Part shown: in pieces, positions 1 through 64,000 of the stretch
How the letters are laid out: each line of letters opens with the position of its first letter
How positions within the stretch are numbered: position 1 is the stretch's first letter
NCBI GenBank assembly: GCA_038150265.1
Contig: JAYOTF010000005.1
Span: forward strand, 1 to 64,000
Source: Deltaproteobacteria bacterium
GTDB lineage: Bacteria; SAR324; NAC60-12
Length of the DNA: 64,000 nt
Reading direction: 5' to 3'
Notes under the pieces: generated by a model
Told to the model about the DNA's origin: nothing
The model's input: only the letters and a program-made list of their open reading frames with translations
Database searches by the model: none
Position numbers and translations under genes: made by a program

Positions 1-257
1 TCAAGGGCGTGACCGCGTCCGGAATCGTCAAAAAGGGGCTTCCCTTCCTCTCCCGTACCGTCCGACCAAAACCGAGCGCTGAGGCCAGCAGCAAGCTCTG
101 CCACCCATTTGTTTCAGGCGATGGCCCTGGGGTTTCAACTTCCCCCTGCGGCAGAAAGGCGTATCCTGAAAGACGTGGTGTTTCCCGCTGCCACCACATG
201 GCTTGGGCACGTGGTGCCTGGACTGAGCCATGCCGGACCCTTCAACCAGAGAAGACC

Positions 258-644
258 ATGGAATACAGCTTCAATAAAATTGTGGAGATGTCCTTTGAGG
301 AGGCGATTGCACGGACCACCGAATCGCTTCAGGAGCAGGGCTTTGGGGTCCTGACGGATATTGATGTGCAGGCCACCCTGAAAAAGAAGATCAATGTGGA
401 GTTCCGCAACTACCGGATCCTCGGGGCGTGTAGTCCCACTCATGCCTACCAGGCGCTGCAGGCAGAGAGCCGAATTGGCACCATGCTGCCGTGCAACGTC
501 ATCGTCCAGGAAACAGAAGCCGGTCAGGTGGAGGTCTCAGCGATTGACCCGGTGGTTTCCATGCAGGCTGTCGGAAACGCGAGCCTGGGGGAAGTCGCGG
601 CTGAGGTGCAGCACCGCTTGAAGCAGGCGGTCGAGAACCTCTGA
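258..644 (+). CDS. DUF302 family protein
   Basis: MEYSFNKIVEMSFEEAIARTTESLQEQGFGVLTDIDVQATLKKK...YRILGAC...GTMLPCNVIV is the typical DUF302 pattern; ATG at 258 chosen over the upstream in-frame start. Confidence 0.9.
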   Translation: MEYSFNKIVEMSFEEAIARTTESLQEQGFGVLTDIDVQATLKKKINVEFRNYRILGACSPTHAYQALQAESRIGTMLPCNVIVQETEAGQVEVSAIDPVVSMQAVGNASLGEVAAEVQHRLKQAVENL

Positions 645-705
645 CGGCCTGCTTGTGGGGGGAGGCTCCGGTTTCAGGAGCCCGCGAGGCGTTCCGGAAG
701 GGACG

Positions 706-930
706 CTACAGCCAGCGGATCACGCCAATGATTCCGGCGGTGGCATAGAAAAACTGCAGGAGGAGGATGCCGTAGTGTCGGCAGAGGTACGCCCAGACGC
801 CAATGGCGAGGGCGGAAATGAACAGCAGGGTGAAGCCGAGGACTTCATTTCCCGTGTTGGAGGCCACGAGCATGGAGTAGGCGATGGCGGTCAGAACACC
901 AAACCATTCCAGGGACTTGTGAAGATTCAT
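706..930 (-). CDS. Small 3-TM membrane protein, SemiPnu/PnuC half-like (74 aa)
   Basis: C-terminal part of ORF 706..1860 from ATG 930: MNLHKSLEWFGVLTAIAYSMLV...LLLQFFYATAGIIGVIRWL, three hydrophobic segments; follows the TRAP permease in the same direction. Confidence 0.7.
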   Translation of the reverse strand: MNLHKSLEWFGVLTAIAYSMLVASNTGNEVLGFTLLFISALAIGVWAYLCRHYGILLLQFFYATAGIIGVIRWL

Positions 931-971
931 GAGTCGCGCCAAGCGTTTCCGAAGTGTAGGGCAAACCGTGA

Positions 972-2909
972 CTACTGGGCCGCGCGGCGGTTGAGGAAGA
1001 AGACCAGGGCGATGGCTGCCACCCCTGCTGCTTCTACCGGAATCTGGGGCCAGAAGATGGCGACAATGCCGGGCATCAGCAGCACACGCTGCCAGTGGGC
1101 AAGCGGAGCCCAGAGGAACCCCTCCAGCACCGCGGCAAAGGCAACCAGTGCCACAATGACAATGAAACCGTTCCACAGCACCAGCGGCAACGGACCACCC
1201 AGGATGATGGATTCGTTGTAGACCATGAAGAGCGGAATCAGGTAAAGCCCCTTGGCAAACTTCCAGGCCTGTACGCTGGTTTCCATGGGACTTGACCCGG
1301 CAATGGCGGCTCCGGCAAAGCCCGCCAGAGCAACAGGAGGCGTCACGTTGGAATCCTGGGAGTACCAGAAGACCACGAGGTGAGCAACGAGGAGCGGGAC
1401 CCCAAACTCGCTGGTCAGGGCAGGTCCCACCAGGATGATCAAGACGATGTACGCCGCAGTCACGGGCAACCCCATCCCGAGGATCAGGCTCGCCAGGATC
1501 ACCAGGAAGAGGGCCACAAAGAGATTGCCTCCGGAGAAGGCCATCATCATGGCTGAAAACTTCAGCCCGAGCCCCGTCAATCCCACCACGCCGACAATGA
1601 CCCCTGCCACCGCACAGGCGATGGAGACCGCGATGGCGTTCCGCGCTCCGAGTTCCAGAGCCTGACCCGTCAGCTCCAGCCCCCGCCTCAGCAGCTTCCA
1701 GAAGTTCGGCAGGGTCGGATTTTCTGAGAAAAAGTGCCAAAGCGCCCGCCCTGCGGCTGCCAGCATGACCGAGAGGATCGTGTAAAAGCCCACCCGCATC
1801 GGCGAGTACCCGCCCACCAGCAGCCAGGTGAGGAGCCCCAGCGGAATGAGGAAGTGCCACCCTTCGAGCATCACCGTCCGGAGCCGGGGCAGCTCTTCTT
1901 CCGTGAGGCCTTCCATGCCCTGCTTGACTGCAGCAATGTGCACCAGCAGGTACACGGCCCCGAAGTAGAGAAACGCGGGAAAGATGGAGACCAGGACGAT
2001 GTGGATGTAGGGCGTCTGGGTAAACTCACTCATCAGAAAGGCACCCGCCCCCATCAGCGGAGGCATGATCTGCCCTCCGGTAGAAGCCGCTGCCTCAATT
2101 CCTCCTGCTTGAGCAGGACGGTAGCCCAGGCGCTTCATCAGGGGGATGGTAAAGGCGCCGGTTGTGACCACGTTCGCAATGGCAGATCCGGAGATGGACC
2201 CCATGCCGGCTGAGGCGATGATGGCGGCCTTGGCGGGTCCGCCCCGCTGGCGTCCGGTGGTGGCATAGGCCAGGTCAATGAAGAACTTCCCGGCGCCCGT
2301 GACTTCCAGGAAGGCCCCGAAGAGGACAAAGACAAAGATGAAGGTGGAGGCCACCCCGAGCGGAATGCCGAAGATGCCCTCGGCGCCCAGGGTGAGCTGG
2401 TTGGCCAGACGATCCAGGGAGTACCCACGGTGATTGAGGATGCCGGGAAGCCAGTCTGCCAGCCACGGCAACTCCCCCTTGCGCCCTGCAAATCCGTAGG
2501 CAATGAAGGTGGCAGCGATCAGCGTCATGCTGAACCCAACGGCGCGTCGGGCGGCTTCCAGCACAAGGAGTGTGGTCAGCACCCCAACCGTGACATCAAT
2601 CTGCCGGGGGAAGATGGCGTTGGCAATCGTGTCAATGTTCAGCGGAACCCACACCCCAACCAGCCCCCCTCCGGCGACCAGGATGCCATCGAGCACCCAC
2701 TCGCCCCTCCGGCGAGGCCGAGACCCCGAAACCGGGTAGACCAGAAAGCAGAGGACCAGGATGAAGCCCAGGTGAATGGGGCGCTGAAAGAAGAGGCCCA
2801 GGGGCTGAATGCCGGCGGCGTAGAGCTGAAACAGCGAGAGGGCAATGCCGACGGAGGCCGTGAGTCGGGCGACGAACAGGGGGGTGGCGCGTTCGCTGGG
2901 GTCTGACAT
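972..2909 (-). CDS. TRAP transporter 4TM/12TM fused permease (TAXI type)
   Basis: GGPAKAAIIASAGMGSISGSAIANVVTTG, EAAASTGGQIMPPLMGAGAF, GMGLPVTAAY, TPPVALA motifs. Confidence 0.95.
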   Translation of the reverse strand: MSDPSERATPLFVARLTASVGIALSLFQLYAAGIQPLGLFFQRPIHLGFILVLCFLVYPVSGSRPRRRGEWVLDGILVAGGGLVGVWVPLNIDTIANAIFPRQIDVTVGVLTTLLVLEAARRAVGFSMTLIAATFIAYGFAGRKGELPWLADWLPGILNHRGYSLDRLANQLTLGAEGIFGIPLGVASTFIFVFVLFGAFLEVTGAGKFFIDLAYATTGRQRGGPAKAAIIASAGMGSISGSAIANVVTTGAFTIPLMKRLGYRPAQAGGIEAAASTGGQIMPPLMGAGAFLMSEFTQTPYIHIVLVSIFPAFLYFGAVYLLVHIAAVKQGMEGLTEEELPRLRTVMLEGWHFLIPLGLLTWLLVGGYSPMRVGFYTILSVMLAAAGRALWHFFSENPTLPNFWKLLRRGLELTGQALELGARNAIAVSIACAVAGVIVGVVGLTGLGLKFSAMMMAFSGGNLFVALFLVILASLILGMGLPVTAAYIVLIILVGPALTSEFGVPLLVAHLVVFWYSQDSNVTPPVALAGFAGAAIAGSSPMETSVQAWKFAKGLYLIPLFMVYNESIILGGPLPLVLWNGFIVIVALVAFAAVLEGFLWAPLAHWQRVLLMPGIVAIFWPQIPVEAAGVAAIALVFFLNRRAAQ

Positions 2910-2910
2910 G

Positions 2911-3384
2911 TCAGTCCTCTTCTGGCTCAAGGGAAATCCGGACTCGGGCACGTTCTGCCAAGGCGGTCAAGGACACCTCGCTGGTGGCGGTCCGGAGGCG
3001 ATGATTGACCCGTGGCCCGCCCGGACGCAGGATGTAGGCATTTCCGGGCACCGGCTCGTTGATGGCTTCAATCCAGTACCCTCCCTGGCCGTCGGAGACC
3101 TGCCGTCCCCGCCCCGGGATGTGGTCGAGGCCAGCAGCAAAGTCAGGCAGGTGGGAGCGGACCAGCACCAGGGCGCCGTCCTGATTTTCGTAACAGTCTT
3201 CCACCTCAAACCCCTGGACCGAGTGGTTCCAGAGGATGGACCAGCCCTCGCCATCAGCAACAGAAAACTGGGCCAGCAGCTGGTCCGACTCGGCAAGGCG
3301 GACCTGCAGGAGGGCCGCCTGAGTGACTGCAGTGGAGGTCAGAAAGAGGAGCGCCAGCAGCCCTCCTCGCTTCCACGTCTTCAA
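2911..3384 (-). CDS. DUF1850 family protein (TAXI-associated)
   Basis: WNHSVQGFEVEDCY and PDFAAGL motifs; sits between TAXI receptor and permease; TTG start overlaps the upstream TGA. Confidence 0.85.
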   Translation of the reverse strand: MKTWKRGGLLALLFLTSTAVTQAALLQVRLAESDQLLAQFSVADGEGWSILWNHSVQGFEVEDCYENQDGALVLVRSHLPDFAAGLDHIPGRGRQVSDGQGGYWIEAINEPVPGNAYILRPGGPRVNHRLRTATSEVSLTALAERARVRISLEPEED

Positions 3385-4352
3385 GGACGCAGCCGATCCG
3401 GAACCGAGGCTCCGACTTCTTCATAGTAGCGAATTGCTCCCGGATGCAGCGGGACCGGAGTGGCATCGAGGGTGAACTCGATGGTGGTCTGGTTGGCCGC
3501 CGGGTGAACCGCTTGCAGCTCGGCGATGTTCTCAAACATGGCCTTGGTGATGGCGTAGGCCAGGTCATCGGACATCTCCGAAGAGACCGCGAGGACGTTG
3601 GGCACACCCAGCACGGGGACGCCTTGATCCACTCCTTCGTAAATTCCACCTGCCAGCGTGGTCCGGGCGAAGATCGGGTTGGCTTGGCGTGCGGCCTGGA
3701 TTTCTGCGGCGCTGAGCGGGATCATCCGGATCGACTTGTTGGTGGCGAGGTTCATGATGGAGGACGTCGGGGCTCCCACGCTCCAGAAGCCGGCATCGAT
3801 GTCACCGTTGGCCAGGGCATCTGCGGTCTCATTGAAGTTCAAGCGCTGCACGGTGAAGTCGTCATACGAGAGACCGTTTGCCTCGAGGATGGTGTTGGCG
3901 TTGACTTCGGTCCCGGAGCCTGGAGCGCCCACGGAAACCCGCTTGCCCTTGAGGTCCGAGAGGCTGGTGACGCCGCTGTCAGCAAGGGTGACGATCTGGA
4001 CCATGTTGGCATACATCGAGGCGAGCCCGCGAATCATCGGCAGCTGCTTTCCGTCAAAGCGTCCGGTGCCCGTCTGAGCCTGCTGAACGGTGTCGGCCAG
4101 GCCCAGCGCCAGGTCGGCATCGCCGGTGGCAATGAGTCCCATGTTCGCCACGGAGGCTCCGGTGACTTCGGCCGTCGCCTGATAGCCGTCGACGTGTCGG
4201 TTGATGACCTCAGCGAGGCCTCCCCCCATCGGGTAGTAGACGCCTCCGGTTCCGCCGGTGGCAATGGAAAGCTGCACTTGCGCCATGAGGGAGCCTGCCG
4301 AAAGCACGGTAGCTGCCGCAACGGCGAGGGAGCGTAGGGTGAATTTTCTCAT
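3381..4352 (-). CDS. TAXI family TRAP solute-binding protein
   Basis: Signal peptide; IATGGTGGVYYPMG, TGASVAN, GAPGSGT, PLHPGAIRYY. Confidence 0.95.
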   Translation of the reverse strand: MRKFTLRSLAVAAATVLSAGSLMAQVQLSIATGGTGGVYYPMGGGLAEVINRHVDGYQATAEVTGASVANMGLIATGDADLALGLADTVQQAQTGTGRFDGKQLPMIRGLASMYANMVQIVTLADSGVTSLSDLKGKRVSVGAPGSGTEVNANTILEANGLSYDDFTVQRLNFNETADALANGDIDAGFWSVGAPTSSIMNLATNKSIRMIPLSAAEIQAARQANPIFARTTLAGGIYEGVDQGVPVLGVPNVLAVSSEMSDDLAYAITKAMFENIAELQAVHPAANQTTIEFTLDATPVPLHPGAIRYYEEVGASVPDRLRP

Positions 4353-4914
4353 CTCGTTCCTCTCTTTCAGGTTGGGGACGGGCCCATGGTTCCCCTCATG
4401 CGAGACGCTGACGGGAGCTGGAACACCTCCAACTTCTGAGTCCGCTGTCGCTGATTTTGAGGGATGGGTCAGGGGGAATGTAAAACATCCACTCTTAAAG
4501 TCTCGCCCAGGACTGTACGCTTTGGCAACCAAAAATTGCCCCCTTCTTCGGGTTCCTCAAGCGAGCCCGAGGGAAGCAGACGCTGCCGAACCGCTGAACC
4601 GCAGCCCTGCCTCCGGTGGGCGCAGAGGCTGGGATCCGGAGGCTTCCAGGACCAGAGAGGCCGCGCCAGCAGCTCCCTCAGGGCCCGGAGCGGACGTCAG
4701 GAATGAGGCCTCCCAACGAGGTGAGGGCCCTTGTTTTTCACAGGCGAGATGACTTTTCACTTGACGAACACCAATGGGTTGGGGCAAGCTCGCCGCGTTT
4801 TGTTCAGAAAAGAGCAGTGCTGACTTGAGGGGGAGTTCCGCTCCTCCATTCAGAAACCACTCAGTTGTTTTCAAGCAGACCTGCTCACCCAATGATTCAC
4901 GACAGAGGAAAGCC

Positions 4915-5901
4915 ATGAAACAGTCCAGCACCTGGAGTAAGTTCGCGATCGCGCTGGTCGCCACCGTCTCAGCCGCCACCGTTGCGCTGGCCAAACCCAG
5001 CAACACAGAGTGCATTGCCCCGGCGGGCGCCGGAGGTGGATGGGACTTCACCTGCCGCGTCCCGGCAGCCAAGGTCATGGGAGACCTGGGGCTCATTGAT
5101 GGCTCAATGACCGTGACCAACATGTCGGGAGCGGGAGGCGGCAAGGCTTACGCCCACGTGGTCACCAAGCGAGGGGACGACGAAAATCTCATTGTGGCGG
5201 CCAGCATGGCAACCGCGGCCCGCCTTGGCCAAAACGTCTATGCCGGCTTCAAGGCCGATGACGTCCGTTGGGTGGGGGCCTTGGGGGCGGATTATGGCGC
5301 CATTGTTGTCAAGGCCGACTCGCAGTTCAAAACCATTGGCGACCTCGTGGAGGCGATGCGGAGCAACCCACGGCGGACGGCCATTGTGGGAGGAAGTGCG
5401 GCTGGCGGATGGGATCACCTGAAGGTGCTGATTCTGGCCGATGCGGCTGGGGTGAAGGACCTCAAGGCGATCAACTACATCTCCTTTGACAACGGGGGAA
5501 CGGCCATGCTGGAGGTCATCAGCGGCCGTGCTGACGCCTTCACGGGTGACATCTCGGAGGTGATTGAGTACCAAAAGCAGGGCAATGTGCGGGTGCTGGC
5601 CATCCTCTCTCCAGAGCGCATTCCGGCGGTCCCGGACGTCCAGACGGCTCGTGAGCAGGGCTACGACGTCATTGGCGCCAACTGGCGGGGCTTTTACGTG
5701 CCGAAGAACATCTCCTCTGCACGCTACAACGAGTGGGTCGACATCGTCCGGAACGTGTCCAACTCGTCTCAGTGGGAAGAGCTGGCCGCCAAGAATGGAC
5801 TGGCTCCCTTTGCCTCATTCGGCAGTGACTTTGAAAACTTCGTGGGCTCCCAGATCGGCAAGGTCGCCCAAATCTCCAAAGACCTCGGCTTCATCCAATG
5901 A
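4915..5901 (+). CDS. tctC: Tripartite tricarboxylate transporter substrate-binding protein
   Basis: ECIAPAGAGGGWDFTCR, NMSGAGG, WRGFYVP; signal peptide; GAGGA upstream of ATG. Confidence 0.93.
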   Translation: MKQSSTWSKFAIALVATVSAATVALAKPSNTECIAPAGAGGGWDFTCRVPAAKVMGDLGLIDGSMTVTNMSGAGGGKAYAHVVTKRGDDENLIVAASMATAARLGQNVYAGFKADDVRWVGALGADYGAIVVKADSQFKTIGDLVEAMRSNPRRTAIVGGSAAGGWDHLKVLILADAAGVKDLKAINYISFDNGGTAMLEVISGRADAFTGDISEVIEYQKQGNVRVLAILSPERIPAVPDVQTAREQGYDVIGANWRGFYVPKNISSARYNEWVDIVRNVSNSSQWEELAAKNGLAPFASFGSDFENFVGSQIGKVAQISKDLGFIQ

Positions 5902-6353
5902 AGCTGCAGGGCGTTGGCGCCCATGACCGGCTGTATGCGCTCATCCTCCTCGTCTTCTCAGGACTTTATGGACTGGGAGGACTGGAGATCCAGGTGGGGT
6001 TCTACAATGGTGTGATTGGTCCTCAACACTGGATCTACGGGATTGCCGGAGTCCTGGGGGTGCTGAGCCTCTGGCTTCTGCTGCAGCCAACGCCGTTTGT
6101 TCCAGAGCCCGAGTCGTGGGTGGCGTGGCGCAAGCGCTTGCCGCTGTGCCTGGCCATCCTGATTTATGCCGAGGGGCTTCCGTACTTCGGGTTCCTGATC
6201 ATGATGATCAGCCTGATGATCCTCGTCTCTCGGCTCTTTGGTGCCACCTGGAAGCAAGCGGTCATGTGTGCGGTGACGCTGTCCGGACTCTGCCTCCTCC
6301 TCTTTGAGGTCCTGTTGGGGATCTCACTGGGGCGAGGCCTACTGCTCATCTGA
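5898..6353 (+). CDS. tctB: Tripartite tricarboxylate transporter small membrane subunit
   Basis: Hydrophobic 151 aa protein between tctC and tctA, ATGA overlap, C-terminal LFEVLLGISL. Confidence 0.85.
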   Translation: MKLQGVGAHDRLYALILLVFSGLYGLGGLEIQVGFYNGVIGPQHWIYGIAGVLGVLSLWLLLQPTPFVPEPESWVAWRKRLPLCLAILIYAEGLPYFGFLIMMISLMILVSRLFGATWKQAVMCAVTLSGLCLLLFEVLLGISLGRGLLLI

Positions 6354-6363
6354 AGGAGGCCCC

Positions 6364-7854
6364 ATCGAATCCTTCTCTCTCCTGCTGGATGGTTTTGTGG
6401 TGGCGCTCACCCTGCAAAACATCCTCTTTGTGCTGCTCGGGGCATTTCTGGGAACCACCATTGGGATGCTTCCGGGAATTGGCCCCGTGAACGCCATTGC
6501 GGTTCTCTTCCCCATTGTCTACACCCTGGAGGTTCCGCCGGCAACCGTCCTGATCCTCTTTGCCGGCATCTACTACGGCTCCCAGTACGGCAACTCCATC
6601 TCCAGCATCCTCCTCAATGTGCCCGGAACCTCGGCGGCAGCGGTCACGACCATTGACGGCTACGCCATGGCGAAGCAGGGGCTGGGAGGAAAGGCGCTGG
6701 CGATGTCGGCCATTGCTTCGTTTGGAGGAGGCACCCTTTCCATCTTCTTCCTCGCGCTCTTTGCCCCCATCCTGGCCAATCTGGCCATCAGCTTTGGTCC
6801 AGCAGAGTACACGGTGCTGATGGTGTTTGCCTTTGTGGCGCTCTCGAGCTTCAGCCAGGGGAGCATGCTCAAGGCGATCCTCTCCGCCTTCCTCGGCCTC
6901 AGCATTGCGACCATCGGCATTGACTCCACCACGGGAGTGAGCCGCCTCAGCTTCGGGCTGATGGAGCTTTACGACGGCGTGGACTTCATCGTCGTGGTCA
7001 TCGGCTTCTTTGCCGTCAGTGAGCTGTTCTTCCTGCTGGGAGAGTCCGAGGAACACAAGGCGCCGATGCAGCCACTGACGAGCCTGCTGATCTCGTTCAA
7101 GGAGATCAGTGGCTCGCTGGCGACCATCCTGCGCAGCTGCGTCACCGGGTTTTTGGTGGGGCTGCTTCCGGGAGCCGGTGGAACGATTGCCAGCTTCATC
7201 GGCTACGCCACGGAGAAGAAGATCCTCCAGCCCAACCGGTTTGGGCAAGGAGACATCCGCGGAGTCGCGGCTCCGGAATCGGCCAACAACTCGGCCTCGG
7301 TGGGCTCCTTCATTCCCCTGCTGATCCTTGGTGTTCCGGGAAGCGAGACCACGGCCGTCATGCTCGGAGGCCTGATCAGCTTTGGCGTGAAGCCGGGTCC
7401 GCTGCTGCTGGAAAACAGCCCGGAAATCTTTTGGGGGCTCACGGCCTCCATGTTTGTGGGGAACCTCTTCCTGATTTTCCTCAACCTCCCGCTGGTGGGC
7501 CTCTTTGCCCGCATCCTTCAGACGCCACGCTGGGTGCTGATGCCGCTCATTGCGATGCTCTGCATCGTCGGCGCCTACACCATCAATGGAAGCGAGTTTG
7601 ATGTGCTGCTGGTGCTGATCTTTGGCCTGATTGGCTACCTGATGCGCCGGGCGGATTTTCCGCTGGCCCCCCTCATTTTGGGAGTGGTGCTGGGCGATCT
7701 GATTGAGACGAACTTCCGCCGCGCCATGATCTACAGCGACGGCAGCCTCTCGATTTTCTTTGAGTCTTCCATTAGCCTCCTGCTCTGGCTCCTGGCCCTC
7801 CTCAGCCTGCTGGCGCCGCTGATCCTCAAGCGCTTCCGCTCCAAAAAACCCTGA
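6364..7854 (+). CDS. tctA: Tripartite tricarboxylate transporter large membrane subunit
   Basis: GMLPGIGP, YYGSQYG, NVPG, APESANN, LGVPGS motifs; the likely start is ATC 6364 after AAGGAGG (see findings). Confidence 0.93.
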   Translation: MESFSLLLDGFVVALTLQNILFVLLGAFLGTTIGMLPGIGPVNAIAVLFPIVYTLEVPPATVLILFAGIYYGSQYGNSISSILLNVPGTSAAAVTTIDGYAMAKQGLGGKALAMSAIASFGGGTLSIFFLALFAPILANLAISFGPAEYTVLMVFAFVALSSFSQGSMLKAILSAFLGLSIATIGIDSTTGVSRLSFGLMELYDGVDFIVVVIGFFAVSELFFLLGESEEHKAPMQPLTSLLISFKEISGSLATILRSCVTGFLVGLLPGAGGTIASFIGYATEKKILQPNRFGQGDIRGVAAPESANNSASVGSFIPLLILGVPGSETTAVMLGGLISFGVKPGPLLLENSPEIFWGLTASMFVGNLFLIFLNLPLVGLFARILQTPRWVLMPLIAMLCIVGAYTINGSEFDVLLVLIFGLIGYLMRRADFPLAPLILGVVLGDLIETNFRRAMIYSDGSLSIFFESSISLLLWLLALLSLLAPLILKRFRSKKP

Positions 7855-8043
7855 CCTCCACGGGGACGGTTCCACGTCCCCGGTCCCCACGCTCCCAGTC
7901 CCCATCAGCCCACCTCCGGTGCTCAAGCTACTTGACCCGGTCCCTGTGCTTCCCTTAAGCTTGATGAGCCCTTTCTGAAGAACGCTTGCCCGCTTTTGGT
8001 CTTCACCGAGGCCCCTGGTTCCCGGCGCTGCTCGGAACCGTTG

Positions 8044-8077
8044 ATGCTGTTTTGCATTTATTTATTCCAAACTGCAT
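8044..8077. promoter_or_regulatory. Pair of putative activator binding sites (ATGCA-N4-TGCAT-like), probable autoregulation
   Basis: ATGCTGTTTTGCAT 8044-8057 and ATTCCAAACTGCAT 8064-8077 resemble the palindrome at 9822-9835. Confidence 0.5.
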
Positions 8078-8088
8078 AAACCTCGCTC

Positions 8089-9816
8089 ATGCCCCCCTCC
8101 TCCCTTGCTCCCATGCAGGCCCTGGCAGATGCCACTGCCCGAATTCTCCTGGTGGTGGATGCTCAGGGGACGCTGATTCTGCTCAGTGAGCGGGCTTCCG
8201 ACCAGCTGAGCCTGGAACTGGGGCGCTCCCTTGATGTTCAACTTCCGGGCTTTTCGCAGCAGGTCCGGACGGTGCTCTCCGGGCGCTCTCGCCGCTGCGA
8301 GGTTCCGGTTCAGGTGAACGGGCGAGAGTACCTGGCCGGGGTGAATCCGCTGTACGAGCAAAACGAAATCCGGGGCGCCGTGTGCGTTTTGGTCGATGGC
8401 TCTCAGCTGGACACCATGACCCGGCAACTGCCTTCGGTTCAGGCGCTCTCCCGCGAGCTGGATACCATCATCGACTCTTCCTCAGACGGTCTGTTTGTCT
8501 GTGATGCGCAAGCCAACGTGATCCGCATGAATCCGGCGTCTGAAGCCATTCACCACGTCGTTGCGGCAGACATCATCGGACGCAACATGCGCGAGCTGGT
8601 GGAAGAGGGCTTCATTGACCGCTCAGCCGCACTGGAAGCCTCTCAGACGCTCCAGACCGTGAGCCTGCTTCAGGACAAGCGTGGCCAGAAGCTGATCTCC
8701 ATTGCGACCCCGGTCTTTGATGATCAGGGCGCGCTGATCCGGGTGGTCGTCAGTGAGCGGGACATTGCGGCAATTGACCGCCTGCAACGTGAACTGGAAG
8801 AGCAGCAGGCGATTGGCGACCACCTCCGGGACCAGATGCTGGCGATGCAGCAGGTGCAGCTGGACCGTCATCAGATTGTGGCCCGGAGCCCCAGCATGAT
8901 CCGGATTTTCGAGCAGGCGGTCAAAGTGGCGCGAGCCGAGTCTTCGGTGCTGATTCTGGGAGAATCCGGAGTGGGGAAGGGGCTGGTGGTGGACTGGATC
9001 CACCAGAATTCCCGGCGTTCGGCACACCCCCTGATCAAGATCAACTGTGGCGCCATCCCAGAGTCATTGATTGAGGCCGAGCTGTTTGGCTACGTGAAGG
9101 GCGCCTTCACGGGAGCGCAATCCGGAGGCAAGCCCGGGCACCTGGAGATGGCCGACGGCGGGACGCTGTTTCTGGATGAGGTCGCCGAGCTGCCGCTGGC
9201 TTCGCAGGTGAAGCTCCTCCGGTTTCTCGAAGATGGCAACCTCACTCGGCTGGGAGAGACGCGGAGCCGCGCCCTGAGCGTCCGGATTCTGGCTGCGACG
9301 CATCAGGACATGGAGCAGATGGTCGCAGAGGGACGCTTCCGGCTGGACCTGTACTACCGCCTGAACGTGATCCCGCTGCACGTTCCTGCGCTGCGGGAAC
9401 GTCCGGACTGCATTGTCCCGCTGATCCAGCACTACATGGAACAGTTCGGGGCAAAGGCGGGGACGGCTCGGCGCCTGACCCGCAAGGCGCTGGAGGCTCT
9501 GACCGCTTACCCGTACCCCGGGAACGTCCGGGAGCTGATGAACATCTGCGAGCGCTTGGTGGTGATGGCGGATACGGAAGTGATTGATGTTCCAGACCTG
9601 CCTCCTGCGGTTCGAGCGGGGGGCGCCCGTCAGGGGCTGGATCTGCACGACCTGCCTCCGGATTTGCCGCTGCAGGAGGTCTTGAACCACGTGGAGCGGG
9701 CCCTGCTGCTTCAGGCTCAGACTCGTTGCGCCAACCAAGTGGAGATGGCCCGCCTCCTGGGGATCAATCAATCCACCGTCGCACGGAAGCTCCGCAAGCA
9801 TGGGCTGTCCGGATGA
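8089..9816 (+). CDS. PAS-domain sigma54-dependent transcriptional activator (RocR/PrdR-like)
   Basis: PAS region, Walker A GESGVGKG, EAELFGYVKGAFTGA, FLDEV, FRLDLYYRLNV, YPGNVREL, C-terminal HTH. Confidence 0.95.
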   Translation: MPPSSLAPMQALADATARILLVVDAQGTLILLSERASDQLSLELGRSLDVQLPGFSQQVRTVLSGRSRRCEVPVQVNGREYLAGVNPLYEQNEIRGAVCVLVDGSQLDTMTRQLPSVQALSRELDTIIDSSSDGLFVCDAQANVIRMNPASEAIHHVVAADIIGRNMRELVEEGFIDRSAALEASQTLQTVSLLQDKRGQKLISIATPVFDDQGALIRVVVSERDIAAIDRLQRELEEQQAIGDHLRDQMLAMQQVQLDRHQIVARSPSMIRIFEQAVKVARAESSVLILGESGVGKGLVVDWIHQNSRRSAHPLIKINCGAIPESLIEAELFGYVKGAFTGAQSGGKPGHLEMADGGTLFLDEVAELPLASQVKLLRFLEDGNLTRLGETRSRALSVRILAATHQDMEQMVAEGRFRLDLYYRLNVIPLHVPALRERPDCIVPLIQHYMEQFGAKAGTARRLTRKALEALTAYPYPGNVRELMNICERLVVMADTEVIDVPDLPPAVRAGGARQGLDLHDLPPDLPLQEVLNHVERALLLQAQTRCANQVEMARLLGINQSTVARKLRKHGLSG

Positions 9817-9821
9817 ACCTC

Positions 9822-9835
9822 ATGCAGTCTTGCAT
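9822..9835. promoter_or_regulatory. Putative upstream activator sequence
   Basis: Palindrome ATGCA-GTCT-TGCAT about 160 bp upstream of the -24/-12 promoter, followed by an AT-rich spacer. Confidence 0.6.
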
Positions 9836-9990
9836 AAAATCGAGGGGTTCAAGCGTGCATTCAGTGAAGAATTATGGAGATATTAACGGTTTATTAAAAT
9901 TTAAATAAAATCCATAAAATTTTGTAATTTTTGATGAAAAACTATTTTTTATGATCATAAATATTGATTTGGGAGGAAATAGGTTTCTCT

Positions 9991-10007
9991 CTGGTCACGT
10001 CCTTGCT
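9991..10007 (+). promoter_or_regulatory. sigma54 (-24/-12) promoter of pruA
   Basis: CTGGTCACGTCCTTGCT: GG 9993-9994, N10, GC 10005-10006 with TTGCT. Confidence 0.8.
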
Positions 10008-10048
10008 GAAGGGGAGTGACGCCTAATCAACCTGTAGAGAGGAGCCTG

Positions 10049-11698
10049 ATGAATCTGCTCAATAACGCCACGATCCACCTCCCCACCCCGATCAACGAAC
10101 CGGTGCTCAGCTACGCGCCGGGGACTCCGGAGCGCCAGCAGCTCAAGGAGGCGCTGGATGACCTGAAGAGTCGGCAGGTGGAAGTGCCCCTGATCATCGG
10201 AGGGCAGGAAGTCCGGACCGGAGACACGGCGAAGATTGCCTGTCCGCATGATCACTCGTTGCAACTGGGCGTTTACCATCAGGCTGGGCCCAAGGAGGCG
10301 AAGCTGGCGATTGAAGCGGCCCTGGACGCCAAACAGGCGTGGAGTCGGCTGCGCTGGGAAGAGCGAGCGAGCCTCTTCCTCAAGGTTGCCGATCTGCTGG
10401 CAGGGCCGTACCGGTTCCTGATGAATGCGGCCACCATGCTCAACACGAGCAAGAGCCCGCTGCAGGCAGAGATTGACGCTGCGTGTGAGCTGATCGACTT
10501 CCTGCGCTTCAACGTCTACTTTGCTCAGCAGATCTACCAGGAGCAGCCCATGTACTCCCCGCAGCCAACCTGGAACTACCTCCAGCACCGGCCGCTGGAG
10601 GGCTTCGTGTTTGCCGTGGCGCCGTTCAATTTTGCGGCAATTGCCGGGAATCTGTCGACGGCTCCAGCGATCATGGGGAACACGGTGGTGTGGAAGCCTG
10701 CCCCTTCGGCGGTGTATGCCCCTTACTACTTCATGAAGCTGATGCAGGAAGCGGGCTTGCCCGATGGCGTCATCAACTTCATTCCCGGGCCGGGTCCGAG
10801 CATTGGGGAAGTCTGCCTGGAGAGTCCGGACCTCGCGGGCATTCACTTTACAGGCAGCACCGGTGTCTTCCAGAGCATGTGGAAGACCGTAGGGGCCAAC
10901 ATTGCGGCCAACAGGTACAAGGCTTATCCCCGGCTGGTCGGAGAAACAGGCGGGAAGGACTTCGTGTTTGTCCACGCGTCAGCGCAGGTTCCAGTGGTGG
11001 CCACGGCGCTGGTCCGTGGGGCCTTCGAGTACCAGGGACAAAAGTGTTCGGCGGCCTCACGGGCCTACATTCCGGAGTCGCTCTGGACCCCCGTGCTGGA
11101 AGCCGTCAAGGAGCAGGTTGGACGCATCAAGATGGGAGACGTGTGTGACTTCGGAAACTTCTTCAATGCCGTGATCGACGAGGCCGCCTTCCGCTCCATT
11201 ACCCGCTACATCGATGCTGCTGCGCAGGCGGACGATGCCGAAATCGTCATCGGCGGTTCTTATGATGACAGCAAGGGCTACTTCATTGAACCCACCGTGA
11301 TCACGACCACCAATCCGCACTTCAAGACGATGGAGGAGGAAATCTTTGGGCCCGTGATCACGCTCTACTGCTACCCGGATGCAGAGTATGAGCAGACCCT
11401 TGAGCTGTGTGACCAGACGTCTCCCTACAGCCTGACTGGGGCGATCCTGGCGCAGGACCGTCAGGCCATCAGCCTGGCGCTGGAAAAATTGGAAAATGCG
11501 TCCGGAAACTTCTACATCAACGATAAGCCAACGGGCTCCGTGGTCGGGCAGCAGCCCTTTGGAGGGGCTCGGGCCTCTGGCACCAACGACAAGGCCGGGA
11601 GCCGATCGAACCTGATGCGCTGGGTTTCCATGCGGTCGATCAAGGAAAACTTCGTGCCTCCGGAAAGCTTCGAGTACCCCTTCCTGGATGCTGAGTAA
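10049..11698 (+). CDS. pruA: L-glutamate gamma-semialdehyde (P5C) dehydrogenase
   Basis: NEPVLSYAPG, EIDAACELIDFLRFN, FTGST, GETGGK, FEYQGQKCSA, EEIFGP, GTNDKAGS. Confidence 0.96.
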   Translation: MNLLNNATIHLPTPINEPVLSYAPGTPERQQLKEALDDLKSRQVEVPLIIGGQEVRTGDTAKIACPHDHSLQLGVYHQAGPKEAKLAIEAALDAKQAWSRLRWEERASLFLKVADLLAGPYRFLMNAATMLNTSKSPLQAEIDAACELIDFLRFNVYFAQQIYQEQPMYSPQPTWNYLQHRPLEGFVFAVAPFNFAAIAGNLSTAPAIMGNTVVWKPAPSAVYAPYYFMKLMQEAGLPDGVINFIPGPGPSIGEVCLESPDLAGIHFTGSTGVFQSMWKTVGANIAANRYKAYPRLVGETGGKDFVFVHASAQVPVVATALVRGAFEYQGQKCSAASRAYIPESLWTPVLEAVKEQVGRIKMGDVCDFGNFFNAVIDEAAFRSITRYIDAAAQADDAEIVIGGSYDDSKGYFIEPTVITTTNPHFKTMEEEIFGPVITLYCYPDAEYEQTLELCDQTSPYSLTGAILAQDRQAISLALEKLENASGNFYINDKPTGSVVGQQPFGGARASGTNDKAGSRSNLMRWVSMRSIKENFVPPESFEYPFLDAE

Positions 11699-11772
11699 CC
11701 CCCGCTGTCCGGACTCCCTGCGGGCGGGTCCGGGTGGTCGCTTGTTCCCTGAGTCCTCAACGAGGCCGAATC

Positions 11773-12681
11773 ATGTCGATGTTCAATTACGTCGTTTCCA
11801 AAACCATCATGCACGTGCCCCGGCCGGTGGTCAGCCACTTTGCTCGGGGGTACATTGCGGGAGCGTCCCTTGCCGATGCCCTCCGGGTCAGTCAGGACCT
11901 GAACCGTCAGGGCATGCTGACCACCATCGACCTCCTCGGCGAGTTCATCACCGATTTCCAGCAGGCCCTGGAATTCAAGAATCAGGGGCTGGAGATCCTG
12001 CGGGCCATTCAGCGTGAGCGCATTGATGGCAACCTCTCCATCAAGCCCACCCAGATGGGGCTGTTGCTCGACAAGCCCCGGTGCTTTGAGCTGATCCGGG
12101 AGCTGGTGGCAGAGGCTCAGGCGCTGGGGAGTTTTGTCCGCATTGACATGGAGGACATTGAGACCACAGACGACACGCTGGAGCTGTTTCAGGAGCTGCG
12201 GCAGGAGTACGCGGGACACGTCGGCACGGTGCTGCAGGCCTACCTGCGCCGAACGCCCCAGGACATCCAGAACCTGAGCCAGGGGCCGCAGAACTATCGG
12301 CTGTGCAAGGGCATTTATGTGGAACCGCGGACCCACGCCTGGAAGCATCCGGAGGCGATCCGGCGTAACTTTGTTGACTGCCTGGAAGAGCTGTTCCGGC
12401 AAGACGCCTATGTGGGCATTGCCACCCACGATGAGCTGCTGGTCTTTGAGGCGATGCGCCTGATCCGAGAGCAGGGGCGACCGCCGGAGCAGTACGAGTT
12501 CCAGATGCTGCTCGGAGTCGATGAGGAACTGCGGGAGATCATCCTGCAGGCAGGGCATCGCCTCCGGGTGTACGTCCCTTACGGGGAAGACTGGCTTCCC
12601 TACTCCAGGCGACGGCTCAAGGAAAACCCGTCCATTGCGCAGCATGCGCTCCGGCAATTGCTGGGGCTCCGCAAGCACTGA
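11773..12681 (+). CDS. putB: Monofunctional proline dehydrogenase
   Basis: YIAG, DLLGE, RIDME, QAYLRRT, RLCKGIY, IATHD, EFQMLLG, VYVPYG, RRLKENP. Confidence 0.94.
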   Translation: MSMFNYVVSKTIMHVPRPVVSHFARGYIAGASLADALRVSQDLNRQGMLTTIDLLGEFITDFQQALEFKNQGLEILRAIQRERIDGNLSIKPTQMGLLLDKPRCFELIRELVAEAQALGSFVRIDMEDIETTDDTLELFQELRQEYAGHVGTVLQAYLRRTPQDIQNLSQGPQNYRLCKGIYVEPRTHAWKHPEAIRRNFVDCLEELFRQDAYVGIATHDELLVFEAMRLIREQGRPPEQYEFQMLLGVDEELREIILQAGHRLRVYVPYGEDWLPYSRRRLKENPSIAQHALRQLLGLRKH

Positions 12682-12945
12682 CGCCCTCTCCCGGAACACG
12701 AGGGAAGGGTTCCGGGAAAGGCGTTTGCCGGTTTTCCTAAAAATATTAAATTTATTTAATTTTTTCAGGCAGATCCTGGCTGGCTCCGTCCCCTGGGGAC
12801 GGATGGGTCAGTGGTTCCTGTTGTTGAGGAGAAGGAGCGTGTTCTCCAGGCAACCCGTTCCCTGCCAGAGGCGAGTGAGCCGAAGCAGGCGGTGCTGATC
12901 AAGAGATCACACCATGTTGAAGACCCTTTCTAGAGGAGCAATCGA

Positions 12946-14076
12946 ATGAAACACGTCACCCGTATCCTGATGATCTCCCTGCTGGCCCTGGGGCTGGGTT
13001 CCGGAGGAGCCTGGGCCGAGACCCTCAAGGTCGGCGTTCAGGCCCCCATTACCGGGAGCTACGCCAATGAGGGACAGGGCATTGAGAATGCCGTTCGCCT
13101 GCTGGCCACGCAGATCAACGCCAGTGGCGGAGTCATGGGACGTCAGCTGGAAGTCATCGCCTGTGACGACCAGGGCACCGCAATGGCAGCGGCTATTTGT
13201 GCCAAGGACCTGGTCAACAAGGGCGTTTCCATGGTCATTGGTTCTTACACCTCGACCTGTGCAGAAGCGGCGCAGAAGACCTACTTCAATGCCGGTGTCC
13301 TGCAGACCTCCGACGGAACCGCCGACAGCCTCACCGAGCACAACTACTGGACCTTCCTGCGGAACTCCTTCCCGAATAGCGCAGAGGCCGACTATGCCGC
13401 CAACTACCTGGTGAACGTCAAGAAGTACCAGCGCATCGTGGTGATTTCGGACTTTTCGAGCTATGCCACCGGGTTGGCCGAGTCGACGGTTGAGGCCATC
13501 AAAGCGGCTGGCGGCAACGTGGTGGACTACAAGAAGATCAAGGCGGACTCCCAGAACTTCACCCCGGTCCTGACCAGCATCAAGGCGCAGCGTCCGGATG
13601 CGATCTTCTTCGCGGGCTACTACACCGACGGTGGCCAACTCCGGGCCCAGCAGGTGGCGCTCCGGATTGAAGCCGACTTCATTGGAGGCGATGCCAATGA
13701 CAACCCGGACTTTGCCAAGCTGGCTGGAAGTGCCGCCGAAGGCGCCTACATCATCAACGTCCCCACTCCGGAGATGCTGCCTTATGATGTGGCCAAGAAC
13801 TTCCTCAAGGACTACCAGAAGGAGTTTGGCACGATGCCGCCTTCCATCTGGACGCTGATGAATGCCGACGGCATGCGCGCCATTGTGGATGCGATGCAGC
13901 AGGCTCAGACGACGGACACCAAGGAAGTTTACAACTACCTCATTCAGAAGAAGGAGCCGCTTCCGGGCATTACCGGGCCGATCCAGTTTGCGGCCGATGG
14001 CAACCGAGTGGGCAGCAGCTACATGACCTTCAAGGTGCAGGCCGACGGCCGGTACGAAGTGGCCCACGCTCAGTAA
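12946..14076 (+). CDS. livK: Branched-chain-type amino acid ABC substrate-binding protein (probably proline, from context)
   Basis: Signal peptide, APITGSYANEG, INASGGVMG; first gene of a liv operon. Confidence 0.9.
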   Translation: MKHVTRILMISLLALGLGSGGAWAETLKVGVQAPITGSYANEGQGIENAVRLLATQINASGGVMGRQLEVIACDDQGTAMAAAICAKDLVNKGVSMVIGSYTSTCAEAAQKTYFNAGVLQTSDGTADSLTEHNYWTFLRNSFPNSAEADYAANYLVNVKKYQRIVVISDFSSYATGLAESTVEAIKAAGGNVVDYKKIKADSQNFTPVLTSIKAQRPDAIFFAGYYTDGGQLRAQQVALRIEADFIGGDANDNPDFAKLAGSAAEGAYIINVPTPEMLPYDVAKNFLKDYQKEFGTMPPSIWTLMNADGMRAIVDAMQQAQTTDTKEVYNYLIQKKEPLPGITGPIQFAADGNRVGSSYMTFKVQADGRYEVAHAQ

Positions 14077-14229
14077 CCGAGACCGGAGGTTTCTCAAATC
14101 GGGGAAGCCGCCCTCTGGCTTTCCCACCCTCTGATTCCCTTGATCCACCCGCTTGCTTGCCCCTGCTTCCAGCAGGGAGGAGCACCCCCAGCGGAGGAAA
14201 CCGATGACCGCCACAGGAGCCTGTCGCGT

Positions 14230-15126
14230 ATGGTAATTTTTCTGCAGCAGCTGGCCAACGGCCTCACCATCGGCAGCATGTTCGCCCTTGTGGCGCTCGG
14301 CTACACGATGGTTTACGGGGTCATGAAGCTGATCAACTTTGCGCATGGAGACATGGTGGCTGCGGCCGCATTCATTGGCCTGACCATCTTCACCCAGGTC
14401 ATGGGCGAATCAGTGTCCTTCCTGTCGGTCCTGGGCATCTTTGTGCTGGCCGCGGTCTGCACGGCGTGCCTGGGCATCCTCCTGGAACGCCTGGCCTACC
14501 GTCCCCTCCGGAATGCCCCTCGCCTCTCAGCAGTGGTCTCGGCGCTGGGCGCCAGTTTGATGATTCAGAATGGGGTCATGCTGGTCTGGGGTCCGCAGAT
14601 GCGGATGTTTCCGGCGTTGGTGCCTCAGGTGTACTGGGACCTGGGCGGCGTGGTCATCAGCCTCATTCAGGTGATCATTCTGGTCCTGTCGCTGGTGCTC
14701 ATGGTGGGGCTGTACGTCTTCATTGAAAAGACCCGCATGGGCGCGGCGATCCGGGCGAGTTCCATTGATCAGGATGCGGCTCGGCTGATGGGGATCAACG
14801 TCAACAGCGTCATCACCCTGATCTTCATCATCGGCTCCTCCCTGGGGGCTGTGGGCGGGCTGTTTGTGGGGCTCTACTACCGGGGCATCACCTTCAGCAT
14901 GGGGTGGCAGTATGGCCTTTACGCCTTCATTGCCGCGATCCTCGGAGGGATTGGCAACATCCCGGGGGCCATGCTCGGTGGGGTGATGCTGGGGCTCTTC
15001 CAGGCCTTCATTGCCGGGTACGTCTCCAGCACCTGGGCCGATGCCTTCACCTTCATGCTGCTGATCCTGATTCTCATCGTTCGCCCCACCGGCTTGCTCG
15101 GGGAGCGTGTTGCGGAGAAAGTCTGA
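14230..15126 (+). CDS. livH: Amino acid ABC permease
   Basis: QQLANGLTIG...ALGYTMVYGVMKLINFAHGD, AAILGGIGNIPGA. Confidence 0.93.
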   Translation: MVIFLQQLANGLTIGSMFALVALGYTMVYGVMKLINFAHGDMVAAAAFIGLTIFTQVMGESVSFLSVLGIFVLAAVCTACLGILLERLAYRPLRNAPRLSAVVSALGASLMIQNGVMLVWGPQMRMFPALVPQVYWDLGGVVISLIQVIILVLSLVLMVGLYVFIEKTRMGAAIRASSIDQDAARLMGINVNSVITLIFIIGSSLGAVGGLFVGLYYRGITFSMGWQYGLYAFIAAILGGIGNIPGAMLGGVMLGLFQAFIAGYVSSTWADAFTFMLLILILIVRPTGLLGERVAEKV

Positions 15127-16082
15127 TGAACCACCTCAACCGTTGGGGCCTGCCGGCCTTCTTGCTGGTGCTGGCCATTTTGCCGAACCTGCTGAATTCG
15201 CGATGGCAGGCGATCGCCATTACCTTCCTGGTGTTTTCCGTGGTGGCGCTTTCGGAGGACATCGTGCTCGGCAAGGCCGGGATGTTCAACATGGGACACG
15301 CCCTGTTTTTTGGCATGGGCGCTTACACAACCGCGATCCTCAATGCCCACTACGGCTGGTCGATCCTGGCCACCATTCCCATGGCGGTGCTCCTGCCGGC
15401 GCTGTTTGGCATCCTCTTCGCCGGTCCGATTGTTCACCTGCGCGGCGACTACCTGCTGGTGGTGACCATTGGGATCAACATTGTGTTCATTCAGGTGCTG
15501 CAGAACAACCTGGGCGGTGTCACCGGAGGCCCGAACGGCATCTTCGGCCTCGACTCCCTCAGCCTGTTCGGGTGGCAACTCACCAGTCAGCTGGCGACGT
15601 ATTACTTTGCCTTTGCTGTGCTGCTGGTCACCTTGGCGATCATGCGGAACCTCGAAGGGAGCAAGGCCGGCCGAGCGCTTCACTACCTCAATCAGGATGC
15701 CCTGGCTTCAGAGAGCATTGGCATCAACACCCGGGTGTACCGGATCTTTGCGTTTGGCCTGGGAGCCGGGCTGGCGGGGCTGGCCGGAACGGTCTTTGCG
15801 ACCCAGTACTCAGCGGTCAGTCCGGAGGCCTTTGACTTCATGCAGTCGGTGCTGTTCTTCAGCATTGTGCTGGTGGGAGGCTCCTCCATTCCCGGCATCT
15901 TCCTGGGAGTGCTGGTGATGTTCATCCTTCCGGAGGTCTTCCGGGAGTTCTCCACCTGGCGTTACTTCGTTTTCGGGTTTGCCATGATCCTGGCCATGAT
16001 CCTGCGCCCTCGTGGCATCTGGCCGGCGACCTTTGGCAAGATCCCCTCGTTTCTGATCAAGGAGTCCCCGCATGGCACTTAA
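15126..16082 (+). CDS. livM: Amino acid ABC permease
   Basis: GHALFFGMGAY, LRGDYL, TGGPNG, RPRGI; TGATG overlap with livH. Confidence 0.92.
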   Translation: MNHLNRWGLPAFLLVLAILPNLLNSRWQAIAITFLVFSVVALSEDIVLGKAGMFNMGHALFFGMGAYTTAILNAHYGWSILATIPMAVLLPALFGILFAGPIVHLRGDYLLVVTIGINIVFIQVLQNNLGGVTGGPNGIFGLDSLSLFGWQLTSQLATYYFAFAVLLVTLAIMRNLEGSKAGRALHYLNQDALASESIGINTRVYRIFAFGLGAGLAGLAGTVFATQYSAVSPEAFDFMQSVLFFSIVLVGGSSIPGIFLGVLVMFILPEVFREFSTWRYFVFGFAMILAMILRPRGIWPATFGKIPSFLIKESPHGT

Positions 16083-16845
16083 CGAGTTGGCCCTGAGTCA
16101 TGTCACCAAGCGGTTTGGGGGGCTCACCGCTGTGGACGACCTGTCCTTTACCGTTGCTCCCGGACAAATCTACGGCATCATTGGCCCCAATGGCGCTGGC
16201 AAGACAACGGTCTTCAACTGCATCACCGGCATCTACCGGTCTGAGGAAGGATCGGTTCGCTGGCGTGGAGAGGAAATCCGGGGCCTGACGCCCTATCAGA
16301 TTGTGGATCGGGGCATCGTCCGGACCTTCCAGACCATCCGGCTCTTTGGAAAGATGTCGGTGGCGGAGAACATCATGAGCGGACGGCACATCAAGAGCAC
16401 GCAGCAGTGGTGGCATGGCATCTTCCACACGCCCGCGTCTCGTCGCGATGAGCAGGAAAACTGGCACAAGGTTGAGGAACAACTGGAGTTCTTCGGGCTG
16501 GGGGAACTGGCGGCCACTCCCACCGATTCACTCTCCTATGGCCTCCAGCGCAAGGTCGAGATCGCACGGGCCATGGCCGTGGAACCCACCCTGCTCATTC
16601 TGGATGAACCCGCCGCCGGGCTCAATGACCGGGAAACCCTGCAGCTGCTGGAAACGATCTTCCAGATCCGGGACAAGGGGGTGACGGTGCTGCTCATTGA
16701 GCATGACATGGACATGGTCATGGAGGTGACGGACTACCTCACCGTGCTCAATTTTGGAAAGAAGATTGCGGAAGGGACGCCCGCCGAGATTCAGCAAAAT
16801 CCGGCAGTGATTGAGGCCTACCTGGGGAGTGAGGAGGACGAATGA
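16072..16845 (+). CDS. livG: Amino acid ABC ATPase
   Basis: GPNGAGKTT, RTFQ, LSYG, LDEPAAG, IEHDM, VIEAYLG. Confidence 0.95.
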   Translation: MALNELALSHVTKRFGGLTAVDDLSFTVAPGQIYGIIGPNGAGKTTVFNCITGIYRSEEGSVRWRGEEIRGLTPYQIVDRGIVRTFQTIRLFGKMSVAENIMSGRHIKSTQQWWHGIFHTPASRRDEQENWHKVEEQLEFFGLGELAATPTDSLSYGLQRKVEIARAMAVEPTLLILDEPAAGLNDRETLQLLETIFQIRDKGVTVLLIEHDMDMVMEVTDYLTVLNFGKKIAEGTPAEIQQNPAVIEAYLGSEEDE

Positions 16846-17561
16846 GTAAGGACGTCATGCTGGAAATTCAGGACCTGGAGGTCGCCTACGGCAGCATTGC
16901 CGCCATCAAGGGCATCTCGCTTGAGGTCCGCAAGGGAGAGATCGTGACCATCCTGGGGGCCAATGGCGCCGGGAAGACCACGACGATGCGGACCGTCAGC
17001 CAGTTGCTGAAGGCGCAATCCGGGAGCATCCGCTTCAAGGGACAGGAACTGACGCGCCTCCCGGCTCACAAGGTGGTGCAGTTGGGGATGAGCCACTCTC
17101 CGGAAGGACGCCGCGTGTTTGGCATCCTCACCGTTGAGGAAAACCTGACGCTGGGCGCCTTCACCCGGAAGAAGCTGGACCGAGAGGTGCTGGAATGGGT
17201 CTATCAGCTCTTTCCACGCCTGCAGGAACGTCGCCAGCAGCTGGCCGGTACCCTGTCAGGAGGCGAACAGCAGATGCTGGCCATCGGTCGATCGCTGATG
17301 AGCCGTCCGGAGATGCTCCTCCTCGACGAACCCTCCCTGGGAATTGCTCCGATTCTGGTCAAGGCGATCTTTGAACAGATCAAGGCGATCGCCCAGGAAG
17401 GCGTGACGGTGCTGCTGGTGGAACAGAACGCCAAGGCCGCGCTGAAGCTTGCCGACCGGGGCTACGTTCTGGATGTGGGCAAGATTGCACTCTCCGGAAC
17501 CTCGGCTGAGCTGCTGGCCTCCGAAAAGGTCCAGGAAGCCTACCTGGGCAAAAAAAGCTGA
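16842..17561 (+). CDS. livF: Amino acid ABC ATPase
   Basis: GANGAGKTT, PEGRRVF, LSGGEQQMLAIGR, VEQN. Confidence 0.95.
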   Translation: MSKDVMLEIQDLEVAYGSIAAIKGISLEVRKGEIVTILGANGAGKTTTMRTVSQLLKAQSGSIRFKGQELTRLPAHKVVQLGMSHSPEGRRVFGILTVEENLTLGAFTRKKLDREVLEWVYQLFPRLQERRQQLAGTLSGGEQQMLAIGRSLMSRPEMLLLDEPSLGIAPILVKAIFEQIKAIAQEGVTVLLVEQNAKAALKLADRGYVLDVGKIALSGTSAELLASEKVQEAYLGKKS

Positions 17562-17667
17562 TCCTCCCCCGTTCCCGGCACCGCCTCCGGAGTGTTCAGG
17601 AAGGGGTTGCCGGGTTGCGCATCCCATCGCTCCGGCCCCCTTTCCTGCTTCGCCAGCAAGGACGAGC

Positions 17668-18012
17668 CTAGAGGCTTCCGCTGACAGGGGTGAGGTCGTA
17701 CATGGAGAAGGTCTCAATGATCTCGGACATGTCGATGTCTTCTCCGTGGTCACTCTTGCCCTGGTCGGTTTGGAGGTAGTCGTAAAGCGATTCCTTGCGG
17801 TCTAGTGTGACCCAGACCACGACCGCATTGCGCTCCTGATCGACGCCGACTTGTCGGGCGATCATTCCCTCCACAACGCCTTCCATTTTTTCACTGGGCT
17901 TCCGCGCCAGGGCGACGAGTTCATCCAGCTTTCCCGGTTTTGCGGTGGAGACGCTGACAAAGGTGTACCCTGGGGTTGGGGTGCTTGCTTGATGGGTCAT
18001 GACAGACTTCAT
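17668..18012 (-). CDS. ABM/Dabb dimeric alpha-beta barrel family protein
   Basis: AKPGKLDELV...GMIARQV...VVVWVT pattern; ATGA overlap with PadR. Confidence 0.7.
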   Translation of the reverse strand: MKSVMTHQASTPTPGYTFVSVSTAKPGKLDELVALARKPSEKMEGVVEGMIARQVGVDQERNAVVVWVTLDRKESLYDYLQTDQGKSDHGEDIDMSEIIETFSMYDLTPVSGSL

Positions 18013-18527
18013 TTCTTGAGTTGGTAACGGTCAATCAGGTTTTGGAGAAACGCATGCTCTGCAAAAACCTGGTGGATGAGGAAATCAAGACCCGGATGAC
18101 TGGCGCGGATGTCGTCAGAGAACCCACTCAGGGCTGCACAACGCTCGGCAAGACGCTCCTGCTTTTCCTTCAGTAAAAGCAAGGCCTCCTGAGGTTCCAG
18201 GAGCCCGATAAAATTCAAAGCCACTCCATCGGCGTATTCAAAGGCCTGAGACTGAGACAGCCCCTCTCGCAACAAACTCATGAACGCTTCCCTTCCGGAT
18301 TCCGTCAATGAGTAAATCAAGCGCGAGGGACGGTTGCCCTGACGTTCTTCAACGTGGCTCACCCACCCGTCTTCCTCCAGCTTTGCCAACAGCTTGTAGG
18401 CGTTCCCCTTCCCAATGCGAATCACATTGGCCGGGTGCTTCAGGAGTTGATTGAGCTGGTAGCCGTGAACCTCCTGGGAGTACAGAATGCCCAGGAGGTG
18501 GAGCTTCTTGTCGTTTATCGTACTCAT
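18009..18527 (-). CDS. PadR family transcriptional regulator
   Basis: LLGILYSQEVHGYQL, YKLLAKLEEDGWV, RPSRLIYSLTESGR. Confidence 0.9.
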   Translation of the reverse strand: MSTINDKKLHLLGILYSQEVHGYQLNQLLKHPANVIRIGKGNAYKLLAKLEEDGWVSHVEERQGNRPSRLIYSLTESGREAFMSLLREGLSQSQAFEYADGVALNFIGLLEPQEALLLLKEKQERLAERCAALSGFSDDIRASHPGLDFLIHQVFAEHAFLQNLIDRYQLKK

Positions 18528-18534
18528 GGTCACG

Positions 18535-18562
18535 ATGATACTAGTCACTTTTGACTATTCAA
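18535..18562 (-). promoter_or_regulatory. sigma70-type promoter of padR with an operator palindrome in the spacer
   Basis: Minus strand TTGAAT-N16-TATCAT-N7-ATG; palindrome TAGTCA-CTTT-TGACTA at 18542-18557. Confidence 0.65.
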
Positions 18563-18819
18563 GCGAAAAAGCCTGACTTCCAGGGAATGCTCCTTCACCG
18601 TGACATCGCGCGGTGCCTCTTGGCGACGTGGCCGGCGGGGCTCCTGCCACCCGGGATCGCTCCTCCCAGCGCTTTTGCGGCGTCCTGCTTGTTGAAAAAA
18701 ATCGGCACCGACGCTATGGTCTTAGAGATTCATTGCCGCGACACCGAAAAACTCCACCTGGTGGAGAAACCGACACCCTGCTGGAAAGGGTCCGTGCCGC
18801 TGAGCCAACAGGAGCCCGA

Positions 18820-19159
18820 ATGGCTGTGGGCGCCTGATTTCGTGAACCCTCTTTTCAAGAGAGTGCCCATGATCCTGGGCCACCGGTTCGTTCTTCTCAC
18901 GTTGCTGCATCAGGCGACCACGTGGGAATGAAGGAACCCTACCAGTCCGGTCGGGCTGGATCAACACCATGCGGGGGAACCGCAGTGGAGGAGCACCCCA
19001 GCTTCGGGGGGACGCTCCGTTCGTGAAGAGACAGGAGCCCTGTACCTGAGCCGTGCTCAGGTTCCGGAGGCGCCTGTGGACCGCGTCCTGCTGCTGGAAG
19101 AAGGCCCCAGACGACTTGCTGCCGAAGCCCCTGTGTTCCTCGGCCAAGCGCTGGCCTGA
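18820..19159 (+). pseudogene. Possible degraded peroxiredoxin-like/selenoprotein ORF
   Basis: AGGAG then ATG 18820 (MAVG), frameshift to APDF...VLLTLLHQATTWE, in-frame TGA 18929 followed by a hairpin, frame open to TGA 19159. Confidence 0.3.
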
Positions 19160-19284
19160 CTCCTCCCAAGCCTCTCGGTCCCCTTCTCCTCCCTGGACTC
19201 CTGTCTCTTGTGCTTCCTGCAGGAAGCCCGTGGCGTTTTGCGCCCGGACGTTCTGCATTCAATTGACTGATTTTCCAAAAGAGG

Positions 19285-20157
19285 ATGATGTTTCATTTCG
19301 TCAAGAAACTGATGGCTGGGCTGCTGCTGAGCGCCTGGAGTGCGAGCCTTGTGGGGGCCGCCCCCTTTACCTTCACGGCCATTCCCGACCAGGACACGGC
19401 TCGGCTTCAGGAACGCTTTGGCAAGGTGGCGACCTACCTGCAGGAGCAACTGGGCGTTGAGGTCCGCTACATCCCGGTGAAGTCCTACGATGCCTCGGTC
19501 TCGGCATTCAAGAACAACGAGGTTCAGCTGGCCTGGTTCGGAGGCCTCTCTGGGGTGCAGGCCCGGATGGCTGTGCCGGGCTCTCAGGCCATTGCGCTGG
19601 GTGAGGAAGACCTGGAGTTTGTCACGTTCTTCATCGCCAACACCCGCACTGGCCTGAGCGAAAGCGACACCCTTCCGGACGCCCTCAAGGGCCGGACCTT
19701 TACCTTTGGCTCCAAGGGCTCGACCTCCGGACGGCTGATGCCGGAGTTCTTTCTGCGAGAACGCTTTGGGCAGGCTCCGGAAGCGACCTTCCGGCGGGTG
19801 GGGTTCTCGGGCGATCACTCCCGGACCCTGCAGCTGGTGCAGGCCGGAAGCTATGAAGTCGGCGCCCTCAACTTCAAGGTTTGGGAAACCGAGCAGGCCG
19901 AAGGCAAGGTGGACGCCGAAAAGGTTCGCGTCATCTGGCGCACCCCCAGCTATCCGGACTACAACTGGAGCATTCGTGGCGATGTGAATGAAACCTGGGG
20001 CCCCGGCTTCCTGAAGAAGGTGCAGCAGGCGTTGGTGGACCTGAAGGATCCGGACATCCTTGGGGCGTTCCCGCGCCGAGGCTTCCGCCCGGCGACCAAC
20101 GACCTGTTTGCCCCGATCCTCCAAACGGCCCAGGACATCGGCATCATCCGGAAATGA
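19285..20157 (+). CDS. PhnD-family ABC substrate-binding protein, 'putative selenate' subfamily
   Basis: FTAIPDQD, LAWFGGLSGVQAR, FTFGSKGSTSGRLMP, GFSGDHSRT, TPSYPDYNW. Confidence 0.85.
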   Translation: MMFHFVKKLMAGLLLSAWSASLVGAAPFTFTAIPDQDTARLQERFGKVATYLQEQLGVEVRYIPVKSYDASVSAFKNNEVQLAWFGGLSGVQARMAVPGSQAIALGEEDLEFVTFFIANTRTGLSESDTLPDALKGRTFTFGSKGSTSGRLMPEFFLRERFGQAPEATFRRVGFSGDHSRTLQLVQAGSYEVGALNFKVWETEQAEGKVDAEKVRVIWRTPSYPDYNWSIRGDVNETWGPGFLKKVQQALVDLKDPDILGAFPRRGFRPATNDLFAPILQTAQDIGIIRK

Positions 20158-20834
20158 CCGAGTCGGTGGTGTTCCGGCTGCACCAGGAGTCCATCGGCTA
20201 CAACGGGCAGCCGGTTCTGTCAAACCTGTCCCTGACCATTGAGGCCGGGGAGCGGGTGGCGCTGATTGGACCCAGCGGAGCCGGGAAGTCGACGCTGCTC
20301 CGGACGCTGTATGAGCGGCTTCCGGACCAGTGTGCGCTGATGCACCAGCAGTATGCGCTGGTGCCACAACTTTCGGCTCTGCACAACGTCTACATGGGGC
20401 GCCTCGACCAGCACCCCACCTGGGAAAACCTGAGGACGCTGGTGTGGCCGTCGCAGCAGATCCGGGACGAGGTGGAGGCGGTCTTGAACCGAGTGGGCCT
20501 GCAGGGAATGGCTCGGCAACGCACTCGGGAGCTTTCCGGAGGGCAGCAGCAACGGGTGGCGCTGGGGCGAGCGCTCTACCGGAACAGCCCGGTGGTGTTG
20601 GCCGATGAGCCGGTGTCTTCCGTGGATCCGCACCAGGCGGATGCCCTGTTGCACCTGCTGGGATCGGCCAGCCCCACGCTGGTGATGGCCCTGCATTCCG
20701 TGGAGCTGGCCCAGCGTCATGCCACCCGGCTGGTGGGCTTGCGAGACGGACGGATTGTGCTGGATGCGGCTCCGGATCAGGTGCCGCCGGAGCGCTTTGC
20801 GGAACTGTATGCGCGCCCGGAGGCGCTGTGCTGA
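20154..20834 (+). CDS. PhnC-like ABC ATPase
   Basis: GPSGAGKST, LSGGQQQRVA, LADEPVSSVDP. Confidence 0.9.
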   Translation: MTESVVFRLHQESIGYNGQPVLSNLSLTIEAGERVALIGPSGAGKSTLLRTLYERLPDQCALMHQQYALVPQLSALHNVYMGRLDQHPTWENLRTLVWPSQQIRDEVEAVLNRVGLQGMARQRTRELSGGQQQRVALGRALYRNSPVVLADEPVSSVDPHQADALLHLLGSASPTLVMALHSVELAQRHATRLVGLRDGRIVLDAAPDQVPPERFAELYARPEALC

Positions 20835-22345
20835 AGACCAGCCTCGGATTCATCGGCGTGGCGCTGGTGGCGCTGCTGGGCGCCGACCTGGAAGTCCTGA
20901 CGCTCGACCCCTGGGGGGAGTTGGGGCGGATGGCCTCCGGGTTGGTCACGCCCGACTGGTCCGCGCTCTGGAGCTACCGGGACGCGCTGCTGCAGACGGT
21001 CGTGTTTGCCCTCTGTGGCACCTCGCTTGGGGCTGTGCTGGGGGCGCTGCTGGCGGCCGGTTTCCACTGGGCTCCGGTGCGGGGCTTCTGTGCGCTGATC
21101 CGTGCCGTCCACGAAATCTTCTGGGCCCTGCTCTTTCTGCCGTTGCTGGGCCTGAACGCCGTCTGTGGACTGCTGGCCATTGCCGTTCCGTATGCAGGCA
21201 TCTTTGCCAAGGTGTATGCCGAGACCATTCAGGAGTCAGACGCCCGCCCGCGAGACGCCCTGCCTGCGAGCACGTCTGGGCTCAGTCGCTTTGCTTACGC
21301 GGTGCTCCCGGTTGCGGGAACCGACCTGCGGAGTTACACGGCGTATCGCTTTGAGTGTGCGCTGCGCTCCAGCGCCGTCCTGGGCTTCATTGGCCTGCCC
21401 ACGCTGGGGTTTCACCTGGAAACCGCCTTGCGAGAGGGGCTGTATTCAGAAGCCGGAGCGCTGCTGCTGGCGTTCTACCTGCTGGTGGGCACCCTCCGCT
21501 GGTGGCTCCGGGCACGTTGGGTTCCGGTTTGGGTGGCCCTGGCCTGGGGGCTGCTTCCGAAGGCAACTCATTTTTCCTGGGAAAACCTCACCCGCTTCCT
21601 GACCTGGGAGGTGGTTCCCTGGCCTCTGCGGCGAGAGGGCTTCTATGCGGGCACCCAGACGGTGCAGTGGGATGCCAGCGGGCTCCTTGACTGGGTCTGG
21701 GAGTTGGCGCAGGGAGACGTCTGGAGTGGGGTCTTCAACACGCTGATTCTCACACAGATTGTGCTGGTGGCAACCGGAGTGCTGACGCTGCTGCTCTTTC
21801 CGGGAGCCTCTCACCGCTTCACGGGGCCATGGGGCCGGCGCCTGGTGCATGGCGGCCTGATTGTGCTGCGGACGACTCCGGAGTACCTGCTGGCCTACGT
21901 GTTTGTGCTGCTGTGGGGGCCGTCAATGCTGCCTGCCATTGCGGCCATTGCGCTCCACAACGGGGCCATTCTGGCGTTTTTGGTCAGCCAGCGTGCCGAC
22001 CGGCTGACGCTGCGCCCAGACTTTCCACGGCGGCGGTTGGACCGTTACTTCTACGAGCTGCTTCCGCGCCTTTATGGTCCCTTCCTCGCCCTGCTCTTTT
22101 ATCGGTGGGAGATCATGATGCGCGAGTCAGCGCTGCTGGGCATGCTGGGGGTGGCGACCCTTGGGTTTTACATTGACTCCGGATTTGCCGAGGAGCAGCT
22201 GGATGTGGCCCTGGCGCTGTTGGTGGTGACGGCTGGGCTGAATCTGGGGATTGATCAGCTTTCGCAGGTGGTGCGTCGCCGCCTCCGCCAAGAGGCGCTT
22301 CCCGGGGCGGCGGACCGTCGCCCTGCCCTGGCAGAACCGGCTTGA
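20828..22345 (+). CDS. PhnE/PtxC-like fused double permease
   Basis: Two permease repeats: RAVHEIFWAL...YRFECALRSSAVLG and RTTPEY...YRWEIMMRESALLG. Confidence 0.88.
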   Translation: MLKTSLGFIGVALVALLGADLEVLTLDPWGELGRMASGLVTPDWSALWSYRDALLQTVVFALCGTSLGAVLGALLAAGFHWAPVRGFCALIRAVHEIFWALLFLPLLGLNAVCGLLAIAVPYAGIFAKVYAETIQESDARPRDALPASTSGLSRFAYAVLPVAGTDLRSYTAYRFECALRSSAVLGFIGLPTLGFHLETALREGLYSEAGALLLAFYLLVGTLRWWLRARWVPVWVALAWGLLPKATHFSWENLTRFLTWEVVPWPLRREGFYAGTQTVQWDASGLLDWVWELAQGDVWSGVFNTLILTQIVLVATGVLTLLLFPGASHRFTGPWGRRLVHGGLIVLRTTPEYLLAYVFVLLWGPSMLPAIAAIALHNGAILAFLVSQRADRLTLRPDFPRRRLDRYFYELLPRLYGPFLALLFYRWEIMMRESALLGMLGVATLGFYIDSGFAEEQLDVALALLVVTAGLNLGIDQLSQVVRRRLRQEALPGAADRRPALAEPA

Positions 22346-22437
22346 GTGCCTCCGGAAACCCGGTATGTTTGGCAGCACGTTTCAGCCGACCTGCCTCGGT
22401 GCTGGCTCCGTTTGTCCTCGCTCCCATCTTCGCTGTC

Positions 22438-24750
22438 ATGACATCACGCCTCGGTCGCCTATCGGTTGTCTCGACTCCTTCACGTGCGTCCGGTGTCTCC
22501 ACCGAGGGCGCTCGGGTGCTGAGCCTGAATCAGCTGCAGGAAGTCTGGGATTTTGCGGCTGTGCCGATGGTGATCACCCACGTGGAGGCTGCCCGGATTC
22601 TCTACGTCAACGATGCGTGTGCCCAGCTGTTTGAGGGAACTCCGGAGGACCTCGTGGGCACGTCGGTGCTGCAGTACTACGCGAACGCCGATGACCGTGC
22701 AGAGCTGCTGCAGTTGGTTCAGCAGCAGGGCCTGCTCCAGAATCACCGCCTCGCCTGCCAGACCCGCCAGGGGCATCCACGCTTTTTGCGCGGCAACCTC
22801 CAGTCCGTGACCTTTGATGAGGAAGCGGCCCTCCTCTTTACCTTCCAGGACATCACCGAAGAGGTGCAGGTGCAGAACCGCCTCAAGCGGGAGAAGGAGC
22901 TCCTGGCCCTTGCCAGCGAAAACAGCGCCACCTGCTTCTGGCACTGGAATCCCGCCACCGGAGAAGTCTGGTGGGACGACCTGCACCACGAATTCTTTGA
23001 GGTGGAGCCCGGGACGCCTTTGAATGAGGCGCTTTTTTTGAGCCGGGTGCACCCGAAGGACCGAGACCGTGTGGCGGCTCATGTTCGGACCGTGCACCAG
23101 CAGGGACTGGCCCACATCGACTATGAATCCAACCTGCCCAGTGGCACCCGCCGGGTCTTCCGGGACTTCACGCGGGTGGTGCAGATTGGCAACGACTCGC
23201 TGGTGCTGGGCACCTGCCTGGACGTCACGCAGGATGTGCTGCTGCGCGAGGAGCTGGAGGAGAAGCTGGCGCTGATGGAGGTGGCTTCAGAGATTGCCAG
23301 GCTGGGCTTCTGGTCCGGAGGCATGGAAGGAGAAGAAAACTGGTGGAGTGACTCCTACAAGCGCTTGCTGCAGCTCCAGGCCGGTGAGTCGACGTCGTTC
23401 CGGACCTTTCGGAGCCGCCTGCATCCGCAGCAAAAGGAGCGTCTGGAAGAACAGGTGCTGACAGCAGATCAAAAGGCACGCGGCGGAGAGCGGCAGGTCC
23501 ACCTCTACCGGCTGCAGCTTCCGGATCAGTCGGAGCGCTGGGTGCGCGGCTTTGTGGGGCTGCTGGAACGAGAGGGCAGTCAAAAACTCATTGGGCTTGC
23601 CCAGGATGTCACGAGGGAGGAGCAGCAGCGGGAAGCACTGGCCGAGGAACTGGAGGTCCACAAGATTGTCAATCAGGCGGCAAAACTGGGGTACTTCAAG
23701 CGCGATCCGGAGACCAACCAGTCCTGGATGGATTCTTACCTCCACCAGCTGTTTGAGCTTCCGGAAGTCGGGTGGTTTGATTCCGACTGGATCATGGACC
23801 GCCTGACACCGGAGAGCCTCGCAAACTTCGAGCAGGGGCGGCTCGATTCCGCCCAGTCCGGACAGGCAGAGGTTGAACTGGAACTGAAGCTTCCCAGCAA
23901 GGCGCGGCGCTTTGTGCGTTCCTTCCAGCGGGTGTATCAGATCGGAGGCAGAAATGTGATCCTAGGAGTCACTCAGGACATCACGGAGCAGGTGGAGATG
24001 TGGGAGATCATCCGGCGCAATGAGCGGCTGTACTCCGTGGGACAGCTTGCGGCCAGCATCAACCACGACCTGCGGCAACCGCTGGCGATCCTGAACATTG
24101 AGCTGAGCCTGCTGGACCGCAAGGTCCGGCGCAAGAACTGGAACCAACTGGGGGAACACCTGTTGACCGCACATGAAGCGCTGGCCCATGCCGGAAACAT
24201 CATGGACCGCTCACTCGGAATGGTGGGCAAGGAAAGCGAGGTGGCTCGGCATCGCCTCTCCCGAATTGTGCTCCGCACCCTGGAAATTCTGGAGAGCCTC
24301 CTCCAGAAGCAGGAGCTGACGCCCGTGTTTGTGAACGAGTGGGAGGCGTGTCCGGAGCAGGAGCCCTGGGTGCTGGCGCAGGAAACCGAGCTGACGCTGG
24401 TGCTGCAGAACCTCCTCATCAATGCCCGGGATGCCATTCTGGAGCGCCGGCACCAGCGCAGTCGCCGCAGCGAGGAAGAGGTCCGGATCGAGTTGCAGTC
24501 CGGGGCGTCTCAAACCGTCCGCTTGAGCATCCTGGACCAGGGGGCGGGGATTCCGGAGGAGGTGCTGGACCAGATCTTTGACCCGCTCTTTTCCACGAAA
24601 ACCGTTCACAGCAGCACCGGACTGGGGCTGGCGACCAGTCGGCGGATCATCCGAGATCACCAGGGCCGGATCTGGGCAGAGAACCTTCCGGAGGGCACAG
24701 GTGCCGGTTTTCACATTGAGCTTCCCCGCGTCTCTGGTGAGCCGGAATGA
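22438..24750 (+). CDS. Cytoplasmic multi-PAS sensor histidine kinase
   Basis: Several PAS/PAC repeats, H-box INHDLRQPL, NLLINARDA, DQGAGI, FDPLFSTK, TGLGL; start uncertain (22342, 22438 or 22516). Confidence 0.9.
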   Translation: MTSRLGRLSVVSTPSRASGVSTEGARVLSLNQLQEVWDFAAVPMVITHVEAARILYVNDACAQLFEGTPEDLVGTSVLQYYANADDRAELLQLVQQQGLLQNHRLACQTRQGHPRFLRGNLQSVTFDEEAALLFTFQDITEEVQVQNRLKREKELLALASENSATCFWHWNPATGEVWWDDLHHEFFEVEPGTPLNEALFLSRVHPKDRDRVAAHVRTVHQQGLAHIDYESNLPSGTRRVFRDFTRVVQIGNDSLVLGTCLDVTQDVLLREELEEKLALMEVASEIARLGFWSGGMEGEENWWSDSYKRLLQLQAGESTSFRTFRSRLHPQQKERLEEQVLTADQKARGGERQVHLYRLQLPDQSERWVRGFVGLLEREGSQKLIGLAQDVTREEQQREALAEELEVHKIVNQAAKLGYFKRDPETNQSWMDSYLHQLFELPEVGWFDSDWIMDRLTPESLANFEQGRLDSAQSGQAEVELELKLPSKARRFVRSFQRVYQIGGRNVILGVTQDITEQVEMWEIIRRNERLYSVGQLAASINHDLRQPLAILNIELSLLDRKVRRKNWNQLGEHLLTAHEALAHAGNIMDRSLGMVGKESEVARHRLSRIVLRTLEILESLLQKQELTPVFVNEWEACPEQEPWVLAQETELTLVLQNLLINARDAILERRHQRSRRSEEEVRIELQSGASQTVRLSILDQGAGIPEEVLDQIFDPLFSTKTVHSSTGLGLATSRRIIRDHQGRIWAENLPEGTGAGFHIELPRVSGEPE

Positions 24751-24776
24751 AGCCACTGGGCTGCCTCAGCCGGTCC

Positions 24777-25877
24777 TCACCGGGGCTCGCCCAAACGCTT
24801 GGTCGTGACAGGGTCAAAGAAGCTCAGGGCTTCCGGAGGCAGGTCGATGGGGAAGGCTTCTCCCGGAGTCGCAGAGACGTGTCCGGGGAACCGAGCCGTG
24901 GCGACTTTGGGGCCAAAGTCGAGGGACACGTAGGCATCGGCCCCGGTGTTTTCGACCAGCGTGACGGGCAGGTGCAGGGCCGGGGCCGATGAGGTGCCGA
25001 GCTGGAAGTGTTCCGGGCGGATGCCCACCAGCACCTCCTGATTGCGGTACGCCTGCAGGGCCGGAGGAAGGGCGCCCAGGGGCAGCTCGTGCTCGGGTCC
25101 AAAGCACAGGGATCCGGAGTCAGACAGGCGTGCCGGAATGAGGTTCATCGGCGGAGACCCCATGAAGTCGGCGACAAAGGTGTTGGCTGGGCGGGCGTAC
25201 AGCTCGGCGGGTGGGCCGACCTGCTGGATCACGCCGTTGTGCAGCACCACGATGGTGGTTGCCAGCGTCATCGCTTCCACCTGATCGTGCGTCACATACA
25301 CAATGGAGGCGTGGGTCCGTTGGTGCAGGCGCTTGATCTCCGCCCGCATTTCCACCCGGAGCTTGGCATCAAGGTTTGAGAGGGGCTCATCAAACAGAAA
25401 GAGCTGGGGCTCGCGGACCAGCGCCCGGCCCATCGCGACCCGCTGCCGCTGCCCTCCGGAAAGCTGGCTGGGCCGACGTTCCAGCAGCGCCTCGATCTGC
25501 AGCAGCTGTGCAACCTCACGCGTCTTGCGCTGGATGACCTCCGGGGCTTCCTTGCGGATCTTCATGCCAAAGCCAATGTTGTCGGCAACGCTCATGGTGG
25601 GGTAGAGCGCATACGACTGAAACACCATTGCGATGTTTCGGTCTCGTGGTGGCTCGTGCGTGACCTCCTTTCCAGCGATCCAGATCCTTCCGGAGCTGAC
25701 CTCATCCAGCCCCGCAATGCAGTTCAGCAGCGTCGATTTTCCACATCCGGAGGGTCCCACCAGCACCAGGAATTCTCCGGGGGCAATGGACACCGAAATG
25801 TTGCGCAGCACCGAGACGGTGCCATAGGCTTTCTCGAGTTGCTGAACTTCAAGAGCGGGAGGGGGTTCCACGGGCAC
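24777..25877 (-). CDS. malK: Sugar ABC ATPase (MalK/AglK/MsmK)
   Basis: GPSGCGKST, VFQSYALYP, LSGGQRQRVAMGR, DEPLSNLDAKLR, VTHDQVEAMTL. Confidence 0.93.
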   Translation of the reverse strand: MPVEPPPALEVQQLEKAYGTVSVLRNISVSIAPGEFLVLVGPSGCGKSTLLNCIAGLDEVSSGRIWIAGKEVTHEPPRDRNIAMVFQSYALYPTMSVADNIGFGMKIRKEAPEVIQRKTREVAQLLQIEALLERRPSQLSGGQRQRVAMGRALVREPQLFLFDEPLSNLDAKLRVEMRAEIKRLHQRTHASIVYVTHDQVEAMTLATTIVVLHNGVIQQVGPPAELYARPANTFVADFMGSPPMNLIPARLSDSGSLCFGPEHELPLGALPPALQAYRNQEVLVGIRPEHFQLGTSSAPALHLPVTLVENTGADAYVSLDFGPKVATARFPGHVSATPGEAFPIDLPPEALSFFDPVTTKRLGEPR

Positions 25878-25878
25878 C

Positions 25879-26898
25879 TCAGCTGGGAGCCGGCGCAATG
25901 GACTGCCGCACAATCAGCTCCACCGGTTCAATGCGCTGGAGGTCCGACGCCTCCGGGTTGTTCAGCATGGAGTGGACGATCTCGGCCAGGGGGCGACAGG
26001 CGTTTTGCAGGGGCGCACGGGTGACCGTCAGAGGCGGATCGATCAGGGATGCCTGAAGGGGAAGGTCATCGTCATGGGCAATCACGGAGAGGTCCCGGGG
26101 CACCTTGAGCGAAAGCAGGCGGGCCACCTTCACCACGCTGTGGGCAAAGATGGTGGAGGTGCACAGCACGGCTGTCGGGCGGGGCGTCTCGCTGAGGAGC
26201 CGCTGAATGACCTCGTAAGAGTCGTAAGTGACGAACGGAAAGTGATGAATCAGCGACGGCAGAGGCGACCGGCCTCGGTCCTGGTGCGCTTCCCGGAAGC
26301 CCCGGAGCCGCTCCTGCGCAAAGGTGGCGTCTCTGGGACCGTTGAGCAGGGCGATGTGCTGGTGGCCCAGGTCGAGCAGCAGGTCGGTCGGGGCCCGTCC
26401 CGCGGTGTAGTTGTCAATGTCGTAGTAGGGGTAGGGCGAGTCCATGCTGGTGCGGCCGTGCATCACAAACGGCACTCCTTGCTCTTCCAGAAAGGGAACG
26501 CGCGGGTCGTCCTTTTCGGGAGCATTGAGGATGAAGGCGTCCAGCGTGTGCTTGCGAACCAGGCGCTTGTAGGCGCTGAGGGTGTCTGTCAGGGCACTGA
26601 CGTGGAAGACGAGGTCGATGTCAAACTCCACGAGGTGCTGGCTGATGCCGGTGATGACCTGAAAGAAGCTGGGGTCCACCTGACCGTGTTGCCGCGCCTT
26701 CACAACCATCCCGACGATTCCGGACTTTCCCGTGACCAGCTTCCGGGCGAGCTGGTTGGGCTGGTAGCCCATCTCTCGTGCCATCTGCTGCACGCGCAGG
26801 CGGGTGTCTTCCCGGACTTCCGGAAAACCATTCAGCGCGCGGCTGACCGTTGCTGGAGAAACCCCCAGACGTGTGGCGATGTCTTTCAAGGTAGGCAT
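25879..26898 (-). CDS. LacI family regulator (AglR-like)
   Basis: TLKDIATRLGVSPATVSRALN, YQPNQLARKL, VPRDLSVI. Confidence 0.93.
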   Translation of the reverse strand: MPTLKDIATRLGVSPATVSRALNGFPEVREDTRLRVQQMAREMGYQPNQLARKLVTGKSGIVGMVVKARQHGQVDPSFFQVITGISQHLVEFDIDLVFHVSALTDTLSAYKRLVRKHTLDAFILNAPEKDDPRVPFLEEQGVPFVMHGRTSMDSPYPYYDIDNYTAGRAPTDLLLDLGHQHIALLNGPRDATFAQERLRGFREAHQDRGRSPLPSLIHHFPFVTYDSYEVIQRLLSETPRPTAVLCTSTIFAHSVVKVARLLSLKVPRDLSVIAHDDDLPLQASLIDPPLTVTRAPLQNACRPLAEIVHSMLNNPEASDLQRIEPVELIVRQSIAPAPS

Positions 26899-26992
26899 GA
26901 GCGGTTGCGGCTGCAAACGTTTAAATTGAGGCGGTACGGGTCCAGTCGCTGAAGTGATAGCAATCCCTTGAATCAAAGGCAATCAAAAATGT

Positions 26993-27006
26993 TCAAAACG
27001 TTTTGA
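26993..27006. promoter_or_regulatory. LacI-type operator
   Basis: Perfect palindrome TCAAAACGTTTTGA with central CG; weaker second copy TGCAAACGTTTAAA at 26912-26925. Confidence 0.8.
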
Positions 27007-27065
27007 TTTTCTCTGGGGAGTTGATAGGGTGGAGCGTCTTTTTTTCGTTTTCACTGGAGTTCCTC

Positions 27066-28706
27066 ATGAACCGTCCTTGGTGGCGCGGAAGCGTCATTTA
27101 TCAGATCTATCCACGGTCCTTTCGTGATGCAAACGGCGACGGCATTGGGGACCTGCCCGGCATTCTGGAGCGCCTGGACTACGTGGCCTCGCTGGGAGTG
27201 GATGCGATCTGGCTCTCTCCGATCTTCCCCTCGCCCATGGCGGACATGGGGTATGACGTTTCTGATTACACCGGCATTGACCCCCTCTTTGGAACGCTGG
27301 CTGACTTTGATGCCCTCCTCAAGCGGGCGCATGAGGTGGGGCTGAAGGTGATGATCGACCAGGTCCTTTCGCACACCTCAGACCAGCACGCCTGGTTTCA
27401 GGAGAGCAAGTCTTCCCTCACCAATCCGAAAGCCGATTGGTACGTCTGGGTGGACCCGCAACCCGATGGCAGCCCGCCGAACAACTGGGTCTCGGTGTTT
27501 GGAGGCTCCGCGTGGGAATGGAATGCCACCCGCCGGCAGTACTACCTCCACAACTTCCTCAAGGAGCAGCCGGACCTGAACTTTCATCACCCGGAGGTGC
27601 AGGAGGCGCTGCTGGGGACCATGCGGTTCTGGCTGGAGCGGGGCGTGGATGGGTTCCGCTTTGACACCGTCAATTTCTACTTCCACGACCGCGAGCTGAA
27701 GAACAACCCACCGGCCACGCGCTCTGAGGATCGCCCCAGCGTGAACCCCTATGACATGCAAGAGCACCTCTACAGCAAGACCCAGCCGGAAAACCTGGCC
27801 TTTCTGGAGCGCATGCGGGCGCTGCTGAACGAGTTCCCGGACCGCACCACGGTGGGAGAAGTGGGAGAGAGCCACGAGCGCAGCATCCCGGTCATGGCCG
27901 AGTACACCGATGGCGAGGATCGGCTGCACATGGCCTATTCCTTTGAGATGCTGCAGGAGCACTTTTCTGCCCAGCACTTCCGCCGGTGTGTGGAGCAGTT
28001 TTTTGAAATTGCCCACGATGGCTGGCCCTGCTGGAGCTTCTCCAACCACGATGTCATCCGCCACGTTACGCGTTGGGCGCGGCATGCCAGCCAACGCCCG
28101 CAGCTGGCACGGCAGGCGGCCGCGTTGCTGCTCTCCCTGAAGGGCTCCGTGTGCCTCTATCAGGGCGAAGAGCTGGGCCTTCCGGAGACGGAGCTGGCCT
28201 TTGAGGAGCTGACCGATCCTCCGGGCATTCACTTCTGGCCAGACTACAAAGGACGAGACGGCTGCCGGACCCCCATCCCCTGGACCACGGGGGAGGCGCC
28301 CAATGGCTTTACCTCCGGAACCCCCTGGCTGCCCATCAAGCCTCCGCACACCGCCCTCAGCGTGGAGGCCCAGGAGGCTGACCGGAACTCGACCCTGCAG
28401 TTCTACCGGACGCTGCTGCAGTTTCGCAAGGCTCACCCGGAGCTGCGCAGTGGCGAGATCCGCTTCTTTGACCTGGAGGAGCCATTGCTTGCCTTTACCC
28501 GGACCCTGGATAATCATTCTCTGGTGGCACTCTTCAACCTCTCTTCCGAGACCCAAACGGTTTCGCTGGCAGGTGAGTGTGCCCTCGAGGGGCCGTCTCA
28601 GAATGCCCTGGTGCACGAGGAGATTCTGACCCTGGGCCCCAATGGCTTTGCCTTCATGTTACCGGTTTGGGGCATTACGGCGATTCAGCAGCAAAGCAAC
28701 CGCTAG
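27066..28706 (+). CDS. aglA: GH13 alpha-glucosidase
   Basis: YQIYPRSF, DQVLSHTS, GFRFDTVN, VGE, SNHD, YQGEELGL, GRDGCRTP. Confidence 0.93.
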   Translation: MNRPWWRGSVIYQIYPRSFRDANGDGIGDLPGILERLDYVASLGVDAIWLSPIFPSPMADMGYDVSDYTGIDPLFGTLADFDALLKRAHEVGLKVMIDQVLSHTSDQHAWFQESKSSLTNPKADWYVWVDPQPDGSPPNNWVSVFGGSAWEWNATRRQYYLHNFLKEQPDLNFHHPEVQEALLGTMRFWLERGVDGFRFDTVNFYFHDRELKNNPPATRSEDRPSVNPYDMQEHLYSKTQPENLAFLERMRALLNEFPDRTTVGEVGESHERSIPVMAEYTDGEDRLHMAYSFEMLQEHFSAQHFRRCVEQFFEIAHDGWPCWSFSNHDVIRHVTRWARHASQRPQLARQAAALLLSLKGSVCLYQGEELGLPETELAFEELTDPPGIHFWPDYKGRDGCRTPIPWTTGEAPNGFTSGTPWLPIKPPHTALSVEAQEADRNSTLQFYRTLLQFRKAHPELRSGEIRFFDLEEPLLAFTRTLDNHSLVALFNLSSETQTVSLAGECALEGPSQNALVHEEILTLGPNGFAFMLPVWGITAIQQQSNR

Positions 28707-28764
28707 ACGCTCCGGATGACGCCTCCGCCGGCGTTTTGTTTGATTCCTTCATTGAGGAGAAGCA

Positions 28765-29931
28765 ATGAAAGCTCTGTTCAAGGCCTTCCTGGCCACTGCC
28801 CTCTTGGCGACCTCGGCTCTTCCGGCACTGGCGCTGGAAGAAGGCACCCTCACCATCTGGGTCGGTGGACGCGATCCGGAAGCCCTCCAGTCGATTGGCA
28901 ACCGGTTCACTGAAGAACTCGGCATCCCGGTGGTGGTGGAAGACGTGGACCCGATTGTGGAAAAATTCCAGCAGGCTGCTGCAACAGGAGACGGCCCCGA
29001 CCTCGTCCTTTGGGCGCATGACCGCTTTGGCGAGTGGGCGGCAGGCGGACTCATTTCACCGGTGACCCCAAGCCGCAAACTCAAGGCGGAGCAGCTCGAC
29101 ACCGCTTGGGACGCAGTCAGTTTTGGCGGAAAGGTGTGGGGGTATCCGGTTGCTGTGGAAGCCGTTGGGTTGGTGTACAACACCGACCTCGTCCAGACGC
29201 CTCCGAAGAGCTTTGAGGAACTCAAGGACCTGAAGCTTCCGGAAGGGGTGACGCCGATCATGTGGGACTACAACAACACCTACTTCACCATGCCGCTCCT
29301 CATGGCCAACGGCGGATTTGCCTTCCGCAAGGTCAACGACTCCTACGACGGCAGCACCACCGGCGTCAACAACGCTGGAGCCGTGACCGGGGCACAGGTC
29401 CTCAAGAGCCTCTTTGACGAGGGGGTGATGCCGCAGGGGGTGGATTATGGCGTCATGGATGGTGCCATGGCCAAGGGGGAAGTGGCGATGGTGATCAATG
29501 GACCGTGGTCGTGGGGCAACTACGAAAAGGCGGGCCTCTCCATTGCGGTCGCTCCCATTCCGACCGTTGCCGGAAAGCCCTCGCCTCCGTTCCTGGGCGT
29601 GCAGGCGCTGGCCCTCAATGCGGCGTCTCCGAATCAGGACCTCGCCGTGGAGTTTGTCGAAAACTACCTCCTCACGGACGAGGGGCTCTCCACCTGGAAC
29701 GCCAATGGGGCCCTGGGCGTGCTGACCGATAAATCGGCCGGCTCCCAGCAAACCGACCCGAAGATTCAGGCCACCGTCCGGAATGCCGCAAGCGGGGTCC
29801 CGATGCCGTCCAATCCGGAGATGGGAAAGTTCTGGTCGGCCATGGCCCCGGCGCTCGGCAACATCACTTCCGGAGCCAGCACCGTCGAGGCGGCGCTCAA
29901 CGACGCTGCCGCCCGCATTCAAGGCGAGTGA
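28765..29931 (+). CDS. malE: Maltose/maltodextrin ABC substrate-binding protein
   Basis: EEGTLTIW, KFQQAAATGDGPD, WAHDRFG, INGPW, MPSNPEMGKFW. Confidence 0.92.
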   Translation: MKALFKAFLATALLATSALPALALEEGTLTIWVGGRDPEALQSIGNRFTEELGIPVVVEDVDPIVEKFQQAAATGDGPDLVLWAHDRFGEWAAGGLISPVTPSRKLKAEQLDTAWDAVSFGGKVWGYPVAVEAVGLVYNTDLVQTPPKSFEELKDLKLPEGVTPIMWDYNNTYFTMPLLMANGGFAFRKVNDSYDGSTTGVNNAGAVTGAQVLKSLFDEGVMPQGVDYGVMDGAMAKGEVAMVINGPWSWGNYEKAGLSIAVAPIPTVAGKPSPPFLGVQALALNAASPNQDLAVEFVENYLLTDEGLSTWNANGALGVLTDKSAGSQQTDPKIQATVRNAASGVPMPSNPEMGKFWSAMAPALGNITSGASTVEAALNDAAARIQGE

Positions 29932-29986
29932 CCCAACCGTGAGCGAAGGGCCAGCCCTGGCGCCTCGCTCACCTCCGGAGCGTCGG

Positions 29987-31525
29987 ATGGCCCCTTCTTC
30001 CTCTCTGCCAGCGTCTTCCCGAACGGCCCTTCAGCGGGTGTTTCAGGGGCTGGTGGGGCTTGGCTTTGTGACCCTGCTCTATGTGGCGTGGCGGGTGTAC
30101 CTGGTGGGGCAGGCGCTCTTTGGGGCCTGTGTGCTGCTGGTCGCCCTGGGGTTCCTCTTCATTTTTGGGCTCCGGCGGTTTTACTTCGCACGCTTCATCT
30201 TCCCAGGCATCAGCACGATGCTGCTGTTTGTCCTCTTCCCCATCTTCTACACCATCTACCTCGGCTTCACCAACTACGGCTCCTTCAACCTTCTCAGCTT
30301 TGAACGGGTCACGGAGGTGCTGCTGAGCGCGAAGGCGGTTGACGCCACCACCGAGCGTCCGTTTGTGCTGGTCGCTGAGGGAACGCAGTATCGCGTGTTT
30401 CTTCCGGAAGAAACGGGTGGGGTGCTTTCCGCACCACTGGCGCTGGAAGGCGAGCCCGAGCAGGTGGCCGCTGAGCGGGTGGCTGAAGCCCCGGAAGGAA
30501 CGCTGAGCCTCAAGGAGGTGGTCCAGCGCCGCAATGCCCTGAATGCCCTCTCAGTCGTGCTTCCGGATGGGACGGAACTCAAAGCGACGGGGCTCCGGAA
30601 GTTTGCGGCGGTGCAGCCCGAGTATGAACTTCAGGAAGACGGCACCCTGCTCAGTCACACCGGGGCGGTGCTGACTCCGGACCCGACAACCGGCTTTTAC
30701 CGGACAGCCGACGGTGAGAAGGTCACCCCTGGTTGGCGGACCTTCATTGGGTGGGAGAACTTCGTCCGCATCTTTCTGTCTGAAGGCATCCGGGCCCCCA
30801 TGATTCAGATCTTCACCTGGACGCTCGTCTTTGCCACGGCGTCGGTGCTGCTGACGTTTGGGCTGGGGCTGTTGCTGGCGCTGGTCCTTCAGTGGCCCCA
30901 CCTGCGCTTCAAGACGGCCTACCGCATCCTCCTCATTTTGCCGTACGCGGTTCCGGCCTTCATCTCGATCCTGGTGTTCCGGGGGCTCTTTAACCAGAAT
31001 TTTGGCGAGATTAACCTGATCCTGGAGGCGCTGTTTCAGCTCCGCCCCTCGTGGTTTACGGATGAGACGCTGGCCCGGACGATGATCCTCATCGTCAACA
31101 CGTGGCTGGGTTATCCGTACATGATGCTGCTGGCGATGGGCTTCCTGCAGTCGATTCCACAGGATCATCAGAAGGCCGCAGCGCTGGAGGGGGCCGGGGT
31201 GTTCCGGGTCTTCTTCTCGATCACCCTGCCCCAGATCCTGCCGCCGTTCCTGCCGCTGCTGCTGGCATCTTTTGCCTTTAACTTCAACAACATCGTCTTG
31301 ATTCTACTCCTCACTCGGGGCCTTCCGGACATTCCCGGAACCGTCATTCCTGCAGGAGAAACCGACATCCTGGGCTCCTTCACCTACCGGATCGCCTTCA
31401 TGGACAGTGGCACGCAGTTTGGCCTGGCAGGAGCCATCACCCTGCTGATCTTCGTGGTGGTCTCGCTCCTGGCGTACGCCAACTTTGTGGCGATGCGTCG
31501 AGCCACGGCTGAGAGGCTCCCATGA
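29987..31525 (+). CDS. malF: Maltose ABC permease with large periplasmic loop
   Basis: FTNYGSFNLLSFER, ILPYAVPAFIS, NTWLGYPYMM, FAFNFNN. Confidence 0.92.
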   Translation: MAPSSSLPASSRTALQRVFQGLVGLGFVTLLYVAWRVYLVGQALFGACVLLVALGFLFIFGLRRFYFARFIFPGISTMLLFVLFPIFYTIYLGFTNYGSFNLLSFERVTEVLLSAKAVDATTERPFVLVAEGTQYRVFLPEETGGVLSAPLALEGEPEQVAAERVAEAPEGTLSLKEVVQRRNALNALSVVLPDGTELKATGLRKFAAVQPEYELQEDGTLLSHTGAVLTPDPTTGFYRTADGEKVTPGWRTFIGWENFVRIFLSEGIRAPMIQIFTWTLVFATASVLLTFGLGLLLALVLQWPHLRFKTAYRILLILPYAVPAFISILVFRGLFNQNFGEINLILEALFQLRPSWFTDETLARTMILIVNTWLGYPYMMLLAMGFLQSIPQDHQKAAALEGAGVFRVFFSITLPQILPPFLPLLLASFAFNFNNIVLILLLTRGLPDIPGTVIPAGETDILGSFTYRIAFMDSGTQFGLAGAITLLIFVVVSLLAYANFVAMRRATAERLP

Positions 31526-32412
31526 TTGTGGAACGTCCCCGGACGCTGCTGCTGAAGAAGCTCCTGGCCCACGGCTTCCTGCTGACCTTTCTGGCGCTGA
31601 TCCTCTTCCCATTTTTGATGGTGGTGTCGATCTCGTTCCGGGAAGGCAACTTCACCATTGGCTCGCTCATTCCGGAGCAGCCCACGCTGGAACACTGGTA
31701 CCTGGCTCTTGGGCTGGACTACACCCGAGCCGATGGAACCGTGGTCACGCCACCGTATCCGGTGCTGCTGTGGATGTTCAACTCGGTCAAGGTGGGCCTG
31801 ATCGCGGCTTCCGGAGTGCTGGCGATTGCGACCCTCTCGGCCTACGCTTTCAGCCGCATCCCCTTCCGGGGGCGTGCCGGGTTGCTGGATTCGCTCTTCA
31901 TCATCCAGATGTTCCCGACCACCCTGGCGCTGGTGGCGCTCTACTCGATCTTCGACTCGATGGGGGACCTCTCAGCGCGTATCGGCATCGACAGCCACCT
32001 TTCGCTGGTGCTCGTGTACCTCTCCGGTGTGATGATGCACATCTGGACGATCAAGGGCTACTTTGACCGCATCGACTCGTCGCTGGACAAGGCCGCTGCC
32101 ATTGATGGCGCCACCCCGTGGCAGACGTTCCGGTACGTCTTTCTGCCGCTGGCAGTGCCCATCATGTCGGTGGTGTTTGTGCTGGTTTTCATCAGCGTGA
32201 TCAACGACTACCCGCTGGCGTCCGTGCTGATTCGTTCGGAGGAGAACCTGACCCTGGCGGTGGGGTCGCGGCTGTACCTGAATGAGTTCAAGTACCTGTG
32301 GGGGGATTTTGCGGCAGCAGCGATCCTGTCCGGACTGCCCATCACCGCTGTCTTCCTGATCGCCCAGCGCTACCTCGTCTCCGGACTTTCGGAAGGAGCG
32401 GTGAAGGGCTGA
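31522..32412 (+). CDS. malG: Maltose ABC permease
   Basis: SLIPEQPTLEHW, QMFP, IWTIKGYFD, WGDFAAAAILSGLP. Confidence 0.93.
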   Translation: MIVERPRTLLLKKLLAHGFLLTFLALILFPFLMVVSISFREGNFTIGSLIPEQPTLEHWYLALGLDYTRADGTVVTPPYPVLLWMFNSVKVGLIAASGVLAIATLSAYAFSRIPFRGRAGLLDSLFIIQMFPTTLALVALYSIFDSMGDLSARIGIDSHLSLVLVYLSGVMMHIWTIKGYFDRIDSSLDKAAAIDGATPWQTFRYVFLPLAVPIMSVVFVLVFISVINDYPLASVLIRSEENLTLAVGSRLYLNEFKYLWGDFAAAAILSGLPITAVFLIAQRYLVSGLSEGAVKG

Positions 32413-32424
32413 GCCGGGGCTTGG

Positions 32425-34233
<1,809 letters not shown>

Positions 34234-34284
34234 CAGCTTCCGTGCGTTTGCGTCCAAGGGGGGAAATCAAATGAAGTGGCTAGA

Positions 34285-34313
34285 ACTATAGTGAGAACCG
34301 GGCTGATTGTCAA
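34285..34313 (-). promoter_or_regulatory. Near-consensus sigma70 promoter of parE
   Basis: Minus strand TTGACA-N17-TATAGT. Confidence 0.75.
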
Positions 34314-34627
34314 AGGAGCGCCAGTTCCAGGTGGGGGTAGGGGAGCTCAAACGACTGCGCCTCGGGAGTGCCCGAGGCATGCAGGAGCTGGATGCCCAGA
34401 AACGAGGAGTGAAAGGTCAGGTAGGCCTGGGTGTGCCCTGATGCCAGCGGCGCCTCAAGGGTCAGTTCCGTTTCGGTGAGAATGGAGCCGCAGAGGTCCA
34501 GCTCGAGCACCTCCTCCAGGCGTCCCTGCAGGTCCGGGAGTTCCGGGTTCTCAGGGGCTGTGAGGCGGACCGGGTGCTGAGGATGCTGCCGGCACCACGC
34601 GATGGCGGTTTCCCGAGTCCAGTCCAT
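34310..34627 (-). CDS. Hypothetical protein (105 aa)
   Basis: ATG 1 nt after the obgE stop, fills the gap to the parE promoter, no recognised domain. Confidence 0.7.
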   Translation of the reverse strand: MDWTRETAIAWCRQHPQHPVRLTAPENPELPDLQGRLEEVLELDLCGSILTETELTLEAPLASGHTQAYLTFHSSFLGIQLLHASGTPEAQSFELPYPHLELALL

Positions 34628-34628
34628 G

Positions 34629-35690
34629 TCAGTCTTCCCAGATCGAGTAATCAGGTGGGGTCTCGGCTTCCTCGGCCCATCGGTCGTGCCGGGCCTGATG
34701 AACGATGCCGGCCAGGTGCCGGAGCAGGTCGTTCAGGCCCTGCCCTGCCACCGAGGAGATCCGGAACACCGACTCTCCGGCTGCTTGTAACGCCTGCTCG
34801 ACTTCAGCGACCTCGGCTTCCTCGCTGATGCTGTCGAGCTTGGTCAGGGCCACCGCCCGGGGCTTTTCCAGCAGCGACGACTCGTAGAGGCCGAGCTCGT
34901 TGATCAGCATCTCGTATTCCTCAAGCGGGGGATGCTCGGAAAAGCCCGAGACGTCGAGCAGCAGCAGCAGCATGGCGGTCCGCTCAATGTGCCGCAGGAA
35001 GCGATCGCCAAGGCCTCGGCCTTCGTGGGCGCCTTCGATGATGCCGGGAATGTCGGCAATGACAAAGGGGTCGAACTCGTCATGCTTGACGACGCCCAGC
35101 TGCGGAACCAGGGTGGTGAAGGGGTAGTCGGCAATCTTGGGCGTGGCCTTGGAAACGGAGCTGATGAGGGTGGACTTTCCGGCATTGGGGAAGCCAACCA
35201 GGCCGACATCGGCCATCAGCTTCAGCTCCAGCCGGACCCACATCTCGACGCCGTCCTCTCCGGGCTGGTGGAAGTCGGGGGCTCGGTTCCGGGAGGTCTT
35301 GAAGCTGGCGTTGCCGCGTCCGCCGCGTCCGCCTTCCAGGAAGCGATACGGGCGGGGCTCCAGAATTTCCAGCAGCACCTCCTCCTGATTTTCCTCATCC
35401 TTGACGACGGTTCCGAGCGGGACGGGGATGTAGAGGTCTTCGCCGTTGCGTCCCTGCTTGTCGCTTCCGCCACCGGCCTGTCCGTTTCCGGCATGCTGGT
35501 GTTGCTGAAAGGCAAGGTCGAGGAGGGTGGCGTGATTGTGGTCTCCCACAAAGTAAACGTCGCCGCCCTTGCCGCCGTTTCCACCGTTGGGGCCGCCCAT
35601 GGCGACAAACTTCTCACGCCGGAAGGCGGTGCAGCCGGAGCCTCCGCTTCCGGAGCGAACCTGGATCTTGACAGAATCAACAAACTTCAC
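34629..35690 (-). CDS. obgE: GTPase ObgE/CgtA
   Basis: FRREKFV.MGGPNGGNGGKGG, LELKLMADVGLVGFPNAGKST, IADYPFTTL, DIPG, FLRHIER. Confidence 0.97.
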   Translation of the reverse strand: MKFVDSVKIQVRSGSGGSGCTAFRREKFVAMGGPNGGNGGKGGDVYFVGDHNHATLLDLAFQQHQHAGNGQAGGGSDKQGRNGEDLYIPVPLGTVVKDEENQEEVLLEILEPRPYRFLEGGRGGRGNASFKTSRNRAPDFHQPGEDGVEMWVRLELKLMADVGLVGFPNAGKSTLISSVSKATPKIADYPFTTLVPQLGVVKHDEFDPFVIADIPGIIEGAHEGRGLGDRFLRHIERTAMLLLLLDVSGFSEHPPLEEYEMLINELGLYESSLLEKPRAVALTKLDSISEEAEVAEVEQALQAAGESVFRISSVAGQGLNDLLRHLAGIVHQARHDRWAEEAETPPDYSIWED

Positions 35691-35693
35691 GGA

Positions 35694-36815
35694 TCAACTC
35701 GTTCCGGGTTCAAAAAAGGCCACAAAGGCATCGGGTAGTTCCAATTCTAGCTGCTGATTGAGGTGAACCACAAACGGATGCAGCGCTTGCTTGAGGCATT
35801 CGGCGTATCCGGGGGTACCGGGCTCGGCGGTGAGTTCCTGATACTGCTGCCCCGCGAGACGGAGGATGACCTTGGCGTGCCGAGGCGCCTCGTCTCCTTC
35901 CTGGAGGGATTCCAGCAGGTCGGCATCCGAGGTCCCGACCAGGAGGTAGGTAAAGGAGTGCTCAAAGCGGAGCACATGAAAGGGCTGGAGGACCCCCAGG
36001 CGATCCCGCAGGGTTTCCAGAAATTGGGAAAACTGCTCCCGCCGTTCTTCCGTCTCCCAGAACTCGAGGGAGGTCGTGTTGAGCTGTGGGTGCGTGGTGG
36101 CGTTGCACAGCCGGAAGAACTCCTGGTGCTCATAGAGGAGGATGTCCGGGTGAGCCTCCAGGTTGGGGCCCTGTTGCTCCAGGGCATGGAAGGTCTCCTG
36201 CAGGGCCGATTCGGAAAGCAGGGCCTCCTTTGTCTGGGCCCGTTGCTCCAGCTGCCCCTGCTTCCACTCTTCCAGAAAGCGCGTCTTGAGGCCGAGGTAC
36301 TCGGCAAAGGTCGAGGACGTCAGCACCTCCCGGATGTCGCCGTCAAGGTCATGGGCCTCGTTTTCCAGGTCAATCTCCTGCAGCAAGGCCTCCAGCTGTG
36401 GGAGGCTTTCAGCATCAGGGTAGGCCTTCTGGAGCTGCTTGAGGGTCCGGAGGGTGCGCTTGAGCTTGAGGACCGTGCGGTGCTTGTATTCCTCAGGCGT
36501 GCAGGCCTGGGGCTCGGTTTCCTCAAACACCTCACAGGGCAGACGGGCGCCATTGGGTCCCGGCAGCGAGACCGCCCAGGCCGGATTCTTCGGAAGCCCC
36601 TTTCCTGCCAGCAGCAGGTCGACCAGTGTGGCCTGCACCCAGGGCACCACGTCTCCGAGCAGCGGAATCTGGGCAAGGCGCTGCTGGACGCGCTGAAAGT
36701 ACCGGGCTGCCGCCTGCTGGCGCTGCTGGCGCGGGCTGGGGTCTTCTGCACCTTCCGAAGAGGAACGCGTCGCGTTCGGATAGAGAGTCAGCTTCAAGTC
36801 AGCATCATCCGGCAT
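35694..36815 (-). CDS. Hypothetical protein (373 aa, helical, acidic)
   Basis: Long ORF ending 3 nt before the obgE start; no recognised domain. Confidence 0.75.
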   Translation of the reverse strand: MPDDADLKLTLYPNATRSSSEGAEDPSPRQQRQQAAARYFQRVQQRLAQIPLLGDVVPWVQATLVDLLLAGKGLPKNPAWAVSLPGPNGARLPCEVFEETEPQACTPEEYKHRTVLKLKRTLRTLKQLQKAYPDAESLPQLEALLQEIDLENEAHDLDGDIREVLTSSTFAEYLGLKTRFLEEWKQGQLEQRAQTKEALLSESALQETFHALEQQGPNLEAHPDILLYEHQEFFRLCNATTHPQLNTTSLEFWETEERREQFSQFLETLRDRLGVLQPFHVLRFEHSFTYLLVGTSDADLLESLQEGDEAPRHAKVILRLAGQQYQELTAEPGTPGYAECLKQALHPFVVHLNQQLELELPDAFVAFFEPGTS

Positions 36816-36966
36816 GGTGCATCCTGCTTTGAAAAAGCCATGAGGTTAAGATAACCTTCCAAGAAGGGCAAGTGGCTTCGCTTGACCTGCACGCCTGCCC
36901 GCCGTCTGGAACATCCGCTTTGTTAATGGGCTCTCCGGAGCCTGTCTTTTGAGGCCTGAAACCCTT

Positions 36967-37350
36967 ATGGAAACAGCTACCACACGAGGCTTTGAAGTCT
37001 CTGTTGAATCGTTTTATCTGGAAGAACACTCGGTTCCCGAGGAAGACCGTTACACCTTTGCCTACCGCATCCGCTTGCACAACAAAGGCGCGGAGACCGT
37101 ACAGCTCATCAGCCGGCACTGGATCATCACCGACAGCACCGGCGAGGTGACCGAGGTTCAGGGTGAAGGCGTGGTGGGCGAGCAACCGGTTCTGGCTCCG
37201 GGGGAGGAGCACGAGTACACCAGCGGCTCCCACCTGAAGTCACCGATGGGGACCATGCAGGGAACCTACCAGATGCGAACCTCATCGGGCGAGACCTTTG
37301 ATGCCGAAATCCCCTGCTTCACCCTGGCGGGACCAACGCTGGTGAACTAA
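36967..37350 (+). CDS. apaG: ApaG protein
   Basis: FAYRIRLHN, QLISRHWIITD, GEGVVGEQP, YTSG, GTMQGTYQM. Confidence 0.96.
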   Translation: METATTRGFEVSVESFYLEEHSVPEEDRYTFAYRIRLHNKGAETVQLISRHWIITDSTGEVTEVQGEGVVGEQPVLAPGEEHEYTSGSHLKSPMGTMQGTYQMRTSSGETFDAEIPCFTLAGPTLVN

Positions 37351-38243
37351 ACGGGCGGCTGCATCGTGGAGCGGATCGCCTCGGCCATCTGCTGATAACA
37401 CAGGGTCCGGCGAGACGACTTCCGGAAGAGCAGCCCAATCTTGCGAGAGGGCTGAGGCGCTTCAAAGGGCAGGTAGTGGACCGGCAGCGAACGGGTGGAG
37501 TTGCCCTGAACCGCCAGCTCCGGCATCAACGTGACTCCCATTCCTGCAGACACCATGTGCCGCAGCGTTTCGAGGCTGGTGCCCTGAAAGCCCTGACTCT
37601 CTGTGGCTCCCGCAAGGGTGCACACCTCAAGCGCCTGATCCCGCAGACAGTGCCCATCTTCCAGCAGCAAGATGGCCTCCTGGTGCAGGTCCTGAATCTG
37701 GGCGTACTGACGGTCGGCAAGGGGGTGCGCCTCCGGAACCGCCAGCCAGAAGGCTTCATCGTACAACTCCAGCACCTCCAGCCCCGTCAGGTCGACGGGG
37801 AGCGCCAGGATCACCGCATCCAGCTCCACGGCCTTGAGCCGCTCCAGCAACCGGTGGGTTTGCTCCTCAAAGAGAAACAGCTCCAGCTTCGGAAGCGCAG
37901 TGCGGATGGCCGACATGATGGCCGGAAGCAAGTAGGGCGCAACCGTTGGAATCAGTCCAAGCCGCACCTTGCCCCGGAGCGGGTCATTGAACGTCTGGGC
38001 GATCTCCTCGATCTGCTCCGCTTCAGCCAGGATCAGGCGCGCCCGACGCACCACTTCCTGTCCGACCGGAGTCAGGTTGACGCTCCGGCGGGTCCGCTCA
38101 ACCAACTGAACTCCCAGGTACTCCTCCAGCTTCCGGAGCTGCCCGCTGAGCGTCGGTTGCGTCACAAAGCACTTTTCGGAAGCCTTCCGAAAGTTTCGGA
38201 ACTCGTCCAGGGCGACGAGGTACTCCAGGTCACGCAGATTCAT
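37347..38243 (-). CDS. oxyR: Hydrogen peroxide-inducible LysR regulator
   Basis: MNLRDLEYLVAL, VTQPTLS, LLEDGHCLRDQALEVC (both redox Cys), TSLETLRHMV. Confidence 0.95.
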   Translation of the reverse strand: MNLRDLEYLVALDEFRNFRKASEKCFVTQPTLSGQLRKLEEYLGVQLVERTRRSVNLTPVGQEVVRRARLILAEAEQIEEIAQTFNDPLRGKVRLGLIPTVAPYLLPAIMSAIRTALPKLELFLFEEQTHRLLERLKAVELDAVILALPVDLTGLEVLELYDEAFWLAVPEAHPLADRQYAQIQDLHQEAILLLEDGHCLRDQALEVCTLAGATESQGFQGTSLETLRHMVSAGMGVTLMPELAVQGNSTRSLPVHYLPFEAPQPSRKIGLLFRKSSRRTLCYQQMAEAIRSTMQPPV

Positions 38244-38272
38244 GAATCTTCCAAATGAAAAGTTGGGCGGAC

Positions 38273-38309
38273 ATTGATAAAACCTATCAAAACCACGGAA
38301 AAAATCAAT
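38273..38309. promoter_or_regulatory. OxyR binding box
   Basis: ATTG-N7-CTAT-N7-ACGG-N7-CAAT fits the ATAG-N7-CTAT-N7-ATAG-N7-CTAT spacing, between divergent oxyR and reductase. Confidence 0.75.
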
Positions 38310-38419
38310 TGGACAATCCGGACGCAGGCATTTAGTTTGGAATCATGTCTTGATGGCTGAATTCAAGTGAATCAGCCTCTCATCCTTGTTTTCCTTCAGG
38401 AACTGTTCAGGAGTTGCTT

Positions 38420-39844
38420 ATGAGTGCTGTTCCGCTGCAAAAAGAAGTTGATGTGGCCATCATTGGGGCCGGAAGTGCGGGCCTGCCCGCGTACCGAGCC
38501 GCCCGAGCCTACACGGACCGCGTCGTGATGATTGAAGGTGGCCCTTACGGAACGACCTGTGCGCGGGTGGGGTGCATGCCGAGCAAGCTCTTGATTGCCG
38601 CCTCGGAAGCCGTTCACGAGATCGAACGAGCCCACGGATTCGGAGTGCATGCGCCGGCTCCGGAAGTCAATGGGGTGGAGGTGATGGACCGCGTCCGGCG
38701 CGAGCGGGACCGCTTTGTGGGGTTTGTGGTGGAGAGCGTTGAGAACATCCCGGCAGAGCACCACATCCGTGGGTATGCCCGCTTTCTGGATCCGCACACC
38801 CTCCAGGTGGATGACCACACCCGCATTCAGGCCAAGCGCATCATCATTGCCACCGGGTCCTCGCCCAACGTCCTCCCGCTCTTTGAAGGCGCTGGTGATC
38901 GCCTGATCGTCAACGATGATGTCTTCAACTGGGAGCAACTGCCCCAGTCGGTGGCCGTGTTTGGTCCCGGAGTGATCGGTCTGGAGATTGGGCAGGCGCT
39001 GCATCGCCTCGGGGTGAAGATCCGGATGCTCGGCGTCGGCGGCTTCCTGGGGCCGCTGAGCGATCCGGACCTCAAGGACTACGCGACGCGCTTGTTTCAG
39101 TCGGAGTTTCCGCTGGATCCGGACGCGACCATCCTCGGGATGGAGCGCACGGAAGGCGGCGTCCGGGTGCGGTTTGTTGACTCACAAACCGGCACGGAGC
39201 AGACGGAAGAGTTTGAGTACGTCCTGGCTGCCACCGGACGGAAGCCCAACGTGAAGGGGCTGGCGCTGGAAAACTCCGGGCTGGAGCTCGACCCGCGCGG
39301 GGTGCCGGTGTTCAACCCGCAGACGATGCAGTGCGGAGACAGCCACATCTTCATTGCCGGTGACGTCAACCACTCCCTGCCGCTGCTGCACGAAGCGGCC
39401 GATGAGGGCAAGATCGCAGGCACCAACGCGGGACGCTTCCCGGATGTGCAGAAGGGGCTTCGGCGTTCCCAGCTCAGTGTGGTCTTCTGCGATCCGCAGA
39501 TCGCCATTGTGGGCAACTCTTGGCAAGAGCTGGGTGGAGCGAATTTTGTGGTGGGAAAGGTGTCGTTTGAGAACCAGGGCCGCAGCCGCGTGATGCTCCG
39601 CAACCGCGGGCTCCTGCACGTCTATGCGGATGCCACCTCCGGACGCTTCCTGGGAGCAGAAATCTTTGGGCCGCAGGCCGAGCACCTGGGGCACCTGCTG
39701 GCGTGGGCGCATCAGCAGCAAATGACGGTGGCGCAGATGCTGGAAATGCCGTTTTATCACCCGGTCATTGAAGAAGGCCTGCGGACGGCCCTCCGGGAGG
39801 CCCAGGCTCAGGTCCGGGTGGCAGAAACGCGTCAGGCGGCATGA
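38420..39844 (+). CDS. Dihydrolipoamide dehydrogenase-like pyridine nucleotide-disulfide oxidoreductase (oxyR-linked type)
   Basis: GAGSAG, TTCARVGCMPSK, GPGVIGLE, FYHPVIEEG. Confidence 0.9.
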   Translation: MSAVPLQKEVDVAIIGAGSAGLPAYRAARAYTDRVVMIEGGPYGTTCARVGCMPSKLLIAASEAVHEIERAHGFGVHAPAPEVNGVEVMDRVRRERDRFVGFVVESVENIPAEHHIRGYARFLDPHTLQVDDHTRIQAKRIIIATGSSPNVLPLFEGAGDRLIVNDDVFNWEQLPQSVAVFGPGVIGLEIGQALHRLGVKIRMLGVGGFLGPLSDPDLKDYATRLFQSEFPLDPDATILGMERTEGGVRVRFVDSQTGTEQTEEFEYVLAATGRKPNVKGLALENSGLELDPRGVPVFNPQTMQCGDSHIFIAGDVNHSLPLLHEAADEGKIAGTNAGRFPDVQKGLRRSQLSVVFCDPQIAIVGNSWQELGGANFVVGKVSFENQGRSRVMLRNRGLLHVYADATSGRFLGAEIFGPQAEHLGHLLAWAHQQQMTVAQMLEMPFYHPVIEEGLRTALREAQAQVRVAETRQAA

Positions 39845-39881
39845 ACCTCGGCGCCCGGCTCCCGAGTGGAGTCGGGTGCCT

Positions 39882-41828
39882 TCAGGACTGCAGGGCCGTC
39901 CGGAGGTGGGCAAACGCCTCCAGGCTCTCCGGGTTCGCCAACGCGGCCGTGTTTTCCACGGTCTCGCCTTCCAGGACCTGCAGCACCGCCTTTTCGACCT
40001 TCTTGCCCGAGATGGTCCGGGGGATGTCTGCCACCGCCAGCATCCGGGCCGGCACGTGGCGTGGCGTGGCATGCGTCCGGATGATCGCCCGAATCTTCTT
40101 CTCCAGCTCGTCGTTCAGTTCCAGGCCTTCCCGCAGAACAACAAAGAGCACCACCCGCACATCATCTTCCCAGGGCTGCCCCACTACGAGGCTGTCCACG
40201 ACCTCTTCCATGGCCTCCACCGGACGGTAGATCTCAGCAGTCCCGATGCGCACGCCTCCGGGATTGAGAACGGTGTCACTCCGTCCATAGACGATCACGC
40301 CGCCGCGCTCCGTGATTTCGACAAAGTCACCGTGGGCCCAGACGTCCGGAAAGCGGTCAAAGTAGGACTTTCGGTAACGCTGACCCTCCGGGTCGTTCCA
40401 GAAGAACACGGGCATGGACGGAAACGGGGTGGTGCACACCAGCTCCCCCTTTTCCCCCACCACGGGCTGACCTTCCGGCGAGAAGGCCGCGGTGCCCATT
40501 CCCAGCGGCAGGGATTGAATTTCCCCCCGGTACACCGGCAGGTTCGGGTTTCCGAGCATCAGGCAGCCCACGAGGTCGGTGCCACCGGAGATCGACATCA
40601 GGGGCATCTGGTCCGACACCGAGGCATAAACCCAGTCGAACAGCTCTTCTGAAAGCGGCGAGCCGGTGGACAGGATGGCCCGGAGCGACTGGAGGTTGTG
40701 GTGGTCCCTGGGGCAGTACCCCGCTTTCTGCACGGCTCCGAGGAACTTGGGGCTGGTGCCAAAGTGGGTGATGCGTTCCTCTTCCACCAACTCCCAGAGG
40801 CGAGAGACGTCCGGGAAGGTGGGCGCGCCATCGTAAAGAATCAGGGTGGCTCCAGAGGCGAGCCCACTGACCAGCCAGTTCCACATCATCCACCCGCAGG
40901 TGGTGTAGTAAAAGAAGCGGTCCCCCGGGTGGAGGTCGATGTGGTAGCGGTGCTCGCTGAGGTGCTTCAGCAGCACACCGCCAGACCCGTGGACGATCGA
41001 CTTGGGCAGGCCGGTGGTTCCGGAAGAGTAGAGGATCGCCAGCGGATGATCGAACGGAAGCTGCTCGAAGTGGGGGTCACTTGTTTCCGGAAGCCGCAGG
41101 TCATCCCAGGGCTCTTCGTTGGCCTGGAGCTCAATGGGAGAAGCGGTGAAGGGAATGACGAAGCGATGCTCAATGGAGGAGATGCGCTCAGCCACCTTGC
41201 GGACCTTCTCCAGGCAGTCGTGCTCCTTGCCATTGTAGTGGTAGGCGTTGACGGTGATGAGGACCTTCGGCTCAATCTGTCCAAGGCGGTCGTGGATGCC
41301 GCTGACACCAAAATCCGGAGAGCAGGAAGACCAGATGGCCCCGACGCTGGAGGACGCCAGCAGGCCAATGATGGCTTCCGGACTGTTGGTCACCACGGCT
41401 GCAACCCGATCTCCGGGCCCAATGCCGCGTTCCCGCAGGCCATGGGCGCATGCGTTGACGGCGTCTCGCAGCTCGGCGTAGCTCAGGCTCCGGCGGGTGC
41501 CCTCTTCTCCGACAAACCGGAGGGCTTCCTGATCGGCTGCGCCCCGGGCCAGGAGGTTTTCGGCAAAGTTGAGGCGTGCCCCAGGGAACCACTCGGTGCC
41601 GGGAAACCGAGGCGGCCCCATGACCTGCGTGTAGCCCTCGGAGGCAATCACCCCGGCATCGTCCCAGACGAGGCCCCAGAAGTCGGCCAGGTGCTCCACC
41701 GACCAGCGGTGCAGTTCCGGGTAGTCGGGGCGCTCCAGGGTGCCGGCATCTTGAAGCCGCTGCATCAGGTGCGTCATCCAGGTTCGGGAGAGCCAGTCTT
41801 CCGAGGGGGTCCAGAGGGGGAGATTCAT
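39882..41828 (-). CDS. Acetoacetate-CoA ligase
   Basis: WFPGARLNFAENLL, WSSCSPDFG, YSSGTTGLPK, TCGWMMWNW, SISGGTD, PRTISGKKVE. Confidence 0.94.
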   Translation of the reverse strand: MNLPLWTPSEDWLSRTWMTHLMQRLQDAGTLERPDYPELHRWSVEHLADFWGLVWDDAGVIASEGYTQVMGPPRFPGTEWFPGARLNFAENLLARGAADQEALRFVGEEGTRRSLSYAELRDAVNACAHGLRERGIGPGDRVAAVVTNSPEAIIGLLASSSVGAIWSSCSPDFGVSGIHDRLGQIEPKVLITVNAYHYNGKEHDCLEKVRKVAERISSIEHRFVIPFTASPIELQANEEPWDDLRLPETSDPHFEQLPFDHPLAILYSSGTTGLPKSIVHGSGGVLLKHLSEHRYHIDLHPGDRFFYYTTCGWMMWNWLVSGLASGATLILYDGAPTFPDVSRLWELVEEERITHFGTSPKFLGAVQKAGYCPRDHHNLQSLRAILSTGSPLSEELFDWVYASVSDQMPLMSISGGTDLVGCLMLGNPNLPVYRGEIQSLPLGMGTAAFSPEGQPVVGEKGELVCTTPFPSMPVFFWNDPEGQRYRKSYFDRFPDVWAHGDFVEITERGGVIVYGRSDTVLNPGGVRIGTAEIYRPVEAMEEVVDSLVVGQPWEDDVRVVLFVVLREGLELNDELEKKIRAIIRTHATPRHVPARMLAVADIPRTISGKKVEKAVLQVLEGETVENTAALANPESLEAFAHLRTALQS

Positions 41829-41849
41829 GTGTGCCTCCTTAGTGCAAAC

Positions 41850-42305
41850 CTATTCGAGTTCCAGGGACGTCAGTTTCACTTCCACCTGCCCGTTCCAGTC
41901 CTTGGGAGCAAAGGGGTCGAGGTTGAAGCCAAATTCCCGGGCATCTCCGGGCTTCAGACGCTGCTTGGACTCCAGCGAGTAGCGGTTGACGGGGTAGAAA
42001 TCCTTGACTCCAAGCACCTCCCCGTTGTCTCCGAGGAAGTGGACCTCCAGCTTGGCCACCCGGACGGCGTACTCTCCGTTGTGCAGCAAGGTGCCAAAGA
42101 TGCCAGTGGTGAGCCCATCGCGCCCTTCCCCCAGTCCGACCTGGACGTTGAGCAGCTCAATGCGCTTGATTTCGTCTTCGGCTCGTTGAAACTGAGCCCG
42201 CTTGAAGGTGATCCAGCCTCCGGCCAGCACCAGGACGATTCCTCCGATGAGGAGGGGACGCCAGCGCTTCCAGGACGGGGGCGGTACGGTTGAAGGAGGA
42301 GTCAT
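41850..42305 (-). CDS. Membrane-anchored Ig-like protein (FxLYD/DUF3426-like)
   Basis: N-terminal TM, then GTLLHNG...LEVHFLGDNGEVL...LKPGDAREF. Confidence 0.65.
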   Translation of the reverse strand: MTPPSTVPPPSWKRWRPLLIGGIVLVLAGGWITFKRAQFQRAEDEIKRIELLNVQVGLGEGRDGLTTGIFGTLLHNGEYAVRVAKLEVHFLGDNGEVLGVKDFYPVNRYSLESKQRLKPGDAREFGFNLDPFAPKDWNGQVEVKLTSLELE

Positions 42306-42426
42306 GGGCCAATGGAGCAAGGGTCGAACAAGTGCCCTCAAAGTATAAAACCGATTGGTTTTCGGGTGCAAGCACCGGAATCGGACGGAGGCCAGGAAGT
42401 TCCGGAGAACGTCTTTGAAAAGCGGC

Positions 42427-42455
42427 TTGACTCAAGGGGCTGAAATTCGTAAATT
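42427..42455 (+). promoter_or_regulatory. sigma70-type promoter
   Basis: TTGACT-N17-TAAATT upstream of the small ORF/lipoprotein unit. Confidence 0.6.
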
Positions 42456-42533
42456 TCTTGCTATCTTTGAGGCCGGAAGGGCCGCCCACCAGCGCCTTCC
42501 GGGAGATGCCATCACCCTTTCGCCACCCTGGTC

Positions 42534-42635
42534 ATGCACGAAATCAACATCCTTGTGAATTTTGCGGTGATCGCCGCCATCTACATCAGCCTGTTCCTGG
42601 TGTCGGAAAAAGTGTTCATGAAGGATTCGCACTGA
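42534..42635 (+). CDS. Small single-TM peptide (33 aa), below the ORF track cutoff
   Basis: MHEINILVNFAVIAAIYISLFLVSEKVFMKDSH; GC3-biased codons; stop overlaps the next gene's probable CTG start. Confidence 0.6.
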   Translation: MHEINILVNFAVIAAIYISLFLVSEKVFMKDSH

Positions 42636-43360
42636 AACGCCCCTTCCTTTTGCTTTTCGGACTGACGCTCCTGCTGATGGGGTGTCAGTCTGCATCACCT
42701 CCCCCTCCTCCCTCTTCAGCGACGACCCCGGGCCACCGGGCTTCCGGACGCATCCTCCTGCAGCACCTTGAGGAAAAACACAGCGGGGAACTGGACTTGC
42801 TGCTGGCGACCCCGACGGCAGGTCAGCCCGGTTACCTGCGCCTGCGCATCTTTGCGCCCATGATCGGGAGCCTGCTCTATGAGCTGCGCAGCTCTGCTAC
42901 CCGCCTGCAGGTGCTGAACTACCAGGAAGGCTTCTTCTGGGAAGGCGCGAACACCGAGGCCTCTCGGCGTGACTGGATTGGCATGGACCTGACGCTGCAG
43001 GAGCTGCAGCACCTCATCCGAGGAGAGGCCCCGGAAGTTCCGGGGGAGCCGGCCATGGCGCCCCCCTCCGACGGGCTGCAGGTGCAAACGGATGGCCCCC
43101 TCCGGTTTGAGCTGCTTTGGGAAGCCGGACGCCTGAAGGAGGTCACCAAGTTTGTTGACGACCTCTCGGAGTACCGGGTCGACTTCCTCGCCTACAGCGA
43201 CGGACCGGGAGGCTTTCCGAAGCGCCTTCGCATTGAAGATGACATTGGCCTGAACCGCATTGTGCTGGCGCTGACGCAATCTGAGCAGACGCTGGAATCC
43301 GACGGACCCCCGGATTTTACGGTTCCGGAGTCGCTCGAACCCTTTGACGCTCCCTATTGA
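42632..43360 (+). CDS. Lipoprotein, LolB/DUF4292-like
   Basis: KRPFLLLFGLTLLLMGC lipobox; LRLRIFAPMIG resembles LolB-fold proteins; no in-frame ATG/GTG close before the signal peptide, GAAGGA precedes CTG 42632. Confidence 0.7.
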   Translation: MKRPFLLLFGLTLLLMGCQSASPPPPPSSATTPGHRASGRILLQHLEEKHSGELDLLLATPTAGQPGYLRLRIFAPMIGSLLYELRSSATRLQVLNYQEGFFWEGANTEASRRDWIGMDLTLQELQHLIRGEAPEVPGEPAMAPPSDGLQVQTDGPLRFELLWEAGRLKEVTKFVDDLSEYRVDFLAYSDGPGGFPKRLRIEDDIGLNRIVLALTQSEQTLESDGPPDFTVPESLEPFDAPY

Positions 43361-44346
43361 CGACCATGCCCCCTGTTCTGCAAAAGCCGGTCACCTGGGC
43401 CCACGGCATCCTCCGGGAGTCGGTGGCCATTGCGCTTCCGCTCTTCCGCATCATGATCCCGATCATTGTGTTGGTGAAGGTCCTCCAGGAGGTGGGAATG
43501 GTCGAGGTGTTGGGGCAGGTGCTGGCGCCGCTGATGGGGCTGGTGGGGCTTCCCGGGAGCATGGGGCTGGTGTGGGCCGCGACCATTCTTTCCGGACCCT
43601 ACACCGGGATTGTCGTCTTTGCGAATCTGGTCAGCACCGACCCGCTTTCCGTGGCACAGGTAACGGTGCTGAGCTCCATGATGCTGATTGCGCACTCACT
43701 CCCGATTGAGCTGAAGGTGGTGGCCAAGGCGGGCCCCCGGATGTGGGGGATGGCGGTGATTCGGCTCGGCGGGGCGCTGCTTTATGGCATGATCCTGCAT
43801 CAGGTGCTGCACGGCGGTGCCTGGCTTCAGGAGCCCGCGGCGCTGCTCTGGACCCCGGAGCCGCCTTCGTCTGATTGGCTGGTGTGGGCGTGGGGAGAGG
43901 TGCAGAACCTGGGCTGGGTGATGGTGGTGCTGATTGGGCTGGTGATCCTGATGCGAGTCCTGGATGCCCTGCGCATCACGCACCTGCTGCAGCGCCTCCT
44001 GACGCCGCTGCTCTCGCAACTGGGGGTGGGACGTGAGGCCACCAACCTGACGGTGATTGGCATCACCCTGGGCATTTCCTATGGCAGTGGCCTCATCTTG
44101 CGCGAGGCACAAACCGGACGGATTCCTCCTCGGGACGTCTTCTTCTCCCTGGCCCTGATGGGGCTGTTTCACAGCATCTTTGAAGACACCATGCTGATGC
44201 TCCTCATTGGCGCTGACTGGGTGGGCATTGTGATCGGGCGCCTGCTCTTCAGTCTGGTGGCGGTGTGGTTGCTCGTCCGGGCCGCAAACGCGATGCCGGA
44301 GGTGCAGTTTCACCGCTGGTTCCTACGCCCCGTCTCTGCCTCGTAG
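43357..44346 (+). CDS. Nucleoside-recognition (Gate) domain membrane protein
   Basis: LAPLMGLVGLPG, IAHSLPIE, GITLGISYGSGL, HSIFEDT. Confidence 0.8.
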   Translation: MTTMPPVLQKPVTWAHGILRESVAIALPLFRIMIPIIVLVKVLQEVGMVEVLGQVLAPLMGLVGLPGSMGLVWAATILSGPYTGIVVFANLVSTDPLSVAQVTVLSSMMLIAHSLPIELKVVAKAGPRMWGMAVIRLGGALLYGMILHQVLHGGAWLQEPAALLWTPEPPSSDWLVWAWGEVQNLGWVMVVLIGLVILMRVLDALRITHLLQRLLTPLLSQLGVGREATNLTVIGITLGISYGSGLILREAQTGRIPPRDVFFSLALMGLFHSIFEDTMLMLLIGADWVGIVIGRLLFSLVAVWLLVRAANAMPEVQFHRWFLRPVSAS

Positions 44347-45984
44347 CATCGCCAGGCGCTCAGCGCTCCAGAAGACCCCAACCGACATGCCCAAAAGCAC
44401 CACGCCCACCGCAGAGGCCTGCTGAAACCGGTATCCGGAAATAGCGGCATAAATCTCCAGCGGCAGGGTCCGGACCGTTTCATCGGCAATCATCAGAATC
44501 GAGTTCAGCTCTCCCAGCGACAGCGCAAATCCGAACCCGAACGCCAGCAGCAACGTGGGCCGTAACCAGGGCCACAGCACCACCCGCCAAAACCGCCAGG
44601 GCCCAATGCCCAGCATCTGCGATTCGCTGCGCCACTGCTGCGGAATCGCACGCCACACCGGAAGCATCAGCCGTAGCCAATACGGACACCCAAGGAGCGC
44701 GTGCATGGAGGCGGCAATCCAAAACAGCGACCCCCTTCCGGCCAGCCAGGACTGATTCAGGTGAAACCAGGCGACGCCAAAGACCACGGTGGAAAACGCC
44801 ATCGGCAGCAGCACCCCTCCTTCCAGCCAGGCCCGCCACCGCGGTGGCGTCTCTTCCAGCCAGAGCAACAGCCCTGCCCCCAGCAGGGACGCCAGCAGGG
44901 AGCCGGTGAGGCCGATCCGCAGCGAGTTTCCGAGCGCTGCCAGGAAGCGGTTGCCTTCGTGCCAGGAAAACAGCGCCTGGTACGCGGCCCCCGAGAAGCG
45001 TCCGGCCAGCCAGAGGGAGTCAAAAATAATGGAAAGAATGGGGCCTGCTGCCAGCGTCACGGCGATCCCGGCCCACCCAAGCAGGGCCCAGGCCGGCCAA
45101 CGCCCCTGACGCAAGTCGGTCGGCAGCCAGCGCCGCACCAGCACCTGTTGGCGGATCGGACGCTGCGGACGCTGCAGCAGCAGGGTGAGGGTCAGCAAGG
45201 CGATTCCGGACTGCAGGAGCGACAGCACCGCCGCGCCAGAGAAGTCGAGGTCAATCCGAGCCAGCTGGTAAATCAGCACCTCCACCGTGGTGTGCCGGAC
45301 TCCGCCTCCAAGGACCAGGATGATCGCGAAGCTGTTCAGGCAGAGCAGGAAGATCAGGGCAAAGGCGCCTGCGACCGAGGGAAACACCAGCGGCAGGGTG
45401 ATGCGGAGGAAGTTTTGCCACGGCGGTTTCCCCAGCATCCGGGCGGCCTGGACGTACTGAACCGAAACACGCTCCCACTGATCCCCAATCAGGCGCATGG
45501 CCAGAGGGAAGTTGTAGAACACGTGCCCGAGCAGAATCCCGGGCAGCGAGTAGAGGAACTGAATCGGAGGCTCCGGAAGCTCCAGCAGCGCCATCAGCCC
45601 CCGGTTCACCCACCCCTGATTCCCAAAAAAGAGAATCATCCCCAGCACCACCAGAATCGATGGCAGCAGGAAGGGCAGAAAGGCGAAGCGCTTGAAGGCG
45701 TCTCGTCCTGGAAAGTCGTAGCGCGTCAGCAGCCACGCACCCGGAAGCCCAAAGAGCACCGACAGCAGGGCGCTCCAGAAAGCCTGCTCCAGGGAAAAGC
45801 CGATGACCCCAAGGTTCCAGGAGTCGCCAAGAAACTCCACGAGGAAGGCCCCGTTGAGCATGGGACGCTCCGGATGCAGCGGGTCGGTTCCCCCGAGAAA
45901 CAGCAGGATCGGCAGGTAGAACCCGCCGAGGAGCATGACCGCGGCGGCGGCCTTGAGCAGCGCCGGCAGTCCGGGAAGCCTCAA
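44323..45984 (-). CDS. thiP: Thiamine ABC permease
   Basis: FSLEQAFWSALLS, RYDFPGR, GHVFYNFPL, SLGE; downstream of thiB and a TPP riboswitch. Confidence 0.88.
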   Translation of the reverse strand: MRLPGLPALLKAAAAVMLLGGFYLPILLFLGGTDPLHPERPMLNGAFLVEFLGDSWNLGVIGFSLEQAFWSALLSVLFGLPGAWLLTRYDFPGRDAFKRFAFLPFLLPSILVVLGMILFFGNQGWVNRGLMALLELPEPPIQFLYSLPGILLGHVFYNFPLAMRLIGDQWERVSVQYVQAARMLGKPPWQNFLRITLPLVFPSVAGAFALIFLLCLNSFAIILVLGGGVRHTTVEVLIYQLARIDLDFSGAAVLSLLQSGIALLTLTLLLQRPQRPIRQQVLVRRWLPTDLRQGRWPAWALLGWAGIAVTLAAGPILSIIFDSLWLAGRFSGAAYQALFSWHEGNRFLAALGNSLRIGLTGSLLASLLGAGLLLWLEETPPRWRAWLEGGVLLPMAFSTVVFGVAWFHLNQSWLAGRGSLFWIAASMHALLGCPYWLRLMLPVWRAIPQQWRSESQMLGIGPWRFWRVVLWPWLRPTLLLAFGFGFALSLGELNSILMIADETVRTLPLEIYAAISGYRFQQASAVGVVLLGMSVGVFWSAERLAMLRGRDGA

Positions 45985-45986
45985 GG

Positions 45987-46997
45987 TTACTGCGCCATGG
46001 TACGAGACCAGGCCTTGAGCCAGCGCTCGTTGTTGGCCTCAATGCGTTCCGGGTTGAGGGAGAGCGACTTGGCGGGAACCGGAGCCACGCGGTAGGAGGC
46101 TGGAAGGTCCTGTTCCGGAGCCACCGGGAACATCCAGTTGGTGAGCGGGAGGGCATCCTGGAACGCCGACGTCAGCATGAAATCGATGAATTCCCGGGCC
46201 CGGTCCGGATGAGGCGCCCCCTTGAGGATGCCGGCCAGCTCCACCTGCCGGTACATGCCCTCGGGAAACTCCACCGCCTGGTAACGCTCGGTTTCTTCAA
46301 ACTCAACGTGGTAGGCCGGGCTGGTGACGTAGCTCAGCACAATGGGCGCCTCGCCTTTGGTGAACATGCCATACGCGGCAGACCAGCCGTCAGTGATGGT
46401 GAGGAGGTTCGGGCGCAGGCGGTTCCAGTAGTCGAGGTAGCCCTCTTCGCCATAGACCGCGAGGGTCCAGTGCAGCATCGACAGCCCGGGGGAGGACGTC
46501 TTGGGGCTCTCAATGACCACCTTGCCCCGGAAGCGTGGGTCGGTGAGGTCTTCCAGGGTCCGGGGCGGCTCCTGAAGCGTTTCCGAGTCATAGACAAAGG
46601 CGATGTAGCCATAGTCGAAGGGCGTGACCCGGTGTTCCGGATCCAGCTGCAAGGCTTCCGGAACCCGATCCAGGTGCGGAGACCGGTACGGCTCCCAGAG
46701 GTCGTAGCGGAAGGACTTGGCCAACTCGCTGTCGTTGACGCCGAGGAGGACATCGGCCCGGGGGTTGTTTTTCTCCAGAATGACTCGGCTCAGCACCGAC
46801 CCGGAGTCTCCGGGGGCAATGACCTGAACGGAGCACCCGCACTGCGCTTCAAAGGCCTTGAAGACCACCGGACCCGGACCCCACTCGGTGTTGAAGGAGT
46901 CGTAGGTATAGACCACCAGGTCCTGGGCTTGAGCCGAAAAGGCGGCGAGGGACAAAAAGACGCTGGCGCACCAGCGCAGCAGAGGACGTTTCAACAT
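45987..46997 (-). CDS. thiB: Thiamine ABC substrate-binding protein
   Basis: VYTYDSFNTEWGPGP, PFDYGYIAFVYD, TSSPG, GWSAAYGMF, LSYVTSPAYH, TNWMFP. Confidence 0.95.
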   Translation of the reverse strand: MLKRPLLRWCASVFLSLAAFSAQAQDLVVYTYDSFNTEWGPGPVVFKAFEAQCGCSVQVIAPGDSGSVLSRVILEKNNPRADVLLGVNDSELAKSFRYDLWEPYRSPHLDRVPEALQLDPEHRVTPFDYGYIAFVYDSETLQEPPRTLEDLTDPRFRGKVVIESPKTSSPGLSMLHWTLAVYGEEGYLDYWNRLRPNLLTITDGWSAAYGMFTKGEAPIVLSYVTSPAYHVEFEETERYQAVEFPEGMYRQVELAGILKGAPHPDRAREFIDFMLTSAFQDALPLTNWMFPVAPEQDLPASYRVAPVPAKSLSLNPERIEANNERWLKAWSRTMAQ

Positions 46998-47133
46998 CAG
47001 CGTGTTCCTTGATGAAATGGTATCAAACGGAGCCCGAAGCTTGGGACTCGGATCACGCTTCGATGGGAGAGAAAAGGGCTGGAAGGTTCCGAAGAAGCAG
47101 AGGCACCCCGGGAAGGGGGGTGGTGCGGAACGT

Positions 47134-47214
47134 CGTTTTCCTGCGCCGGCATTACCCGGATCAGGTTCCAAGGGTGTTCTCTCAGGCAATGCGCAGGCAT
47201 CACCACCCCTAACG
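47134..47214 (-). ncRNA. TPP riboswitch
   Basis: Minus strand GGGGTG...CTGAGA...ACCCTTGGAACCTGATCCGGGTAATGCCGGCGCAGGAA upstream of thiB. Confidence 0.95.
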
Positions 47215-47237
47215 AAGCTACCAGTAGCTTATCCAGA

Positions 47238-48386
47238 TCACTTGAGGTTTGTCAACGGCTCATCCAGGCCGGGAATCTTCCAGGTGGTGACGCCAAAATC
47301 GGTCCGCATGCGCTTGTAGGGCAGGCGAATCTGGATGCAGGTGCCGCCGAGGTAGGGAGAGTCGTCGTCGGCCTCAATGGTTCCCTGATGCTCCTCGACG
47401 ATCATGCGGCAGACGGTCAGGCCGAGGCCGGCGCCATCGCGGGCCGCCTTGGTGGAAAAGAAGGGCTCAAAGATCGTCTCCTGAATCGGTCCGGAGAGGC
47501 CGGGGCCGCTGTCTTCAATGGTGAGGAGGATGCCGTTTTCTTCAGCCTCAAGCTCCACACGGATGGCGGGCTCATGAAGGTTCAGGGCCGCCTCGCAGGC
47601 GTTCTTGAGGACGTGGTACAGCACCTGCCGGATCAGCTGCTGATTGCCTTCCACCTTCAGGTCCTGATCCGGAGCTTCCCAGAGGATTTCCACCTCGGAG
47701 AAGGGGCCCCGGAGGCGCTCGAGTGAGTCGTCAATGAGCTCCGTGAGGGTCACCGATTCTCCCCACTTGGAGCTGGTATCCTTGGAAACAAGGAGGATCT
47801 TCTCAATGACCGTCTTGATGTGTTCGGCGGCCTGTTCAATTTTTTCGAGGCTGATCTGGTCATCCTCTTCCAGCTCGGCCTTGAGGGGTTCCAGCTCCTT
47901 GAGGGACAGCATGATGGTTGCTGTGGGGGTATTGATGTGATGGGCGAGCTGCTGCGCGATCTCGCCGAGTGCCTCCATTTTGCTGCGCTTGAGCTTTTGC
48001 TCATGGGCTTCCCGGATGGCCGTCAGGTTCCGGACCGTGGTCAGCAGCTCATGAGGGCCGAGCGCCTGCATGCGGGCTTCAAACCAGCGCTGCTGCCCTC
48101 CGACATCAAGGGTGTAGGTGTAGCTGTAGATCTCCCCTGTGGCCAGCGCTTCCTGGGCGGCCTGGTCCCACGCCTCACAGTGCTCCTGGCTGAGCCACTG
48201 CGTCTTGTTGGTCCCGACGATGTCGCTTGCGGCCCCCAGCAGGTCCGGATGATCTGGAGTGAGGACTTCCAGAAAGTCGCCCTGGGCACTCATGCGGAAG
48301 ACGAGGTCGGGCATCAGGCGGAGCAGGGCGCGGTAGGCCTGGTCGTGGGGAAGGGGGTTCAGCTGGGCAGAACGTGTTTCAGTCAT
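47238..48386 (-). CDS. PAS-domain sensor histidine kinase
   Basis: PAS (MPDLVFRM...WFEARM), LAHHINTP, KNACEA, DSGPG, FEPFFSTK, GAGLGL. Confidence 0.9.
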   Translation of the reverse strand: MTETRSAQLNPLPHDQAYRALLRLMPDLVFRMSAQGDFLEVLTPDHPDLLGAASDIVGTNKTQWLSQEHCEAWDQAAQEALATGEIYSYTYTLDVGGQQRWFEARMQALGPHELLTTVRNLTAIREAHEQKLKRSKMEALGEIAQQLAHHINTPTATIMLSLKELEPLKAELEEDDQISLEKIEQAAEHIKTVIEKILLVSKDTSSKWGESVTLTELIDDSLERLRGPFSEVEILWEAPDQDLKVEGNQQLIRQVLYHVLKNACEAALNLHEPAIRVELEAEENGILLTIEDSGPGLSGPIQETIFEPFFSTKAARDGAGLGLTVCRMIVEEHQGTIEADDDSPYLGGTCIQIRLPYKRMRTDFGVTTWKIPGLDEPLTNLK

Positions 48387-48401
48387 CGGCTTCTCCCGTG
48401 G

Positions 48402-49241
48402 TCATGAGCTTGACTCCAGCAGAGAGGGGAGCCACTCGGCGCTGGTTCCTTGTAAGAAAAGCCCGCCCGCTCGGACAATTTTTTCGACGAATTCATGAGC
48501 CTCCGGATCAATCACGATCATCGGGATGCGTGAGGCGGCATAATCGACAAACTGGTTGGGCAGGAAGAGGGTGCCGCTGCACCCTGCAATGAGCAGCAGG
48601 TCCGCTTCCCCCAGCCACGTCAGGGCTTCATCGAGCCGGTAGTGTTGGCTGCTCTGGTAGTACTCATCAAACCAGAGGACGTGAGGGCGCATGCCTTCGC
48701 CACAGTGCGTGCAGCGCATGAGGGGATCTTCAAAGACTTCGAGGCTGGTGTCTTGCGTCAGGAAGTCCCAGGGAATTTCCACCCGTTCATCAGGGCATCC
48801 GCGGCCGGTGTCTTCAAACTCCGGAGTCGCTTGCACGCACCGCATCCAGCAGATGGATCCATGAATTTCAATGGTTTGGCTGACCTGATTTCCTGCCTCA
48901 AGGTGCAGGTTGTCGACGTTTTGAGTGACCAATCGAAAGCGATCCTGAAGGCGTTGCTCGGCCTTGACGAGGGCTCGGTGTCCGGGATTGGGCTGAGCGC
49001 CTCGGCACTTTTGAAATCGATGCCGGTACCAGTCCCAAACGACCAGAGGACTGTGGTGAAAAAATGAAGCTGTGGCCATTTCCTCGGGAGCATAGTTTTG
49101 ACTCCCAACGGTCCAGAACCCATCGTGTCCGCGGAAGGTGGGAATGCCCGATTCCGCAGACACCCCGGCTCCGGTGAGGCAGAGGAGGGTTCCTTTTTCC
49201 TGGACGGACCGAATCAGGTTTTGGGCAAGCTCCAGAGGCAT
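48402..49241 (-). CDS. cobB: NAD-dependent protein deacylase (sirtuin)
   Basis: TGAGVSAESGIPTFRG, TQNVDNLH, EIHGS, RPHVLWFDE. Confidence 0.93.
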   Translation of the reverse strand: MPLELAQNLIRSVQEKGTLLCLTGAGVSAESGIPTFRGHDGFWTVGSQNYAPEEMATASFFHHSPLVVWDWYRHRFQKCRGAQPNPGHRALVKAEQRLQDRFRLVTQNVDNLHLEAGNQVSQTIEIHGSICWMRCVQATPEFEDTGRGCPDERVEIPWDFLTQDTSLEVFEDPLMRCTHCGEGMRPHVLWFDEYYQSSQHYRLDEALTWLGEADLLLIAGCSGTLFLPNQFVDYAASRIPMIVIDPEAHEFVEKIVRAGGLFLQGTSAEWLPSLLESSS

Positions 49242-49446
49242 GACGTACGGTGAAATTCAGAGAAGAGAGGATTGATTGAACCTGATGAATTCAGCATAGA
49301 ACTAAACGACACAGGGTTTCTTTACAAGCAAAATGCAGTGTTTTTTGGATAAAAATTCTTAAAACGATTTAAGCGCAGAGAAGTGAGGGGAAAGTGGGAG
49401 GTGGGGAGTGGGAGAGAGGCGCCGGAGGACCCGACGCCTCAGAGGG

Positions 49447-50301
49447 TTACGCGCCTACTTGCAGGAGCGCACGCTTGGTGAAGACGCGTGCCATGGCACG
49501 GCGGTAGTCTTCGCTGACAGACCAGTCGCTGAGGACGTCCTTGCCTTGGGTCGCCTGATCGGCTGCGGCTTTGGCCGAAGCGTCATTGACGGCCTGACCC
49601 TTGAGGGCATTTTCCACACCGGCATCGCGGAAGGCGGAGTGACCGACGCCACTGAAGCCGACCCGGATGTCTGAGCAGGTGCCTCCGGACTTGTCCATGG
49701 CGACCGCAACGCCAACGTACGGGTACCGGGAAGCCGGCTGGGCGTACTTGACGTAGCAGGAGTTGGCATTGGCCGCATCGGTGGGAATGCGGATTTCCAC
49801 CAGCAGCTCTCCGGGCTGGACAGCGGTCTCCCACAGGTCCACGAAGTACTCGCTGGCCGGCACCACACGCTCGCCACCAGCGCCCTTGATGACCATGCTG
49901 GCGTTCAGGGCCAGCACGGCACCCGGGTAATCGGCGGCCGGATCGGAGTGAGCCAGGGCCCCCCCGATGGTGCCACGGTTGCGGACCTGGACATCGCCAA
50001 TGGCCCCAGCGGCCTGGCTCAGCGCCGGAGCTTTTTGCTGAACGACGCTGGAGGATTCCAGCATCCAGTGGGTGGCCATGGCGCCAACAGCGATGTGATC
50101 GCCCTTGTCGTTGATGTACTTCAGGCCTTCGATGCCACCGAGGTCAATCAGCCGCTCCGGGGTCGCCAGGCGAAGCTTCATGGCTGGGACCAGGCTGTGG
50201 CCACCGGCCAGGATTTTGGCGTCCTCGCCATATTGCTGCATGAGCGCAATGGCTTCATCCACGCTGGACGCCCGATGATAGTCAAATGAGGTAGGAACCA
50301 T
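49447..50301 (-). CDS. coxM: Molybdenum hydroxylase FAD subunit (CoxM/CutM)
   Basis: LAGGHSLVPAMKLRLA, QVRNRGTIGG, DPAADYP. Confidence 0.92.
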   Translation of the reverse strand: MVPTSFDYHRASSVDEAIALMQQYGEDAKILAGGHSLVPAMKLRLATPERLIDLGGIEGLKYINDKGDHIAVGAMATHWMLESSSVVQQKAPALSQAAGAIGDVQVRNRGTIGGALAHSDPAADYPGAVLALNASMVIKGAGGERVVPASEYFVDLWETAVQPGELLVEIRIPTDAANANSCYVKYAQPASRYPYVGVAVAMDKSGGTCSDIRVGFSGVGHSAFRDAGVENALKGQAVNDASAKAAADQATQGKDVLSDWSVSEDYRRAMARVFTKRALLQVGA

Positions 50302-50389
50302 AAGAAATTCTCCTTTGTCTCAGGTTTCCGTCGCCCCTTCCTGCCGGTCATTCATGCAGCAAGGGGCCGATCGGGGTTCAGGTTGTGGA

Positions 50390-52753
50390 TCAGGAAGCGC
50401 TGTTGATGGCAGCCCAGACCTTTTGCGGGGTCAGGGGCATGGCCAGATCGCTCACTCCCAGCGGGCGCAGCGCATCCACCACCGCGTTCACAATGGCCGG
50501 AGTGGAGCCGATGCAGCCGGCTTCTCCAGCACCCTTGGCACCCAGCGGGTTGTGCGGGCACGGGGTGACGTTGCCGTCCACCTCAAAGGAGATCAGGTCA
50601 TCTGCACGAGGCATGGCGTAATCCAGGAAGGTGCCGGTGGTGAGCTGACCACTTTCGTCATACACTGCGCCTTCCAGCAACGCCTGACCAATGCCCTGGG
50701 CCAGACCGCCGTGAATTTGGCCTTCCACGATCATCGGGTTGACGATGTTTCCGACGTCATCGACCGCGACGAAGCGCTTGATGGTCGTCTTGCCGGTTTC
50801 CGGATCGACTTCCACAACGGCAATGTAGGTGCCGAAGGGGTAGGTGAAGTTGGCCGGATCATAGAAGCTGTTGAACTCGATTCCGGGCTCCAGGCCTTCC
50901 GGGAAGTTGTGCGGGACGTAGGACGCGAGGGCGACTTCGCCGAAGCTGATCGACTTGTCGGTGCCCTTCACGGTCCAGCTGCCGTCGGCAAACTCGAGGT
51001 CCTGCTCCGACGCCTCCAGGAGGTGTGCCGCCACCTTGGCGCCTTTTTCCTTCACCTTCTCCAGGGCGCCCACGATGGCGCTTCCGCCGACCGCAAGGCT
51101 CCGGGATCCGTAGGTGCCCATGCCGAAGGGGACCTGCTCGGTGTCACCGTGGATGATCTCGACGTTGCTCATGTCAATGCCAAGGTGATCGGCCACCACC
51201 TGAGCAAAGGTGGTGTCGTGTCCCTGACCGTGGGAGTGGCTTCCGGTGTAGACCGACACCATGCCGGTCGGTTGCACACGGACGTTGGCGCTCTCAAAGA
51301 GTCCGGCCCGTGCCCCGAGGGAGCCCACCACCGCCGACGGCGCGATGCCGCAGGCTTCGATGTAGGACGAGAAGCCAATGCCGATGTAGCGGCCTTGCTT
51401 GCGGGCTTCTTCCTGCTCCTTGCGCAGCTCGTCGTAGCCGATGATGTCCAGGGCCTTGCGCATGGCTGCTTCGTAGTTGCCGCTGTCGTACTGCAGGGCC
51501 ACCTGGGTCTGGTACCCCGGTTGGTCCACCCCGTCAAAGGCCGGAATGAAGTTCTTCATGCGCAGCTCCGCCGGGTCCATGCCCATCTCGGCAGCAGCGG
51601 TGTCCATGAGCCGCTCCAGCAGGTAGGTGGCTTCCGGACGTCCGGCCCCCCGGTAGGCGTCCACAGCAGTGGTGTTGGTGAACACGGCGTTCACACTGAC
51701 GTACACTGCCGGTGTGGTGTACTGTCCCTGCAGCAGGGTTCCATACAGGTAGGTGGGCACTGCCGTGGAGAAGGTGGACAGGTACGCGCCAATGTTGGCA
51801 TCGGTGTGCACCTTGAGCGCCGTCAGCTTGCCGTCGGCATCAAAGCCCATCTGAGCCGTGGTGTGGTGGTCGCGTCCGTGTGCATCGGTGACAAACGCTT
51901 CGCTGCGCTCGGAGGTCCACTTGATCGGGCGTCCAATCTGCTTGGAGGCCCAGGTGACGAGGGCTTCTTCGGTGTAGTGATAGATCTTGCTGCCGAAGCC
52001 GCCACCGACGTCTTTGGCCACCACACGGACCTTGTGCTCGGGAATGCCAAGCACAAAGGCACACATCAGCAGGCGAATCACGTGCGGATTCTGCGAGGAC
52101 GTGTAGAGCGTGTAATTGTCGCGAGACGCGTCGTAGTCGCCGATGTAGCTGCGTGGCTCAATCGGGTTCGGCACCAGACGCTGGTTGCGGATCTTCATGG
52201 AGGTGACGTGAGCGGCTTTGGCCAGCCCTTCGTCAGCCGCCGACGCATCTCCGAGTTCCCAGTCAAAGACGAGGTTGTCCGGAAGCTCGTCGTGCACCTT
52301 TGCTGCACCCGGCTTGAGGGCATCCACCGATTCCACCACCACGGGCAGCTCCTCGTAGTCCACTTCAATCAGGTCTGCCGCATCACGGGCCTGAGCCTTG
52401 GTTTCGGCAATGACCACGGCCACGCTGTCGCCCACGTGTCGGACCTTGTCGTGTACCAGCAGCGGGTGCTTGGGCTCCCGCATGGTCTCTCCGCTCTTGA
52501 AGTTGACCTGCCAGCCGCAGGGCACTCCGTTGACTTCCTGGACGTCTGCTCCCGTAAAGACGGCCACCACTCCAGGGGCTGCCTTGGCGGCAGAGGTGTC
52601 AATGCTCTTGATGCGGGCGTGAGCCAGCTGGCTGCGCAGGATGTACGCGTGCGTCATGCGGTGCAGCACAATGTCGTCGGTGTAGGTGCCCTTTCCGGTA
52701 ATAAACCGTTGGTCCTCTACCCGCTTAATCGCTTGTCCAATGTATTTGCCCAT
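50390..52753 (-). CDS. coxL: Molybdenum hydroxylase large subunit, form II CoxL-like
   Basis: [30 protein letters not shown] (form II), HGQGH, TYGSRS, GAKGAGE. Confidence 0.9.
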
Positions 52754-52763
52754 GAATTCCTCC

Positions 52764-53225
52764 TTATGCGGACTGGTCAGCGGCCCACTGAACGGCCTTG
52801 ACGATGTTGTCGTATCCCGTGCAGCGGCAGAAGTTTCCTTCGAGCGCATGCCGGATTTCTTGTTCGGAAGGCTTGGGGTTGCGTTGGAGCAACTGCCAGG
52901 AACTCATGATCATCCCCGGGGTGCAGTAGCCACACTGCAAGCCATGCTTCTCGCGGAAGCCCTCTTGAAGGGGGTGGAGCGTTCCGTTGGAAGCCAGCCC
53001 TTCAATCGTGGTGATTTCTGCGCCATCGCACTGCACAGCCAACAGGGTGCAGGACTTGACGGATTCGCCATTGACAACAATGGTGCAGGCCCCACAGCTG
53101 CTGGTATCACAGCCAACGTGGGTGCCGGTCAAACTGAGGTTTTCGCGCAAAAACTGCACGAGCAGGGTTCGTGGCTCGACGTCTTGGGAGACAGTCGCGC
53201 CGTTGACGGTCATCGTGACTTGCAT
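52764..53225 (-). CDS. coxS: Molybdenum hydroxylase 2Fe-2S subunit
   Basis: [32 protein letters not shown]. Confidence 0.93.
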
Positions 53226-53290
53226 GGTGGGTCCTCCTTCTAATTTGGGAGAGAGGGTTAAGGCGCCTCGTGAGAGCAGAAAGCGCGAAT

Positions 53291-53361
53291 GTGATAGCAC
53301 GCGGTGCTACCGAAAGTCAATGATTCCGAGTGTTGACACCCGAAAAGCCCTTGGCTAAGGT
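53291..53361. promoter_or_regulatory. Divergent sigma70-type promoters with a palindromic operator
   Basis: Minus TTGACT-N18-TATCAC (53320-53291) containing TAGCAC-GCG-GTGCTA (53295-53309); plus TTGACA-N17-TAAGGT (53333-53361). Confidence 0.6.
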
Positions 53362-53393
53362 GAGTCCGCACCTTAGACCGCACAGGAGGGTTT

Positions 53394-53822
53394 GTGACGC
53401 ATCGTTACCGAAAATGGTTCTTCCTCACTGCGACCTGCTGGAGCCTGACCCTGGGAACCGGCACCGCCCAGCCGGCTTCAGGCAACACCCCTGCCGCCCA
53501 GCGGCACGCCGACTTTGCCTGGGAGCGCCTCCGGGGGTGGGAACTGCAGTCCGTGGAAGCGACCTTCGAAGGCTTCGTCTGCGTGACCACCCTCAAGGGA
53601 GGAGTCGGGTTCCGACGCAAGGTCCTCCAGCAGCAGGAGGAGGCGCGCCAGCTGTTTTCCGACCTCCGGGCCCATGCGATTGAAGCCTCTGGAAGTGTCG
53701 GGTGTGTGGTCTATGCCTCCAGTCAGGGCCGGCAGTTTGCGGAGGCGGCGGTCCGGAGCTTCCTGGATCGGAGCAAGAGCATGGTCTACTTCTATGGGGC
53801 GGCGCCCCAGGTGCAGCCGTGA
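53394..53822 (+). CDS. Hypothetical exported protein
   Basis: AGGAGG SD, GTG start, signal-like N-terminus, own promoter. Confidence 0.7.
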   Translation: MTHRYRKWFFLTATCWSLTLGTGTAQPASGNTPAAQRHADFAWERLRGWELQSVEATFEGFVCVTTLKGGVGFRRKVLQQQEEARQLFSDLRAHAIEASGSVGCVVYASSQGRQFAEAAVRSFLDRSKSMVYFYGAAPQVQP

Positions 53823-53830
53823 AGGGGCCG

Positions 53831-54394
53831 CTAGCTCCGAGGCACCGGAGCCACCGCTTCCATGGGCAACCCGGCTGCTTCCCAGGCCTCAATTCCGTCC
53901 TTGAACCAGGCGATGTGCGAGTAGCCCATTTCGGAGACACGCTTGACGGCGTTCCAGGACATCCAGCAATTTGCTGTGCAGTAGAACACAATCCGGACCT
54001 CCGGATCAACAGCTGTTTGCGTCCTCATGAAATCCGAAAGGTAATTGAGCCACTCGGGGAGCAAGTCGCCGTGTCCAACGTTGGGAAGCCAGTAGCTGCC
54101 CGCAATGGCACGGTGGGGCTCGTCCCAGATGAAGCGCCCACTTCGGAACAGGGTGGGCTGAACGTCCACCAGCACCAGCGGCTTCCCGTCCTGCCGCATG
54201 GCTTCCAGTTCCGCGACATGAACGGTCGCACCGCCTTCCGCCGCTTCTGGGGTCGGAAAGCTGTAGTGCATGATCCGGTAGCCATCGATGGTGAAGTATT
54301 CGTCTTCCCAATCATCCGAGGCTCCGGTATCCTGCGACCAAGCCGTGCTGCTCAGCAGCACTACTCCTAAAACTCCCACCACGAACCGCCTCAT
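53831..54394 (-). CDS. PQQ-catabolism-associated CXXCW rhodanese-domain protein
   Basis: GSYWLPNVG, FYCTANCWMSWNAVKR, GYSHIAWF.DG; signal peptide MRRFVVG. Confidence 0.9.
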   Translation of the reverse strand: MRRFVVGVLGVVLLSSTAWSQDTGASDDWEDEYFTIDGYRIMHYSFPTPEAAEGGATVHVAELEAMRQDGKPLVLVDVQPTLFRSGRFIWDEPHRAIAGSYWLPNVGHGDLLPEWLNYLSDFMRTQTAVDPEVRIVFYCTANCWMSWNAVKRVSEMGYSHIAWFKDGIEAWEAAGLPMEAVAPVPRS

Positions 54395-54953
54395 GAAACT
54401 CATCTTTGCCTTTTTTGTGTTTGTGCTGCTTGGCACACCAGCCGTCCTCCAGGCGGAAGGAGGAACGGAAAATACGGGGGTTGCCGCCCTGAAGGCCTAT
54501 GCGGTCTTCAAAATGGGACGCTACGAAGAGTCCCTGGCCATGTGGCAAGCGCTCTCGGATCAGGGCAACACCACCGCCATGATCAACCTTGCCAACCAGT
54601 ACGAAAAGGGCCTAGGGACCCCGAAGGACCTCGATCAGTCCACCTTCTGGCTCACCAGGGCGGCGGATCTGGGAGATCCGGTGGCGCAGTTGAACCTTGG
54701 CCTGGCCTATGAAGAAGGCCTCGGGGTGGAAAAGAACAACCGCACGGCTGCTCAGTACTTCCGGAAGGCAGCGGAGCAAGGCGACCGCGACGCTCAGTTC
54801 AACCTCGGTGTGATGCTGGCCACCAATTATGGAACCGACGCTCCTCCGGATGCGACGACTGTTGCCGAGGCCCGACGCTGGCTGACGGCAGCCAAAGAGG
54901 CCCGTCATCCGGACGCCGGTACCTTCTTGCAACTGCTTCCGCAGGAGCCGTGA
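54393..54953 (+). CDS. Sel1-repeat exported protein, antisense to the surrounding operon
   Basis: Signal peptide; AMINLANQYEKGLG, AQLNLGLAYEEGLG, AQFNLGVM repeats. Confidence 0.9.
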   Translation: MKLIFAFFVFVLLGTPAVLQAEGGTENTGVAALKAYAVFKMGRYEESLAMWQALSDQGNTTAMINLANQYEKGLGTPKDLDQSTFWLTRAADLGDPVAQLNLGLAYEEGLGVEKNNRTAAQYFRKAAEQGDRDAQFNLGVMLATNYGTDAPPDATTVAEARRWLTAAKEARHPDAGTFLQLLPQEP

Positions 54954-55931
54954 TCAGCCTTCGGGCAGCACCCGGACCCCCCACGGGAAGCGTCCCACCT
55001 TGATGGACTTGAGCACCTTCAGGTCCTCCACGTCAATCACCGACACATCGCCACTGACCCCGTTGGTGGTGAGCAGCCGTTTTCCGTCGGGCGTGAGGTC
55101 CATGTGCCACACGCGCCGTCCCACCAGCAGGTACTTTTCCACTTCATAGGTTTCCGTGTTGACGACGGCCACGTGGTTGGCCGGCCCCAGGGCCACAAAG
55201 GCGAGGGTCTCATCCTGGTTGAAGCGGATGCCCACGGGCTGAATGCGGTTGGGGTGGATGCCCCGGATCTTGAAGCCGAACTCCTTGACGGGTTCCTGCG
55301 TGGCCACATCAATCACGTGAATGGTCCCGCCGATCTCAGCCGAAGCCCAGACCAGGTTGCGGGTGTGCATGAACTCCACGTGCCGGGGACGCTGTCCCAC
55401 GAGTGTGTTGTGGACCAACTCCCGGGTTTCGGTGTTGATCCAGTGCAGCATGTTGGTGGTTTCAGACGTGTTGATCGCCCACTTGCCGTCTGGACTCACC
55501 GCCATGCCTTCCGGCTCCACGCCCACGTCAATCTGAGCCAGCACCTCCCGGGTTTCAGTATCGACAACGGTGGCAATGTTGTCGTTCTCATTGGAAATGT
55601 AGAGGTCCCGGTTGTTGGGGTGCAGGGCAAACTGTTCCGGATCCTCTCCAGAGGGCAGGTTGTGGGTGATCGTCCGGGTGGCGACATCCAGCACCTGCAC
55701 GGTGTTGTCATCGCTGGCACAGATGAACAGGTGCTTGAAGTCCTTGCTGAAGATGATGCCCCGTGGACGCAGCCCAACGGGAATCGTTTCGACCAGCTCG
55801 AGGGTCTTGAGGTCGATGACCGACAGGGTGTTGTCCTTCTCATTGGAAACCCACGCGGTTTGAGCCAGCGTCCATCCGGCTGAGCTGAGCCCCAGCACGC
55901 CCAGCACCCCCACTTTCCAGAGCTTAATCAT
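54954..55931 (-). CDS. PQQ-catabolism-associated YVTN beta-propeller protein
   Basis: VSNEKDNTLSVID, RPRGI, LPSGEDPE, GVEPEGMAVSPDG, ALGPANHVA, TNGVSGD, VGRFPWG. Confidence 0.92.
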   Translation of the reverse strand: MIKLWKVGVLGVLGLSSAGWTLAQTAWVSNEKDNTLSVIDLKTLELVETIPVGLRPRGIIFSKDFKHLFICASDDNTVQVLDVATRTITHNLPSGEDPEQFALHPNNRDLYISNENDNIATVVDTETREVLAQIDVGVEPEGMAVSPDGKWAINTSETTNMLHWINTETRELVHNTLVGQRPRHVEFMHTRNLVWASAEIGGTIHVIDVATQEPVKEFGFKIRGIHPNRIQPVGIRFNQDETLAFVALGPANHVAVVNTETYEVEKYLLVGRRVWHMDLTPDGKRLLTTNGVSGDVSVIDVEDLKVLKSIKVGRFPWGVRVLPEG

Positions 55932-56352
55932 CGTCTTCCTCGTCAAATTTGGATTTCTCTTCGTTCAGGACGCCGGCTTCAATGACGGCCTCGGCAATTC
56001 CTGCCTGGGCAACAATGCCGTCCCACGGCATGCCTGCGCGCCACTCGCCCTCATACATCGCCATGTCGGCACTGGCTTCCAGGCAGAGGCCTGAGGCAAT
56101 TTCGGGATCGACCTCTTCCACCTCATCGGCTTCGACCGCCGCACAGATTTCCAGGCTTCCATAAAAGTACCCCACGCCCTGGCCGTGAGGGACCCCGTCC
56201 TGGTCCTCTCCTTCGTACTCGGCCAGGTAGGCGTCCGGAAGCTCGGGTGTCCAGGTGAGGTCTTCGGTCAGGTAGAGTGAGTTGGCCAAGGTGGCTCCCG
56301 GCAGCAAACAGGTGCCCAGAAGCCCGATCAACAGAGAAGCAGTCGGTCTCAT
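55924..56352 (-). CDS. Acidic exported protein with MORN-like motifs
   Basis: Signal peptide; YEGEDQDGVPHGQG and YEGEWRAGMPWDG; overlaps both neighbours. Confidence 0.75.
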   Translation of the reverse strand: MRPTASLLIGLLGTCLLPGATLANSLYLTEDLTWTPELPDAYLAEYEGEDQDGVPHGQGVGYFYGSLEICAAVEADEVEEVDPEIASGLCLEASADMAMYEGEWRAGMPWDGIVAQAGIAEAVIEAGVLNEEKSKFDEEDDD

Positions 56353-57527
56353 TGAAAGGCAGTACATTGGGATTCAGGTTGATCAAAGCCCAGGGTATCC
56401 AGCTCCGTTTTCGGGTGCAAAAACCCCTGTTGCGGAGACGTGGAAACGAGGGCACGTGGATGAACCAGCGGGATGGTCTGACGCAACTGGCCGTTCCAGG
56501 ACCGGAAGTTCAGGCTCAGCCCCTTGAAGCCGGCAATCTTGAGCTGATCGCCAAGGAGGTACGTCCGGAGCGTTGTCGGGTCGGCGGCCTTGGTGCGAGT
56601 GACCGCCTCGCCGATGGCCCGCATCGCCACCCAGGCGGCATAATCCCGGGCCCGCATGTCACGGTCGGCGAGGCGCTGAAAGCGTTCCTGCAGCTGCACG
56701 GCGCCCCACTGCTCCACCACGCGGTCCCAGGTGGTGGCCACGAGTCCCTGAGTTCCCGCGACTGGGCGGGGGTCTCGGGTGTGGTAGGGCAGGTATTCGC
56801 CAAAGTCTCCGATTTCATCGGCCACGACGAGGATGTCGTACTCCTCTGGAATTTGCGTGAACAGGGGGAATTCCTGCTGCGCCAGCCGGCGCATGTCCGA
56901 GTCGAAGGTCCATTGCTTCTCGGCAACAATCTTGATGCCATACCGCTTGGCTGTCCGCTTGAGGGACGCGACGTAGAGCCGGTCGCCCGGCTTGTTTCCG
57001 GAGATGAGGAACCAGCGCTTCCACTTCATGGCAAGCAGGTACTGCCCGAGCGCATCAGTGAGCATGGCGCGGCTGGGCAGGGTGTGCAGCAGGTTGGCCT
57101 GGCACTGTTCCTCGCGGAGGGCATTTTCCGGGGCTCCCGCATTGAAAAGCAGCACATCGGAGCCGGTGGCCAATTCGGCTGCGCGTTGGGTTTCTGCCGC
57201 CGGTGCATTGAGAACCAGGTACTGGGTTCCGGAGGCAAGGACCTCCTGAACCGCAGCCTCCCAGTCTCCGCCAGTGGGAACCACGACTTCCTGCAACGTG
57301 TAGCTTTGTCCGAGAAAGCGTCCGGAGGCGAGGTTGTCCTGAATGCCAAGCCGAGCCCCCTGGAGGCCGAGGTCTTCTGGAACTTCATCCAGGTTGGAAA
57401 GCACCGGGGGGCGTTCCACTTGTTGCTCCAGGTACGTGACTGCGACCTCGAGTTTGGAGTTCGATTGCCCCCAGCCGGGAGCGGCGAGAACCATCAGAGC
57501 AGTGATCAGGAGGAGACGGAGCTTCAT
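56349..57527 (-). CDS. ABC substrate-binding protein of the PQQ alcohol dehydrogenase system (LutA-like)
   Basis: GARLGIQDN, HTLPSRAMLTDAL, ADEIGDFG, EQWGAVQLQERF, FKG..LNFRSWNGQLRQ, LDTLGFD. Confidence 0.9.
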   Translation of the reverse strand: MKLRLLLITALMVLAAPGWGQSNSKLEVAVTYLEQQVERPPVLSNLDEVPEDLGLQGARLGIQDNLASGRFLGQSYTLQEVVVPTGGDWEAAVQEVLASGTQYLVLNAPAAETQRAAELATGSDVLLFNAGAPENALREEQCQANLLHTLPSRAMLTDALGQYLLAMKWKRWFLISGNKPGDRLYVASLKRTAKRYGIKIVAEKQWTFDSDMRRLAQQEFPLFTQIPEEYDILVVADEIGDFGEYLPYHTRDPRPVAGTQGLVATTWDRVVEQWGAVQLQERFQRLADRDMRARDYAAWVAMRAIGEAVTRTKAADPTTLRTYLLGDQLKIAGFKGLSLNFRSWNGQLRQTIPLVHPRALVSTSPQQGFLHPKTELDTLGFDQPESQCTAFQ

Positions 57528-58465
57528 TGCGGCGTCTGGATCAGAGAAAAGGTTTGGGCTTCGTATTTGGGATAAAGGTGAACCACGGAGCGTGCCAGCT
57601 CTTCCCGGAAGAGGGCAATGCTTTCAAACTCCTTGGGTGTGGGAGTTTGCATGACCTCGTTCATGTTCCGTCCCTTCATGCTGGCCCGCGCAAAGACCTC
57701 ATGAAGCCACTGCAGGTGCTTCTGCGTCTGCTGGATGGGGCGGGTATCGGTGGCCGTTTCGCCATGTCCGGGCACCAGGAGGGTGAAGGGGAGCTGTTCC
57801 AACTCCTTGAGCGATTCCAGCCAGGCCGCAATCTGCGCATGCGGGGTCGCCAGGGCCCGGTTGTGGAAGACAATGTCTCCGGCAAACAGCACACCGGTGG
57901 TTTCATCAAAGATCGCCAGGTCGGCGCTCGTGTGGCCATGCAGGGCGATCAGGCGCAGGCGGTGCCCGCCAAACTCAACAGTCCCCGGAGCAAGCGTGTG
58001 TTGGGGAAGCCGCACATCGGTTCCCTGCATCGGGGCGCCGACGAGGCGGTAGAGGTTGTCCAGAAAGCCGGGGCCCTGCGTCTTGAGGCCCTCAATGGTC
58101 TTCGGAAGCGCATGGAGCTGATCGGCGTCAAAGGCCTGGTTGCCAAAGGCATGATCCGGGTGGTGGTGGGTGATCCAGACCTGCCAGATGGGCTGATCCG
58201 TCACCGTGGCAATGGCCTCCCGGAGCGCCTCGCCATAGAGCTTCGAGGGGCCGGAGTCGATCACGAGCACCCCCTCCGGAGTGGTCACGAAGGAGATGTT
58301 GACAATGTTGCCGTGATTCTCCCGAGCGAGCCCCTCCTTTTTGCCAAACAGCACATACGTGTCCGGCGCCACCTGCTGGGGCTTGAGGTCGTAGAAGGAC
58401 TTGCTCCAGCCAGGACTTGGCAGGAACAGCAGGCTGATCAGGCAGAGGCGGAGCAGCGGCATCAT
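57524..58465 (-). CDS. Quinoprotein relay zinc metallohydrolase (MBL fold, SoxH-like)
   Basis: IDSGPSKLYG, THHHPDHAFGN, GHTSADL, AGD, PGHG. Confidence 0.88.
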   Translation of the reverse strand: MMPLLRLCLISLLFLPSPGWSKSFYDLKPQQVAPDTYVLFGKKEGLARENHGNIVNISFVTTPEGVLVIDSGPSKLYGEALREAIATVTDQPIWQVWITHHHPDHAFGNQAFDADQLHALPKTIEGLKTQGPGFLDNLYRLVGAPMQGTDVRLPQHTLAPGTVEFGGHRLRLIALHGHTSADLAIFDETTGVLFAGDIVFHNRALATPHAQIAAWLESLKELEQLPFTLLVPGHGETATDTRPIQQTQKHLQWLHEVFARASMKGRNMNEVMQTPTPKEFESIALFREELARSVVHLYPKYEAQTFSLIQTPQ

Positions 58466-59268
58466 TGCATGGGAAACTGTGAAGCCAGCAGGTCCGGAAG
58501 GCGCGTTTGGGATTCAATCACGCCTTCGACCTGGAGGCCATTGTTGTCACGGAAGGTGACCCGGTAGCCGGACTCAGCGTGGTGCGGATCCAGCGTCAGG
58601 GTGGGATTTTCCGCAACGGGCTCATGGAGGCGCAGGCGTCCGAGCAACTCGTCAGTGCTGGCCTCTCGAACTTCCACCGTTTCAATGATGAAGACGGGGA
58701 TGCCGTCACTGAGTCCGGTGTCCATGGGGTGCATCAGGCGCACACGCAGGCGGTCGGTGGAGTCGTTTTCCGGCCAGACCTGTCCCCAGAGCTCGCCGTA
58801 GTGGTCCTCCCACGAGGCAATCTGCTGGCCGACGCTGGGCGTGGTGCAGCCTCCTCCTGCCGCATCGATGTAGGCTCCACCCACGTGCCAGACGCCATCG
58901 GTGGTGCGCATGGCAGCTCGGACCACGGTGCCCTGCTGGACCTTGAGGCGTACGGAAATCGAGGGATCGGCGTGAACGGGCTCATACGAGAGGACCCGGA
59001 TGATCGGGTTGAGGTCTGCCATGATCCGGACTTCCTCCACCTGGCCGTCTCCCCTCCAGTAGGCACTGACGGGGACCTGCATGCTGTCTTCTGCAGAGGC
59101 AGGAAGCAGCACCTCTACCTGCGAGTCAAAGGCCACTGGGCCTCCGTCCAGGTGGTGCTCATGCACGTACTCCCACATGGGGGACTGGTAGGGGTCTTCC
59201 GGGACAGCGGCCCACGCGGTCAGGCCTCCTAGCAGGGCCACCGTGGTGGCCAGGAACGATTTGATCAT
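58462..59268 (-). CDS. Quinoprotein dehydrogenase-associated SoxYZ-like fused carrier
   Basis: DLNPI, IDAAGGGCT (SoxY-like arm), HPMDTGL, AENP (SoxZ-like). Confidence 0.88.
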   Translation of the reverse strand: MIKSFLATTVALLGGLTAWAAVPEDPYQSPMWEYVHEHHLDGGPVAFDSQVEVLLPASAEDSMQVPVSAYWRGDGQVEEVRIMADLNPIIRVLSYEPVHADPSISVRLKVQQGTVVRAAMRTTDGVWHVGGAYIDAAGGGCTTPSVGQQIASWEDHYGELWGQVWPENDSTDRLRVRLMHPMDTGLSDGIPVFIIETVEVREASTDELLGRLRLHEPVAENPTLTLDPHHAESGYRVTFRDNNGLQVEGVIESQTRLPDLLASQFPMQ

Positions 59269-59984
59269 GCTTCCTCCTTATCAGGTGCGGAAAAGGTAAG
59301 CTCGCGACGCAACTCGGCCAGAAACTCGGCGTTTCGGTGTTCCCGAGGCTGGGTCAGGTGAGTCTCGTGTACAATGCCCCGGGCTTCCGGGCTGAAGAAC
59401 AGGACTCGGTCGGCCAACTCCAGCGCCTCGTTGAGGTCGTGGGTGACAAAGAGCACCGCGCACTGGCGTTCCTCCCACAGCTCAAGGAGCAGGCGGCGGA
59501 GCAAAGCCGCGTTTTCTTCATCAAGTGAAACAAATGGCTCATCAAGCAGCAACAGGTCCGGCTGAATCGAGAACGCGCGGGCCAGCGAAACGCGACGGGC
59601 CATGCCCAGTGAGAGGTCTCCGGGATACGCCTGTCGGTAGTCGAGCAGGCCCATGCGCTTCAGGTAGCGGAGCGGGCGGTCGCTGGACCGTTCTTCCGGA
59701 GGCAGCACCAGCCGGAGGTTCTGCTCAATGGTCCGCCATGGCAGCAGCGTGGGCTCTTGAAAGACATACGCCAGCCGCTGCTCAGGCGCTTGGTCAAAGC
59801 GGCCCTCGAAGTGCGGGTCAATGCCGGCGATGAGGTTCAAGAGGGTCGTCTTGCCACACCCGGAAGGGCCTGAGAGGGCAATGAACTCCCCTGGTGCCAC
59901 GGTGATGGAAACATTTTCCAAAACCACCCGGGGAGGCTCGCCTGCGCGTCCCGGAAAGGCCTTGCGTTCCAGATCAATCTGCAA
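59265..59984 (-). CDS. ABC ATPase (SsuB/TauB-like)
   Basis: GPSGCGKTT, FQEPTLLPW, LSLGMARR, LDEPFVSLD, VTHD. Confidence 0.9.
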   Translation of the reverse strand: MQIDLERKAFPGRAGEPPRVVLENVSITVAPGEFIALSGPSGCGKTTLLNLIAGIDPHFEGRFDQAPEQRLAYVFQEPTLLPWRTIEQNLRLVLPPEERSSDRPLRYLKRMGLLDYRQAYPGDLSLGMARRVSLARAFSIQPDLLLLDEPFVSLDEENAALLRRLLLELWEERQCAVLFVTHDLNEALELADRVLFFSPEARGIVHETHLTQPREHRNAEFLAELRRELTFSAPDKEEA

Positions 59985-59996
59985 CTGCCCTCACTT

Positions 59997-60749
59997 TCAT
60001 GCTGGAACCGCCTTCCAGCGATTGGACCAGCGCTCAAGGGGTTGCAGGATCTGCCACTCAATCAACTGGACAACGACAATAAAAGCCGCACTGTAGGCCA
60101 GGATGCCGGCAACGTCAAATAGCTGGAAGTACGCGTGGAGCTGAAAGCCGACGCCGTTGCTGCGTCCGAGTAGCTCGACGACCAGGACGATCTTCCAGAT
60201 GAGCGCCAGTCCGGAACGCGCTGCTGCGGCAAGGTAGGGAGCCAGTTGGGGCAGCAGGATGTGCCAAAAGCGGTCGGCCCAGGAGAGGCGGTAGCTGATG
60301 GCCAGCGCGTTGAACTGCGGGTTGAAGCTCCGGGCGCCTTCCCGCAGGATCACGGTGACGTTCGGGACCTTGTTCAGGATGACGGCCAGCAACGCCGCTG
60401 CTTCCACCAGCCCCATGCTGAGGTAGCAGAGAATGATGGTCACCAATGCAGGGACGTTGAGCAGGATGACCAGCCAGAGGTCCAGAGTGGAGTTGACTCG
60501 CTCGGAGCGCCCCATGGCAACCCCGATGAGGCTTCCGGTGAACATGGCAATCACAAAGCAGATCAGCACGCGCTTGAGGGTGATGCCGAGGTGCCACCAA
60601 AGCTCCCCGCTCTGGGCTTCTTCCCAGAGTACCTCAAGGGTCTTGCCTGGGGTGGGCAAAAACGGAATCCACTGTCCAGAGGCAGCCAGGTGCCACGCTC
60701 CGACAATCAGCAGTAAGGATCCCCACGCACCCCAGCTATGCTGCTTCAT
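59997..60749 (-). CDS. ABC permease (SsuC/TauC-like)
   Basis: LNVPALV, NKVP, RSGLALIWKIVLVVELLGRSNGVG. Confidence 0.9.
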   Translation of the reverse strand: MKQHSWGAWGSLLLIVGAWHLAASGQWIPFLPTPGKTLEVLWEEAQSGELWWHLGITLKRVLICFVIAMFTGSLIGVAMGRSERVNSTLDLWLVILLNVPALVTIILCYLSMGLVEAAALLAVILNKVPNVTVILREGARSFNPQFNALAISYRLSWADRFWHILLPQLAPYLAAAARSGLALIWKIVLVVELLGRSNGVGFQLHAYFQLFDVAGILAYSAAFIVVVQLIEWQILQPLERWSNRWKAVPA

Positions 60750-61717
60750 GACTCGACGTCAGCCACTCCCCAGAAGGTGCCTTCGGCCAGCTGCGTGCTG
60801 TCGCCAATGAGCTTCTTGCCACCCAGTTTTCCCAAAATCCGGAAGAGCTTTTTGGCATCCCGGACCCCGGCTGCTGTGACGGGTTGGGGGGTGCCTTCGA
60901 GGTAACCCCGCTTGAGCTGCTCAAATTCCGCATCGTTCCTGGTTCCCATCTTGGGACGGAGCGAAGTCCAGGCGTCCGGATTGCGAGCGAGCAGGTCCTT
61001 GGCGCTGGTGGAGGCCTGAACCATCCCGGCGACTGCTTCAGGGTTGGCCTTGGCCCAGTCTTCCATGAAGATGTACCCCAGCATCGGCACCTGCTCCGTG
61101 ATGCCAAGCTGAGGAGCAACGTCGGTCAGGTTCATCAGGCGCTTCATGCCGGCCGCCTCAAGCTTGGCGGCAAAGTGCCAGTAGGTGATCACGGCGTCGA
61201 CGCGTCCAGCCTGCAGCTCCTTGCTCAGCAGCGGCGGTGCGCCAAAGACCTTCTCGATGGAATTGAGATCCAGGTTGTCCTGCTGCCCAAGGGCCTGCAG
61301 CATGAGCCAGCCCTTGGAGAGGGCGCCACCGACCACTCCGAGCTTCTTCCCTTCGAGGTCCTTGACGGAGGTGATGCCCGAGTCCGGACGGATCATCAGG
61401 CCACCGACCGAGGACGAGTAGGGGACAAAGCTAAAGGCGTGGCCCTGGTCGCGCATCCGGGAAACCCACATCCAGTCGGCAACCGCAACATCGGCAGCGC
61501 CCTGCTGAACGGCCATCCGGGTGGCACCAATGTCGGCGAGTTCCAGAATCTCCAACTCAATGCCGGCCTGGCGGTCCAGTCCGTTTTCCACAATGGCATT
61601 CAACTCCCAGTTGACCGTACCGGTTTTGGTACTGGCAACGCGAACCGTGGTTGCGGCGGCGGCAGAGCTCAGCAAGAGGCCTGAGACGGCAACCGCCAGA
61701 AATCGTTTAATCAGCAT
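60746..61717 (-). CDS. ABC substrate-binding protein (SsuA/THI5-like), PQQ-cluster associated
   Basis: GTVNWEL, DWMWVSRMR, FGAPPLL, YWHFAAKL; alternative start at 61729. Confidence 0.88.
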   Translation of the reverse strand: MLIKRFLAVAVSGLLLSSAAAATTVRVASTKTGTVNWELNAIVENGLDRQAGIELEILELADIGATRMAVQQGAADVAVADWMWVSRMRDQGHAFSFVPYSSSVGGLMIRPDSGITSVKDLEGKKLGVVGGALSKGWLMLQALGQQDNLDLNSIEKVFGAPPLLSKELQAGRVDAVITYWHFAAKLEAAGMKRLMNLTDVAPQLGITEQVPMLGYIFMEDWAKANPEAVAGMVQASTSAKDLLARNPDAWTSLRPKMGTRNDAEFEQLKRGYLEGTPQPVTAAGVRDAKKLFRILGKLGGKKLIGDSTQLAEGTFWGVADVES

Positions 61718-61725
61718 CGTTCTCC

Positions 61726-62670
61726 TCATTCAGGGTTCAGGTACTCCGGAAGCCGGTAGGTCATGCCGTATTGGGCATAGATCTTCTCCATGGTGCCGTC
61801 ATTCACCATTTGAGTTACCTGGTCTTCCAACGCATAGCCGAGGTCACGAGAGTCCTGCCGGACGGCCATTCCGATGTCCCATTCGGTCCGCGGTTCAGCC
61901 ATTTCGTAGGTGCACTCCGCCTCAATTTCAACTTTTGAGGTCCAGTCTTTTTTGATGTCGGGGCAGCGGATCACGCGTTGAGGAGTGAGAAGCCCGGCGA
62001 GAGGGGGCTGGAACACGTTGATGTTCTCGGTCTCCGAGAGCATGCTTTCCACAGGGCCGGATAGGCCCATGACGGCGGCGACCTCTCCGGTGCGGAGCGC
62101 GTCCGTTGCTGCAGTCAGGTTGGGGTAGCGGACAATGCCGCGGTTGAGGCGTCCCCCAAACATGCCGGACAGGATGAAGTCCGGAATGCTGTCCAGTTCC
62201 ACACCCACCTTCTCATACATGAAGATGGCGTAATTGGGGAACGACTCAATCTTGCGGACGTCGTGCGCCAGCAAGAAGGTTTCAGACTGGTAGGGGGCCG
62301 TGATGACGACGAGCTCGTTCCGGAGGGCAAACTCCAGATCAAAGGGGATGCGGAGCATGAAGTCCGCCACCTCCCAGTTCCGGATGGCGTTGCCTTTTCC
62401 AACAGCCACCCGCAGGTCGGCATCCACGTTTTCCCCGGCCTCATGCCAGTGCCAGCGGGGCTCCACCCCGAGCCGTCGGGCGATCTCTCGCCCAATCTCG
62501 ACATCAGAGCCTCGCGGTTCCCCATTCTCCTGATAGGAAAAGGGGGGGAAGTCGGTGTACACGGCAATGGAGATGTACCCCGACTCCATGACGTCATCCA
62601 GCAAGCGGGCACTGGCCGAACTGAGTGAGACCAGTAACGCCGCGAGGATGCAGAACGCTTTATTCCACAT
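61726..62670 (-). CDS. Periplasmic binding protein, MxaJ/XoxJ/PedG-like
   Basis: AVYTDFPPFS, AGENVDADLR, VGVELDSIPDF, WDIGMAV, DLGYAL; directly after cytochrome c550. Confidence 0.85.
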   Translation of the reverse strand: MWNKAFCILAALLVSLSSASARLLDDVMESGYISIAVYTDFPPFSYQENGEPRGSDVEIGREIARRLGVEPRWHWHEAGENVDADLRVAVGKGNAIRNWEVADFMLRIPFDLEFALRNELVVITAPYQSETFLLAHDVRKIESFPNYAIFMYEKVGVELDSIPDFILSGMFGGRLNRGIVRYPNLTAATDALRTGEVAAVMGLSGPVESMLSETENINVFQPPLAGLLTPQRVIRCPDIKKDWTSKVEIEAECTYEMAEPRTEWDIGMAVRQDSRDLGYALEDQVTQMVNDGTMEKIYAQYGMTYRLPEYLNPE

Positions 62671-63079
62671 GGACCGTATCCAGCCAGCTGCGGATCGCCC
62701 ACATGGCTTCTTGGCTAAAGACCTCTTCAAAGGCCGGCATGTAGGTCATCCCGTTGCGGATGACCCCGTTGCGGATGCGCATCAGGAACCACTCGTCGCC
62801 TTCCATCCCCACCGGCAGCATGCGCAGGTCGGGGGCAATGCCGCCCGAGATGGCCTCAAGGCCGTGGCAGCGGGCGCAGTTTTGGTTGTAGGCCGAGGCG
62901 CCAATTTCAATGGCCCGCTCGTTTCCGCGGTAGGGGTTTTCATCCAGCCACTCGTCACCCAAAGGCTCCAGGCCACTGGTGTCGACCAACTGCGGAGTGA
63001 CATCGCCATGGGAGAAAGCTGAGCCCGTCCATCCGACGAGGCCAATGAAGAGAGCAAATGCGCTAACAATGAGTCTCAT
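62660..63079 (-). CDS. pedF: Cytochrome c550 (PedF/ExaB)
   Basis: HGDVTPQ.VDT, ENPYR, YNQNCARCHGLEAISGGIAPDLR, YMPAF. Confidence 0.93.
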   Translation of the reverse strand: MRLIVSAFALFIGLVGWTGSAFSHGDVTPQLVDTSGLEPLGDEWLDENPYRGNERAIEIGASAYNQNCARCHGLEAISGGIAPDLRMLPVGMEGDEWFLMRIRNGVIRNGMTYMPAFEEVFSQEAMWAIRSWLDTVHVE

Positions 63080-63204
63080 GATCCATCCAAAAATTGGGGG
63101 TTTGGAGTCTGGCAACGTGGAGGAGGCGGAGGCGGGACCGGTCATGAGCTTCCGCGTCTCCATGCTGACGAAGGTTCCGGTGTCTGGGAAGAAAACCAGG
63201 GAAT

Positions 63205-63230
63205 GAAAGGGAGGAGCCGAAGCTCCTCCC
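63205..63230 (-). terminator. Stem-loop after the PQQ dehydrogenase gene
   Basis: Minus strand GGGAGGAGC-TTCG-GCTCCTCCC followed by only TTTC; leaky terminator or mRNA stabiliser. Confidence 0.7.
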
Positions 63231-63236
63231 GGGAAC

Positions 63237-64000
63237 TCAGTTGCTGCCGAGTTGCAGCGTGTCCTTCTGGTTGTTGTAGGTGCTCAGCTTCGGAAGCTTG
63301 AAGGTCCAGACCATGCCACCCTGGTTGAGGTAGTTGACGGTCTTGGCGACTTCACCGCCCCACAGCGGAACGGCTCCGCCCCATCCGGACACGACGGTGA
63401 CGTACTGCTCACCGTCCATGCGCCAGGTGACGGGGGATCCGACGATTCCGGAACCGGTCTGGAACTTCCAGAGGGTCTCACCGGTCTCATCATCAACCGC
63501 CATGAATTGGCCTTCCGGAGTTCCGTAGAACACCAGTCCTCCACCCGTGGTCAGCACGCCACCCCACAGCGGAGCGTTGTTGCGCTTTTCCCACTTGATG
63601 TCACCCGTGCGGGGATCGATCGCCTTGAGGGCGCCGATGTAGTCCTCATGCAGCGGCTTGATGGTGAAGCCGGCTCCGAGGTAAGCCGCACCTTTTTTGT
63701 AGGTGACGGGCTCGTTCCAGAGGTCCATCGCCCAGGAGTTGGACGGCACGTAGAAGTTGCCGGTGCGCTGGCTGTAGGCCATCGGCATCCAGTTCTTTCC
63801 ACCGAGGAAGGACGGGTAGACCACGATCGGCTCACCCTTGTCCTGGCCGGCCGGATTTCCGGGGCGCAGCTGGTTCGGAAGCGGACGGCAGTTTTCGTCC
63901 AGTCCCTCGGTCCAGTTCACTTCCACAAACGGAAGGGCGCGGATGCACTTGCCGTTCTCACGGTTGAGGACGTAGAAGTGTCCGTTTCGGTCGGCCTTGG
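63237..64000 (-). CDS. pedH: PQQ-dependent alcohol dehydrogenase, PedH/ExaF-like (C-terminal part; 5' end outside the window)
   Basis: [74 protein letters not shown]. Confidence 0.85.

Follow-up and report, generated by a model that had tools for sequence, protein, structure and literature searches.

Occurrence of TCCGGA in the analysed window

The palindrome TCCGGA is strongly enriched in a genome of the SAR324 lineage, the enrichment acts at the level of the DNA, neighbouring copies are phased on the helix, the trait is limited to one clade, and individual sites turn over. The best explanation, still unproven and held tentatively at somewhat below even confidence, is a reader protein that touches several TCCGGA copies on one helical face.

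In the window, i.e., the whole stretch of 64,000 nucleotides that was analysed, 168 copies were observed versus 23.66 expected (sd 4.95, maximum 36; 100 dinucleotide-preserving shuffles), which makes TCCGGA the top hexamer at 7.9× the base-composition expectation. The first-pass annotation had counted about 48 copies in the initial 20 kb; the recount gave 47, all ten of its cited positions (18, 693, 1530, 2991, 9121, 9281, 11071, 11501, 13661, and 15821) carry the word, and its expectation of about 7 copies per 20 kb agrees with the shuffle mean. Likewise confirmed was the occurrence in all three frames, on both strands and between genes: 152 copies are genic (43, 37, and 72 per frame), in 24 plus-strand and 30 minus-strand genes of our own gene model, and 16 lie outside called genes, some of which may fall in ORFs overlooked by this model. 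The flanks vary, as had been stated; the sole preferences, both weak, are for T at -1 and for A at +6 (32% in either case). Within coding sequences of the window, 150 copies compare to 35.8±5.7 in 200 synonymous-codon shuffles. The following loci, none of which is assigned to a strand, were considered:

1..64000: whole window with 168 TCCGGA (2.6 per kb), distributed over the spacers and 54 called genes of either strand
15821..15934: two non-coding TCCGGA (15821 and 15929), outside called genes
19674..19781: TCCGGA triplet with spacings of 52 bp and 50 bp, each close to five turns
20299..20326: TCCGGA pair with a spacing of 22 bp
30562..30599: TCCGGA pair with a spacing of 32 bp, equal to three turns
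39021..39123: TCCGGA triplet with spacings of 43 and 54 bp
46636..46662: TCCGGA pair with a spacing of 21 bp, equal to two helical turns
53992..54005: TCCGGA pair at 53992 and 54000 with a spacing of 8 bp, not within a called gene

Genome-wide enrichment

The genome of the window (G000; 97.8% complete, 87 contigs, the longest of 214 kb) contains 9,711 TCCGGA, one per 349 bp, and no hexamer is more over-represented relative to base composition (8.67×). Observed-to-expected ratios for Markov orders 0 to 4 are 8.67, 7.57, 3.95, 2.39, and 1.22. A disappearance under the 4th-order model had been named beforehand as evidence against the enrichment, and at this order the ratio is indeed low; however, the order-4 null contains the signal, because 54% of the TCCGG and CCGGA counts fall within TCCGGA, and under nulls that lack the signal the enrichment is kept. 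Within-gene synonymous-codon shuffling (20 replicates) gave 2,088±47 genic copies compared to 8,686 observed (4.2×; 3.8×, 3.3×, and 5.1× per frame, with 2053, 2371, and 4262 copies). The word occupies 41% of the positions permitted by the proteins (8,686 of 21,118). In 884 short intergenic spacers 132 copies were found versus 15.7 expected (8.4×), with counts of 6 to 23 for palindromes of the same composition. The codon pair TCC-GGA reaches 4.17× its expectation, and the remaining Ser-Gly pairs are mostly below 1. The enrichment therefore has its cause at the level of the DNA.

The core is the 6-bp palindrome, since surrounding 8-mers contribute little (order-6 ratios of 1.04-1.16). A dispersed repeat of the REP/MITE type was rejected due to an information content of at most 0.09 bit per position beyond the six letters. 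The spread is even (1,231 windows of 5 kb, mean 14.5, variance 16.5, minimum 3), and neither dense arrays nor special loci were found, the top cluster of 5 copies per 200 bp being below the Poisson expectation of 6.4. Density is reduced in highly constrained operons such as those of ATP synthase and a putative ribosomal-protein cluster; the windows poor in TCCGGA are core operons and not mobile DNA. Ser-Gly (1.41), Pro-Glu (1.65), and Pro-Asp (1.35), the dipeptides encoded by the word, are over-represented; of their reversals, Gly-Ser has a ratio of 1.04 and Glu-Pro one of 0.82, while Asp-Pro itself reaches 1.27. The related palindromes ACCGGT, CCCGGG, and GCCGGC are under-represented, with ratios of 0.66-0.68 in G000 and 0.17-0.29 in G062, a genome of another genus.

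Helical phasing of neighbouring copies

Spacings between TCCGGA copies show a period of 10.51±0.03 bp (95% interval 10.46-10.57; 300 contig bootstraps), with a power of 1,763; position nulls that preserve the frame (30 replicates) did not exceed 174. Among the 956 hexamers that occur 1,500 times or more, TCCGGA has a phasing score of 91 and the runner-up one of 22. The relative amplitude is 0.34 at 8-100 bp, declines to 0.15 and 0.08, and is nil past 400 bp, a decay that would be expected if torsional freedom wipes out the information about the helical face. In-cell looping in E. coli has a period of about 11 bp and relaxed DNA one of 10.5 bp, so that the observed value suits torsionally relaxed DNA better.

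Protein periodicity was rejected as the source of the phasing. All 21,118 permissive positions taken together are without periodicity (relative amplitude 0.02), whereas the 8,686 occupied ones have a power of 1,104 versus 91±34 (maximum 186) in 50 random-occupancy nulls; the phasing resides in which of the permitted sites are occupied. It was also observed for pairs in different genes or spacers (peak 37.7, background maximum 17.8) and likewise where one or both members of a pair are intergenic (48.6 versus 10.1). A 10.5-bp composition wave flanking the sites was not found. In G062 the period is 10.45 bp (power 71, background maximum 21), and in G002 the power is 19.6 compared to a background of 11.3.

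Taxonomic distribution and site turnover

Strong enrichment is restricted to a clade of four genera (g1, g19, g11, and g4; bootstrap 100%) and is not observed in the sister genus g2, which bears out the earlier proposal of a lineage-specific genome signature. In rpoB and rpoC, 18-38% of the permissive positions are occupied in the clade compared to 2-10% in g2. G062 (GC 56%) contains 1,785 copies in 773 kb (7.7×), G002 reaches 7.4× and G040 (GC 42%) 10.4×, and across GC contents of 42-61% the enrichment is independent of base composition. A cyanobacterial origin is not indicated, the best named relatives being Ca. Lambdaproteobacteria (64%) and SAR324 cluster bacterium (60%). This distribution suggests a single origin of the trait, and suggests furthermore that enrichment and phasing are conserved as a system across genera.

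G000 and G002 are collinear; over 380 kb, just one segment of 500 bp or more is private to G000. Of the 1,973 positions that are permissive in the two genomes alike, 458 carry TCCGGA in both, 365 in G000 only, 226 in G002 only, and 924 in neither; density is maintained while individual sites turn over. The most common replacements affect the first or last letter (TCCGGG 62, CCCGGA 41). Conservation in orthologues, suggested as a check by the first-pass annotation, is higher than for all hexamers (45.9% versus 33.6%), but TCCGGA ranks just 133rd of 1,035, and dicodon retention follows dicodon share (r=0.75). Sites with an in-phase and with an out-of-phase neighbour are equally conserved (0.43 and 0.43; n=233 and 145; Fisher p=1). 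Due to the lack of an excess for phased sites, the moderate conservation and the retention that follows share, the turnover agrees just as well with a directional drive in which single sites are not under selection.

Proposed reader protein

We infer that a protein reads TCCGGA, that it is dimeric, given the palindromic word, and that contact with several sites accounts for the phasing. A putative, probably dimeric, sequence-specific DNA-binding factor would have emerged or shifted its specificity at the base of one clade of the SAR324 lineage and would use TCCGGA as recognition word on double-stranded DNA across the entire chromosome. It would profit from two or more same-face sites by cooperative binding, bridging, or short looping, and its binding may serve compaction, segregation, or the marking of own DNA. 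From such a gain it would follow that weak collective selection, of the strength of codon usage, holds the word at about 40% of protein-tolerated positions and in spacers and favours whole-turn spacings when copies are within about 200-300 bp. The one-turn spacing that fades over about 300 bp is a physical signature and suggests that double-stranded DNA is contacted at several sites.

It is tempting to speculate further that this represents a sequence-encoded chromosome code, in which a protein that was acquired or altered in specificity on the clade's stem recognises the word same-face at about ten thousand places and the genome was rewritten accordingly; this we consider possible but rather doubtful. 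If true, TCCGGA would have been supplied and phased by rewriting spacers, synonymous positions, and in places the amino-acid sequence itself, a bacterial counterpart of positioning codes in a single specific word.

The chromosome-organising protein proposed by the first-pass annotation thus receives indirect support from the 10.5-bp phasing, although no such protein was found, and none of the few candidates tried was identified as the reader. ParB is single-copy and HU/IHF are encoded by three genes in the clade and g2 alike, a histone fold was not found, and small basic proteins with high CAI turned out to be ribosomal proteins plus one HU. A precedent for a nucleoid reader of a 6-bp word is Gbn, a nucleoid protein with thousands of GATCWT sites (PMC9239103).

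Alternative explanations

A serious rival, albeit an unlikely one in our estimate, is a drive similar to that of DNA-uptake sequences (USS/DUS), in which a machinery for the uptake or recombination of relatives' DNA prefers TCCGGA and the word, through this bias, spreads across the genome without benefit to the cell, in line with proposals made for USS/DUS; phasing would then result from a receptor gripping two same-face copies on free, relaxed DNA. The even spread without clusters, the enriched Ser-Gly, Pro-Glu, and Pro-Asp peptides, the drop in constrained operons, and the turnover at maintained density without site-wise selection speak for such a drive, and even spread, peptide enrichment, tolerant positions, and turnover match the USS/DUS traits in Findlay & Redfield 2009 (PMC2817400). 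The 10.51-bp period, if that of relaxed DNA, and the presence of ComEC and secretins are consistent with it as well. However, ComEC is present in every high-quality genome of the phylum (35 of 35) and two secretins occur in the clade and g2 alike, hence these components do not distinguish lineages with the enrichment from those without it, and PilM has no full-length match in the clade. Known uptake sequences are asymmetric and longer (9-12 bp), whereas a 6-bp palindrome offers little specificity, and to our knowledge pair phasing has not been described for USS/DUS.

Slightly less probable is a process in the style of the highly iterated palindromes (HIPs) of cyanobacteria, in which an orphan N4-cytosine or N6-adenine methyltransferase modifies TCCGGA and a process reading the modification (repair, replication control, or paired-site sequestration) favours site gain. 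SeqA-type readers favour paired sites on one helical face, and G000 carries two SPPY-motif amino-methyltransferases as candidates. Abundant HIPs go along with a methyltransferase for their sequence (Elhai 2015, PMC4390886), and the edge-letter replacements resemble the edge-biased deviations described there. Against this, neither type of enzyme tracks the trait. The search for an orphan TCCGGA methyltransferase and a Vsr-like gene, which the first-pass annotation had recommended, yielded no match in G000 to C5-methyltransferase, Vsr, MutH, N6_Mtase, or Eco57I-type enzymes, and a full-length C5-methyltransferase is present in only 1 of 18 clade genomes. Of the two amino-methyltransferases, C51 is a core gene that is full-length in the non-enriched G003, G006, G010, G013, and G014 and in the palindrome-poor G017, but was not found in the enriched G011; C45 is restricted to G000 and G001, where it adjoins a retron-type reverse transcriptase. 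The depletion of one-off variants expected from deamination and Vsr repair was not seen either (TCTGGA 2.57, TCAGGA 2.95, and TTCGGA 1.34 times the base-composition expectation). Due to the lack of an enzyme match and to methyltransferases that do not follow the trait, the tests lend no support to the earlier suggestion that a methyltransferase acts together with biased repair. A restriction-modification target was rejected as well, the word being enriched and not avoided. A Dam-type system, SeqA, and a CCGG-family nuclease were not found, and Bse634I and NgoMIV family nucleases gave no match in searches whose controls were silent.

Intrinsic mechanics, with phased TCCGGA as a bend or flexibility element that folds or supercoils an A-tract-poor chromosome without a dedicated reader, would be compatible with phasing at exactly one helical turn, the even spread, and the independence of GC content, but we regard it as very unlikely: TCCGGA is the sole phased word and no composition wave accompanies it, CCGG palindromes with similar steps are under-represented, and the lack of enrichment in the sister genus is left unexplained. 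A functionless, context-dependent mutation or repair bias without a reader is just as improbable, since a bias of 6-bp context would not by itself yield 10.5-bp phasing between copies that lie tens to hundreds of bp apart and no candidate enzyme was found, even though high turnover, retention proportional to frequency, and phased pairs without extra conservation would suit it.

Comparison with known systems

In cyanobacteria, HIPs have resisted explanation for decades, and TCCGGA adds an independent second case, from a phylum without cultured members. Three features make the question more tractable here: the sharp on/off boundary between the four-genus clade and its sister genus, which provides a handle for a gene-content search for the factor; the physical signature of one-turn spacing; and the absence of the usual suspects (C5-methylase, Vsr, and MutH). 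That a requirement at the DNA level can claim about 40% of the freedom of synonymous choice in suitable codon pairs is of relevance for codon-usage models, gene prediction, and the binning of these metagenome-derived genomes.

Similar to HIP1 and alternate HIPs in the available parts of PMC4390886 and PMC5861425, TCCGGA is palindromic and rich in G+C, is far more frequent than expected both within and between genes, and is limited to a lineage, and its abundance and distribution rather than single copies are apparently maintained. HIP1 (GCGATCGC) is an eight-letter word, 15- to 300-fold enriched in cyanobacteria, with periodicities of 18-94 kb (Xu et al. 2018, PMC5861425, in part), whereas TCCGGA has six letters, 8.7× enrichment, a period of one helical turn, and occurs in a different phylum. 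Unlike for HIPs, a cognate methyltransferase was not found. SeqA, which binds paired GATC, and two-site restriction enzymes (type IIE/IIF) of the CCGG family need two same-face palindromes and show a dependence on spacing of about 10.5 bp that they share with TCCGGA, but neither was found here.

Thousands of evenly spread copies, peptide enrichment, tolerant positions, and a whole-genome accumulation process are shared with USS/DUS (PMC2817400, in part). For Gbn of Streptomyces (PMC9239103) and for ParB, which in Pseudomonas binds half-parS words (PMC5961200), it is the protein that is known, and hyper-enrichment or phasing of its word is not reported in the available parts of these sources, whereas for TCCGGA the word is known and the reader is putative. 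All three would have in common that a short word (about 6-7 bp) is read at thousands of sites along the chromosome.

Abundance of TCCGGA and null models

TCCGGA occurs 9,711 times, i.e. once per 349 bp, in the assembly that contains the window (G000; 3.39 Mb, 87 contigs, 61.2% G+C, rated 97.8% complete). It is the top over-represented hexamer of this genome with 8.67 times the base-composition expectation, and the second palindrome, CTGCAG, reaches 3.15 times. For the window (contig C5, 1-64000), 168 copies were counted versus a mean of 23.7 (sd 5, largest 36) in 100 dinucleotide-preserving shuffles. The first-pass annotation had reported about 48 copies in the first 20 kb of the window, where 47 are present, and all ten TCCGGA coordinates that it named are real. 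Among the sixteen NCCGGN words, two-strand counts amount to 19,422 for TCCGGA and 8,006 for the next word, CCCGGA with its complement TCCGGG; the remaining three NCCGGN palindromes are under-represented (0.66-0.68). Over-representation rises with word length up to six letters, from 1.36 for CCGG and 3.11 for TCCGG to the value of the full hexamer. Past six letters little is gained, with a mild preference for TTCCGGAA, and the information outside the six letters is at most 0.09 bit per position, which rules out a REP- or MITE-like element.

Genome-wide Markov models of orders 1-3 give observed/expected ratios of 7.57, 3.95, and 2.39. At order 4, the null named as a test in the first-pass annotation, the ratio goes down to 1.22, but the enrichment is kept under codon-aware nulls. 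Since the order-4 expectation derives from TCCGG and CCGGA, 54% of whose counts sit within TCCGGA, this null absorbs the signal under test, and therefore nulls preserving proteins and codon usage, not the word, were used. They rely on our own rough gene model of G000 (2,617 genes, 87% coding), which, like the "intergenic" labels and the tree discussed below, is a quick construction made for this analysis. Codons were either shuffled synonymously within each gene or permuted as a whole (20 replicates each). The coding sequences contain 8,686 copies, compared to 2,088±47 after synonymous shuffling (4.2-fold; 3.8-, 3.3-, and 5.1-fold in the three codon frames) and 1,261 after whole-codon permutation. 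Due to the roughness of the gene model, the non-coding density was re-measured in those spacers alone that separate neighbouring called genes by 20-150 bp. They contain 132 copies versus 15.7 expected (8.4-fold), and seven palindromes of the same composition occur there with 6-23 copies each.

The Ser-Gly codon pair TCC-GGA is used 2,053 times, 4.17 times the product of its codon frequencies, and the majority of the other Ser-Gly pairs remain below 1. Considering all permissive positions, i.e. places where the protein sequence allows the word, 8,686 of 21,118 (41%) are occupied. The encoded dipeptides are enriched as well (Ser-Gly 1.41, Pro-Glu 1.65, Pro-Asp 1.35; reversed, Gly-Ser 1.04, Glu-Pro 0.82, and Asp-Pro 1.27, the last being a weaker comparison as Asp-Pro is itself enriched). 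Thus the pressure on TCCGGA has probably also shifted some amino acids.

Helical phasing of the copies

Spectral analysis of the histogram of inter-copy distances in G000 yields one sharp peak, at 10.45-10.5 bp. Its power is 1,763, and 30 nulls in which every copy keeps its gene and codon frame reach 174 at most. The contig-bootstrap period is 10.51±0.03 bp (95% interval 10.46-10.57). Distances peak near 10.5n-0.9 bp with a relative amplitude of 0.22 at up to 200 bp; by distance, the amplitude is 0.34 (8-100 bp), 0.15 (100-200 bp), and 0.08 (200-400 bp), with nothing farther. TCCGGA has the highest phasing score (power over background median) of the 956 hexamers that occur 1,500 times or more, with 91, followed by 22. 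A 10.5-bp base-composition wave around TCCGGA sites was not found. The window alone offers few pairs: of 45 at distances up to 120 bp, 22 are in phase and 13 are out of phase.

The complete permissive set has no 10.5-bp period (relative amplitude 0.02), whereas its occupied subset reaches a power of 1,104 versus 91±34 (maximum 186) in 50 random-occupancy nulls of the permissive positions. With permissive positions unphased and occupied ones phased, an alpha-helix or heptad periodicity of the proteins is ruled out as the source. The 1,778 pairs whose members lie in different genes or spacers also show the peak (37.7 versus a background maximum of 17.8). So do the pairs of which one or both copies are intergenic (48.6 versus 10.1), and the peak is weak when only the 695 fully intergenic pairs are taken (11.6 versus 7.7). 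A codon-pair or protein explanation is ruled out by synonymous shuffles, spacer enrichment, and the permissive-site null; the cause of the enrichment acts on DNA, neither on proteins nor on translation.

Except for CCCGGA/TCCGGG (768 versus a background maximum of 216), none of the nine one-off variant classes is phased with TCCGGA. As this class is also the most frequent evolutionary replacement of TCCGGA between G000 and G002, a second genome of the same genus (g1), its phased copies may mark decayed or nascent TCCGGA sites. In G062 of genus g19 the period is 10.45 bp at distances up to 120 bp (power 71, background maximum 21) and 10.35 bp at up to 300 bp (44, background 20). Phasing in G002 is weaker (19.6, background 11.3). 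For scale, 390-kb subsamples of G000 average a power of 33 and exceed the background in 85% of 40 draws.

Distribution among relatives and origin

The best named matches of one window protein belong to "Candidatus Lambdaproteobacteria" (64%) and "SAR324 cluster bacterium" (60%). In 88 genomes of the phylum, TCCGGA was counted against AGGCCT, its reversed control of the same composition, which can mislead.

Table. TCCGGA/AGGCCT ratios in genera (g) and one family (f) of the phylum
g1 (own genus): 3.9-5.9
g11 (18 genomes): 3.9-32 in 15; 1.6 in three genomes that are 51-57% complete
g19: 14-30
g4: 3-8.4
g6: about 4.6
g3: 3.8
g10: 2.6
g2 (9 genomes), g5, g8, g9, and most of family f2: about 1

Direct k-mer analysis, on samples of 89-773 kb or 20 kb per relative, confirms a specific enrichment in G002 (7.4-fold), in G062 (GC 56%; 1,785 copies in 773 kb, 7.7-fold, with the remaining CCGG palindromes at 0.17-0.29), in G040 of g11 (GC 42%; 149 copies versus 14.3), and likewise in orthologous 20-kb rpoB regions of 22 genomes. 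The ratios of family f7 (2.4-8), obtained with the AGGCCT control, are not taken as proof of specific enrichment. In G066, the ratio of 36 is not a specific signal, as the control word is rare there and CCGG words are in excess overall. Similarly, a specific avoidance of TCCGGA in the "depleted" genomes G087 and G017 is not supported, since many palindromes are avoided there.

G087, contig C1, 1-65014, and G017, contig C2, 1-100000 (loci L045-L053): numerous 6-bp palindromes simultaneously avoided to an extreme degree

In G087, CACGTG, CCCGGG, CTCGAG, GACGTC, GTATAC, GTCGAC, and TCCGGA have 0 copies each (about 16 expected in 65 kb). This avoidance suggests heavy restriction pressure in both lineages.

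A neighbour-joining tree of RpoB and RpoC (2,728 columns, 22 genomes, 100 bootstraps, rooted with G017) unites g1, g19, g11, and g4 with 100% support, and places g2 as the sister group of this clade (100%). Genera g6 and g3, in which the enrichment is weaker, form a pair of their own (100%). By this grouping, the strong enrichment has one origin, after the split from g2. It is kept through divergence to about 72-75% RpoB identity and over a GC range of 41-62%. In rpoB and rpoC, 18-38% of the permissive positions are occupied in nine clade genomes (20/62 in G000), compared to 5/49 and 1/50 in g2, 13/56 in g6, and 8/57 in g3. Of the 20 G000 sites, 12 are also permissive in the protein of the non-enriched G003, which uses one. 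The subsets of permissive sites used differ between genera.

G000, contig C6, 71382-75341 (-): rpoB, one 1,369-aa frame with a match split into model positions 2-652 and 734-1238

From this split match, the middle of RpoB in G000 either diverges from the family model or contains an insertion that the model lacks.

Turnover and spread of sites

G000 and G002 were aligned over 383.7 kb (16 collinear blocks, 81.9% identity). Of 1,108 G000 copies, 45.9% are conserved in G002, compared to 33.6% for hexamers overall, and TCCGGA ranks 133rd among 1,035. The proteins of both genomes allow the word at 1,973 positions; of these, 458 carry it in each genome and 924 in neither, while 365 carry it in G000 only and 226 in G002 only. 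The probability of occupation in G002 is thus 0.56 given an occupied and 0.20 given an unoccupied G000 position; third-position identity is 0.54. The retention of TCC-GGA (0.50) ranks 12th among 126 comparable codon pairs, for which retention generally tracks the share of the pair (r=0.75). Better conservation of in-phase sites was not seen; copies with in-phase and out-of-phase neighbours are equally conserved between both genomes (0.43 vs 0.43, p=1). Since turnover is high and in-phase copies are no better conserved, density and phase are maintained statistically, not per site.

Along G000, 1,231 windows of 5 kb are near-Poisson (mean 14.5, variance 16.5, minimum 3). TCCGGA arrays were not found in G000; the largest cluster contains 5 copies per 200 bp, and random placement averages 6.4. 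Density drops near start codons to 1.2-1.6 per kb, compared to about 2.6. The poorest windows contain no mobile DNA, but the ATP synthase operon, an operon for chemotaxis, permeases of ABC transporters, and large secreted proteins, which does not support foreign islands without TCCGGA. On contig C2, 17 small genes in a row are poor as well; by position alone, we took them for a putative ribosomal-protein cluster. A contig with a retron-type reverse transcriptase has an ordinary density (2.99 per kb). Genome-specific segments available for comparing word density are few.

Other features of the window and the genome

Several loci of the window deserve separate mention:
12907-14346 (-), long ORF
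19057-20949 (-), long ORF
32425-34257 (-), type IIA topoisomerase B-subunit paralog with GyrB, Toprim, and HATPase domains
34629-35690, Obg GTPase gene
35694-36815 (-), long ORF
56277-57575 (+), long ORF

The topoisomerase paralog adjoins the Obg gene, has no adjacent A-subunit gene, and scores far under the NCBIfam cut-offs for gyrB and parE (410 vs 882 bits). Pfam (E ≤ 0.001) gave no match for any of the four long ORFs (373-630 aa), and NCBIfam (E ≤ 1e-5) gave none for the three that were scanned, i.e. all except 35694-36815. The ORF at 56277-57575 overlaps with one of similar length on the opposite strand (56349-57527), and either strand could be the coding one. Genome-wide, CTAG (0.05 of expectation) and TA-rich tetramers (TATA 0.07) are extremely rare, and the codons CTA, TTA, and ATA each account for about 1% of the use of their own amino acid.

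Candidate mechanisms

Phasing, its decay with distance, the restriction to one word, and the recurrence in another genus are what is expected of a sequence-specific protein reading the palindrome, and we tentatively regard such a protein as the most likely of the explanations considered here. It would bind TCCGGA, probably as a dimer as the word is a palindrome, and would gain from touching at least two copies on one helical face. An extra ParB or HU/IHF paralog was not found in the clade, where copy numbers equal those in g2. A histone fold was not found in G000, and the CCGG-family nucleases Bse634I and NgoMIV gave no match there, with controls also silent. Ranking small proteins by codon adaptation yielded only ribosomal proteins and one HU, the codon bias of G000 (CAI 0.65-0.80) being too weak for ranking abundant binders.

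A drive of the type acting on DNA-uptake sequences is unlikely, although several traits match those described for uptake sequences (PMC2817400): copies are evenly spread, the encoded peptides are enriched, tolerant genes are preferred, and sites turn over without site-wise selection. A 10.5-bp period also suits relaxed free DNA. However, the word is short and symmetric, and matches to ComEC, secretins, and PilM-like proteins fail to separate enriched from non-enriched lineages, so that competence machinery is ruled out as a discriminator.

The first-pass annotation had proposed a methyltransferase plus biased repair as one possible driver, besides a chromosome-organising protein; the methylase-and-repair model found no support. 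In G000, C5-methyltransferase, Vsr, MutH, N6_Mtase, and Eco57I-type families gave no match with working controls; an MT-A70 search gave none with a silent control. Among 32 family genomes searched, a full-length C5-methyltransferase is present in 1 of 18 clade genomes, and several occur in the non-enriched G058. Neither a C5-methylase with Vsr nor MutH-directed repair is supported by these searches. G000 encodes two SPPY-motif amino-methyltransferases, on contigs C45 and C51:
C45, 1404-5096 (L001), ORF 35-1444 (+), reverse transcriptase, NCBIfam retron St85 family (200 bits, under the 235-bit cut-off)
the same locus, ORF 1441-2217 (+), SPPY-motif N6_N4 DNA methyltransferase with a 4-base overlap
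the same locus, ORF 2224-3159 (+), 311-aa ORF of no known family
C51, 1-1387 (L002), conserved methyltransferase-like gene with motif I (FMGGG) before SPPY and an Arg/Asp/Glu-rich repeat at the N-terminus, cut by the contig end; a TerB-like gene follows

The C45 locus may represent a retron whose partner is of the methylase type; G000 and G001 are the only genomes in which this methyltransferase was found. The C51 gene, which may act on DNA or RNA, has open frames of 732 aa in G002 and 664 aa in G001. Most genomes of the order, non-enriched ones among them, contain full-length relatives, and the enriched G011 yielded none. As neither distribution matches the enrichment, both are unlikely drivers, and a methylation-linked palindrome is doubtful. 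Intrinsic DNA mechanics and pure mutation bias are both improbable.

Comparison with known systems

A literature search of full texts, supplements aside, returned no report of a TCCGGA signature. Elhai 2015 (PMC4390886), in the portion considered, deals with cyanobacteria only and does not mention TCCGGA. Something similar to the statistical maintenance of TCCGGA was described for HIP1 by Xu et al. 2018 (PMC5861425). In the same study, the reported periods of HIP1 are 18-94 kb and not helical, in contrast to the helical 10.5 bp of TCCGGA.
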